Shown piece after piece: positions 1 through 64,000 of a DNA stretch of 64,000 nucleotides. Positions within the stretch are counted from its first letter, which is position 1. Every line of letters starts with the position of its first letter. The stretch comes from Mobula birostris (taxonomy: Eukaryota): positions 21,814,439-21,878,438 of the forward strand of contig NC_092371.1 in the NCBI RefSeq assembly GCF_030028105.1. The letters are read 5' to 3'. The notes below the pieces were generated by a model, which did no database searches, was not told where the DNA came from, and saw only the letters and a list, made by a program, of their open reading frames with translations. Both the position numbers and the translations under genes were made by a program.

Positions 1-1388
1 TCTTAGAATCATAAAGTCACAGAGATTGTAACACTGAGATTGTCATGTGTGGTGCGCTGTGAAATGATATTTTAGTTGAGAAGATCTTCAGGGTGGTTTT
101 CTAGCTATCCCTACCTGAGGTAGGTGTGCCTGCCCCAGGACTGAAACGGGAACCAATTGATGTGAGGTGAATGTGATAGTGGCCACACTGAAGGGAAGAC
201 TAGAATGGAGGAAACAAAGAGACGACGTGAATCCCAAAAATCAAGAATTACTGATGTTACAGCATTGCTACTCCTCCGTCACGTGTGTTAAAGGACGCTA
301 GAAACTCACATTAGCCTAAGAAGCCATCTCCATTATCATCTTGGCACTAGACTAGATGCCATGATCTTACTTGAGAATGAACAATGAATGACAATCGTTG
401 ATGATGTTCATTCCTTGTTGGCCCTAGAAGTGTTCGGGAGAAGACTTCATTAAAGACCACATACCCAATACAGGCTTGTCTATAGCTTGCTCCTGTACTC
501 TTTCTTCTGGCCATCTGCTATTTAGGTCACATGCAACTTTTTCCCCTTGACGTATGACAGTCCAACAGCATCTTATATTTTTAATTAAGTTTCTAAATCC
601 CCTGGTCATTCTCTTCAAAGCAGTCTCTGTGATTTCTGGTACTGCAGCCAAAAGCCTCTTCTCAGGTGCTAAATGTGGTGTCCATCAGGACAGACCAGGC
701 ACTATGAACTTCTGTGGTTCTAATGGCTGGGACTCATCAAGCTATTGGTGTAGGACTGATTAGGAAGAGTTTTCTTTGTGGGATCCTTCAACATTGATTT
801 CCCTGAGGAAATAGTTCTGTTGTCATTGCCATGCAGCAGTCTGGTCCTTGGATGTGAATTCCTCCCAACCTGCTTGGAGATTGTGACATCTCGTTAAGTT
901 AAATAAAGGTGAATTTAGAGGAGAGAAATATCTACTAAATTTTAAAATTATATCATGTAATGTCAACCACTGCCTTTCTACACCAGAGATATTATGGAAC
1001 CAGAAAGTTACCAAAAAGCCTTTACACTACGAAACACAGGACCTTTTTTTGCACTGTTTAACAGATAATTTTTATTTTTTGATATTATACTCTAATCATA
1101 AACTTTGACATTTTTGTCTAATTGATAATTGATACAGAAACACTGTATTTTCTAGGCACACATGTGGATACTGATAATGAACTTCAACTCTTAGAAGACA
1201 TATCTAAGTTCCTTTACATAAGTTTAGCCAATTCACAATTCACACCACTGCACTTCCTTGCTACACATAGCTAGATTGTTTTCTGATACACTGGGCGTGA
1301 AGCACACACCCTTTTTTTTGACAGCAAATTCTGTTCCATTGAGTTTCAGACTGAACACAGTTAAGGTTATTTCAATATCATTTTGCAG

Positions 1389-1538
1389 CTATTGTGTGAA
1401 ATGCTTCAGATGCGAAGAACTGACACCAGAGGAAGTGACACAGTGAAAAACAATGCAAAGCTCAGTAATGAGACTGCTCTGCTTGACTACATGTATGTAC
1501 AATCAGGAACAAATGAACAAGACACTTCGCTCCCAAAG
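1389..1538 (+). CDS. Candidate internal coding exon of an unidentified host gene (LLCEMLQMRRTDTRGSDTVKNNAKLSNETALLDYMYVQSGTNEQDTSLPK)
   Basis: Pyrimidine-rich acceptor ...catttttgcag| and donor AAG|gtaatc. Exactly 150 nt, open in phase 0-0, in non-repeat sequence. Protein not recognised. Confidence 0.45.
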
Positions 1539-1692
1539 GTAATCCCATGCTAGAAACAACCCACTTGATCTTTTGATCAACAGATATATTCTGATCATGA
1601 ATTTATAAGATTCGTATACACATTTCATGACGAGGAGTGAAACTATGTAGAATTTGTTTTCACCCTGATACGTAAAATTCCTTTCATCTCAG

Positions 1693-1854
1693 AACTGTTC
1701 ATTTAAAGATTGTTATTTTTCCAATGAGCCTCCTTTCTTTTTAACCTCTGGTGGAAGCTTCATGGATAACCAGCCCCAGATAAATGAACCAAGAACTGCT
1801 ATTGACTCTGACGATGCGGTGGTCTTCTCAAGAGAGTATGCACACAGCAAGTAA
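1693..1854 (+). CDS. Candidate next exon (NCSFKDCYFSNEPPFFLTSGGSFMDNQPQINEPRTAIDSDDAVVFSREYAHSK*)
   Basis: Acceptor ctttcatctcag| 154 nt after the 1538 donor, open in the matching phase 0. Ends at TAA 1852-1854 or at a weak donor just before it. Confidence 0.3.
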   Translation, partial: NCSFKDCYFSNEPPFFLTSGGSFMDNQPQINEPRTAIDSDDAVVFSREYAHSK

Positions 1855-2184
1855 ACACGTACGATTTTATCAGAAAGCTGTTGCTCAATCTCCTTTGGCA
1901 TGCTTTTAAATGGTGGCGAAAAATATCCTTCCTTCTGAAACTTGATTACGTGAGCCACCTTCAGTTTCTGCCTGGGGCATTAGGGGCGCCAGAGTTCTGT
2001 TGGCCTGAAGCTACTGAGGATATATAAAGAGATTTTTATCTCTTGACCCAAAACATCAGCTATCCCTCTGCCTCCACAGTTGTTGCTTCAGAATCAGAAT
2101 TATTACTATTAACATATTTCATGAAATTTGTTGTTTTGCGTAGCAGTGCAGTACAATACATATGAAAGTAAGAAGGAGGAGGAG

Positions 2185-3425
2185 AAGATGGCGGTGCGAC
2201 GTAGCGCACGCAGCCTCTCTGGTGAAATGATATCGTATCTGTTAAATAGGGGCCGTGCGTAATCCTGATTTGATGGAGACAGCCTTGAGAGCACGGAGGA
2301 ACATCTGGAGAAATTTCTGAAATGCCCGGTTCGCTGCTGCTGCTACTGTGCGATCGAGAATCTCTGGAAGGAAGGCCCCAAAATCCTCAGCTTTGCCTGC
2401 TGCCGACGACCGGGACTGGGGTCGAAGCGGTCGGCAGAGATGGTGCTCGGTGCTCGGTGTCGGAGGGCTGGTCGGAGCTCAAAGTTTTCGGACGACTCAG
2501 AGTCGGACTGTGGTCGGTTATGGCACGGAGAGGTTTCTTCCTTCTCCCGTCTGCGTGAGATGTGGGACCTTCGAGTGACTTTGAACTTTTTTTACCGCAC
2601 CCATGGCCTGTTCTTCATCAAGTTATGGCATTGTTGCACTGTTGTAACTATATGTTATTGTACGGGGTCTTTCCTTTTTTTATATGTTAAATTTAAAATG
2701 GCTTCTTTGTTATGTTATTCTGGGGAATGCTTCTTTGTTATGTTAAACGCTGAGAAAGTCTCTAGCTAGACAGTTGCTTGGGTTAATACAGACAGCAGGG
2801 TGCTATTAGCCAATGGGTGGTCATGTATCGTTTTGTTTTCGGATGATAATGCTGTATCATATGACTGGGGACGGAGTTTTGGCGGGGAGTTGGAGGAGAG
2901 ACGGGGAGGACGGCGGACATGCGGAGAGGCTCCGGTTGATCACTTCGGGTGGTCCTGAGCTGTGAGTCGACAGGATCCGGGTGGTCGTCAGGAATCGATT
3001 GAGCTCCAACGGTTGTGCGCGAAGAACTTGGACTTCGATAAGTCTTGGTGCCTTTTTTTTCATTACTTCCTTTTCTGTATCGAATTTATATTAATGTCAT
3101 AGAATTAGTAATACCTATAAAGTGTACTTGGTAAAATATACTGGGTGTGCTGGCTGATGATTGATGTTTGGGATTGATTCGGGCAGCAACCGACTCCATG
3201 GGAAGCGTTGAGGCAGGTGCTGGGTGGGATTTCCCCTAGACATATACGAGCCAATATAACTGAGCGTTACATTATAATTATGTGGATTTTGTCAGTTTTT
3301 CAGTCTTGGTCTGTCCTGTGTTTTGGTGATATCACACCAGAGGAATATTGTATCATTTCTTAACGCATGTATTACTAAATGACAATAAAAGAGGACTGCA
3401 TGACCTCATAATCTAATCTAATCTA
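2185..3425 (+). mobile_element. Non-autonomous retroposon (family C), about 630 bp once the solo LTR is removed
   Basis: Starts AAGATGGCGG and ends aataaa...(aatct)n. Collinear homolog at 63089-63730. No coding capacity. Confidence 0.7.
2659..3271. mobile_element. Solo LTR (613 bp), probably Gypsy-type
   Basis: TGTA...TACA termini and 4-bp TSD ttat (2655-2658 / 3272-3275). The empty site tatgttataattatg is visible in the paralogous element near 63606-63622. Confidence 0.85.
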
Positions 3426-3441
3426 TTTAAAGTTACAATAA

Positions 3442-3464
3442 ATAGATAGATAGATAGATAGATA
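3442..3464 (+). repeat. (GATA)n microsatellite
   Basis: atagatagatagatagatagata. Confidence 0.9.
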
Positions 3465-5005
3465 ATTAGTGCATAAAGGGAGCAAAATAGTGAGGTAGTG
3501 CTCATGAGCCAGTCAGAGATCTGATGGCGGAGGGGAAGAAGCCACTTCACACTCCTGTAGCTCCTTCATGATGGTAGAAATGAGAAGAGAACATGTCTTG
3601 GATGGCAAAGATCTTCACTGATAGAAGCCGCCTTCTTGAGGCACTCTCTTTTGAAGATATCCTTGATAATGGGGAGGCTTGCGCCCTAATGGAGCTGGTT
3701 GCACCTACAACCCTCTGCAGCTTTTTTTGACCCTGTGCATTGGAGCCTCCATACCAGGAAACTGCTTGACAGTTTGCTTCATGCAAGAATTTTTTTTAAG
3801 AAACGAATTCTTTCCAGATATCCTTATCTTGCACTGCTGTAGGTAATTTAATCCCTCTTCAAAGCTTCTCCCAGATCCCCAGCCCCTTTCATGTTGAAGG
3901 GAGAAACAGTGCACCATTGTGGTAAGGGATCTCTTTGAAAATGTTTATCAAATCCCTCTGTGATTGTCTCTGCTTCAAAGACAGCAACCCCAGCTCGCCT
4001 GGTATCTCCATGTAACTGAAGTCTTGCATGTCTGGCACCAGACAAATCAATCTTGTCTTTAACTCACCCAATGCTTGACATGCTTTTTAAAATGTGAAAC
4101 CCAGATTTAAATAATTCTCCAGGAGAGTGTCACTTTCAAATTAACTAGTAATTATTGCTATGATTGAGAAATTAAACTGGAAAATATATTACAGCAACAA
4201 TTAAAATTATAATAAAGGACAGGCTGTAGACTAATCTGAAAAGTCTTTGTCAAGTCATGATGTGTATATTCTTAATGATGACCTAATATGATCTTTCATA
4301 TTAAGGAGCACTTCATACCATTCTTGATTTGAGGAAGGCCATACTGAATTACCTGAACTGTTCATCACTGAGATAATGCAAGTGTTTCTGTGAACAAACT
4401 TAAATTGGAGAGAAAATAGAATTTATGAACTTTTTGCTCAAAGTTTTTCAACACCGACCATCTTTGGTTACTTTGGTGACTACACTGCCAAATTGTTGAT
4501 GAAAATCTCATCTGTATTATCTTTCATATTTAAACAGACTTATCCATTTCACTGGCCACAATGAGAATGCTGCATTGAGGCCATAATATACCATCTCCTC
4601 CAATATGTTAGCAATCCTCATTTACGCATAGCACCACATCATCTTAATGCCTTGTTTCTCAGTTGCTGTTTGCATCAGTTACATTGACTATATTGTAACA
4701 ATTTTGCTCAATCTCCATATCTGTTTAATAATTTATCAACTTTGATTGAATTCTAGTTTACCTTTACAATAAGTTTCACCAGCCAGCAAGCAAGTATTAG
4801 CAGTAGTCAGGCATACCTCACAGTGAATGCTCATTTTCCCTATACGTCCCTGTGCATTGCATTAAGTGGGCATGTTTGGCTATATCGATGAATCTAACAT
4901 TAATCTATTTTGTTTTACTCAAACTCAACCTTTTAATTTTTGATTTCAACCCATGGTTTCAAAATAACTCAGAATTATTTTGTCAAAATAAATCAGAATT
5001 ATAAG

Positions 5006-5200
5006 CATGGGGAAACATGGTAATGTAGTGGTTAGCGCAATGCTTTACAGTGCCTGCTGTAAGAATAGGGTTCGATACCTGCCCCTGTGGGTAAGGAGTT
5101 TGTACGTTCTCCCTGTGACTGTGTGGGTTTCTCCTGGGTGCTCTGGTTTCCTCCCACATCCCAAAGATGTACGATTAGTGTTAGTAAGTTGTAAGCATAC
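5006..5200 (+). mobile_element. tRNA-derived V-SINE (HE1/DANA-like)
   Basis: A-box-like tagtggttag and B-box-like ggttcgatacc. V-domain gtttgtacgttctccctgtgactgtgtgggtttctcctgggtgctctggtttcctcccacatcccaaaga. Confidence 0.8.
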
Positions 5201-5587
5201 TCTGTTGGTACCAGAAGCACCAATATAACATGTCCACTCAAACCAAGAATGTCGTAAGCTGCGCCTTAATATGAAAGAATATATGCGGTAATTATTAGGA
5301 AGATTATACACATCACCACTTGATAAAGATTAGTCTACAACCTGCCCTTTCTTGCAGCTTTAATTGTTGGTGTGATGTTTTGCAATTTCGCTTGTAGATC
5401 TCAGCAGCAATTGCTAGGATTCTTGCTGATTTTATTTGATGCAAACAGTGCTTTTTACTCTATGTTTCAACATACATGTAACAAATAAAATTAATACAAC
5501 TAATCAATTATCTAACATGCTGCTCTTGTGACTTTGTGATTGAAGATTAGGAGCAAATAGGAAGTTGCTCTTTTAGTGAAAAATTAA

Positions 5588-7768
5588 AAGGTTGGTGATG
5601 GTGTGGGAGACAATGGCCTGATGCTCCTTAGTGGGGTCATGATCGAGGGATAAATAAGAAGAGGTATCAGTGAGTTGTTGCTGTGCCTCGGCAAGGTAGA
5701 GGTCAGTACCGACCATCACCAACATTATCAGCTCTGGAGATCTCCCATCCACTGTCACCAACCTTATAGTTCCCACAACCTGCACTTCCTGTTTCTACCT
5801 CCTACCCAAGATTCATAAACCTGCCTGTCCAGGTAGGCCCATTATCTCAGCTTTCTCCTGCCCTACTGAACTCATTTCTGCATACCTCGATCCTGTGTTA
5901 TGCCCCCTTGTTCAATCCCTTCCTACCTATGTTCATGACACTTCTCACGCTCTGAATTTTTTCAATGATTTTAAGTTCCCTGGCCCCCACTGCTTTACTG
6001 TCACCATGGATGTCCAGTCCCTATATACTTCCATCTCCCACCAAGAAGGTCTCAAAGCTGTCCGCTTCTTTTTGGATTCCAGACCTAATCAGTTCCCCTC
6101 TACCACCACTCTGCTCCGTCTAGTGGAATTAGTCCTTACTCTTAATAATTTCTCCTTTGGCTCCTCCCACTTCTTCCAAACTAAAGGTATAGCATGGTCA
6201 CCCGCATGGGTCCCAGCTATGCCTAACTTTTTGTTGGCTTTGAGGAACAATCCTTGTTCTAAACCTATACTGGTATCTGTCCCACGCTTTTCCTTCATTA
6301 CATCGACAACTGCATTGGCACTGCTTCCTGTACGCATGCTGAGCTTGTTGACTTCATTAACTTTGCCTCTAACTTTCACCCTGCCCTCAAGTTTACCTGG
6401 TCCATTTCCGACACCTCCCTCCCCTTTCTTGATCTTTCCGTCTCTATCTCTGGAGACAGCTTATTTACTGATGTCTACTGTAAGCCTAAGGACTCTCACA
6501 GCTATCTGGATTATTCCTCTTCTCACCCTGTCTCTTGCAAAAATGCCATTCCCTTCTCGCAATTCCTCCGACTCCGCTGCATCTGCTCTCAGGATGAAGC
6601 TTTTCATTCCAGGACGAGAGCGATGTCCTCCTTTTTTAAAGAAAGGGGCTTCCCTTCCTCCACCATCAACTCTGTTCTCAAACGCACCTCCCCCATTTCA
6701 CGCACATCGGCTCTCACTCCATCCTCCTGCCACCACACTAGTGATAGGGTTCCCCTTGTCCTCACCTACCACCCCACCAGCCTCTGGGTCCAACATATAA
6801 TTCTCTGTAACTTCTGCCACCTCCAACGGGATCCCAACACCAAGCACATCTTTCCCTCCCCCCCTTTTCTGTTTTCCACAGGGATCGCTCCCTATTCAAC
6901 TCCCTTGTCCATTCGTCCCCCTCATCCCTTCCCACTGATTTCCCTCCCAGCACTTATCCTTGTAAGCGGAACAAGTGCTATACATGCCCTTACACTTCCT
7001 CCCTCACCACCATTCAGGGCCCCAGACAGTCCTGCCAGGTGAGGCAACACTTCACCTGTGAGTCGGCTGGGCTGATATACTGCATCCGGTTCTCCCAACG
7101 TGGCCTTCTATATATTGACGAGACTCGATGCGGACTGGGAGACTGCTTTGCTGAACACCTACACTCTGTCCGCCAGAGAAAGCAGGATCTCCCAGTGGCC
7201 ACACATTTTAATTCCATGTCCTATTCCCATTCTGACATGTCTATCCACGGCCTCCTCTACTGTAAAGATGAAGCCACACTCAGGTTGGAGGAACAACACC
7301 TTATATTCCGTCTGGGTAGCCTCCAACCTGATGGCATGAACATAGACTTCTCTAATTTCCATTAATGCCCCTCCTCCCCTTCTTACCCCATCCGTTATTT
7401 ATTTATATTTTTCCCCCTTCCTTTCTCTCTCTTTTTTCTCTCTCTGTCCCTCTCACTATATCTTCCTCTGATGCTCTCCTCCCCCTTTCTCTCTCCCTAG
7501 GCCTCCCGTTCCGTGATCCTCTCATATCTCTTTTGTCAATCAACTTTCCAGCTCTTAGTTCCATCCCTCCCCCTCCTGTCTCCTATCATTTTGGATCTCT
7601 CCCTCCCCCTCCCACTTTCAAATCTCTTACTAGCTCTTCTTTCGGTTAGTCCTGGCCAAGCGTCTCGGCCCTCCTCCTGTAGATGCTGTCTGGCCTGCTG
7701 CGTTCCACCAGCATTTTGTGTCTGATGTTTGAATTTCCAGCATCTGCAGATTTCCTCCTGTTTGCGTT
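5588..7768 (+). mobile_element. Penelope-like retroelement (Neptune-type), frameshifted RT plus GIY-YIG endonuclease, with a 5'-inverted segment
   Basis: Motifs FYLLPKIHK..GRPIIS, MDVQSLYTSI, QTKG, YIDN (YIDD), Cys linker YPCKRNKCYTC and GIY-YIG LIYCIR..LLYIDET..EH. Segment ~5588-5708 is inverted. The 3' repeat has a broken hammerhead at 7648-7670. Confidence 0.9.
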
Positions 7769-7869
7769 TTTAAAATCAAACAAGATTACCTGCTAATCTT
7801 TAGCTAATTTATGACCGCAGACAACGCTCCTGAGGGATCGTTAATATGCTTTTTAAATGCTAATTTATC

Positions 7870-8260
7870 TCAGTCAGTTGCAGTCTTCTTGCTGAGTCTC
7901 ATATTGCTCTGTGATTTGAGCACCTAATCTGTTCTGACACATTAATGTAGTGTCAAGGGATTTGCCCAGATGAAATGAATTGCAGCTTGTTTGTGAAAGT
8001 CAACATAAAAAGACCATGATGCGACATAAACATAAGTAAGGAGTTTTCGTTGGTATCCTCGGCCAGGATTTATTGTTGAACAATGATCACTAGAAAGAGA
8101 TTAGTTGGTCATTCATTGCATTTTCTGCTTGAAAGACTTTGCTAGTTCTGGCTACTTTACAACAATAAATTTATGTTGAGGGAGTAATTTACTAGCTTTG
8201 AAACACTTTGAGGTAGCCTAGGGCGCTGAAAGCACTATCTAAGTACAATCTCTCTCTTTT
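7870..8260 (+). mobile_element. Ancient Deu-domain SINE remnant (SacSINE1/AmnSINE1-like)
   Basis: Degenerate match by eye to Deu SINE blocks: taaaaagaccatg, ggtatcctcggcca, tggtcatt..ttgc, ttacaacaat, aaacactttgagg, aaagcactatctaagtacaa. Confidence 0.5.
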
Positions 8261-9949
8261 ATTTTATGTTACTACTAAAACCTATTTGGAAGATATATTA
8301 AAGCCAAACTCATGATTTGAGGAACTGGTCTGCAGAGAATAAAAGGACCATTTAATGGAGATTGATTACTCAGATTAGTCAAGAACTCTCTTTCCATTAT
8401 GCCATATAACTTTTGGAATGGAAGTAAATAGAATCAGTGCCCAACAATTCTGGGAAAATGCCGAGTGTTAGCTTCGTGTACCTGGCCAGACCCCTCACTG
8501 TCTTCAAAGCCAAGCAATTCTACATTCCTGCATGTTGTCCCTGGCACTACATGTGGATGAGAGTGTGAAACCACCTTTACAGGCTCATAAAATTTAAACA
8601 GAAAGGGGCTAAATCTGATCTTTTTAATTTCAAAAATAAACATTATTTCAATACAAATACAATGGATTCTAGTTAATTGGGCTACTGGTTAATCAAAGTA
8701 GGCACTTATTTGGGACAACTTTTAAACAGCAAAATCAAATTGAGAAAATAAATTGGGGTTCTTGCCAAACATTGTAATTTGTGTCAATTGTGTTTACTTG
8801 TGGGACCTTAAGACATGATACCATGCTCAGAGTGACCAGTTTTTAAATGGCATCAAGTGAATGTGTTTGTATTCAAAAAGTAGTGATTTTTGTCCCTGAT
8901 AGCTGACAAAAAATAAGCAGTAAGAATTTTGCTCACTGAAGTTTCAAGTATTTAGACTTGGAGATGCCAGAAATGGCAGAGGGTGAAAATGAAACAATTT
9001 TCACTACTTAGCAAAATAGGAACTACTAAGAAATTGAAAGCATCAACAATAATCATGAATGTTATGATGAAAATGAAGATATCTTCTGGTCAAGATGGTG
9101 CCTGTATACAATGTTCTTTTGGTCGATATCTTCTGGATAGATCATGAAACCATCTTTTTCACTTCTTTTATGTCTTTTACATTTGTTTCTCATCTTGAAG
9201 GTGATTCTGGGACTGTTGGAGCCTGTGCTTAGCTGATTGGAGATTGTTTCTGTGCTTAGCACTCTGCAGACTCCAAGAGGATTCCGGGAGGCAGAGGCAG
9301 TATGTGGGAACCTTGTGACGAGAAGGCTGCAGGATGGTGCGCGAGCTGATGTTTGACCCCATTTTGCCAATTAATGCTTCCATTGTTCGCCAGTGAGGGT
9401 AAGTGAAACATCAAGGTGAGTGCGGAAGTTTGGAGATCGTTTGGGTACTTCATTGCTCTGCAGTCTTCGAGAAGATTCCAAGAGGCAGGGGCAGTGTGCG
9501 CGAACCTCATAGTGGGTAGGCTGCAGGATGGAGTGCAAGCCAATGTTCACAGTTTCAAAGGTACAAGTTAATGTCAGAGAAATGTAAACAATATACATCC
9601 TGAAATACGTTTTCTTCACAACCATCCACGAAAACAGAGGAGTGCCCCAAAGAATGAACAACAGTTAAATGTGAGAACCCCAAAGCTCCCCCCAGCTCCC
9701 CACTCCCGCGTGTAAGCAGCAGGAAGCAACAATCCCCCTTCCCCCTACCGGCAAAAATAAAGCAAGCATCATTACCGCCACTGAGCACTCAGCTTGAGCA
9801 AAGCAGTAGCAAAGACAAAGACTTGCAGTTACCCCAAAGACTTCGCGTTTCACCCGGTATTCGACATTCCTCAGGTTCTCTCTCTCCTAATAAGGGAGAA
9901 AGAGGTGTCTCCATTTTCCCAGCGAGTTGGGAGACATAACAAAAAACTT

Positions 9950-10158
9950 TTCTTTTTTTTTGGATCTTCCCCTCCCCCTCCAACTTTCAAATCCCTTACT
10001 CACTCTTCCTTCAGTTAGTCCTGATGAAGGGTCTCGGCCTGAAACATCGACTGCACCTCTTCCTAGAGATGCTGCCTGGCCTGCTGCGTTCACCAGCAAC
10101 TTTGATGTGTGCTGCTTGAATTCCCAGCATCTGCAGAATTCCTGTTGTTTGCGTTAAA
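9950..10158 (+). mobile_element. Short Penelope-like terminal-repeat insertion
   Basis: 14-bp TSD ataacaaaaaactt (9936-9949 / 10159-10172). Homologous to the 3' end of 5588-7768. Confidence 0.9.
10017..10052 (+). ncRNA. Minimal type I hammerhead ribozyme motif
   Basis: agtc CTGATGA a gggt ctcg gcct GAAACATC gact: stem I agtc/gact, core CUGAUGA and GAAA, stem II hairpin. Confidence 0.75.
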
Positions 10159-10844
10159 ATAACAAAAAACTTGCCGGTTTACGATGTTAAAAGTCTGTTA
10201 TGTCACTTTTTTCGAGTTCTGTGCCTGAAGATCTTAAAGATCCCGGTCCTCCAGACACAGAGCAGATATTCCAACTCCCCCGACGACAAACAGGTCTCCT
10301 GTCGTGACACCGACCCTTGATCCGCCTGTCTCCAGAGCCCAAAATCCTAGGTTTCCAAATTCGAGCCAGATTCTTAAGCTGAGCCTTTGGCATGCCGAAC
10401 AATGGCCAGTTATGGAACACATTCTTGCAAAGAAGCGTAGTCAGCGTGTAACTCCAGGTCAAGGGCTTCAAAAGAACCCTGAAAGGGAAAAATAGGGATA
10501 TTAAAGATGGAAATAGAGCTGTTTCCAAAGATGCAAGCAAAGAGGTCGCCGTTAGGCACCATTAACCCTCCTAAGCTCCGTTTGGCTCCATTTCGCCGAT
10601 TAAAGCAATGAGGAAGATTGAAGCATTGAAGCGAGTACAGAAGGTAAGTGCCAGTTACATGCCTTTTGATTGGTTGTTTTGTACCGGAGAGGGCAGGGCC
10701 TGCTGCTGTGGAGATTGTTGTCCAGGTTTTTATCTGCATTTTGGATTTGGACTTCGGACTATAGACTCTTTTTTTCCGTCTTATAATTTTTATATTCTGT
10801 GTTTTATTCACTTGATCTTCACAGTTTTTTTTTCTGCATGAAAA

Positions 10845-11125
10845 GGGATTGTGGGTCAATATGCCTGATCCATTTTGTTTGTTTTTTGTGCGAGTGAAGG
10901 GATTTAGGGGTTGATATGCCTGGTCCATTTTGTTTGTTTTTTGTGCGAGTGAAGGGATTTAGGGGTTGATATGCCTGGTCCATTTTGTTTGTTTTTTGTG
11001 CAGGTGGAGGGATTTGGAGGTCGATATACCTGATCTGTTTTGTTCATTTTTTTGTGTGGGAGGATGGATTTGGAGGGATCGATGTGCCCGATCCAATTTG
11101 CTTGTTTTTTTTGCGTAGGAAGCAG
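10845..11125 (+). repeat. 55-bp minisatellite, about 5 units
   Basis: Unit atatgcctggtccattttgtttgttttttgtgcgagtgaagggatttaggggttg starts at 10859, 10914, 10969 and 11024, then a more diverged unit at ~11081. Confidence 0.9.
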
Positions 11126-11790
11126 GATTTGTTTTTTTTGCGGGGGGAGGAGGTGAGTTTTGGGCATTGATGATTATACTGCCTTTCTTTTCTTTCTTGG
11201 TTTTATGGCTACCCGGAAAATTGAAGAATTTCAGAGTTGTATACTTTGATAATAAATGAACCTTTGAATCTTTGGAAGATGCAACCATCGAAAGAACAGT
11301 ATGAAGGCAAGGCAGTCGATTATCTGCATCATGAGTCTGGGCTGATTTTGTTCACCTACAGTCATTCAAAAGAAAGTAGCAGCATACACTAGGTGAATTC
11401 CTCCATCAATAATTATTAGAGATCAATACACAGTTTTATGGAGCTGTAGTAGTACTGGTAGTGTCCTAACTTGTTCTGTATTTCACTTAAATACGTAAGT
11501 TGTTACTCAGTTAAATAGTAGTCTGCTTTTTTTTATACCTTTTCAATAATTTCTATGAAACTGCAGCTAATTTGGGCATCTATTTAATTAGACCAAAATG
11601 TAGTGGGTCCAATGTACTTCAATTAACCAAAATCCACCATATATATAGAAGTGTAAATGCAGTGCAAAAGACTTTTGAACTTCTTATTGTCGTATCATTA
11701 ATATAATCAGGAGTGTTAGAAGGTTTTTTAAACTATAGCACCGTTGTCATTTGTGTGCCACTGAAGTAAAACACCCATTCCATGTTTCAG

Positions 11791-11968
11791 GGAATTCCCA
11801 CCCAATTCAGCCCTGCATGAAGGACCAGATTGTGGCCCTTCCCCACAGAACCTTTGTATTTGCTTCGCCAAGCTTGAGTGCTCAGTCCAGCCGATCTTAC
11901 AGTACATATTCCTGCAACCAGGAATGTGCCAGTCCTACCTGTGACCAGATCCCTCATCCTCTTGAAAG
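11791..11968 (+). CDS. Candidate internal coding exon (NSHPIQPCMKDQIVALPHRTFVFASPSLSAQSSRSYSTYSCNQECASPTCDQIPHPLE)
   Basis: Acceptor ccattccatgtttcag| and consensus donor AAG|GTAAGT. Only one of the three frames is open. Unique-looking sequence between repeats. Confidence 0.5.
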
Positions 11969-12229
11969 GTAAGTACTTCTACAAACATAGAGTCCTTCAT
12001 TCCTGGAATGTGGCCTTATTGCAGAGAGATGAAAGAGCTCTACAGTATGTGTTCTTACCTTCACTGAGCTATTAAAAATTTATAGAGAAATGGTTTCAAT
12101 TGATCTGAATAAAGACTAGGCTGCCAAACTTTACTGAGTTATTCTTGATTCAGGCAAGAAATCTTTGGAAGCAGGAAGCTTTAAAGTCTCTTCACAACCT
12201 TGGTCCTAGCATGTCAAAGTTTCTGTATC

Positions 12230-15200
12230 ATTAGGATCTGTTCTGGGGAAGGTATGATCTATACAAAAAAGGACAGGTTACACCTGAACCTGAGGAGGAC
12301 CAATATCTATTTGGGCAGGTTTGCTAGACTTGTTTGGGAGGATTTAAACTAACTTGGCGGGGGCTGGGGTGGAAACCAGAGTGATAGGGTTGAGAATGGA
12401 GCAGTTGGTATTCAAGTCAATGCATTGTATAGTGAGACACGCAGATGATAGGGCAATATTGCAGTCAGTGGAATGAGTTGAAGTGTAACATATGGCTAAA
12501 ATTGAAAAGGGTGATGAACAGAGGACTGAAGGTATTATATTTGAATGCACACAGTATATGGAATATAAGACAGATGATCTTATATCACAGTCAGAGACTG
12601 GCAGGTATAACTTTGTAGGTATTACAGAGTCATGGCTGAAAGATGATCATAGTGAGAGCTTAACATCCAAGGATACGCATCGTATTGAAAGGACAGGCAG
12701 GCAGAGACAGTGGGGTGGCTATGTTGTCACAAAAATAATTAAGTGAAAACCTTAGAAAGAGGATTAGCAAATGAGAATACTTGTAGGTAGAGTTAAGAAC
12801 TGCAGGAGTAAAAAGACCCTGGTGGGAGTGAAATACAGGCTTCTGAACAGTAGCCAAGATGTCAGACATAAATTACAATGGGAGATAGGAAAGTCATGTT
12901 AAAAGGGCAATGTTATGATAGTCATTGGGGATTTCAATGTGCAGGTAGATTGTGAAAATCAGGTCGGATCTAAAGAGAGGGAATTCGTAAAATGCCTACA
13001 AGCTGGCTTTTTAGAGCAGCTTCTGGTTGAGCCCACTGGGGGATAAGCAATTCTGGTTTATGTGTTGTGCAATGAACCAGATGTGGTTAGGGTAAACAAA
13101 CCCTGAGGAGGCAGTGATACTATGTTAAAATTCATCCTGCAGTTTGAGAGGGAAAAGATAATGTCAGAAATATCAATATTACAGCAGAGTAAAGGGAATT
13201 GCAGAGGCATGAGAGAGGAGCTGGCCAAAGTTGATTGGAAGCGAACACTATTAGGGTTAAATTTCTGGGGGCATTCGGAAGGCACAGGATAGTTACATTT
13301 CAAAGATGAAGAAGTATTCTGAAGGGAGGATGTGGTGACCGTGGCTGACAAGGGAAGTTGAAGGCATATATAACAAGAGAGGACATATAATATAACAAAA
13401 ATTAATGGGAAGTTAGAGGATTAGGAAGCATTTAAAAACCAACGGAAGGCAATTAAAAAGACATAAGGAGAGAAAAGATAAACTATGAAGGTAAACTAGC
13501 CAAGAATATAAAAGAGTATACCTAAAGTTTATTCAGATATATGAAGAGTAAAAGAGAGGCAAGAGTGAATATCAGACCGCGGGAAAATGATGCTAGAGGG
13601 GTAGAGTATGCCGAAAATTCAAGAATGTAAGAGGCAAAAGTGAGTATAATCACTAATATGAAGGGAGAGGTCTTGGGAAGCTGAAAGCTAGATATCTACC
13701 TTCAGACTACACCCCAGGACCAGATGGACTACACCCCAAAAATCTGAAAGAGGTATCTGAAGAGATTGTGGAGGCGTTAGTAGTGATTTTTCGAGAATCA
13801 TTACATTCTGGAATTGTCCCAGAAGCCCGGAAGCTTGCGAATTTCACTCCACTCTTTAAGAAGGGAGGGAGGCAGAAGAAAAGAAATTATAGGCCAGTTA
13901 GCCCGACTTTACTGGTTAGAAAGATGTTGGTGTCTATTATTAAGGATGAGTTCTCAGGATGGTTGGAAGCACATGATAAATACGTCAAATTCAGCAGTGT
14001 TTCCTTAAGGGAAATTTTGCCTCACAAAATCTGTTGGAATTCTTTGAGGGAATAAAAAGCAGGATAGACAAAGGAGGGACAGTGGATGTTGTTTACTTGG
14101 ATTTTCAGTAGGTTTTGATAAGGTGGCATACATGAGACTACGAAGCAGGTTAAGTGCCCATGGTATTACAGGAAAGCTTCTGGCATGGATAAAGCAGTAG
14201 CTAATTGGCAGGAGACAAAGATTGGGAATAAAAGGGTCTTGAAGAGTGTGCAGTTACCACAACTAAAGAGAAGGTTCTTGGAAAACTGAAAGGTCTGAAG
14301 ATAAATAAGTCACCTGGACCAGATGGTCTACAGGGTACTGAAAGAGATGGGTGAAGAGATTCTGGAAGCATTAGAAATGAACATTCAAGAATCATTAGTA
14401 CTGGAATGGTTCTCGAAGACTGGACAATTGCAAATGTCACGCCACTCTTCAAGAAGGGAGAGAGGCCAAAGAATGGAAATTATAGGCCATTTAGTCTGAC
14501 TTCAGTGTTTGGGAAGATGTTGGAGTCAATTGTTAAGGATGTGGTTTTGGGTACTTGGAGGCACATGATAAAATAGGCTGTAGGCAGCATGTTTTCCTCA
14601 AGGGAAAATCTTGCCTGGCATATCTGTTGGAATTTTTTGAAGAAATAACAAATGGGATAGGCAAAGAAAAATTGGTGGATGTTGTGTACTTAGATTTTTA
14701 GAAGGCCTTTGACAAGGTGCCACACACGAGGCTGCTTAAAAGGTTAAGATCCCATAGTATTATAGGAAAGATATTAGCAATGTGTAGAAAATTGACTGAC
14801 TGGCAGGAGGCAGACTGTGAATATAGGGGGCTTATACAGGTTGGTTGCCAGTAAGTAGTGGTGTTCCACACGGTTTAGTATTGAGACCACATTTTCACAT
14901 TATATGTCAACAGTTTTGATGGAATTGATGGCTTTGTGGCCAAGTCTGCAGAAGATACAAAGATAGGTGAAGGGGTAAGTAGTGTTGAGGAAGCAGAGAG
15001 TCTGCAGAGGGACTTAGACAGATTGGGAGAATGGCCAAAGAAGAGGCAGATGGAATACAAAGTAGGGAAGTGGACTGTCATGCACTTTGGTAGAAGCAAT
15101 AAAGGCATAGACTATTTTCAAAACAAGGAGAAAATTCAAAAAACCAGAGCTGCAAAGAGACCTGGGAATCATTGTGCAGTATTCTCTGAAGGTTAACTTG

Positions 15201-15846
15201 CAGGTTGAGTCACTGGTAAGGAAAGCAAATGCAATTCCTTTTGAGAGGACTAGAATATAAGAGCAAAGCTGTAATGTTGAGGATTTATAAAGCATTGGTC
15301 AGACTGCACTTTAATTATTGACAGCAGTTTTGGGCCCCTTATCTCAGAAAGATGTGCTGACATTGGAGAGGGTCCAGAGATGTTCATGAGTATGACTCTG
15401 GGAATGTAAGGGTTGAGGTATGAGGAACGTTTGATGGCTCTGGGCCTGTACTCACTGGAGTTTAGAATAATGAGGAGACATCTCATTGAAACTTTGAATA
15501 TTAGAAGACCTAAGTGGAGTGGATGTGGTGTGTTAACTTAGGACCATAGGGCACAGCCTCAGAATAGGTAGAAATCCATTTAGAACAGGGATGAGGAGGA
15601 ATTTCTTTAGCCAGATAGAGATGAATCTGTGAAATCCATTGCCACAGATGGTTGTGGAGATCAAGTCATTCAGTATATTTAAAGTGGAAAATAAAAGGTT
15701 CTTAATTAGTCAGGATGTTGAGGGTTATGGGAAGAAGGCAGGAGAATTAGGTTGGGAGGGATAATAAATCAGCTATGATTTATTATGGGCTGAATGGCCT
15801 AATTCTGCTGCTATGTTTTATGGTCTTTTGGTCTTATGGTCTTATG
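12230..15846 (+). mobile_element. Degenerate CR1 LINE (end of ORF1, APE, RT), composite of two overlapping pieces
   Basis: APE motifs (GITESWLK, GDFN), FKKGGRQKKRNYRPVS, YLDF.KAFDKVPH, SAEDTKIG. Tail (tatggtct)n at ~15819-15846. Confidence 0.9.
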
Positions 15847-16464
15847 AACCAAATTCCAGCAATGAGCTGAGAGTGATGGCCCTTAACATCAAGGCAACAG
15901 TTGGCAAATTGTGGCACTCACACAAAGGAAGATAGTTGCGGTTGTTGGAGTTCATCATCCCAGCCTCAGGACATCACTTCTGAAGCTCCTCATGCTCATC
16001 CGTGTTCGAGTGCTTCATCAGTGTCCTTCCTTACATCACAAGGTCAGAGGAGCTGGGCATGTTCATTGATGAATGCACAAGGTTCAATTCCATTCACACC
16101 TCCACAGCAAATGAAGCAACACACGCTTGTGTGCAGCGAGACCTGGACAATATTCAGGAATGAGCTGATAAATGGCAGATATCCAAATCTAGAGGGCACA
16201 GAAACTCGATGAGAGCGAAGAGATTTAGAAGAGGCTTGAAGGATAACTTCTTTATTCAGATGGTAGTGAGTACCTGAAGTGTGCTTCCAAATGCAGTAGT
16301 GAAAGCAGGTACGTTTAACAGTCATTCAGATAAGTACATGGATGGGAAGGGCTTCGAGGGTCGATATGGGCAAATGGGACTATCAGAGAAGATACTGTAG
16401 TCAGCATGGACCAGTTGGGCCGAAGGGCCTCTTTCTGTGCTATGTTACCTGATGACTCTATAAT

Positions 16465-16800
16465 TCAAAGGTTCAAAGTTTCAAAGGTACAATTTAATGT
16501 CAGAGAAATGTATACAGTATACATTCTGAAATGCTTTTTCTTCGCAACCATCCGTGGAAACAGAGGAGTGGCCCAAAGAATGAACGGCAGTTAAATGTTA
16601 GAACCCCAAAGTCCCCCACCGCTTCCCCCTCCAGCGCGTAAGTGGCAGCGAGCAACAATCCTCCCTCTCCCCACCTGCAAAAAAAAGCATCGGCACTGCC
16701 ACCGAGCAGTCAAGCACGATCAAAGCAATAGCAAGCACACAGTCTTGCAGTTACCCCAAAGTTTTCGCATTTCATCTGGTATTCGACATACTGCAGGTTC
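16465..16800 (-). mobile_element. 3' fragment of non-autonomous family B
   Basis: Collinear with 9553-9880 (aaaggtacaa.ttaatgtcagagaaatgta...ttgcagttaccccaaag). Confidence 0.75.
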
Positions 16801-16809
16801 ACAGCAGAA

Positions 16810-19085
16810 ATGACAGGCAATGGATATAGCATATGGATCAGCAGCTAGGTCCCTTATAAGGAAACTGGATGTGATTCAGGCTCAGGCTTTGAGAGTGTGC
16901 AGCGGGGCTTTTAAGTCATCACCAGTATCAGCCCTACAGGTAGAAATGGGAGTAATGCCTTTGGAACTAAGAAGGATGCAATTGATGGCAAACTACTGGG
17001 TTAATTTGCAGGGACACAATGTTTCTCACCCTGCAAAAGGAGTGTTGCAGGAGTGCTGGGAAAACGGGAAGTTTCAGAGGGATAACTTTAGACGGGTAGG
17101 GAATGATATTGCTAAAAAATGTAAACAAGAGGAATCCTGCAGATGCTGGAAATTCAAGCAACACACATCAAAGTTGCTGGTGAACACAGCAGGCCAGGCA
17201 GCGTCTCTAGGAAGAAGTACAGTCGATGTTTCAGGCCGAGACCCTTTGTCAGGACTAACTGAAGGAAGAGTTAGCAAGAGATTTGAAAGTGGGAGGGGAA
17301 GGGGGAGGTCCAAAATGATAGGAGAAGAGAGGAGGGGGAAGGATGGAGCCAAGAGCTGGACAAGTGATTGGCAAAGGGGATATGAGAGGATATTGGGACA
17401 GGAGGCCCAGGGAGAAGGAAAAAGGTGGGGGGGGGGAACCCAGAGGATGGGCAAGGGGTATAGTCAGAAGGACAAAGGGAGAAAAAGAAGAGAGAGAGAA
17501 AGAATGTGTGTATAAAAATAAATAACGGATGGGGTACAAGGGGGAGGTGGGGCATTAGCGGAAGTTAGAGAAGTCAATGTTCATGCCATCAGGTTGGAGG
17601 CTACCCAGACGGAATATAAGGTGTTGTTCCTCCAACTTGAGTGTGGCTTCATCTTTACAGTAGAGGAGGCCATGGATAGACATGTCAGAATGGGAATGGG
17701 ATGTGGAATTAAAATGTGTGGCCACTGGGAGATCCTGCTTTCTCTGGCGGACAGAGCATAGGTGTTCAGCAAAACAGTCTCCCAGTCTGTGTCGGGTCTC
17801 GCCAATATATAGAAGGCCACATTGGGAGCACCGGATGCAGTACTGAAGAATGTGGAGTGTTTGATCTAAGGATAAGTCCTTCAGTAGTTTATCCGGTTGT
17901 AGCTCCATGGAAGCTTGTATGGCCTGACATAGACTGGCATTGGTTAGAGGTAAAAAGGAAAGGAAAATATAAAATTGATTTAGTAAGTGCATTTAACTGT
18001 CATGTGATGGAAAAGTATAGTGATTATACTCAGATTTATACGGATGGTGCTAAGGAACCTGAAACAGGAGTGACAGGGTTTGGGGTGGCTATACGAGCAA
18101 AAGAAATTGGAATCAGCAGAAGGACATCTAATTAGTTAGGGGTGTATACAGTGGAGATGCTGGCAGTGTTGGTTGTGTTGCGATGGGTGGAGAAAGCTAG
18201 ACAAGTCAAAGTGTTGATATGCTCAGATTCATCCTCAGTTCTAGCAAGTTTAAGGTCTTTTCACTCAAACAGTCGGCAAGATGTACTTTATGAAGTCCTT
18301 CCGTCAGTCACAAGAATTGCAAATCAGGGAGGTCAGGTAAAATTTCTATGGGTTCCAGCACATGTAGGGGTGAAGGGGAATGACAGGGTGGATGAGTTGG
18401 CAAAGAGGGCGTTAAAGAAAGAAAATATAGAAATGCACATTAGTATCAGTAAAGCAGAGGTTAAGTGTGTAATCTGGGAAAAAATCAACCAAATGTGGCA
18501 AGAAAGGTGGGACAGGGAGGGGTAAGGGGGGTATTTATATCAAATACAAAAAAGTGTTGCCGGTATTAGGGTAGGTAGTGGATACAGAATAGTGGAAACT
18601 GTGTGGACTAGGTTAAGGCTGGGGCACTGTATGTAAAACAAAACATTGAAAATGATAGGGAAACACCAGACAGGATTGTGTGAGGAATGTCAGGAAGAGG
18701 AGTCAGTAGAACATGTAGTTCTGAGTTGCAGGAAGTATGGGATACAGAGAGAGATGATGAGAATTAATCTAAGGGAAATGGGGGTGCAGGAATTCACATT
18801 AAAACGGTTGCTGGGCATGGGTGAGAGAGCACAGTTCAGCGTATTTTTAGCTTTCTTAAGGGGTACAGGGGTTTTTTATAGGATATGATGGATAAGCGGG
18901 AATAGAGTACTAGGATGGCCAAAGATGGGAGGATAAAGTGTAGGTTAGGGTATGTGTGTGTATGTAATTGGGTGAAGGGATTTAGAATGTAAGTTTATTG
19001 CACACTCTGGAGCAGAAGGAGATGGTAATGCACCATTAAGCTGAGTGCCAACCGCTGTAAAACAAGACGGAGAAGAATAAGAAGA
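16810..19085 (+). mobile_element. I-group (Nimb-like) LINE 3' half: RT C-terminus, RNase H and CCHC knuckle
   Basis: IQAQALRVCSGAFKSSPVSALQVE. RNase H motifs IYTDGAK, VEMLAV, SDSSS and WVPAHVGVKGNDRVDELAK. CEECQEEESVEHVVLSC. (gaa)n-like tail near 19070-19085. Confidence 0.85.
17123..17842 (-). mobile_element. 5'-truncated Penelope-like element (GIY-YIG plus 3' repeat) inserted in the Nimb LINE
   Basis: YCIRCSQCGLLYIGETRHRLGDCFAEH. Degenerate TSD ctaaaaaatgt (17112-17122) / ctgaagaatgt (17843-17853). Hammerhead with a mutated core (CTGACAA) at 17221-17256. Confidence 0.9.
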
Positions 19086-19239
19086 CAGGCAATGGCCATC
19101 TAAGATGAGAGAGTCTAATAACATTCCCTTGATATTCAATGGAATAGTCATTGCTGATTAATCCACCAGACTTGGATAAGGATTCAAATAGACTAAGTAC
19201 TTAATGACTTACAAGAGCAGATCAGAGACTGGGTATAAC

Positions 19240-19570
19240 ACTATAAAACCATAAGATCTGGGGAGCAGAATCAATTCTGCTCCACAATTTCATCAAGACT
19301 GATCCACTTCCCTCTCAGACCAATTCTCCTGCCTTCTGCCTCTAACCTTTCACACTCTATAAATCAAGAACCTATCAACATATGCATTAAATACTCCCAT
19401 TAACCTGGCCATCCATGGTAATGAATTCCAGAGAATCACCACCCTCTGACTATTGGAAATTCCTTCTCATCTGCTTTCTAAATGTACATTCCTCTACTCT
19501 GAGGCTGTGCCCTCTAGTCCTAGACTCCCCGACTATAGGAAACACCTTCTTGACATCCATTCTATCTAGG
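19240..19570 (-). mobile_element. CR1 3' end fragment
   Basis: Reverse complement matches the CR1 3' UTR/tail seen elsewhere (gggagtctaggactagagggcacagcctcag...cttatggttttatag). Confidence 0.7.
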
Positions 19571-21068
19571 ACTTCAACATTTGTATTCTGTCATGAATCA
19601 CTATTTTTGGACACCCCAAGACCTATACATCTACAAGGCACAATCAGGAGTATGATAGGATATCTTCCACTAGCCTAAATGTGTGCAACTCTACCAGTTG
19701 TGAAGAAATTGACAGTACTCTTGAGGTACTCCACCAATCTCTCTGAACATTACCTGAGTCCAGCACAGGCACAGAGCTCCTGCAGTGCATAAACTCTGAA
19801 CACTACACTGCAGTTATAACCTGGCTATTGCAGCAGCACCCCCTGGTCAGGAAGGACAAGGACTTTAGTTGCTTGGAAACACTGCCACCTACTGGTCACC
19901 CTCCAAGTTGCATAGCATCCACACTTGGAAGTTTATTGCCAGTCCTTCATTTCACTGGGACTAAATCCTCGAATCGCCTCTCCAACAGCACAAGAAGGTG
20001 ACTCACTGCTACTTTTTCAAGGTCAATAGGAATGAGTTACAGATGTTGGCTTCATCGGTGATGAGCGGATGCTAAAAAGTTATTGAATTAAAAAGGGAAG
20101 TCTTGCAGAATGCAACACTCCCATCAGTACAGAAGTGAGATAGATGGACTGGTTGAAGAGTGTCACAACAGAGTGCATTCATCATCAGCAAGATCAATGA
20201 ACTGACTGCGGACTTCAGAAACGGGAAGTCAGAAGAACACACAGTAGTCGTCTTTGAAGTTTCAGTGAAAGAAAGGGTGCACAGAAGCTCCTTTACCTAT
20301 GCAATTAGGTAAAGTTGTTAATTTAAACCTATATCCTGTGATTAAGTATCCTTTACAAATTTGGCTCCAGTTCCGCAATTTTTTTAATCTTAAAAAATTT
20401 AAACGTTGTAGTTTAATTTATCGAAATTACTTTTTTAAGCCTTCTTTGAGAGATCCAATTTTTTTACTTTGGAAAAATAAAGGTATTAATTCTTTTTTGG
20501 ATTTATTTAAAGAAGATAGATTGATGTCCTTTGAACAATTAATTGATAAATATTCTCTTTCATACTCACACTTTCTGCAATACCTTCAAGTTAGATATTT
20601 TTTACAAAAATATTTAAGTAATTTCCCTTACATATTGGAGGCTGACCTGTTAGATACTATTATGAGTATGAATCCTTTGATTAAGGGTTCTATTGGAAGA
20701 ATTTATAATTTACTATTACAATGGGATAAGCGTCCTTTATCTAAGATGAAACAGGATTGGGAAAGGGAACTTAATTTGACTTTTATGACGGAGGATTGGA
20801 TGCGGATATTGAAGTTGGTTAACTCTTCTTCAATTTGTGCTAGCCATTCATTGATTCAATTTAAAATTGTACATTGTTATCATTTGACAAAGGAGAGAGT
20901 TTCTAAAATTTTTCCTAATGTTGATAGTCATTGTGATAGATGTAACACTGAGATAGCTACACTGACACATATGTTTTGGTCTTGTTCTATATTGGAACAG
21001 TTCTGGAAGTTGGTTTTCTCAGCAATTTCTAAAGCACTTAAAACTAATTTACAACCTAATAAATTAAC

Positions 21069-21527
21069 CGCAAACAACAGGAATTCTGCAGATGCTGTAA
21101 ATTCAAGCAACACACATCAAAGTTGCTGGTGAACGCAGCAGGCCAGGCAGCATCTCTAGGAAGAGGTGCAGTCGATGTTTCAGGCCGAGACCCTTCGTCA
21201 GCTCTAACTGAAGGAAGAGTGAGTAAGGGATTTGAAAGATGGAGGGGGAGGGGGAGATCCAAAATGATAGGAGAAGACAGGAGGGGGAGAGATGGAGCCA
21301 AGAGCTGGACAGGCGATTGGCAAAAGAGGATACGAGAGGATCATGGGACAGGAGGTCCGGGAAGAAAGACAAGGGGGGGGACCCAGAGGATGGGCAAGAG
21401 GTATATTCAGAGGGACAGAGGGAGAAAAAGGTCCTGACGAAGGGTGTCGGCCTGAAACGTCGACTGCACCTCTTCCTAGAGATGCTGCCTGGCCTGCTGC
21501 GTTCACCAGCAACTTTGATGTGTGTTG
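21069..21527. mobile_element. Penelope-like inverted-repeat insertion with two hammerhead motifs
   Basis: 13-bp TSD ctaataaattaac (21056-21068 / 21528-21540). Minus arm 21069-21430, plus arm 21430-21527. The L1 peptide NKLT is duplicated on both sides. Confidence 0.92.
21430..21465 (+). ncRNA. Minimal hammerhead ribozyme motif with intact core
   Basis: ggtc CTGACGA a gggt gtcg gcct GAAACGTC gact. Partner on the minus strand at 21170-21205. Confidence 0.75.
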
Positions 21528-24500
21528 CTAATAAATTAACTGTGCTTTTTGGAATAGTTCCTCAAAATATTCATGGTATTTCTGTGTCTGACCAACATGT
21601 TATTGCATTTGTTACATTGATAGCTAGGTGGGCCATTTTGTTGAAGTGGAAGGATACATCAGCTCCCACTTTGTCACAATGGTTCTCTCAAGTGATGCTA
21701 TGTCTTAGTTTGGAGAAAATTAGAAGTCGAACCTTTGAACCTTTATTTGATTTTGAGAAAAGATGGGGCTCATTTGCTCGTTATTATCATTTGTGTTAAT
21801 TGATATAATTTTTCCACAATCTAATTGTAAATTTTTTTTAGTATATTTTCTTTTCTTGCTGGCGGTTTGATGTTTATTTTTAGAAGCTTTTTGTATGACG
21901 CATGGCTCCGGGGTTGTACACCTAATGGGTTCTCCTTTTTTTTTCTCACTTTTCTGCTCAGTAGGTTTTTTTTGTTATCACGAAATTTTGTTTTCAATCT
22001 TTAAGATGATGGGTTTTTTTTGAGGCATTGTAAGTGTTGTTACTTCAATGTACTCATGTTATTTTTCCTATATATACAATAAAAAGATTTGAAAAGAAAG
22101 AAAAAAAGGGTGCACAGCTTCAAGTTCCAAGGTGTAAGCATCTTGGAAGTTCTATCCTGAGCCCAGCTCATTGATGCATTCACATAGAAGACATACTAGT
22201 TCCTCTACTTTGTTGAGAGCTTGAGGAGATTTGATATATTACCAAAGGCTCATACAAATTTCTAAATACGTGCAGTGGATAACATTCTAACTGATTGCAT
22301 CGCAGCCTGGTATGAAAGCTTCAATGCACAGGATCACAAGAGTCTGGGAAATGAACTCAGCCAGTTCCATCACTAGCACAACCTTCCCCACCATCGATGA
22401 CATCTTCAAGAGGCAATGACTCAAGATGACAGCATGCATCTCTAAGGACCCTCACCACCAAGATGTGCTCTCTTCTCATTACTACCATCAGAGAGAAGAT
22501 ACAGGAGATAGAAGACCCACACTCAATGATTCAGGAACAGCTTCTTCCTCTCAGCCATCAGATTTCTGAATGGTCCATAAACCCATGACACTACCACATT
22601 ATTCCTTTTCTCCCCCCACCATTTATTTAGTTTCTAATTTATAATAATTTCATATCTTTGTATTGCATTTCTACTGCCAAACAACAAATTTTATGCCATC
22701 TTAAGTTAGTGATAATATATGAGATTCTGATTATGGTTCTACACTACAGTGTCAGCTGAGATTCTGAGCTGAGATTTATATGTTTAGACTCAAACTTATA
22801 AATTGTTGACCCAGTGAAGTAAGTTCTGGCAGCTGACTTTAGACCAACATAACCATCTCTGCATTGTAGGATTGCCACCTAGAAAGTCATGGAGAGGAAA
22901 TTTAAACTGCAAGAATAAAAGGTAAAGAAAATGTAACTAAACTTTGGAAGGAATTTTGTCTGCAGGAGATGGGATCAGTCTCTTTCCTGATGGTAAATGA
23001 AGAGCAAGGTGGCCACCGGCCCGTGAGGCAGACATAAAGACAGCAGCTGAAGCTGTCACATCCATCTTGTTACAGCTCACCTCACTTGCTGCCAATTAAC
23101 CAATGACACAGTCATTATTTTTCTAACTAATTGGAGTTGCTCATAGAAGCAAGATTTTACACCCTTGGCAAGGCCTGTGGGAGAAGCATATTTGGAGGAC
23201 ATAAGTTTTCCACCTCACTACCGCACTACTATCTGTCACTGTAAAATAGCCACATGAATCTAAGCCAAACAGAGCTGTGAACAGGTTGGTAGATACCTTC
23301 ACCAGAACCCTGATATACAATGTCATATGCCAGCTAAGCATGGAGACTTCACTGATGAATCTTGCACTGTGTACACATTTTCCACTTTGTACTTAAAATG
23401 GACTTTTTTGTTCTAATTATATTTTCTTGCAAAACCTGTGTAGAATTTATGTTTAATTTACTTATCTGATTCGATGTGCCTTCGATGCTGCTGCAAGTAG
23501 GTTTTCCATTACACCTGTGTGTGCATGTATTTGAACTTGTAACGATACACTTGACTTTGACTTTGACTGAAGCTTCCCCTGACAACGTTTTCTTTCAAGG
23601 AAATAGGGGGGTAGATTCAACAGCTGTTTCCCATATTAGATTTTGCATTTCCTGGGCATTTCTATTTCATTTGTGGTGTGTGCCTATACCGTAACAAAAA
23701 ACAGCCTTCGGTGTTTTTTTTCCAAATAATCTTGAGAGCAACCTGGACACCCAGCAGGAGCTGTGAGGGAACTCTTTTATCCAAAGCCAGTAAAGCTGGT
23801 GAAGCAGCAGCTCATGCTGGCATGGGTCAGCACAGCCTTTTAGGATCATTTCTTTTTATTCTGCTTCTCCAAAACTGCTATTGGGAGAGTCCATAAATCC
23901 ACTCTGGGAAGATGGCCAGTTACCAGCAGAAGATGCCAACTTTCTACTGAGGTGACCTGTTTTACAATGTGAATTAGCGCTCAAATAGAAAAGCAAACGT
24001 TAGCTATAGATTTGCATGTTCACACTGAGTCTCAGAGGTTTGTGAATTCACCTGCCACCTACACCATGCCAGCATCCAATCTAGGTCAAGGTGCCAGTGA
24101 AACCTCAGTTGTATTCTTTCTGAAATTAGATTTCTCAAAGGGGGTACAGAAGTGAGTGAGCTTTGCATCATTCTAGCTAATGTTCATTACTCAGTCAACA
24201 TCCAAAAGAAGATTAATGGATCGCAAGTCGAAATTCTGTTTGTGCAAAATCCCGCAGTCTTCTTTCCCACAATACAGCAGCAAAAACGGAAGATGGGATG
24301 ATCTTCGGGAAGTGCTGCTGAATTGAAGGTTGGTGTGCATGTGTGAGTTGCTTTTTCCTTTCAGTGATCAATAATAACAAGGTCTCAAAAGATAACTTTG
24401 AGATCCAAAGACATGGGTGGAGTACGTAAATAGATAAGAGATAGAATTTTAAAGCAATAGGAAGTTTTTGCAGAGCTCTCCAGAGGTCACATACTTTGAA

Positions 24501-25561
24501 GAGACTTTGCAGTGGAGTAGCAAAATGTGGATTAAGAGACAGCAGATGTTGTAGTCTGGAGCAATGCACAAGATACTGGAGGAACTCAGCAGAGTAGGTA
24601 GCACTTGTAGAGGGAACCTCTACTGTGCATTTCCCTGTGCACATGCAGCTTGACCCATTGCATTCTTTCACTATCGCGGCTGCTAACGGAGCTCTGTTTT
24701 TTTTATATCTGTTCTCCAAAGGTAAAGCTATTATCAGGTTCCCTATCCAAAAATGGCCATGTACCTGATGCATATAGTGAAACTTAATGTTTACACTAAC
24801 AGAAATCACACGAGTGTGCATTAGACAAGATTTTCTCAAAAGAAAATGAAGTAATATGTGAAGATAACTATTCATACATTAGAAATCATCCAGTATATTG
24901 CATCCAGTAATATATGAATGAAATATCATTTTTACTTCAGTGTAATGAGTATACAAAATAGTCTTCCTTCAGAAGTAATTAAGAAAAATGTTGCATCTTT
25001 GAGAATGATGGATGAACGGTGAGGATTATTAACTCTTGATTTTAAATTTTACTGTTACCTGTAATTGATTAAACTTAATTTTGTTATTATTTAAGATAAG
25101 TTTACATAGACCACCATTCATTAATTCAGTCCCTGGTAATGGCTCCTAGCCTAATATGCCTATAAGTGATGGTTTAATTGATAGATTGCTTGCTACTGCT
25201 CGGTGTGGAAACTCAGATGGAAACGTGGACGCTTGCTCAGGGAAATGAGATTGACTAAGTGTGATAAATATGGATGAGCACTCATGGAAAGTCCCCCTGT
25301 TGCACCAGAACAGCTAAGCAATGCTTACTCTTATGCTTACAGTCAGAATCCCATGACAGTTCACTCTATTTCTTAGTTGAGAAGGATAATAAATCAGTCA
25401 TGACCGAATGGCAGAACAAATTCAATAGGCCGAATGGCCTAATTCTGCACATATGCCTTTGGATCTAAAAGAAGTACTTTTGAACGTTGTAGATATGCAG
25501 TAGCAATGTGTGCACAGCAAGATCTTACCAAACTAGCAAAGCAGAGTTTATATGCACAACT

Positions 25562-28135
25562 TGTCAGGTGAAGGCTCAACCAAAACACAGAGCAGTGGAG
25601 TCAATATTCAGTGAGTGATCACTTTAATAATAAACTGCAAAGTAACAAGCCACGAGGGGCCACAAAACTATGGAGAACAGGTACTTAACACAGCAAGACA
25701 ACAATGTAATTGAGACCTAGGAGCAACTGGTTAAGGCTGGTTGGTTCAATGCGTGATCGAGGATAATGATGAGAGCTGGGTTGAAATAGGCTTCAAGTGA
25801 AGAGTTGTAAACAAGTGTCAGGTGATTGCTGTTACCTGCATGGAGACTGTGCAGGCTTGACAGGCCCCTTCCCCACCCCACAGCTGGCACCTAACGGCCC
25901 AGGACAATCCGGACGGGTCCAGTGCAACTCCTCAATGATCCAAGACAAAGCTCGATGGCTCCGGGCTGTTACCTTGCCAGCTAATCAGGTAACTGCGTAA
26001 CTAATCCACGATGTTATGAATCCACCAACAGCCAAACCGTGTACACTGGATCACCTTCCTCCATCCAGTGTTCTGGCTGGATGAGTTGAGTGGTCCACAG
26101 GCGTCGGGCTTGAGTCAGGACGTGTGTGAAGCTGAGCGATGGTGGCAACTGGTGATAGTAAGCAACTGGACTGATGCAATGGGCAATCTTGAAGGAAGCA
26201 ATGAACCCGGGCAAGAGCTTGCAGGAGCAGGAGCGCAGGGGCATATCTCAGCTGGACGGCCAGACACAGTTCCCAAATTGCAGTAATCTAGCTGGGTGCT
26301 GCTGGTGGGTGGCCTGGCATGGATAGCAGTGAGGATTCCCTCCGTTCCCGCTTCCAAGCATTCCGGCTGTGATGATCCAAGGTGCTGGAGGACGGTTTCT
26401 CCACCGTTGGCTCCACTGTGGTGAACAATGGGGGTTGGTAGCCATGAAGTTCTTCAATCAATGGCACACCCACAGCAGGGAAGGTGTGTAGATTGTGGGA
26501 CAGCTTGGCCGAGAGCAGATAGCTCTTCCACATGGAAGGGTTAGATGTGGCGAAGCATCACAGAAACTCCTCCACTTGCTGATTGACTGAACATTGGTCT
26601 GCAGGTGATAGCCGGAAGACAAACTAACTGAGTTGGGGAGGAGGGAGCAGAACAATTTCCAGAAGCGAAGACGAATTGTGGACTCCAGTCTGATAAGGTC
26701 CTGACGGAAACTGCGGAGATGAAGTACCTGTTAGAGAATGAGATCTATTGTCTCAGTAGCTGACAGAAGTTTTGGGAGGGCAATAAAGTGTGCTGCTTTG
26801 GAGAATGGGTCCATCACTGTCATAATCACTATGGACCCATAAGAAGGAGGCAAACCGTGATGAGATCATGGTGATGTGGGACCATGGGTTTTGAGGGACC
26901 AGTCGGGAACCCAGAAGGCTACAGGTGAAGGAATTGGGCTGGTCACATTGAGGGCAGCAAGTGATAAATTGACATACATCTGCAGTCATGGTGCCCACCA
27001 GAACCAGAGCAGCAGAAGATCCTGGGTCCATTATGGTCAGAGAAGGGTGAGGAGGAAGTCCACTGGAGTGCATGAAAGTACACAGCCGCTAGCACGTACA
27101 TACGATTGTCAGGTGTGTCAGACAGAGAAGGCTTGTGCTGTAGGGCCTGGCGGATCTGGTTTTCAAGATCCCAGGCAATCGGGGCAAGGATCTGGGAGGA
27201 TGGAATGAGGGGTTGAGGCTCAGTCTCTGCTTTGGCTGGGGCAAACTGTTGTGACAGGGCATCCACCTTCGTGTTCTTGGAGCTGGGTCAGGAAGAGATG
27301 GTGAAGTTCAATTGCTCGAAGATGAGGGCTCAGTGAAACTGAGGTGGGCTGAGTTGATGGATCTGCTAATTGGATATGAGGTTTTGGTGGACAGGCAAGA
27401 TCAAGAAGGGCTCTGTGTTCCCCATCAGCAAATATCTCCATTCCTCCAAGGCCCATTTAAGAGCGAGTAGCTCTGTCTTCTACTCCATAACAGCACTGTG
27501 TAGAGTTCAATTTGCGTGAGATGAAGGCACAAGGGTGTGTCTTCCCATTCAGTCCTTGCTGCAAAAGCATGGCCCATTGCACACTTCAAACGCGTCCACC
27601 TCGATCACAAAAGGCCCAGAGGGGTTCAGAGGGTGGAGGATGAGAATAATGATGAAGCTTCTCTTGAGCTCTTCATGAGGTAGGTGATTTTGTGAGGCAG
27701 GTGAGAGGAACAGCCATTTGGCTATACTTCCTGCTGAACTGGCGGTAGAATTTGGAGAAGCCCAAGAAGCGGTGTAGTTGTTTAAGGGAGAGCAGCCAGG
27801 ACCATTCAGCACACACTTTCTCTGGGTCCATGGTTAACCTTTGGGGTGAAAGGACGTAACCCAGTAAGGAAATAACTGGGGTGTGGAACTGTCATTTCTC
27901 TAACTTGTAATATAGTTAGTTTTCGAGGAGACGTTGAAGGACTGAACAGATGTGACAGATGTGGTCTTGGCGGTCCTTGGAGAAGATAAGGATGTCTTCT
28001 GCAAGGTGGATGAGCACATACCTGTGTAACATGTCACCGAGGATCTCATTGATGAAGGCTTGGAAAATGCCTGGACAGTTGGGAAGTCTGAAAGGCGTCA
28101 CCAAGCATTCGTACTGCTCAGTGGATGTTATGAAT
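25562..28135 (-). mobile_element. Gypsy chromovirus (Sushi-like) 3' half: RT, RNase H, integrase, chromodomain and 3' LTR
   Basis: RT PFRLPNCPGIFQAFINEIL..EDILIFS, RNase H PFVIEVDAFE, DALS, integrase PWSHIT and chromodomain-like PVYTVWLLVDS. PPT tggggtggggaaggggcc next to LTR 25562-25862 (TGTCA...TGACA). Confidence 0.85.
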
Positions 28136-29199
28136 TTCTAAAGTACAAAGCACAATGCATGAAGGATTTCCAAAACACAGGTATAATTCCTATAAACCAA
28201 AAACACATACCAACAATGTAGACAAATGAATATCCATCACAAAAATCAAAGCACAAGGAATAGATTCTACTTCACCCCATCTTTACTCCATAATTCTTGA
28301 TGTTCGGTACCACATTCCCAATAAGCCTGAACTGCTCTCTACATTTATACTCATTTTCCTCCACTTGTGTGAATTCAGATACCTTTTTTACACAAACAGT
28401 CTAAAATCATCCTGGAAACACAGTTCCACTATTAATGCTGTGAAGCTAACTTCCTTCAGTATATAAAATTTCCAACATCAATAGACCATTTATTGATATA
28501 CTAAATGTTATTATCCATCTGTTCTGCAAACTTCCTTGAAATAAGCAACTTATACAGCTTTTCTGTTTCAAATAAGCCAAATTGGATAACCTATTGTCTT
28601 TTATTATGCCTCGAAGCAGTAATAAAGCAGGTGTTATGAATTACTTCTTACTTCTCGCAGACAGAATGCCTGTGCTACAAACATAGCTTGCTTCCAAAGC
28701 TGCTGTATAGAGAGTGCTTGTTTTAACTTCAAACTGATTACTGCTTGCCATTTATATTTTAAGAGCTGAAGACTGACACTCAATATGACCAGAAACTAAA
28801 AGAATATTAGTTGGAAGTTTACTTACAATGGTTTGTGATCTTACAAGTGGCAGTTGCTGTGTTTAGAAAGCGAGCTTTGCAAAAAAATGAAGTGAATATC
28901 CATCATATGACAACTTGCACATTATGGTGTGTAAGTGTCTCCAGCTGTACAACTGAACAGCTGAGAATTCACTACTCTCAGAAATAACCAGGAACATTAA
29001 ATTATAGTATTATTTCAGATAGCAACCTTTGATGCTTTAAAATGAAGAGATGATACAACGATAATGGTGGTACAGGATGGAAGAGAGTGGTGAGACATCC
29101 CTAGGTGACAGTGAAGTTAGCTAACTTCACTGTCATAGGCACAAGCACACACATGCACAGGTGCACTGTTCATGTATGTTCAACAACGAAGAGGTGCTT

Positions 29200-30630
29200 A
29201 TGGGAGGCTGAGGAGCATTTCTACAAGATTGCTTCCATTGGGTAGACTGGGCAGTGTTCAAGGACTCATTAGAGGATCTGAACGCAATCACCATAGTTGT
29301 CATGGACTATATAAATCAATTGTAGAGGAATGTGTCCCCAAAAATGTCATTCAGAGTCATCCCTAACTAGAAGTGATGGATGAACCACGAGATCCACCAT
29401 CTGCTAAGCGCCAAATCAGTGGCATTCAGGTCTGGTGAACTATCTCATGTGCGAAGTGACAATTCCAGGCCAAGCTTGAATCACTGACCATAAGTCAGAG
29501 AAAATCTGTAGATACTGTAAACCGAAGCAACACACACAAATGCTGGAGAAATCAGCAGGCCAGGCAGCATCAATGGAAAAGAGTATACAGTCAATATTTC
29601 GGGCCTGGACTCTTCATCATTAGTTCTTCCTGCCTAGCCTGCCGAGTTCCTCCAGTATTTTGTGTACGATGCTTGACGGATGCTCAAGGACTATGACAGG
29701 CCCTACAAAGTGAAATCAAGTGACACAGATGAAAACAATGCTTCACTCCCAGATGAGCTCAATGCCATTCGTGTTCGCTTTGACTATCAAAACATGGAGG
29801 TACTTTCACCAGTACCCACAGCCCTCGACGACACCGTGATTTCAGTATTTGAGGTTGACATGAGAGCATCCTTCAGGAGGATAAGGCCACAGAAAGCATT
29901 CAGCCCTCATGGCATACCTGGTCAAATGTGTTGAGAGGTTGGTGATGAAACGTATAAACTCCTACCTGAGAATCAACTTGAATCCACTCCAATTTGCCTT
30001 CCGTCTCAACAGCCCAATAGCAGATAGCATTTCATTGGCTCTTGACTCAATCCTGGAACATCTGAACAGTGAAGATGCATACATCAGGATGCTTTTTATT
30101 GACAACAGCTCAGCATTCAATACTATAATCCCTTCAAAATGAATCAATAAAATACAATTTAACTATGTGTTCAATGACATCTTTACATTTGCCAGTGACA
30201 CCTGTCGTTGGCCAAATTAAAGGTGGTGAAGAATCAGCAAATAAGAAGGAGATTGAAAACCTTGCTGAATGGTACCACATCAACCTCTCACTCAATGTCA
30301 GCAAGACCATCGAGATGATTATTGACTTCACAAGGAGGTAACCAAAGATACAAGAACCAGTCCTCATTGAGGGATCAGAGCTGGAGAAGGTCAGCAATTT
30401 TAAATTTCTCGGTATTATCATTTCAGAAAATCTGTTCTGGGTCCAACACAAAAGAACAGGAGCTTCTCTTCGTTCTTAGAATTTTTCAAAGATTTGGCAT
30501 GTCATCTAAAACTTTGACAAACTTCTATAGATAACTTCTATAGATATGTGGTGCAGAGTATATTGACTGATTGCATCCCTGGCCTGGTATGGGTATAGAA
30601 AAGCCTACAAACATTAATGAATACAATGGA
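29200..30630 (+). mobile_element. Degenerate Rex1/Babar-like LINE with a Penelope-like remnant at ~29495-29670
   Basis: SLPDELNAIRVRFD, LNPLQFAFR..S.ADSI and YIRMLFIDNSSAFNTIIP. Degenerate minus-strand hammerhead at 29589-29620. Confidence 0.8.
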
Positions 30631-30979
30631 ATGACAAGCTGGATTCATCTGCAGATAGCTGAGAACTGCTTGTTCTTGCCATTAACACCCGTGCACCATC
30701 AATTTAGAGGACATGAAGCTCCAAGGCTTGGACTACATATAACCATATAACCGTATAACAGTTACAGCACCGAAACAGGCCATCTCGGCCCTTCTAGTCC
30801 GTATATGTGTGTGTGTGTATCTGTATGTTTTAATGGTCTTTTATTTGTGCTATAGATGCCTTGTACTATATACTGTGTTTTGTGCCTTGGGCCCAGAGGA
30901 ATGCTGTTTCATTTAGCTGTATTCATGAGTATTTATGTATGGTTGAATGATAATTAAACTTGAACTTAAACTTAAATCC

Positions 30980-32260
30980 TTCTCCAAAGACAGGGTTTCC
31001 CTTCTTCCACCATTGACTCTGCCCTCAGCCACATCTCCTCCATTCCATGGACATCCACGATCATGATCCTGCTGCCTTAACAGGGATAGAGGTCCTCTTG
31101 TTACCACCTACCATCCCATGAGCCTCTGCATCCTGTGCATTATTCTCCACAAATTCTTTCATATTCAATGGGACCCTAACACCAAACCCAACTTTACCTT
31201 CTACCCCTCCTCCACTTGCTGCAGGGATCACTCCTTCTGTGATTCCCTTGTACACCTGTCCCTCTCAGATAATCTCCCTCTTGCACTTATCCCTGCAAAT
31301 AGCAGAAGTGCTACACCTGCCCATTTGCCTCCTCCCTCACCTCCATTTTGGGCCTCAAACAGCCGTTCCAGATGAGGCAACACTTTACCTGTGAATCTGT
31401 TGGGATCATCTATTGTATCCAGTACACCTGATGCAGCCTCTTTTACATTGGTGAGATCCAATGTAGATTGTGGGATCACATTGTTGAGCAACACTGCTCC
31501 ATCTGCAAAAGTGGAATTTCCTGGTTGTCACTTCAATTTCTATCTCCATTCCTATTCTGACATGACGGTCCATTGTCTTCTCCTCTGCCAAAATAAGGCC
31601 ACTCTTAGACTGGAGGAGCAACACCTCATATTCCATATAGATAGCTACCAATGTGACAGTAGCTCCAACTTCCAGTACCTTTTTTATGCCTTCCCCTTCC
31701 CTCTTCTTCATTTTCTCACTCTGGCCTCTGCCCTCTACTCATCACCTGCCTATGAACTCCCCTGGTGTCCTTCCACCATCCTTTTTTTTCATGGTCCACT
31801 CTCCTGTCCTATCAGATTCCTTCTTCCCCAGCCCTTTGCCATTCCACCTAACACCTCCCAGCTTCTTACTTCATTACCCCTCCCTCAATTGCTTGGCTTC
31901 ACCCATCACTTTGTAGCTTGGGCTTCACCCATCACCTCATCTTCTTATTCAGGCATCTTTTCCCTTCCTTTCCATTCCTGATGAAGGGTCTCAGCCCGAA
32001 ACATCGACTGTTTATTCATTTTCATAGATGCTGCTTGACCTACTGAATTCCTCCTCCATTTTGTATGTGTCATGAAATTTGTTGTTTTGTGGCAGCAGTA
32101 CATTCCAAAACATATGAAGTTATTGTAGTCTTGATGAAGGGTGTCAGCCTGAAATATCAACTGTTTATTCGTCATAGATGCTGCCTGATATGCTGACTTC
32201 CTCCAAAATTTTGTATGTGTTGCTCAAGATTTCCAGATCTGCAGAATTTCTTGTATTTAT
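30980..32260 (+). mobile_element. Older Penelope-like element 3' part with two tandem hammerhead-bearing termini
   Basis: DRGPLVTTYHP and LRLEEQHLIFHI are homologous to 6740-7360. Hammerhead-like motifs at 31974-32009 and 32127-32162. Confidence 0.8.
31974..32009 (+). ncRNA. Minimal hammerhead ribozyme motif
   Basis: attc CTGATGA a gggt ctca gccc GAAACATC gact. Confidence 0.65.
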
Positions 32261-32729
32261 AAATAAACTATGATAAGTTACAATAAAAACTAAGCAAGTA
32301 AATAATGGAAAAGAGGAATAGTGATGTTCATCGGTTCAGGATCCATAAGCAGAATAGACCCACAAGAAGGAAGACAGTAGGTTTGGCTGTCTTCAATGTT
32401 TATTCACGAAGTAATATATTAAAAATGGGCTAAGAAACTTCTTCTTGATTGCCACTCCGATTCCCACTGAATATTGAACACTAACCTGTTCCTCCATCTT
32501 TCTAACAGCTCCCTGGACATTCTCCCACTCACCTACAAAAAAGGGGCAATTGATAGAAGTTAATTAGCTCAGAAATTTGTCTGTCTTTCGGATGTGTGAG
32601 GAAACTTACACCATTGCAAGAGTACATGCAAGTTCTACAGAGACAGCACAGAAGAGCAGGCTGGAACCCTGATCACTGGAACTGAGAAAGAGCAGATCTA
32701 CAAACTGTGCTAATGCTAGGACAATGTCT

Positions 32730-33700
32730 GAACATGTACTAAAAGCTTAGCCAGGAAGAGCCATGTGGCTGATGTGCCTCCTTGGATCTGCACTGTCACA
32801 TGATATAGAAGATCATCTTCAGTCAATTTAATTCATCCTGCATGATATTTACAGATGGCTGAAAGCACTGGATACAGCAAAAGCAATGGATTGGACAAAT
32901 GAAGTACAGTAGACCTATGGTCCAGAACTAGCCAAGCTGTTCTGGTATAGTTACATTAAGGAAAATTGTCAAGGTACAAAAAAGCAGCATCTATCCAGTA
33001 TTGCTAACACCGATCAAATATCCTTCTCAGAGTCATTAGACATTGATACAAGATGCTGCCTACATTGCTATCGAGCCACATTGTAGTCTCCAGTGACCTG
33101 CTGACTGATGCCCAGTTTTCACCAGGACTATTTAATTCAATGCATCATCACAACCTTGGCTCAAATATCGACCAAAGTGTTGAATTCCAGAGTGAATCCA
33201 TATTTGCATGTAGCAAGACATAAAGTACAAAGAGAAATATAACACTCATGCCTCAAATATGCTGGTCTCTGTCCATCTCCAACAAGATGGTGTCTAACTA
33301 CCTACCCTTGATATTCAATAGCGTTTTTATTACTGAATGTCGTACTAATGACACCTTAGAGGTCAGCATTGAACAGAAAATCATTTGGACAACCACATAA
33401 TACCATAACTGCATCAGAGGTCAGAGGGTGAGTATCCTCAGTTAGTAGTTTAACTACTGATACCCATGACTTTTCTACCACTTTAAGGCATGACAAGAGT
33501 ATGAATGTTTAGAGCCAGCTGTGCTTGCCTGGATGAATGCAGCACCAAACCACACGTAAGTATCTCATCCAGCCACTTGATTGGTGCCCTATCTGCTAGT
33601 CTAAACATTCAGTCTGTCCAGCAGTTGTGCACTTTATCTGCAGTTTCTGCAATCAGAAAATACACTGCAGATACACACTGAGCCTCCATTGCCAAAGTGT
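32730..33700 (+). mobile_element. Highly decayed CR1/L2-group LINE remnant
   Basis: Shares blocks with 15850-16190, 19086-19230 and 19640-20090 (cccttgatattcaat, gcctggatgaatgcagc). No long ORF. Confidence 0.45.
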
Positions 33701-34589
33701 TAAGGATTGAGTCGTGGGTTAATCAAGAATTATGTGGAGACCAAACACTGAAGTAAATGAGAACCAGCCTTCAAAAAAAGCTGTTCATTTGTTGCTCTGT
33801 TTGTTCTTAATAAAGACAAACTTGGCATGGGTAAACGCTAGAACATTGTATTACCCGACACTGTTCAGCACTAAGTGTGTGCAACTCAGTCACCATTGAA
33901 GTTTCCAGTTCTGGGTGAACTGTTCACATTGCCAACTGGAAATAGAAGTTCTTTGTTATGCACACAAATAATAATACATCTTCCCTCTTTAAAGAAAAAC
34001 AAACCCCATACTATGTCCTCATGAAGCTTCAAAGAACAATAATCCTTTCCAACAAAGATATTTATATTAACCTCAATTGTAATAAGCAAATATAGCCCCT
34101 AGTCCACTCATCAACTTTCAGCCAGTCTCTGAAATGACTTAGTGATGCTTTTTGTACTGGTATTTGTTTCCACAGGTGAATTGTTTGTATTTGGTTCTTA
34201 ATATTTGTGACTTTCTGAGAACTCTGATTAACATGCTCATTTTTTCCATCTGCTGGCACCTTTGGTGTCACAGCTATGGGTTGGAGCTTGTGGTCCTAGA
34301 TCCACACAGTTCTTTCTCAGATGTGTCCTTGTTCCGTCTGGATCTGGTAAGAATATGGAGCTACTTCCTCTTGCTCATACCCTTGCGTAATGTATGTGTC
34401 AGAATCGTGATCCCAAATTTGCAATTGATCTCTAAGCTTCAGGACTGATAGGCCTTTTGCAGACTTGTCGTGATTCTGTATCTGTTTTCCTTTCCTTTTC
34501 ACTTTAGCCAATTTGACCATGTGTGCTCCTTTAGCTATCAACGGGTTTTTGTATATTGGATGATATCAATAAACATAGTACTTCCTTCA

Positions 34590-36430
34590 AAGTGCATCTA
34601 CTAAATGTTTAACAATACTAAGAAAGCTTAAGGCTTACAGATACTGTTGTTTCAGGGGTAAATAAAAGTGGATGGAGATGGATGTCTTTTCACTATGTTT
34701 GCTCCATGTTGAAATTCAAATTGACCCACGCAGGAAATTATGTAAAACAAAACAGCTTATGTACACGAAGTGATGTTTGCACAAGATGAACAGCACCTCT
34801 ATAGGCAGGACACTCCCCATGATGTCAAACTTTAACTACTGAAACTAAAAGTCAAATGATTATTTCATTAATTCTTTGGCAAAAGAATGGACAGTCTCAG
34901 AGATTGGTCTTGAAACCAGTCTTACTGCGCAGTCTTTAACCATTATCACCTCAAAAATGGCATCCTTGATGACATACTTGCCCCTGGTAATGTCTGATGA
35001 GCAGACCAGTGACACAGTGTTCACCCGGAATGATGACTCTGAAGTGAGTTGTGCTCTTTTAATACATCCTCCAACTCGCTGTAGCTCTTCAGAGTCAAGA
35101 AAGAGATAGAGTTCACTAAGGTAACTTTGGATTTAGAGAGAGTCCTGCTTTGTAATGCACTGCACATCCCCTGCATATACTGTACCTGTCTTTGAACAAC
35201 AAGAAGGATTCTAACCTTTTCCCAATTCATTTGCTCTGCACTGAGAGATCGTTTGCAAATATGTCATCCGCTGAAAAAGCTGTCTTTGACAACTCCAACA
35301 AATTTCTTTTTCATATAGATGCTACTCTCACGGGGTCTGAAATGACTTGGGTGCCCATTCTCCAGGACATTAGCCTTAAATGCATTGTCACTGGGCTGAT
35401 AAGCGGCATCAAGACAGACTTCACCCACTATGACCCAACCCAGGTACAGTCGTTGGACATAAGGTGCATCGTGCTGACCATTGCACTGTTCATGCACCTC
35501 ATGGATATGGATGGTATCTCTGCCAAGCAACAAGAGAATTTCAGCCAGAGAGTTCTTTGGATGGATTTTGTCAGCTATGTCCTTAAGATGTAAAGGACCA
35601 TGTGCAGTTTCAGGAGTTGGAATTTCATTGCTGTGGTTGCGAATATAGAATCTACCAGTGCTACTTTCAGTAACTTCAGATGTTCCAGGGCATGTCTTTG
35701 GAAGGTGCTCGGAAGCAGCTACATCTGATTGAGTCTAATCTGACTGGCTGCTGTGCTCTGCTGTGGGTGTGCTAGAACCGGTAGTAGCCCAAGATGCTGG
35801 CCTGAGTTTACAGCTGTATCTAGGTATAACTCTTCTGCAGTATCAATAGGTTCTTGGCTCAGTTTCCTGGAGTCCAATAATGTTTGCTGCATTGTGTGTT
35901 CATCCTTGTTCAGCAATATATTGTTACTGCTTCCCCAGTTCACCTTTCTACCCTCCCCAGATTCACTACCAGATGACTGTCATGTCCACATTTGAAATAA
36001 CTCTGTCTTGGGGCTTCTCTGGCCAGAGTCAGCATCTCACTCAAACTGTTGTCCGGTGGTGGTTTAGCACCAGGGCCAGGTGCAAGGAGTGAGGGATGTA
36101 TAGTTGGTTCTGCAGTAGCTTCTATTTAAAGGTGAGCCACTGATACACTTGTTGGACTGGTTATTTCTTCTCTGCTCTGATTAAGTAGTGAACACCCATA
36201 TGTTTCCAAGTAGGGTGTCCTTGGGCACTTAACAATTTCTACCTTAAATGAGGGTTCATCTGGTTTTGAATCTGAAGCTGAAGATGCAAGTTCAGGAGGA
36301 GGACTGGGTAAACATTTGGTGTGAAGCATGAGAGGAAGCTGGTTCCTCTGTTGGTCTGCTGCTTAGATTTCATCCTCTGTAATGAGGGGACTTGCACCAA
36401 TGGTTGGTTCTTCAGAGAGACGGCCGCCAC
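34590..36430 (-). mobile_element. BEL/Pao LTR retrotransposon remnant
   Basis: LLGRD..IHEVHEQCNG..APYVQRLYLGWVIVGEVCL..NGHPSHF. A PPT-LTR junction ggggag|tgtcctgcc on the minus strand near 34812 resembles 51425-51440. Confidence 0.7.
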
Positions 36431-37641
36431 TGTCTCTGTCAGAGAGGACACAAAGATGTTGATCAAGGCTCCAGAAATTTCTTCTCTTGTCTCTTTCAAT
36501 AACTTGGGTTATATCTCATCAGACCCCAGGGGACTTACTCACCTTAATGCTCTTTAAGAGACCCAACACTACCTCCTCCTTCACCCCGAAATGCTCTAGC
36601 CTATCAATACGCTCAGCACTGATCTCCCTATCCTCCACATTCTCCTCATTCTTGTCCTTGGTAAATACTGAGGTAAAGTACTCATTGAGTGTTCTTATCC
36701 TCTCCCTACTCATCCTCTTGCCTTGGGATTCACCGAAGATTTTTCATGGCATCTCCTGATTTTCCTAATTCCCTTCTTGAGTTCTTTTTTGGATTCTTTA
36801 TAATCCCCAAGGTCTCGGTTTGATTCTGGCTTGCTGAGTTTTACATATTTTTCCTTTTTCTTTCTTGACTAAATTCATCACCTCACTTGACATCCAAGAT
36901 TCTCTTGTCTTGCGATCCTTGTCCTTCTTTCTGACCGGAATATACTTCTCCTGTACTCTGTGCAGTTGGTCTTTAAATGTCTTCCACCTGTCAGATGTGG
37001 ACTTGGACAAAATACAGCAGTTTCCAATTAACTCTCGTTAGTTCCTTCCTAACGCTCTAGTAATTTGCCTGCTCCAACTTAACACTTTCCTGCAAGGCCC
37101 ACTTAACACTTTCCTGCAAGGCCCATGCTTATCCTTATCTCTCACTATCTTAAAGCTTAAGGAGTTGTGGTCACTGTTCCCTATTTGTTCACGCAGTGAA
37201 AGGTCAGTCAGCTGGCCAAGCTCATTACACAACACCAAGTTCCCTTCCTCTTGTTGACTATTTAAATATTCACCTAAGAAACCCTCCAGGAGGCACCTAA
37301 AAAGTTCTGCCCCATCTAACCTCTTGAACTCAGAAGATGCTGAAAATCCCTATCTATATTAGGGAGGTTGAAGTCACCACGGCAATAACCCTGTTGTTTT
37401 TACACCTTTCCTTAATCTGTCTACATATCTGTTCCTCAATGTCCCAGTCGTTACTGGGGTGGAGGGGGGATGTCTGTAGTACAATCCCCTCAGAGTGGTT
37501 GCATCTTTCCTATTTCTAATTTCTGTACCTTCTTTATATTTTCTAAAACATTGAAACCCTAGCATATTAAGCACCCAAGCAACACACCTCAAATTTGCTG
37601 GTGAACGCAGCAGGCCAGGCAGCATCTCTAGGAAGAGGTAC

Positions 37642-37677
37642 AGTCGACATTTCGGGCCGAGACCCTTCGTCAGGACT
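37642..37677 (-). ncRNA. Minimal hammerhead ribozyme motif
   Basis: Reverse complement: agtc CTGACGA a gggt ctcg gccc GAAATGTC gact. Confidence 0.75.
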
Positions 37678-37697
37678 AACTCCTGCTTCCATCAGTT

Positions 37698-37733
37698 CGT
37701 CCTGATGAAGGGTCTCGGCCCGAAACATCGACT
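37698..37733 (+). ncRNA. Minimal hammerhead ribozyme motif
   Basis: cgtc CTGATGA a gggt ctcg gccc GAAACATC gact. Confidence 0.72.
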
Positions 37734-40029
37734 GTACCTCTTCCTAGAGATGCTGCCTGGCCTGCTGCGTTCACCAGCAAATTTGAGGTGTGTTGCTTGA
37801 ATTTCCAGCATCTGCAGAATTCCTTGTGTTTACAATATTAAGCACCCATTCCTGTCCCCTTCTCAACCAAGTTTCTGTAATGGCCACAACATTCATAATT
37901 CCATGTGCTAACCCATGCTCTAAATTCATCACCTTTACCCACAACACTCATAGCATTAAAATACACACACTTCAAACTATCCATCCATTGTATCAATTAC
38001 TTTGCTTCTGCCTGTTTTTTACTGACCCTGATATCTACCTTCCTCTGCATCCCTCCACTTTCTGACCTGGTTCTCTGGTTCCCATCCTCTTGTGGTTGCC
38101 AAGTGAGCTTAAACCCTCCTGAGGAGCACTAGCGAACCTCCCGGCCAGGTTATGGGTTCCCCTCCAGTTCAGGGACAACCTGTCCCCTTGTGTTGGTCAT
38201 CCCTGCTCCAGGAGAGATTCCATTCAGCCAAGAACCTGATACCCTGCCCCTGCACCAGTTCCACAGCCATTCATTCATCTGTGCTATCGTCCTCTTTCTG
38301 CCCTGACTGACGCGTTGCACTGGGAGTAATCTGGGGATCACTATTTTAGGGGTCCTGCCCTTCAGCCTCTTTCATAGCTCCTTATACTCACTATGCAGGA
38401 CTTCTTCTCCCTTTCTACCAATGTCATTGGTGCCAAAATGCAGCTCGACCTTTGGCTGCTCACCCTTCCTCTTGAGAATATTCTGCAACTGCTCTGACAC
38501 ATCCTGGGCCCCGGCACCGAGGAAGCAACACCCCATCCTGGCTTATCTTTCGCCATCATGGAATCTTCTGCCAGACCCCCTAACTGCCAAGTCTACTATC
38601 ACTATTGCTCTGCCTGACGTCAGCCTTCCCTGCTGAGCCTCGCCATTTTGCTGATGTAAATGCAAGCCAGATTAAAAAGGGTGATAGATGAACTGGTGTT
38701 CAGCTTACTGTTGCAAGAGGCTATACTTGGCTTCGTGCTGAACTGACTCTGCAGCCGTGGGGCTCATGGGCCAGCTGCACTTGCTTCAGTGCTGAAATGG
38801 CTCTGTGGCTGAGGCATTCATTTTCCGGGACTCTGCATTTTGCATTTGGTTGCTATTTTGAAATTGTTCGCATGACTTGTTCTTTTTTTGCACATTGAAT
38901 GTTTGATGGTGTTTGTTGTGTGGATTTCTCTGCGGATTCTATTATATTTCTTTGGTTTCTTGCTGTCTGCCAGCAGATGAATCTTAATGCTGCATTTGGT
39001 ATACATAATTTGATAATAAAAGTATTTGAACTTTTCATTTTGAAGTGCTTTTGCCTCAAGCACAGTGAATCTCTGAGAAGGAAAAAAGTTTAAAGCAAAT
39101 TTATTATCAAAGTACTTAAGTATATTGTATGCTAGCAGATACTATCTTTAAATTCATTTCCTAACAGGTATTTACAGGCAAAAAAGAAATACAATACAAT
39201 TTCATGAAAAGTATATATATATATATAAACAAGACTGACAAACTACCAACGTGCAAAAGAAGACAAACTGTGCAAATAATAAAAAATCCGAACAAGAGTT
39301 GTAAAGGTTCCTTGAAAATGAGTCTGCAGGTCATAGAATCAGTTCAGAAAAGCAGTGATTAAAGTTATCCACACTGGTTCAGGAGTCTGATGCTATAGGT
39401 TAATAACTGATCCTGACCCTGGTGGTGTGGGACCTACAGCTTCCACACCTCCTGTCCAATGGTAGTAGCAAGAAGGTAGAGATCTTTGAGGATGGTTGCT
39501 GCTATCGTGTGGCAGCACTCCATGTAGAAGTACTCAGTGGTGGAAAGAGCTTTGCCTGTGATAGGCACTTTTTATAGCTTTTTCCATTCTGTGTATTGGT
39601 GTTTCCATACCAGGCTGTGGTGCAACCGGTCCAGATACTCTCCACTGTGCCTCTACAGAAGTTTGTCAAACACACTGACATTGCCTATTTGCTCCACCTC
39701 ACGTCTTTCCTTACACAATATTACGACAACCTGCAATCATAAAATGATACCTCCTCAAAAATGCACAGCATAAAAGAGAAACTAAGCTCATATTTTGTTG
39801 TGATATTTTAAACAAAGCCCATATAATTGATGACGGGTCATGAACCTAAAACATTTATTGTTTCTCTTTCCATGGATGCTGCCCGACCTGTCAAGCTTTT
39901 GACACCATTTCCTGCTTTTATTTCAAATCTTCAATACTGTCAGTGCTTTTGATTTTCAAAGCTTGTACTGTTCGCTCTAGCTGATCCTATACATTTTGGT
40001 AAAGTGTCAGCAATCGATATACAGTAAAT

Positions 40030-40460
40030 CAGATACAGAAAGGCAAAGAACTGACATATGGAGTTTAATCTGGATGCGTGAGGTGTGGTACGTTCGGAGA
40101 TGAAATGTAAACGGGAGAGTGTGCAGTTAGTAACCGAACCTTTAAGAGCACTGACCTACAGAGGATCTTGAGTCCAAGTCCGCAGCTCCCAGAAAGTTGC
40201 TGTGAAGATTATTAGGACAAGAAAGAAGGCGCATGCATGTTTGCCTTTATGAACCGAGGTTGGAGGCTATATCTGGAATACCGCATTCACATCCGGTCGC
40301 TCCATTATGGGAAGGAAATGGAGTCTTTGAAGAGGCTGCGGAAAAGTTTTACCAGAATGCTGCCTGAGTTCAAGGGCATATGATATCAGGGAAAGCTGGT
40401 CAATCTTGGGTGAACTTTTCTGGAGTCTGAGGGGAGACAAAATGGAAGTTGTAAGATTAG
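40030..40460 (+). mobile_element. Decayed CR1 RT C-terminal fragment
   Basis: atggagtttaatc..gtgaggtg; ggatcttgagtccaagtcc; tttaccagaatgctgcctg. Confidence 0.65.
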
Positions 40461-40592
40461 GAGAGACCTTCTTCAGCGTTTGACTGTCACCAAGTTACAT
40501 TGGGATTATTCCAATGAGGAAAGGAAGATGCAATAGTATTTCCAATGGAATTAGGAATAGATTTCTTTCCAAGATAGCACTCTAAAATATAT

Positions 40593-40746
40593 ACACGAGG
40601 AAATCTGCAGATGCTGGAATTTCAAGCAACACACATAAGAGTTGCTGGTGAACGCAGCAGGCCAGGCAGCATCTCTAGGAAGAGGTACAGTTGACGTTTC
40701 GGGCCGAGACCCTTTGTCAGTTCACCAGCAACTTTTATATGTGTTG
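40593..40746 (-). mobile_element. 154-bp Penelope-like micro-insertion with a short inverted arm
   Basis: 13-bp TSD ctctaaaatatat (40580-40592 / 40747-40759). The minus arm stops exactly at the hammerhead CTGA core (40720), followed by a 26-bp inverted arm. Confidence 0.9.
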
Positions 40747-43700
40747 CTCTAAAATATATGCTGTGTTAGAGCAATTTACAAACAGAAGAAGCTAGATTTT
40801 CCTTATATGTACAAACTTCCCTTTGGCACCAATTCTGTTCAAAGATGCTAAGGATTTCTTTCCCTAACGGACGACCACTGCTTCACACGGGAAACACTCA
40901 GTCTTGTGGAAAATGACTGGCTCAGACCTGTACATCATCTTGACCATATCCCACCCTGTGTATGCACAGTTCAATGCAACATTCATCAATTCTGACCTAT
41001 CTCTTGTGAATTGACTATCCAGGATCAGGATTGTGACTGGGATGTGCCTTAGGATGATCTTCCACTTTATTGTCTGCCTACACTGCACTTTTTCTGTAGC
41101 TGTTACATTTTATTCTGCAGTCTGTTATTGTTTTACTTTGTTCTACCACCGTACACTGTAAAATAATTTGAGGAATATGAACAATGTGCAAGATAAGCTT
41201 TTCACTGCATCTCGGTACACACCATAGTGATAAACCGATCCCAATTCTAGTTCCAATTCCAATTGAGCTCTTTCTGTTTATCACTGAATTATTTAGTTCA
41301 ATGTCATGACTAATAATCTTCACCTTGGAACTGCAGTCACATGACATCTACTGGATTATTCATGGGCTGGAGGCTGTCATAGCAGGGGCTCCAGTTCCCT
41401 TTGTCCGCACCGTTCAAGAAAATTAAAGTACGGGTACTTCAAAATTCAGAACTAAAAAATAAACCAAAACGGTGAAACAATTCCTCCATGGCTTGGTCTG
41501 AGATTCTGAAGTGACTCACGTATCATTCAGCTGCTGAAGAAATGATGAACATTAGTATTTGCATCCATTCATTACACCAGGCAGACTGCCATTTCCAAGC
41601 GCTTGCTTTCATTACACCCTCACCACTCTAGGAAGTGATGGGTTGTATAATCCGAATGGTTTAATGGCCAAGGGGATTTAAAATGCTTCTCAGCTTCGTC
41701 ATCTGCTGAAGTTAATTGATTTCTTTTTGCATCCATTTATTTTCCTTTGTCACACAAATGCAGCCATTGGATTTATGCTTCATGTCACATTACAAGTCGT
41801 AAGTTACAGCCACTTCTTAAATCTTCAAATTAGATTCTTGTTCTGCAGTGAATTATATGAATTACATGAGTTCCTGCAACAGTTTGTTTTCTTGGGGTTA
41901 GGAGCATTGGTAGAACGAAAGAAATGGAGTCCAGATCCAAGGTTTCAAAGCTGTCTGATTGAAAGGGGAATGTCAATTGAAATTGCTGCGTCTATCAGTG
42001 ATTAGAAGGAAGCACATAGGAAACATACAGACTGCACCAGAGGTCAGAATCGAACAAACATCACTGGAACTGAGGAAGCAGTTCCACTGTTGTGCCTCTG
42101 TGCCATCCATTATTTTTGAGTATCTGCGATATTTTGTATCTCACTCTCCAACAAGCCATGAAATCTTTACAAATACAGCTCTCCTTTCATTCCAACAGCA
42201 TCTCAGTTTCACTCTATCTCATTCATCTGGTGACGTCCTGCACTTTGATTTTTATCCTTCCCTGAGGCTTCTGATTTAAAAGTTGCATTAAAATTATTGT
42301 CAGTGCGATAGCTCCCACATAATTGTTGCTGGAGTGAATGAAAAATGTCTGTAGCATTAACAGGAGTAATCAGGAAAAGTAACTCATTTCTTTCCAATGT
42401 AAGCAAAATACTCTAGTTTAAGTGGTTGCATCTGAGATTGCTGGAGGTTATGCTGATGGGTGATAATGCAACTTGTGTGTTGACCCCTTCAATCATACGG
42501 TTTCAGGGGAAGGGGGAGTGGTCGTAAACAGTTCACACATAACACAGAACAGTACATCACAGTAACAAGCACTTCTGTCTACTGAACATCATCTGCCAAA
42601 CACAGCACCAAATCAAACTATAGGTCACTCCTGCCTGCACACAACCCATTCTCTCCATTCTCTGCATGTTCACGCATCTATTTAAGAGTCTCTTAACCAC
42701 TTGTACCTGCTTCCAACAAACCTAGGCAGCCCATTCCTACCACTCTCGGTGAACAAAGTTTGCACATTTATGCAAAGAAAATGCATTTCAGGATGTATAT
42801 TGTATATATTTCTCTGACATTAAATTAAACCTTGAAACCTTAAATTGAACCTTTGAATATATAAATTTGCCAGTGACACGACTGTTGTTGGACGAATCAC
42901 AACTGGTGACGAATCAGTGTACAGGAGCGAGGTGGTTGACTGGTGCCACAACAACAACCTCTCACTCAGTGCCAGTAAAGCTAAAGAATTGATTGTTGAG
43001 TTCAGGAAGGCGAAGTAGAGAGAACATGTCTTGTTCCACATTGGGTGACCGGCAGTCGAGTGAGTCACAGCAGATATAAATTCCTGAGTGTTAACATATT
43101 AGATAGCATGTCCTGGGTCCAGCACTATCACAAAATGGCACCAGAAGGCATGTCACTGAACACTCAAGTTCAGATTTATTTATCACACGTACATCGAAAC
43201 AAACAGTGAAAGGAGTCATTTGTGTTACCAACCATCACAGCTAGGGGAGTCCTGAAGTGTTTCCACGCATTCTGATGCCAGAACAGCATGCTCACAATGC
43301 TTGGCAAAACAACACAGAGCGTAACAAGCCACAAAACAACAGCGAAGCAAGCCCCATTCCTCTCTCTCTCCCACCTACACACATGGACTGTCCTCCAACT
43401 CCAGAACAGGCCTCCAGTGTCCACTATCCGAGCTTCAGCCACTGGGCTTCGACTTCCAGACTTCCAGTCAACCTTCAGTACTGAACCAGGCTAGCTGATG
43501 ACAGCACCTCAAACTCACGGCTCAAACTCTGGGCATGCCGACTGACCGGCCCTCGTGCCTCTTGCTCACGTTCAATCCTGGAACACCCTGACGTGGGAGA
43601 GTCTGACATCCACGAATGTCCTTTATCCCTGTCCACATTGTCAGCCTCTGAGCATGTAGTAAAAAGTGTGACTCTGAAAGTCCTTCATCCCATGTTCACA

Positions 43701-43809
43701 TTTCTAGCCCTTGAGGACAGAGTAGAGGCCTGGACTCCGGATGTAATTTGTCACTCGTCCACACTTCTGGCCGTTGAACGTGGAGTGCAGAGTGGAGGAC
43801 TAACCTTTA

Positions 43810-45160
43810 ACCAATATCAAAGTGGATAATAAAAGCTTTTGCAAGTATGTAAAAAAAAATAGAGAGATGAGTTACAGTCGACGTTTCCAGCCGAAACCCT
43901 TCGTTGGGACTAACTGAAAGAAGAGCTAGTAAGAATTTTGAAAGTGGGAGGGGGAGGGGGAGATCTGAAATGATAGGAGAAGACAGGAGGGGGAGGGATG
44001 GAGCCAGAGCTGGACAGGTGATTGGCAAAAGGGATATGAGAGGATCATGGGACAGGAGGCCTAGGGAGAACGAAAGGGGGAGGGGGAAGCCCAGAGGATG
44101 GGCAAGGGGTATAGTGAGAGGGACAGAGGGAGAAAAAGGAGAGAGAGAAAAAGAATGTGTGTATATAAATACATAAATAACAGATGGGGTTCTTGGCTCC
44201 ATCCCTCCCCTTCCTGTCTTCTCCTATCATTTCGGATCTCCCCCTCACCCTCCCACTATCAAATATCTTACTAGCTCATCTTTCAGTTAGTCCTGACGAA
44301 GGGTCTCGGCCCAAAACGTCGACTGTACCTCTTCCTAGAGATGCTGCCTGGCCTGCTGTGTTCACCAGCAACTTTTATGTGTGTTGCTTGAAATTCCAGC
44401 ATCTGCAGATTTCCTCGTGTTTGCGTTTTTAAAGAGAGATGAGAGTGGATGTAGGATCAGTAGAAAGTAAGGCCAGAGAAATAATAATGGGTGACAAGGA
44501 GATGGCAAGATTAACTGAGTATTTTGCACCAGTCTTCACTGTGCAAGGCATTAGCAGTGTGCCAGATGTTGATGGGTGTGAGGGAAGAAAAGTGAGTTCA
44601 TTTACTAATAGAAGGGAGAAGCTGCTCAAGACCTGAAGGACCTCAGGGTACATAATTCACCTGGACTAGATGAACTGAACCCTAAGGTTCTGAAAGAGGT
44701 AGCAGCAGGGATTGTGGAATCATTAGTAATGATCTTTTAAGAATTGTTGGACTCCGGAATGGTGCCGCAGGACTGGAAAAGTGACATATGACATAGGAAA
44801 GAAAGGAGGAAAGTAGCAGAAAGGAAATTATAGACCAGTTAGCCTGACCTCAGTGCTTGGGAAGATGTTGGAGTTAATTGTTAAGGATGAGGTTATGGAG
44901 TATTTGGTGACACAGGACAAGATAGGACAAAGTCTGCATGGTTTCCTTAAGGGAAAATCTTGCCTGACAAACCTGTTGAAATTCTTTGAGGAGATTACAA
45001 GTAGGATAGATGAAGGAGGTGCAGGGGACGTTTGGACTTTCAGAAGGCCTTTGACAAGGTGCTACACATGAGGCTGTTTACCAAGTTAAGAGCCCATGGT
45101 ATTACAGGAATGTTACTAACATGGTTAGAGCATTGGCTGATTGGTAGGAGGCAGTGAGAA
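43810..45160 (+). mobile_element. CR1 ORF2 fragment interrupted by a Penelope-like insertion
   Basis: EMARLTEYFAPVFT, GNYRPVSLTS.LGKMLE and HGFLKGKSCLTNLLKFFEEIT. Confidence 0.85.
43872..44432. mobile_element. Penelope-like inverted-repeat insertion with two mutated hammerhead motifs
   Basis: 11-bp TSD agagagatgag (43861-43871 / 44433-44443). Motifs at 43876-43911 (-) and 44289-44324 (+). Confidence 0.88.
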
Positions 45161-46580
45161 GGGGGAATTGGATAAAAGGGGATAGAAGATCATGGAAGAA
45201 AGGAAAGAAGGAGGAGCTTCTGAGGAAGACGATGGGCAGGTAAGGAGATGAGGTGAGAGAGGGAAATGGGAAGAGGGAATGGTGAAGGAAAGGGGAGTAG
45301 TGGAGGCAGTTATGGGAATTTCAAGAAATCTAACTTCCCATTCCCATTTTGAAATATCAGTCTATCTTCCCATTCCCATTCTGACATGTCAGTCTCTCAC
45401 CCATTTCAACTCTACTTCCCATCCCCATTCCGATAATATGTGTTCTAATTAACTTTCTGCAGTTTCACAGGTAAGGGATCTCATTAAAACTCCTGACAAA
45501 AGCTTCTGTCTCTGGTGATATTTGAGAAGTTGTTTAGCTTGCTGCATAGCTGTGTACTCTGACACATTGAGGGCAGTAGAGTGAAAAGATAGCGAGAAGG
45601 GTACTGGCAGTTGACATTAACAATCCAGCTAAGTGTTTACAGGTGTTGAGGCAGAGGCTGGACAAATGCTATAGCCTTCTAGAGGCAATTGAAGAATCTC
45701 TCTAGGTAATTTTCCCATACTCTCACACAAAGAATCGCAGAAGTTACAGGAGCATGCAGATTGATTGTCGCAACTGATGACAAAAACCGAGGATTATTTA
45801 TTAGGACTGTGTTTTTTGAACACAACAAGAGGAATGAACCCTGTAGTAGAGAAACTACTAAATAATATCCAAGAACAGCAGATAACTGAAAGGTTCAAGT
45901 ATAAAACAAACCATCATATCATATCCTCCATTTTCATTCTTCATGGACTTTGTTTGCCACCACTCAGAAATGCAAAATAACCCTAGTTTTATGTTCACAA
46001 CTTCCAGTAACTTCTCATTCAAAGACAGGTCTCCAGCAAAAACATGGAAAACCGAAGCCCTATCACAGTCAGCAAAAGTGAAGTAGAAAACTCTGTTATG
46101 AATCCCGACAAACAATGCGCTGTCCATAAGAAAACTCACTCATTAAGGGATTTTTTTTTGTGGCCCATTTGAATCAGGAACGAGAGAAGAAGCAACTCAG
46201 AGATCTGTGATTTTAAAAAGAGCGTTCATGGGCTTTCGGCATTTTCCGGTGGCCCAATCGAATTAGGAGTGAGAGGGGAGTCAATACACAAGTCTGTGGG
46301 TGAGATTTAAGAAGGAATGTTCACAGGCTTTCAGTGTTTTCTGATGGCTCAATCAAACAACAACTCATTCTTCATTCTTCATTCTTCATTATTCATTTGT
46401 TAGTAAATAAACAGAGCAGTGAAAATAGCTCCAGGGCATGTGCTGAGTTTGTGTGAGATGTGGGCATGCTGAGAGACCTCTAGCCTCCCAGATAACCACA
46501 TCAGCACCAGGTGCACTGAGCTACAGAGAACATGTTAAGGAAATGGTGCTGCTCAGTGACCTATGGAAACTGATGAGATG

Positions 46581-47725
46581 AGTGTGCAAACTTAAAGCAC
46601 ACGGTATTGGGAGTATGGTATTGATGTGGATAGAGAATTGGTTGGCAGACAGGAAGCGAAGAGTGGGAATAAATGGGACCTTTTCAGAATGGCAGGCAGT
46701 GACTAGTGGGGTACCGCAAGGCTCAGTGTTGGGACCCCAGTTGTTTACAATATATATTAATAACTTAGTTGAGGGAATTAAATGCACCGTCTCCAAGTTT
46801 GCGGATGACACGAAGCTGAGTGGCAGTGTTAGCTGTGAGGAGGATGCTAAGAGGATGCAGGGTGACTTGGATAGGTTAGGTGAGTGGGCAAATTCATGGC
46901 AGATGCAAATTAATGTGGATAAATGTGAGGTTATCCACTTTGGTGGCAAGAACAAGAAAACAGATTATTATCTGAATGGTGGCCGATTAGGAAAAGGGGA
47001 GGTGCAACGAGACCTGGGTGTCATTATACACCAGTCATTGAAAGTGGGCATGCAGGTACAGCAGGCGGTGAAAAAGGTGAATGGTATGCTGGCATTCATA
47101 GCAAGAGGATTCAAGTACAGGAGCAGGGAGGGTCTACTGCAGTTGTACAAGGCCTTGGTGAGACCACACCTGGAGTATTGTGTGCAGTTTTGGTCCCCTA
47201 ATCTGAGGAAAGACATTCTTGCCATAGAGGGAGTACAAAGAAGGTTCACCAGATTGATTCCTGGGATGGCAGAACTTTCGTATGAAGAAAGACTGGATCG
47301 ACTAGGCTTATACTCCCTGGAATTTAGAAGATTGAGGGGGGATCTTATTGAAACGTATAAAATTCTAAAGGGATTGGATAGGCTAGATGCGGGAAGATTG
47401 TTCCTGATGTTGGGGAAGTCCAGAACGAGGGGTCACAGTTTAAGGATAATGGAGAAGCCTTTTAGGACTGAGATGAGGAAAAACTTCTTCACACAGTGAG
47501 TGGTGAATCTGTGGAATTCTCTGCCACAGGAAAGAGTTGAGGCCAGTCCATTGGCTATATTTAAGAGGGAGTTAGATATGGCTCTTGTGGCTAAAGGGAT
47601 CAGGGGGTATGGAGAGAAGGCTGGTACAGGGTTCTGAGTTGGATGATCAGCCATGATCATACTGAATGGTGGTGCAGGCTCGAAGGGCCGAACGGCCTAC
47701 TCCTGCACCTATTTTCGATGTTTCT
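46581..47725 (+). mobile_element. Young 5'-truncated CR1 LINE (RT C-terminal ORF of 305 aa)
   Basis: SGVPQGSVLGPQLFTIYIN, KFADDTKL and LYKALVRPHLEYCVQFWSP. 3' UTR with gaagggccgaacggcctactcctgc and tail. Confidence 0.95.
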
Positions 47726-47759
47726 AAGATAGATCGGAGTTAGAGGGGGGTAGGAGGCA

Positions 47760-48090
47760 TGATGGGAGAGTTTAGGACAAGAGGGCACAGCCTCAGGATG
47801 GAGGGGCACCCTTTCAGATCAGAGATGTGGAGAAATTTCTTTAGCCAAAGGGTGGTGAATTTGTGAAATCTGTTACCACATGCAGCTGTGGAGGCCAGGT
47901 CATTGGGTATGTTTAAGACAGAGATTGATAGGTTCTTGATTGGACATGGCATCAAAGGTTACGGGGAGAAGGCCAGGAACTGGGGTTGAGGAGGAGGGAA
48001 AAAAAGATCAGCCTTGATTAAATGGTGGAGCAGACACGATGGGCCAGATGGCCTAATTCTGCTCCTAAGTCTTATGGTCTTATGGTGTTA
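47760..48090 (+). mobile_element. CR1 3' end fragment
   Basis: gggcacagcctcagg...gatgggccagatggcctaattctgctcct followed by a (tatggtct)n tail. Confidence 0.85.
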
Positions 48091-51000
48091 TGGTGCCTGA
48101 TGACTGTTAGGAGAATGAAAGGAAATAGATAGCCAGTACAACGTACCCCTGCAGCTGTTCCCCTCAGTAATAAGTATGCTGCTTTGGATACTTTTGGGAG
48201 GTGGGGGGAAATAACCTAGCAGAAGCAATCTGGCACTGTGGCTCAGAAAGGGGGAGGGTAGGGGAGAGAAGAGGGTTGCAGTAGAGATAGGGGATTCCAT
48301 AGACAGAGGAGCAGATACAAGATTATATGGATGCGATGGAGATATCCAGATAGTGGTTGCCTCCCAGGTGCCAGGGTCAGGGACGTCTCAGATCAGGTCC
48401 ATAGCATTCGAAAGGGGGAGGGGGAGCACCCAGAAGTTATATTTGCACCAATGACATAGGTAGGGAAAGTGAGGAGATCCTGGAGACGGAAGCTGGGAAG
48501 AAAGCTGAAAAGTAGGACCTCCAGGGTAGTAGCCTCCAGATTGCTGCCTGTGCCATGTGCCAGCCAGTGGGTGAATGAATAGGATGACCTGGGAGAGGAA
48601 TGTATTGCTGAGAACCTGTTTCAGGGGTCAGAGTTTCAGATTCCTTGATCATTAGGATCTGTTCTGGGGAATGTATGAGCAATACAAAAGGGATGGGTTA
48701 CATATGAACCAAGCAAGACTAATATCCTTCTGAGTGGATTTGCTAGAACTGTTGGAAAGCGTTTACACTAATTTGGCAGGAGGTTGGGAAACTGAGTGAT
48801 AGGCCTGAGGATGGGGCAGCTGGTATACAAGCAGAGGCAGTGTGTACTGAGGCTTTCAGGAAGGGCAGACAGATGATAGGGCACAATTGCAGTCAGTGGG
48901 ATGAGTTTCAGTGTATCACTGGGACAATATTAGAAATGGTGATGAATACAGGACAGAAGGTGTTGTATTCAAGTATATGGAATAAGGTGAGTGATCTTGT
49001 AGCACAGTTAGAGATTAGCAGGTGTGATGTTGTGGGCAGCTCCTCTCTCATGCCTCTGTAATTCCCTTTACTTCACTGTAATACTGATGCATTTACCTTC
49101 AGCTTCTCTCTCTCTCTAATTGCAGGTTGATTTATATCACATTATGATCACTGCTTCCTAAGGGTTCCTTTACCTTAATCTCCCTCATTAAATATGGTTC
49201 ATTACACAATACCCAATCCAGAATAGCTGATTGCCTAGTGAGCTCAACCACAAGCAGTTCTAAAATGCCAGCTCATAGGCATTGTACAAATTGTCTCTCT
49301 TGCGATCCAAAATTAATACCAACTTGATTTGCCCAGTGTACCTGCCCATTGAAATCCCCCAACTATCATAGCATTGCTCTTTTGGCATGCATTTTCTATC
49401 CCCCATTGTAATGCGTAGCCGACATCCCGGCTACTGTTTGGAGGCCTATATAAAACTCCCATCAGGGTCTTTTTAGCTTCCTTAACTTTACGCACAATGA
49501 TTCTACATCTTCTGTTCCTCTTTTTAAGAGTTTGATTTTATATTTCACCAACAGATCCGCCCCATCCCCTCTGCGTACCTGCCTGGCCTTTTGATACAAT
49601 TTAAGGCTCTCAACTACATCCTTGGCTGTTAAGCTCTCAACTACAACCTTCTTTCAGCCATGATGCAGTGACGCCCACAACATCATAACTGCGCTACAAG
49701 ATCATCCAGCGAAAGCAGTCTGGATGGGGACACTAGCAGAACAGAAATAGCTGAAGTTTCTGGGAGCAATTCAGAAGATGCTGGCTAGATACATTCCAAA
49801 GAAGAAGTATTCTGAAGGCAAGATCACACAACCATGGCTAACAAGCAAACATAAAAACCAAAGGCAGGGCATATAATAGAGCAAAAATTAGTGTAAAGTT
49901 AGAGAAATGGGAAGCTTTTAACAGCCAACAGAAGGCATCTAAAAAAGCTGTAAGGAGGAAAAAGATGAATTATGAAGTTAAACTAACCAATAATATCAAA
50001 GAGGATATCAAAATTTTTTCAGTTATTTATGGAGTACAAGAGAGGCAAGAATGGATATTGGACCACTGGGAAATGATGCTGGAGAGGTAGTAATGGGGAA
50101 AAGGAAATGGTGGATGAGCTGAATAAGTATTTTCTAGTGCGGAAGAAGCAGTCAGCATGCTGAAAGCAGTGCAAGTCATGTTGGTACAGTTTAATCTCAG
50201 ACTACATAAGATTGCATCCAACAGTGGCTGAGGCCATGCAGTGCTTCCTATCTGAAGACCTGGCCAAAGGTCTACAGAGTCTTCAAGTTTGGCATGACCT
50301 CCCTCTTATGTAGTACAGACTGGGCCTTGGATCAGACTTCATTAGCGACATCCCTACATTCCAGGTTGCTGATACTAAAAGATCCTTTATGCATTCTGGA
50401 ATATCAATAGCCTGTTTGACCCTCTTGGATTTGCTGCTACAGTCGGTATCCAGGAACGCTTATGTTAAGAGAATTAACCTACGACATTGTGGATGGGATG
50501 TCCCACTCCCTAAGGGTATACAGATATAGCACTAATGTTTTTCCCTTCAGGATCTTATAGGCATGAAAATTCCAAGAATCTACTGAACAATTCTACTATC
50601 TACAACCCAAAAGAAAGAGGTTTGCATCTTCTGTGATGAGTCAACTAAAGCAACTGTTTTTATTGCATGCCTGAAGGTCACAAACGCTGCTGGACATAGT
50701 GAAATTGGATTAATTCTGGGCAAGGCAAAACTTGCTCCCAGACCAAATCTCAGCATAACAAGACTTGAACTCGCTGCTGCTGTTCTTGTAGTTGAGATGG
50801 CAGAGATGATAATCAAAGAGCTGGTCAAAGAACTAGATGATATCAACTTCTTTACTGACAACAAGGTTGTACTCAGTTGTACAATATTTAATGAAAAAAG
50901 GAGATTCTATGTTGATGTACATAATGGGATCCAACGTATCAGGGTGATCAATTATGAAGAACTAATGGAACTATGTACCTACTGATCTCCATCTGGCTAA

Positions 51001-52059
51001 TCATGCCAAAAGAAGGCTCCAAGGTAAACTGCTCACTCTTTCTTCATGTTTAGCTGGACCAGCATTTCTTGCTGATTCTCGACAGGAACACAGCAGGAAT
51101 CTCTCCCAAAACAAAATCCTCTTGGGAAACTCTGTCCCTTTCTTGACTCTGAGGGGCTACTGTGAGTTGGACTACGTATAAAGAAGGTTCAACTCACTTC
51201 AAAGGTAACTTACCCAGTCATCATTCTGGGTGAGCACAAGTCAACTCTCTGCTCATTAGACATTACCATGAGCAAGTGTGTTGTCAAGGCAGACATTGTC
51301 AAAGAGAAAATGGTTAACGACTGTGCAGTAAGTGTTCTAAGACTATCCTTCTTCTGCCAAAGACATCATGAATTAATCACTTGACTTTTAGATTTTGTGT
51401 TTTGACATCTTATGGGTGCCAGGCAGGGAGTGTTCTAGCCACTAGAGGCATAGTTCATTTTGTATGAACAGCACTTCCCCTAAGCAAACTGATTTTTATA
51501 TCATTTCCTGGGTGGGTTAGTTTTTAATCTATTTGACGTGCATGGTTTAAAAGGCATACGTCTCCATCCACTCTTACTTACCCTTGAAACATCAATGTCT
51601 GTGAATCTCCATGTTTTGGTAATATTGGTAAACATTTAGTAGATATATTTTGAAGGAAGTATTATGCTTAAGTTTACCTTTCCATCATGAGCTTACTCTT
51701 GTTTGCACTGTATAGGTATGGAGTGTTGCATATGTGTACGGCCTTAGTTAACATCAGTTGTGAGAATAGTCCACAGTATTAGTATACTTAGGACCAATTC
51801 TGTACTGAATTTATTGTATTTTGCATAACTCTCTGCAGTTTCACAAATAAGAGATCTCATTAAAAGCCCTGAAGTAAACTATCTTGGGTGATTTTTGAGA
51901 AGTTGCTTAACTGCATAGCTGCGTACACATTCACAGAGGACAGTAGACCCATAGTATCCATTGTCTCCATTGCCTGTAGCATATCCTATTCTGTCTGAGG
52001 CCTGACGGACTTGGGGTCAAAAGTGTTCTCTTGTAAGAACTTTTCCACAAAGGGCAGGG

Positions 52060-53245
52060 ATATTGCATTGCAACAGGGCCAGCCCATCCTTCACCATATC
52101 AGGCATTTAATACAATCGTCACTCAGAAGCTAGTGGATAAACTGCCCTCATTGGGTCTCAACACCTCTTTCTGTAACTGGGCCTTGGACTTCTTGACAGA
52201 AAGATCCCAGTCAGTCCATGTTGGCAGCAACACCTCTAACTCCATCACACTGAGCATCACACCCCACCCCTGGGCTGCCTGCTCAGCCTGCTGCTGTTCC
52301 CGCTGCTGATGCATGACCGCACCACTAAATCCAGTTCAAACTGAACCATCAAGTTAACTGATAACACAACAGTGGCTGGTTTCATCAACAACAATGACGA
52401 GACAGCATACAGAGAAGAGACAGCACAGCTGGCAGAATGGTTAGATCACAACGACTTGATTCTCAATATGGATTGGACCAAAGAGATGATTGCGGACTTT
52501 AGGAAGGTGAAGGCTAACTAGTCCTCATTGCACATACACTGCAACTCCATGGAGAGAGTTAGCAGCAACAAATTTCTGGGAATGCACATAATGGGTGATT
52601 TCACCAGGTCTCTCAACATCATCTCTTTGGTCAGGAAAGCACAACAGCATCTCCACTTCCTGAGGAGATTGAGACAATCAATGCTTGCCTCCACACCCTA
52701 TTCTGACCAATTTTTATGGGAGCACCACTGAGAGTGACCTGACCAACTGCCTCACTGTCTAGTTAGGGAATTACAAGGCATCTGACTGCAAGTCCCTACA
52801 AAGGATTGCAAGGACTGCTGGGAGGATCATCGGTTCTTTCTTCCACCTATCAGAGATATTCATCATGACCATTGCATAGCATTGTCAATTATCCCTTGCA
52901 TACATCGAACTTTTACCGTCCCTGACTTTTACCATTAGTTAGGAGGTACGGTAGCATTAGGGCAAGGACTGATACGATGGGAAACAACTTCTTCCTCCAG
53001 AACATGAGACCACTGAACTCCCTGTCACAGTCCAGATTTCATCATGTGCGAAGCTTCACTAGCGTCATAAGATTTACCTTTTAACATGTTATAAACCTTA
53101 TTCTTTCTTAATTTCTTTGTGGCAATATCACTTCATGTGTTGTGTGTGAGTTTTATGTAATGGTTGTGCACTTTGGATGGGAGGAACATTATTTTGTTTG
53201 GCAGTATACTTGAGCGTGATTGAATGATAATAAACTTAAAATTGA
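52060..53245 (+). mobile_element. Rex1/Babar-like LINE 3' part
   Basis: [53 protein letters not shown]. Confidence 0.8.
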
Positions 53246-55028
53246 AGTTGTGAGGTTAGAACCTCAGCATGGTGCGACACTTAGTGTTTGTACACAGTGG
53301 TTCCACCCACAGCCCAATACAACCACACACAAAGGTGGCCACCAGGACAGGGCTATGCTGGGCACACATTTCCATCTTCTGCCACTTAAACTATTGATAA
53401 CAATATGCAGTCTAAGTCCACAAGGGAGTTTTGAAAAATACTCATCAAGACCTAGGGCGTCCCAGTAGGGCTCTTCACATTTCAAAAAACTTGCACTGTT
53501 CAAACTTGTTTTCCAGTGGGTAAGCTTTAGATTAATTATCCATTTCAAATTAAAATAAATAACATTTTTCCTGGCAGTGCAATGTCAATTTTTATGGCCC
53601 AGTAATTTATTTTATTAAAAAATTATGTAAATGAGATTTAAATGCCTCAGTTGTGATTTATTGGAGAAGTAAAATGCCATGTATTTGCTCCTCTTAATGA
53701 CAGAATGGCAGTTAGATTTATTCAGTGAATAACAAGCTTCAGCTCTTTGATTGATTAGTAAACAGAAGAGGCAAACGCCTGTTAAAACAACATAACTATA
53801 ATACCCTGCCTTCTGTACATAGTGGTTTCCACTAAATGGCAGTGTCTTGGTGTAACTCTCGCTCAATAGGAGCATCAAATGTGGAAATATTCCACTTTAT
53901 ATTCCAGGTTAGTGGAATGGTACACCCACATACTGGGAACATTCCCATCAAACCCTCTTGCTTCTCCATGGCTGCACTGGCCTGAAATTTTGGAGTTGGA
54001 CAAAAGCAGTTCGGAACCTTACATCAGGTTTCCTTAAAAGCCATCACAATCAGAGAGAAAAGTTTACCAAGTAAACAGAAAGGTAAGTGAAAAAGGCATA
54101 GTTTTATTAGCCTTTTACCAAATAAGAATGAAATCTTTTTCAAGTTACAGGACTTCAACTACTTCCCTGCAAACATTTGGTTTCTTGAACCAACCTGCAG
54201 AAGTCTAATCATAACGTCACGATAGCAGGAATGTGACCACTTTGGCTACTTAGTACCACGAAGGACTTTTCTTGCATTAATTGTACTCTTTCTTGTAAAT
54301 ATTGAGTATAATTTATGATATTTTCTTGGGATGCTTGCTTATCTACCTGTGATGCTGCTGCAGATGTGTTTCATTGCATCTGTACATTCATGTACTTGTG
54401 CATATGACAATGAACTCACATTTTGACCTTGACATCTCTACTGTTGAAGGTTCTGCTCAGATATTAGGTCTGCTCAGCACAGCATTCAATTAGTACTGCA
54501 ACAGAACATTAGCCTGGATTACATGAGAGTGTGGGGTCTGGGGTTCTTGACTTCACAACCTTCTAATTTAGATTGTTTCTTCATGATCTGGTTGGTAGAA
54601 ATGGGCAGATTTGGTAGACTAAGCCAGTATTTTGAATAATGAGAGGAGATCTCAACAAAAATTTCAAAACTGAGTGAACTGGATGCAAGAAAGATAGTTC
54701 CCCTGGCTGAAGAATCTAAAACCAGGAGTCACAGTCTCAGGGCAAGGTGAGGCCATCTCGGAGTTAGACAAGGAGAAACTTCTTAATTCAGATGTGGTGA
54801 ATCCTTGGTGTCCCCGACAGTGACAGGCTGTGGTGCCCGAGTTATTGAGTTCATTCAAAACTGAGACTGATGGATCTCAGAATATTACAGAAATCAAGGG
54901 ATATGAGAGTAGTGTCAGAAAGTGGGACTGCTTTAAGTCCAGCCAGGATCATGAAAATTTGCAGAGCAGACTTGGTGGGCTGAGGTACCTTCTTGTGCTC
55001 TAGTTTGTAGCACCTTCACTTAGCTTAC

Positions 55029-55126
55029 CTTTTTAGTGCTGCAATTTGAAAGAATTGCAGAAGCAACAGTGTAAGATGCAATGCTGCTGAAACCAAACCT
55101 TTGAATCGTGGTTTAAGCCAACCCAT
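55029..55126 (-). CDS. Candidate first coding exon encoding a signal-peptide-like sequence (MGWLKPRFKGLVSAALHLTLLLLQFFQIAALK)
   Basis: Acceptor catctcacctcccag| before 55153, Kozak aagATGG and donor AG|gtaagc. Basic N-region followed by a hydrophobic core. No downstream exon identified. Confidence 0.3.
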
Positions 55127-55729
55127 CTTGTCTAAGAAAAGCGCTGGTACATACTGGGAGGTGAGATGTGGACTGTGTACCCAGGGACTTCCTGAATTAG
55201 AAGCCAGATAAAGGATCCTGGGGAAAGTTCCCTCTACTTTTTTGACAGTTGTGCAGACCAACCATTGCTCTGAACAGGAAATCTTTACACAGCCTGAAAA
55301 CCGAATAGCACTTCAAATATTTTTTGTTATGTGCATACTATGAATATTTGGAATGAAAATTGAAAAATCAGATATTCTTTATTTTATTTATTAATTGGTA
55401 AAATAAAAAACAGTACAATAAAATAACTTTCATATTTTGGGAACTTTTTCTTGTCTGTCCTTATAACAAATCCATTGTCTATAAATACTGTCCTCTAGAT
55501 TAATTTCACATCCAGATGAAAAATACATCTTAATCCTCGTTAGATCATTCAAATGGTCCACTTCTAGTCTGTTTATGGATTTACATTTGATTGAATTCGT
55601 AAGACTGAATCCATGTTCAAAGACTGCACTAGAAGACTGAAATGTTCCAAAGATGTCAACAAAAATTGACACTTCTTTAAATTCTTCCTTTTGAAGCACA
55701 TAGTTCAACATATTACAGGGCAAAAGAGG

Positions 55730-58700
55730 CGTGGTGCAGTTAAAACAGAATGCAGTGAATACTGTACTGAAAGTGTTATCTTTGAATGCACGCAGCATGA
55801 GAAATAAAATGAATGATCTTGAAGCTCAGCTACAGATTGGCAAGTATGATGCTGTGGCCATCTCTGAAACTTGGCTAAAGGATGGCTGCCATTGGCAGCT
55901 GAACATCCAAGGATATATGGTGTATGGGAAAGATAGGTTAATACGCAGAGGGAGTAGTGTGGCCCTGCGTACAAGAAGTAATATTAAATCATAAGAAAGG
56001 AATGACATAAATTAAGAAGGTGTAGAGTCTCTATGGGTTGAGTTAAGAAATGGCAGGGGTAAAAGGACCCCAATGGCAGTTGTATACAGACCTCCAAACA
56101 GCAGCCAGGATGTGGATTACTAATTACAGCAGGAAATAAAAAAGGTGTGTCAGAAAGGCAATGTCATGATAATCGTTGGGGATTTTAACATGAAAGTGGA
56201 TTGGGAAAACTAGGCAGGTACTGAACTTCAAGAGAGAGAATTTGTAGAATGTCTAAGGGATGGGTTTTTAGAACAGCTTGTTGTTGAGCCCACTAGGGGA
56301 TCAGCTGTACTGGATTGGGTGTTGTGCACTGATCTGGAGGTGATAAGAGAGCTTAAGGTTAAGGAACGCTTAGGGAACAGTGATCACAATATGATCAAGT
56401 TCACTTTGAAATTTGAGAAGGAGAAACTAAATTCCAATGTGTTGGTATTTCAGTGGAATAAAAGAAATTACAAGGGCATGAGAAGGGAACTGGCCGAAGT
56501 TGACTGGAAAGGGACACTAGCAGGAAGGACAGCAGAGCAGCAATGGCTGGAATTTCTGCGAAAAATGAGAGAAGTGCAAAACAGATATGTTCCAAATAAG
56601 AAGAAAGTTTTGAATGGAAGAAGGACACTACAGTGGTTGAAGGTGAAGTCAGAGCCAAAGTAAAAGCAAAAGAGAGGGCATACAAGGAAGGCAAAGCTAG
56701 TGGAAGATAGAGGATTGGGAAGCTTTTAAAAACTTGCAGAAGGAAATTAAGAAGGTCTTTAGGAAGGAAAAGATGAATTATGAAAGGAAGCTGGCAACGA
56801 ATATCAAAGAAAGTTTTTTTTAAGTATTTAAAGGGTAGAAGAGAGTTGAGGTTAGATATAGGACCAATAGAAAATGTCACTGGAGATATTGTAATGAGAG
56901 ACACAGAGATGGCAGAGGAACTGAATGCATATTTTGCATCAGTCTTCACAGTGGAAGACATCTGCAGTATACCAGACATTCAAGAGTGTCAGGGAAGTGA
57001 TGTATGTGCAGTGAAAATTACGACTGAGAAGGTGTTCAGGAAGCTTAATGATCTGATGGTGGATAAATCTCCTGGACCTGATGGAATGTGCCCTTGGATT
57101 CTGAAGGAAGTAGCTGGAGAGATTGCGGAGGCATTAATAATGACTTTTTAAGAATCGATGGATTCTGGCATTGTACCGGATGACTGGAAAATTGCAAATG
57201 TTACTGCGCTATTTAAGAAGGGTGGGAGGCAGCAGAAAGGAAACTATAGACCTGTTCGCCTGATAACAGTGGTTGGGAAGTTGTTGGAATCGATTGTTAG
57301 GGATGAGACTATGGAATACATGGAGGCACATGACAAGATAGTCCAAAGCCAGCATGTTTCCTGAAAGGAAAATTCTGCCTGACTAACCTACTGCAATTTT
57401 TTGAGGAAATTACAAGCAGGGTAGACAAAGGAGATATTGTAGATGTGGTGTACTTGGATTTTCAGAAGGCCTTTGACAAGATGCCGCACCTGAAGCTTCT
57501 TATCAAGATAAGAGCCTATGGAATTACAGGGGAGTTACTAGCATGGGTGGAGCATTGGCTGATTGGCTGAAAACAGAGAGTGGGAATAAAGGAATCCTAT
57601 TCTAGGTGGCTGCCGTTTATCACTGGAGTTCCACAGGGGTCAGTGTTGGGACCATACCTTTTTACAATGTATGTCAATGATTTAGACTATGGGATTAATG
57701 GATTTCTGCCTAAATTTGCCGATGATACAAAGATAGGTGGAGGAGTGGGTAGTGTTGAGGAAACAGACAGCCTGCAGAGACTTAGATATTTTGGGGAATG
57801 GGTAAAGAAGTGGCAAATGAAATACAATGTTGGAAAGTGTATGGTCATCCATTTTGGTGGAAGAAGTAAATGGGCAGACTATTATTTAGATGGGGAGAGA
57901 ATTCAAATGCACAGATGCAAAGGAACTTGGGAGTCCTTGTGCAGGGTACCCTAAAGATTAACCTCCAGGTTGAGTCAGTGGTGAAGAAGGTGAATGCAAT
58001 GTTGGCATTCATTTCTGGAGGTATAGAATATAAGAGCAGCGATGTGATGTTGAGGCTCTATAAGGCACTTGTGAGACCACATGGTGACATGGTCCAATCC
58101 TGCAATGCCCCATCTTGCTATTATCTTCTTGATTAGGTCTTAATTCCCTTGTCTGATTTCCAATTGTTCCCAGTTTCCATTAATTACAACACACCTGCTT
58201 ACCATCAGCAAACTGAGGATAAGAACCCTGGCGTCACAGTCATGCTTCGCCAGTTCATTGGTCTATTCTAGTGTGTGTAAACCTTGTTTCCTGATTCCTT
58301 AGGACTGTCAGTTCTAAGCTCTGCATCACTCCCTGGATAATCTACATCAACCTTGCCTCCGTGTAAAGATTCTCCCGAATACCTGTTCCAAGTTTGCAGC
58401 TGCGCTAATGCCTCACGACCGTCTCCGTGCCTGTGTCCTGCTCTTGGGTTCGTCCCCAGCCATGTCCTTGCAACACACAGTGTATTGTGTGCAGTTTTGG
58501 GCTCCTTATTTTAGCAAGGATATACTGACATTGGAGAGGGTTCAGAGAAGATTCACGAAAATGATTGCAGGAATGAAAGGGCAACCATATGAGGAACGTC
58601 TGGCAGCTCTTGGGCTGTATTCCCTGGAGTTCAGGAAAATGAGGGGGGATCTAATAGAAACATTTTGAATATTAAAAGGCCTAAACAGATTAGATATGGC

Positions 58701-59011
58701 AATAGAGCGCATGACTTCAGGGTTGAAAGACTTCCATTTAGAACATACATGCAGAGAAATTACTTTAGTCAGAGGGTGGTAAACCTGTGGAATTTGTTGC
58801 CATGAGCAGCTGTGGAGGCCAAGTAATTGGGTGTATTTAAGGCAGAGATAGATAGGTTCTTGATTAGCCAAGGCATCAAAAGATATGTGGAGAAGGCAGG
58901 GGAATGGGGATGACTGGATGAATTGGATCAGCCCATGATTGAATTGCGGAGCAGACTCGATGGGCTGAATGGGCTACTTCTGCTCCTATATCTTATGGTC
59001 TTATGGTCTTA
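55730..59011 (+). mobile_element. CR1 LINE with near-complete but disrupted ORF2 (APE plus RT)
   Basis: LNARSMRNK, AISETWLK, YRPPNS, GDFN, GNSDHNMI, KSPGPDG, GNYRPV, GVPQGSVLGP and KFADDTK. (tatggtct)n tail. Confidence 0.93.
58082..58475. mobile_element. Solo LTR (394 bp) inserted in the CR1 RT
   Basis: TG...CAACA termini and 4-bp TSD caca (58078-58081 / 58476-58479). Interrupts the CR1 LVRPH..YCVQFWAP motif. Confidence 0.8.
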
Positions 59012-60229
59012 TATCAGTAAATATTTTAATTGAACATTCACAGAAATGAAAAATTTGCAGTTACCATATTGCTGCAATATTTTTGAAACAATGCTTTTGC
59101 CATAGTTCATAATAGTGGCTGAGTGTTTTTATGTCAGTCGTGCAACATTTATTTCAAATTCAGAATTGGTTGGGTTCGCAACAGTAACAGAGTCAAAAGC
59201 TTGTCGTTTCTTAACTCATCATCAGGGAATCTATTATCCAAATGAATCAAACAATAGGCGCAGTATCAATTTGAGAGCTTATAGATGCAAGCAGATCTTT
59301 TTCTTTTTTAATCCAATAAACAATATCACCTTGATATTGTGACCATAACTTGTTACCTTTTGCTTTTGCGTACTGCAGAGATTCAGTTGTATTCAAACAG
59401 TTTCTCTGAAGGAATTTGCAAAGGGATGCCAGATCTTCAAAAACATCATTAAAGACAGTTAATGCTACTCCATACTGGAAATTGGTCAAAATCTTCAGGC
59501 AGTAGTTGCTGATTGGATTGCTAGATTCATTAACTTGTTCTTTGCAGTACTCTCTTTGCAGATTAAAACTTCATAATTCCTCATTAAAGTAGTAATGGTT
59601 AAATGTCTTGACAGCCATCTTACTTCATTTACTGATTGAAGTGACACGGCATCACATCCTATGACAATAGTTAATTCTAGTTGCACAACAACAAAGGCTA
59701 TGTGTGCGAGAGCATTTCATTTACTGCGGGGCTGTGCACTGCACAGCTCAGAAGAAATGCTGCCTAAGAGCTTATCTTCTGATGACTCTCCTACTCATCC
59801 TGGTGACCTCAATGGTGATGCTGAGTTCTCACAATGAACGTATCAATGAACTCTTCCATCTCTGACATCGATGGACATCCTGTCAATTATCCATGGGTCT
59901 GTAGATCCCTCTTGTTTGCCAGATCCAGACAGTTCTGGGATTCATCCCAAGTGTCCTTGGTTGGGAATCTGTGATTTAGTTAATTTAAATACCTTCAACA
60001 GAGGAACGGGTACAGGAAAGGAAAATTAAAATTCCAAATGCAAATAAAATCAAAATCAAAGTTGAGTTATACGCACAAATACATACATGCAATGCTGTAA
60101 AGAGAAGCTCACTTGCAGCTGCATCATAGGCACATAGTATCAGATAAGCAGCATTCACTAGAAGCATAAATTAAACATAAATTATACGCATTTTTTGCAA
60201 GAATGAACACAATTAGAACAAATAAGGCA

Positions 60230-61510
60230 GATGAGCTCAGAATGTGGATTGGCTCTGAGTACTGGGATGCCACAGACATAACAGAAACATGGTTGAGAGA
60301 AGAACAGAACTGGCAGCTCAGTTTTCCAGGATGCTGATGCCATGACAGAGGTAAAGGTAAGTGAAAAAGAGGGAGAATGTAACACCAAGGCTTGGAGATG
60401 ACTTTCTTGGGTGCTTGTCTATTGAAGCAATAATGGTAGAACTTAGAAACAAAAACATCTTCCAGAATGTCTCTCATGGCAGGATTGTACGGAGGGTTAT
60501 GTACCCTAGAATCAAGAGAAACCTAGTTAAAGGAATTCAAAACTGGCTCAGAAGAAGGAAGTAGAGGTGGTGGTTGAAGGTTACTTCTTGGAATGGAGGC
60601 TTGTGTTGTGGTGTGCCACTGGGTTGGTGTTGGGACCCTAGTTATTCAATATTAAAGAAATTATTTGGATGTAACTGCATAGGTTTGATCAGTAAGATTG
60701 CAGAAAACACAAAATTCGGAGGTATTGTGATTAGTGTAGAATATTGTCATAGATTAAAATCTCTGAGAATTACAGGAGAATCTTGATCAGTTAGCGAAAT
60801 GGGCTGAGGAGTGGTAAATGGATTTCAATACGGATAAGTGCGAGGTGATGCATATTGGAAAGTCAAACCAACGCAGGATATACTACAAGTAACAGGGCAT
60901 TGGGGAGCGTAGTGGAACTCAGGAGTACAAGTTCATTGAAAGCAGTGTTACAGGTAGTCAGGGTGATGAAAACGGCTTAAGAAACTGGTCTTCATCAGTT
61001 AGGGTATGGAGTGCAGGAGCTGGGAAATCATGTTGCAGTTGAATCTGTTGCTGAGGTCACATTTAGAGTACTGTGTACAGTTGTGATCACTCTGTTATGA
61101 GAAAGATGTGGTTAAACTGAAAATAGTGCAGAAACTATTTATGAGAATTTTGACAGGACTAGAGGGCCTCAGTTATAGGGAGAGGTTGGTCAGGCTGGTC
61201 TTCATTCCTTGGAATGTAGGAGAATAATGGTTGAACTTATAGATAAGGAATATGATAGCTGTCATTTCCCTGGAGTGAAAAGATTTTAAAAGGGACCAGA
61301 GTGGGGTGAGTATATGAAATAAGCTGCTAGAGGAAGTACAAAGGTACTGAGGCTAGTGCAATAGTATCTTTTAAGGATCACTTGGGTAGGTGTATGGAGG
61401 AGTGAGGCTGGAAGGGATTTGGGCTGAACACAGAAAATTGGGACTAGCTGGGTGGACACTGTGGTTGGGCTGAAGGGTCTGTATCTGTGCTATATTGCTC
61501 TGTGTATCTA
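60230..61510 (+). mobile_element. Old, internally deleted CR1
   Basis: ITETWLRE, IQNWLRRRK, GVP.G and aagtgcgaggtgatgca. CR1-type 3' end. Confidence 0.7.
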
Positions 61511-61559
61511 TAAGAAACAAAACAAAGTCCATTGTAATGCAAAATGATCAAAGTTGGCC

Positions 61560-62070
61560 GTGATTAGGGTTGTGCATTTTGCTTCATGAACTATATGACT
61601 GAGGGGAAGTAACTTTCTTGAACCTGGTAGTGGAGACCAGGCTTTTGTACTTGTGACGGCAACTTGAGAAAATGGTCTGGCCCAGATGCCGGGGACCTTT
61701 GATGATAGTTGTTGCCTTTTTGAGACAGTGTCTCACATACATATATAATACAGACGGTGGAGAGGGATATGCCCATGTTGTACAGGGCTGAGATGGCTAA
61801 TCTCTGCAACTTCTTACATTCCTGTGCTTTTGAAATATCATACCAGACAACAATGAAATCAGTTAGGATACCTTCAACAGTACAACAGGATCAAATTGTT
61901 GGAGTGTTCAGTGGCATGGAGACATCCAGTCATAGATTTGTACAGCAGATAAAAATGCCCTTCAGCCTATACTAGTTCATGTCTAACAAGATGTATATTC
62001 AATCCAACCTCATGCCCAAACTCCTCAACCTTCTAAAAAAAGTAAATGCAGTTGTGTACCTTCCAGTGAT
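61560..62070 (-). mobile_element. Decayed Rex1/Babar-like fragment
   Basis: Reverse complement shows gaaggttgaggagtttgggcatg, tctggtatg and gaagttgcagag blocks shared with other Rex1-like copies. Confidence 0.55.
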
Positions 62071-63088
62071 AAAGATACAGAGAGAATTTGTGATCTACAA
62101 TGCATCAAATACTTTCCTAGTGTAATTTCAAGATTAACCTTTCTTCCTGCTTTTTCCAATCTCTCTATACGTGGGTTTCTAATTATGTGCAGTAAATGCT
62201 AACTGTACAGGAATTGTTCACAGCTCCCGAAAAATCAATAGTTCAAAATACAAAAACAGTTATTTATATCCAATCTTGAAAACATAAGCATCTACAAAAA
62301 ACAATAAAATTGTCACTTCAGTGAAAATGTCAGCTTGTCCAAGTCAGCATTTTTATTCGGTGAGCAACATGGTTGAGAATTGATGCAAATTACAGATAAA
62401 AACATGGCATTTTTAATGCTGAGTATAGAACTCTTATTTCAGAAAAGGATATGGTACACTTTCAGTTGAAAAATACTGCAGTATACATTCTGTGAATTAA
62501 GACCAAAGTTTACAAGCCATACAAGCAAAAGAATACATGGCCTAAAACTTTCTTTGCATGCAAGTGAAAAGGTATTGAGCTGATTCAAGCAATAATGCTC
62601 TCATACCTGGACGTAGGAAATTTGACTCAAGGATTTTTATGGCAGGTTTTTTTCTGTGCTTTGGAAGCTACAGTATTTTCAGTGTAAAATTGTACCAAAA
62701 TTATACAAAACGATGAGGACTATAAACAGGGTAGATAGGTGGAAATGTTTCTTCACAGCCGAGGTGTGTAACATCAAATGACAAAGGGCTTGAATAAAGG
62801 GTAAGAAACTAAGAGTGCATCTGAGGAAGAATTTTTTTCACCCAAAGAATACTCTCTGAGTGTGTAGTGGAAGCAGGGACTTTCAGAATATTTAAGGACT
62901 ATCTAGATGGACCTTAAATCACCAAGGCAAAGAAGGCTACAAGTAATAGCAACTGAGTTTGGAATTGGTAAATGAATTGTTTTATTATTTACCTATGTAC
63001 CAAGGTACAGTGAAAAACTTGTCTTGCATACTGTTCATACAGAAAAATTTATTATGCAGTGCATTGAGGTTGTAAAATGCCTTGATGA

Positions 63089-63730
63089 AAGATGGCGGCG
63101 CGACGCAGCTCGCAGCGGCCACTCTGGTGGTGATGTCTGTTATTTGTCAAGTGGGGTGCCGTGGACAATCCTGATTTGATGGAGAGAGATGTGAGAGCAT
63201 GGAGGAACATCTGGAGAAACTTCTGAAATGCCTGCTTCGCTGCTGCTGCTCCTGTGTGGTCCAGAATCTCTGGAGGAGAAGGCCCCGAGTCCTTGGCTTT
63301 GCTTGTTGTTCGGCGGCTGGGGCAAGGTCGAAGAGCTCGGCAGAGGATGGTGCTCGGAGAGGCTGTGTCGGAGGGGCTGGTGGGAGGCTCAAGTTTTTGG
63401 ACGGACTCAGAGTCCGCTGCGGTCGGGTGCTTCCAATGATGCTGCATCGGCGAGTTGTCGGCGCTTGGAGGTTCATGGTAGGGAGAGTTCCTCCCTTCTG
63501 CTGCCTGCATGAGATGATGAGCCTATCGGGACTTTGAGATTTTTTTTACTGTGCCCATGGTCTGCTCTTTATTAAATTATGGTATTGCTTTGCACTGTTG
63601 TCACTATATGTTATAATTATGTGGTTTTGTCAGTTTTAGTCTTGGTTTGTCCTGTGTTTTCTTGTGATATCATTCTGGAGGAACGTTGTATCATTTTTTA
63701 ATGCATGCATTTCTAAATGACAATAAACGA
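63089..63730 (+). mobile_element. Non-autonomous retroposon (family C), uninterrupted copy
   Basis: AAGATGGCGG start; collinear with 2185-2658 plus 3276-3390; ends ctaaatgacaataaa. Confidence 0.75.
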
Positions 63731-63759
63731 AACTTGGTTCTTGGTACTTGGTAAAATAG

Positions 63760-63925
63760 ATGGCATGTGAGCATAGTAGTTAAAATGATGCTATTACAGT
63801 GCCAGTAACACAGGTTCAGTTCCACTGCTGAAGAGTTTGTACGTGCTCCCCAAGATTTTGTACATTTCCTCTAGGCGCTTCACTTTCCTCCATATTCTAA
63901 AGACATATGGGTTAGTAGGTTAATT
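63760..63925 (+). mobile_element. V-SINE remnant
   Basis: catagtagttaaa..ggttcagttcc..gagtttgtacgtgctcccc..tttcctccatattctaaagac, homologous to 5006-5200. Confidence 0.7.
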
Positions 63926-64000
63926 TTCTGCCAGGTCACTCGCCTGAGTGCTACTGGTACCACGTAACCCAGTACTACCCGTCGCATGGTCGGGCGGTCG

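Follow-up and report, generated by a model that had tools for sequence, protein, structure and literature searches.

Decayed and very abundant copies of a Penelope-type hammerhead motif, and the ends of the insertions that carry them

Element copies in the 64-kb window

The window (the whole 64-kb stretch of DNA that was analyzed) contains 12 copies of a 36-nt hammerhead motif, with coordinates and strands matching those in the initial annotation, except that an edge base led the copy at 21430 to be reported from 21429. The same fuzzy search found no motifs in order-3 Markov shuffles of the window (n = 10). The longest copy of the parent element, at 5588..7769 (+), has 87% identity to a natural full-length copy (L047) and matches residues 493-1037 of the element's open frame, P0001, by tblastn. 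It is made up of a 5'-truncated portion (5712-7769) and a short inverted 5' piece (5588-5709), and contains a frameshifted reverse transcriptase (RT), the thumb, a CX4CxxC linker, a GIY-YIG domain with a stop near 7365, the 3' UTR, a broken hammerhead (7648..7682, +) and the tail. Coding remnants are also found in a 5'-truncated copy at 17117..17842 (-), which has the GIY-YIG end, 3' UTR, hammerhead (17221-17256, G8 to A) and tail, and in a copy of an older subfamily at 30977..32070 (+), which has a linker and GIY-YIG remnant, the 3' UTR and a hammerhead (31974-32009) with its core intact and its palindrome lost. The Penelope remnant was missed by Pfam in the first 20 ORFs of the window and was recognized via motifs and homologs.

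The shorter copies include a solo terminal repeat (pLTR) fragment at 9958..10152 (+), with a tail and a 14-bp target-site duplication, whose hammerhead (10017-10052) retains the core and has lost the palindrome (ACAT). An old short copy with a tail at 29499..29624 (-) has a short inverted piece before it and a hammerhead (29589-29624) broken by the loss of C3, and an old solo copy at 32126..32251 (+) begins at the 5' edge of its hammerhead (motif 32127-32162, C3 to T). Both broken copies listed in the initial annotation are present: that at 7648 has the 3' half of the motif deleted, and that at about 39826 is a heavily decayed old copy whose approximate limits, read from the sequence, are 39826..39900 (+).

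The remaining copies form head-to-head pairs, with arms on both strands. At 21068..21529, within a 10-bp target-site duplication, the tailed (-) arm has a hammerhead (21170-21205) with a damaged stem I, and the tail-less (+) arm begins at motif position +1 and carries the sole window copy with the catalytic core, the ACGT palindrome and both stems (21430..21465, +). The pair at 37576..37831 (14-bp target-site duplication) has a tail-less (-) arm beginning at -4 (motif 37642-37677) and a tailed (+) arm beginning at -12 (motif 37698-37733), and that at 40594..40748 (~12-bp target-site duplication) has a tailed (-) arm beginning at +4 (motif 40689-40724, G8 to A) and a tail-less (+) arm of 29 bp. 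In the pair at 43866..44428 the (-) arm, with a motif of broken core (43876-43911), lacks its 3' part after +45, and the (+) arm is tailed (motif 44289-44324, G12 to A). The earlier statement that the motif has every core element is accurate for the family pattern and too generous for individual copies: the catalytic core is kept in 6/12 and the ACGT palindrome in 4/12, only the copy at 21430 combines the two, and none of the 12 matches the family pattern exactly. The Rfam hammerhead models that had been suggested as a check gave no match in the window at gathering score. The motifs are nevertheless real copies of a known Penelope-type self-cutting RNA motif, mostly decayed and very abundant.

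The parent element, its hammerhead and its abundance

The link to Penelope-like elements, proposed in the initial annotation, is now shown by the position of the motif downstream of an ORF encoding RT and GIY-YIG in all 20 long-ORF loci. In the 12 loci where the open frame extends to the stop, the distance from stop to motif is 280-299 nt. Three of the 20 loci (L034, L039, and L047) have a second motif 3.5-3.7 kb upstream, in the 5' pLTR. The single ORF of the element has the Neptune-type order of RT, CX4CxxC linker and GIY-YIG nuclease. P0001 is a 1038-aa open frame with RT motifs and GIY-YIG, in which the linker reads CKRNKCYTC and follows a locally frameshifted stretch. Its weak Pfam matches, RVT_1 (E 3.5e-5) and GIY-YIG (E 0.03), are both below the Pfam cut-offs, and a search of solved structures with P0001 returned none at E<=0.1. 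P0001 has 405 relatives at E<=1e-20, and CX2-5CxxC is present in 101 of the 104 proteins with a recognizable GIY-YIG. Among the matches listed, the closest named proteins belong to Chiloscyllium punctatum (72 and 67% identity to P0001), and all others have <=54% identity; this fits a cartilaginous fish, as had been guessed from the DNA. The hallmarks of Penelope-like elements are present, namely pLTRs, a 30-40-bp tail, inverted 5' copies and target-site duplications (7-15 bp). The first three of these, together with the order RT, CX2-5CxxC linker, GIY-YIG within one ORF, are shared with the Neptune and Nematis EN+ elements as diagnosed in PMC8557442, and by linker and domain order the element would be placed in one of these two clades.

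The published minimal consensus (PMC4209133) is matched by the motif, down to the CG palindrome and the extra base that follows A9. Among 47 young in-register copies, the catalytic core (CUGANGA, GAAA and UH in order, with stems I and II) is kept in 41, the extra base between A9 and G10.1 is A in 46, and the palindromic positions 15.2-16.2 are CG, without a helix III loop, in 43; the extra base and the CG recur in relatives. Counting against a minimal hammerhead, 41/47 copies of the young subfamily have G10.1-U11.1, a G-U that is also found in the published hammerhead alignment (PMC4209133), and a G10.1-C11.1 pair is present in older subfamilies and in 10/11 aligned motifs. A minimal hammerhead lies 83-194 nt after the ORF in 9 of the 27 distant relatives with enough 3' DNA (shuffles gave 0), and the other 18 are without the motif in the interval searched downstream of the ORF. 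In the 11 aligned motifs 93% of cells pair, a percentage that is partly built in as the relatives were chosen by a descriptor that demands pairing, and both sides change in 6/8 pairs. The covariation score was 0.86 vs. 0.26 when shuffled and <=0.16 when slid, and was reached by 0/500 shuffles. The conservation on which the original interpretation had been staked was therefore found across lineages, in that distant relatives keep the core and both stems covary.

ViennaRNA folds the monomer as a 36-nt rod of ~-12 kcal/mol in which GACG of the core is paired with CGUC, and its best dimer (~-32) is not the hammerhead dimer, which evaluates at -9.5. Because the rod monomer and a non-hammerhead dimer are preferred, the active fold would not be favored without help. 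We consider it very probable, as one joint explanation, that the motif represents a minimal hammerhead of type I carried in the pLTR of a Penelope-like retroelement that is abundant and has a Neptune-type linker, and that the window copies are decaying insertion relics of the element; the hammerhead is predicted to cut only as a dimer or with the help of protein.

The very high copy number anticipated from the window was upheld by blind samples, in which 39 motifs in 380 kb correspond to ~410,000 genome-wide (95% range 293,000-563,000); the window is denser than average, and the 750,000 obtained by scaling from it is too high. A single exact 34-mer is matched by 6,161 genomic motifs. Intact motifs made up 3/39 of those sampled, roughly 8%, and the putative tens of thousands of intact motifs that this suggests, with a wide range, could cut host transcripts if paired in trans.

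A minimal hammerhead in the pLTR of a Penelope-like element is an arrangement published in 2014 (PMC4209133), and what the finding as first written adds is another host group and a copy number that is very large. As in the hammerheads of Cervera and De la Pena (2014; PMC4209133), the motif is of type I with CUGANGA plus one extra base, G10.1 opening stem II, GAAA, a CG palindrome without loop 3, UH and a short stem I, and it occurs in both pLTRs and mostly in solo copies spread over the genome, whereas the stems are this family's own (AGUC/GACU and a 4-bp stem II). The ~410,000 recognizable motifs here stand against ~4,000 in coelacanth and 9,000 in Xenopus (PMC4209133), counts obtained by a stricter method and thus not like for like. 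The supplement file of that paper gave no match for shark, Callorhinchus or Leucoraja, and a search of the literature, mostly open-access papers, found no prior description of this family.

Ends of the copies and how they may have been made

The junctions examined are those of 100 young copies, all belonging to one subfamily and located in the first 25 Mb of a single contig, with only sequence downstream of +42 used as the anchor. The 5' ends of 42 of the 96 copies at risk fall at -6..+13, a span of 20 nt at the 5' edge of the ribozyme, which is 15.1 times background (binomial p 5e-26). None falls at the cut site, +32, and within +30..+34 there is one (1/98); these counts bear on linear cut templates, and circular templates stay compatible with them. 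The 3' ends are bimodal (47 short, 51 tailed, 2 longer), with none between +111 and +125, and the two ends are 35 nt apart, corresponding to a 35-nt tail. Exactly one arm is tailed in 26/26 head-to-head pairs counted by hand; two of these pairs (L314 and L319) could stem from the same event, and the alignment of three partner arms is partial. Of the 62 copies for which no partner was detected, half (31) are tail-less and half tailed. An earlier, partly overlapping set of 82 copies has the same end pattern. A look for expression data turned up no raw RNA reads; four contig sets contain the repeat, but they cannot show starts, ends or levels.

An artefact of the reference was rejected as the source of the 5' hot spot, since the alignment of 54 copies continues across the upstream UTR, and either target duplications or inverted arms border the short copies. 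Stalling at stem II was likewise rejected, only 4/100 ends lying at +14..+41, and a cap-derived extra G at the 5' junctions is not supported, the G at +1 being templated or shared with the flank.

That many copies begin at the front edge of the motif and not at the cut site suggests that uncut RNA gets copied. It is likely that the copies were made from uncut RNA, and likely that this RNA began at the hammerhead and was primed twice. In the series of steps we envisage, which taken together appear about evenly balanced between right and wrong, the transcript would start at the initiator-like TTAGTCC/TCAGTT at the hammerhead 5' edge in the upstream pLTR, and the element protein would nick both target strands, with reverse transcription beginning at an internal RNA position, about +99 or +134. 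A start in the 5' pLTR of the RNA would give 100-135-bp mini-copies beginning at the hammerhead, a start in the 3' pLTR would give longer 5'-truncated copies, and a head-to-head pair with a single tail would result when both start sites are used at once. Any self-cleavage after GUC would occur outside or after the copying step. As a tentative proposal, the insertions, in their hundreds of thousands, record an RNA that starts at the first base of the hammerhead, stays uncut and is primed at both internal sites by two target nicks. If this is true, the tail, the head-to-head repeats and the flood of 100-135-bp mini-copies would all be accounted for, and the ribozyme would have no part in making the template. 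According to the report on the anole Poseidon element (PMC11167929), its protein nicks and extends both strands, two internal start sites bound the tail, and insertion in vitro needs no hammerhead cleavage, the ribozyme itself needing protein. In Drosophila virilis Penelope, the promoter and start precede an intron whose end is at helix I (PMC2377424, PMC4209133); this differs from, and counts against, a transcript start at the motif.

It is possible, though rather unlikely, that the 5' hot spot arises from structure, with the cDNA copy of the 36-nt rod folding, releasing the enzyme and perhaps priming a fold-back strand that yields head-to-head pairs. The predicted rod spans exactly position 0 to +35, and ends are spread from +13 to -6, over the stretch in which its 5' arm is being copied. 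In 18/26 pairs (hand count) the end points of the two arms lie within 20 nt, and self-priming has been suggested for such junctions (PMC3846280). However, simple fold-back should give pairs in which both arms or neither arm is tailed, and 0/26 are of this kind, the partnerless copies are equally divided between tailed and tail-less, and the second arm would be expected near +36, which few pairs show.

Less probable still is a routine role for cleavage in transposition, in which, according to the 2014 proposal (PMC4209133), the hammerhead produces unit-length and perhaps circular templates by cutting a tandem precursor RNA. The core and stems kept across distant lineages indicate that something selects for them, and two motifs flank the ORF in the three loci named above. 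A cut RNA, however, keeps both start sites and should give copies from +32, of which there are 0/98 (a bound of roughly 3%), and cleavage was dispensable for the anole element in vitro. We think it very unlikely that an intron ends at the hammerhead 5' edge and that splicing intermediates set the cDNA stop: a branch-point-like TACTAAC/CTCAC, a pyrimidine tract and AG do lie upstream of the motif, five ends at -15..-24 exceed background (noticed after the fact), and the D. virilis intron ends at helix I, but no copy has a shared upstream exon, the flanks being target duplications or inverted arms, and GT..AG ends were found in 0 of 15 listed joints (of 50) in the four contig sets. A separate non-autonomous retrozyme or SINE family spreading as tandem arrays, to which the shortness of most copies, a tandem 202-nt unit at two loci and retrozymes reported in one chondrichthyan (in a 2026 preprint, bioRxiv 10.64898/2026.07.22.740005) could point, is highly implausible and largely refuted here, as none of the motifs in the window lies in a tandem array, the 202-nt junction occurs exactly twice in the genome, and short copies vary in 5' end while longer ones extend into the element's own UTR and ORF.

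The role of the hammerhead in Penelope-like elements is described as an open question in PMC8557442 and PMC11167929. For this question the family offers a test that can be counted in vivo: the sampled copies start at the ribozyme 5' edge and not at the cut site, and the sampled inverted pairs always carry exactly one tail. If these end patterns hold genome-wide, the transposition mechanism is constrained.

Resemblance to other elements and retrozymes

The Anolis carolinensis Poseidon element PAc (Frangieh et al. 2024, PMC11167929) resembles the family in that its hammerhead sits where pLTR and ORF meet, with two fixed 3' ends bounding the tail farther downstream, and in giving no sign of ends at the cut site. 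PAc is a Poseidon-clade element whose ORF has its start within the hammerhead, whereas in the present family the motif precedes the start of the open frame, and the hot spot of 5' ends at the ribozyme edge has no counterpart for PAc in the portion of the paper examined. Animal non-LTR retrozymes (bioRxiv 10.64898/2026.07.22.740005) are likewise short hammerhead-bearing sequences from pLTRs; they form tandem arrays, whereas the copies here are dispersed solo or head-to-head fragments.

In Penelope of D. virilis (PMC2377424) and of Adineta vaga (PMC3846280), as here, a partial tandem makes the pLTR and an initiator-like sequence lies within it, and the tail (34 bp or 31 bp in those elements) is optional on one inverted pLTR. 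A 5' UTR intron is proven for D. virilis (PMC2377424) and is at most a candidate in this family. The rule of one tail per pair, given in words for D. virilis and A. vaga (PMC2377424, PMC3846280), is here a count, held by every pair scored.

Hammerhead motifs in the window and the genome

The initial annotation placed 12 hammerhead motifs and two broken copies in the window; a fuzzy search with the 36-nt pattern recovered all 12 at the claimed places (0 in 10 Markov shuffles), and both broken copies were confirmed. Its description of the motifs as having every hammerhead core element holds for the family pattern; of the 12 window copies, six keep the catalytic core. The ACGT palindrome is retained in four of the 12 by position-by-position scoring, core, palindrome and stems occur together at 21430(+) only, and no match in the window reached the Rfam gathering score. 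Among 47 young copies in register, 38 are fully intact, with variation of 4-5% at CpG positions and 0.9% at other core positions. The blind genome sample (38 stretches of 10 kb) yielded 39 motifs, 13 with the core kept and three fully intact; extrapolation from these gives ~410,000 motifs (293,000-563,000), bearing out the very high genome-wide copy number that had been proposed. Exact genome-wide matches number 6,161 for one 34-nt motif version, 138,750 for a 23-nt downstream flank and 10,083 for a 36-nt flank of the young subfamily, with 0 for the reversed-sequence controls. The motif is common to at least four subfamilies with differing flanks, one of these comparisons being motif-anchored and so partly circular.

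At the sequence level, the motif fits the minimal hammerhead consensus in the accessible portion of PMC4209133, and it belongs among the Penelope-like minimal hammerheads on every feature checked, cleavage being a prediction. Minimal hammerheads in Penelope-like elements are a kind in print since 2014. Of 80 metagenome loci of relatives, 40 were examined, and 27 of these reach the ORF end plus at least 150 nt; a minimal hammerhead lies 83-194 nt past the ORF end in nine, and none was found within 500 nt in 18. Shuffled metagenome loci gave no hammerhead matches. When these nine motifs were aligned with two from the M. birostris genome, the core was invariant and the stems changed: 93% of cells pair, both sides change in six of eight pairs, and the covariation score was reached by 0 of 500 shuffles, figures somewhat inflated by the relatedness of the sequences and the pairing-based selection of motifs. 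When folded in silico, the monomer is predicted to form an inactive rod, and the minimum-energy dimer is not a hammerhead, in agreement with the weak dimer activity and the protein-assisted cleavage reported in the accessible parts of PMC4209133 and PMC11167929, respectively.

The Penelope-like carrier

That the carrier is Penelope-like, as initially annotated, was upheld by the position of the motif downstream of the ORF in 20 of 20 long-ORF loci, hand-picked for long open frames out of 150 scored. The stop-to-motif distance is 280-299 nt in the 12 of these loci whose frame reaches the stop; a second motif lies 3.5-3.7 kb upstream in three of the 20 and an inverted motif in two. Within L047 (a natural full-length copy), L039 and L034, the two terminal repeats (pLTRs) are 96.7-97.6% alike. 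The longest window copy (5712-7769) encodes a frameshifted RT, thumb, cysteine linker and GIY-YIG, and its RT piece has 32,828 first-look candidates across the 4.0-Gb genome. P0001, a 1038-aa open frame from L036, has weak RVT_1 and GIY-YIG matches; of 7,999 scored sequences, 405 are its relatives at E<=1e-20, and the nearest of these come from Chiloscyllium punctatum. A pattern search recognised the nuclease in 104 of 121 proteins, and in 101 of these it is preceded by a CX2-5CxxC linker, which the available text of PMC8557442 gives as a mark of Neptune and Nematis.

A 208-212-bp tandem duplication, its copies 91-95% alike, sits in the proline/serine-rich 5' part of the ORF (L047:3990-4410, also L039 and L040). 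Two distant relatives on metagenome contigs, L167 and L196, have an inverted 5' copy of their own hammerhead-bearing repeat.

Ends of inserted copies and their possible origin

The interest of this family rests mainly on its insertion anatomy. Positions are numbered from the first base of stem I (0), which puts the predicted cut at +31/+32. In the first set, 82 young copies drawn from 139 alignments (identity at least 88%, reach to +70, away from the locus edge), the 3' ends fall at two places and the 5' ends cluster. The second set, sharing a few loci with the first, was built on an anchor sequence lying entirely 3' of +42 and comprised its 100 exact matches at the first 100 places listed. 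Its 3' ends lie at +88 to +108 in 47 copies and at +129 to +144 in 51, with two longer and none between +111 and +125. At the 5' side, four copies end at +14 to +41, none of them at +32; of the 96 that extend farther, 42 end at -6 to +13, a hot spot 15 times background, five at -15 to -24, none at -7 to -14 and the remainder farther upstream. An initiator-like sequence lies at this hot spot. We found no description of this M. birostris family or its hot spot in the mainly open-access literature searched.

An inverted pLTR arm adjoins the junction at 26 loci, and by hand count all 26 pair one arm bearing the 35-nt tail with one tail-less arm; three partners are partly aligned, two loci are possibly one event, and long-arm pairs escape detection. 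Of the 38 partnerless copies checked, 21 have a target-site duplication (7-15 bp), and such duplications also flank four window insertions.

Tails, pLTRs and inverted copies are known Penelope-like traits (accessible portions of PMC3846280, PMC8557442 and PMC2377424). For an anole element, the available text of PMC11167929 describes two internal RT start sites bounding the tail, nicking and extension of both target strands, and ribozyme mutants that still insert. Carried over to this family, +99 and +134 would be two RT start sites, one start site per target strand would produce a head-to-head pair with a single tail, and the 5' hot spot would be the template end. If both pLTRs of the RNA carry such a pair of start sites, roughly half of all copies are expected to stop at the hot spot; the observed figure is 42 of 96. 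Release of a cDNA hairpin is a tentative alternative, possible if somewhat doubtful. Routine cleavage into unit templates is unlikely, as cut RNA should give copies starting at +32 and 0 of 98 do so. An intron is less probable still: in window 9993-10018 and in other copies the motif is preceded by what looks like a 3' splice site (a branch-point-like sequence, pyrimidine tract and AG), but no copy was seen to be spliced, nor any of the 15 joints listed, out of 50, in four contig sets. That the motif marks a separate retrozyme is very improbable.

A long stem-loop is predicted 3' of the motif (window 10068-10140 and other copies; ~+50 to +128 as folded on L047). It spans the shorter 3' end and may be a protein-binding or RT start structure. 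At two loci, L314 and L319 (G000:C1 near 23.59 and 24.80 Mb), the insert has three parts and includes a 202-nt unit, repeated in tandem, that extends from the hammerhead into the ORF start; this junction occurs exactly twice genome-wide, and its two same-strand motifs could form a dimer in cis.

Other repeats in the window

None of 105 window open frames carried a host-gene domain at the Pfam cut-off, in a scan that short exons would escape. A 55-bp tandem repeat (4.7 copies) occupies 10853-11115, and Pao-type retrotransposon peptidase and RNase H fragments lie at 50587-50985 and 18136-18525. Other retroelement remnants, recognised by matches to RVT_1 and one weak match to zf-RVT, were found at 46582-47499, 57571-57954, 29885-30139 and 20269-21132, with further related pieces at 12-15 kb and 44-59 kb.
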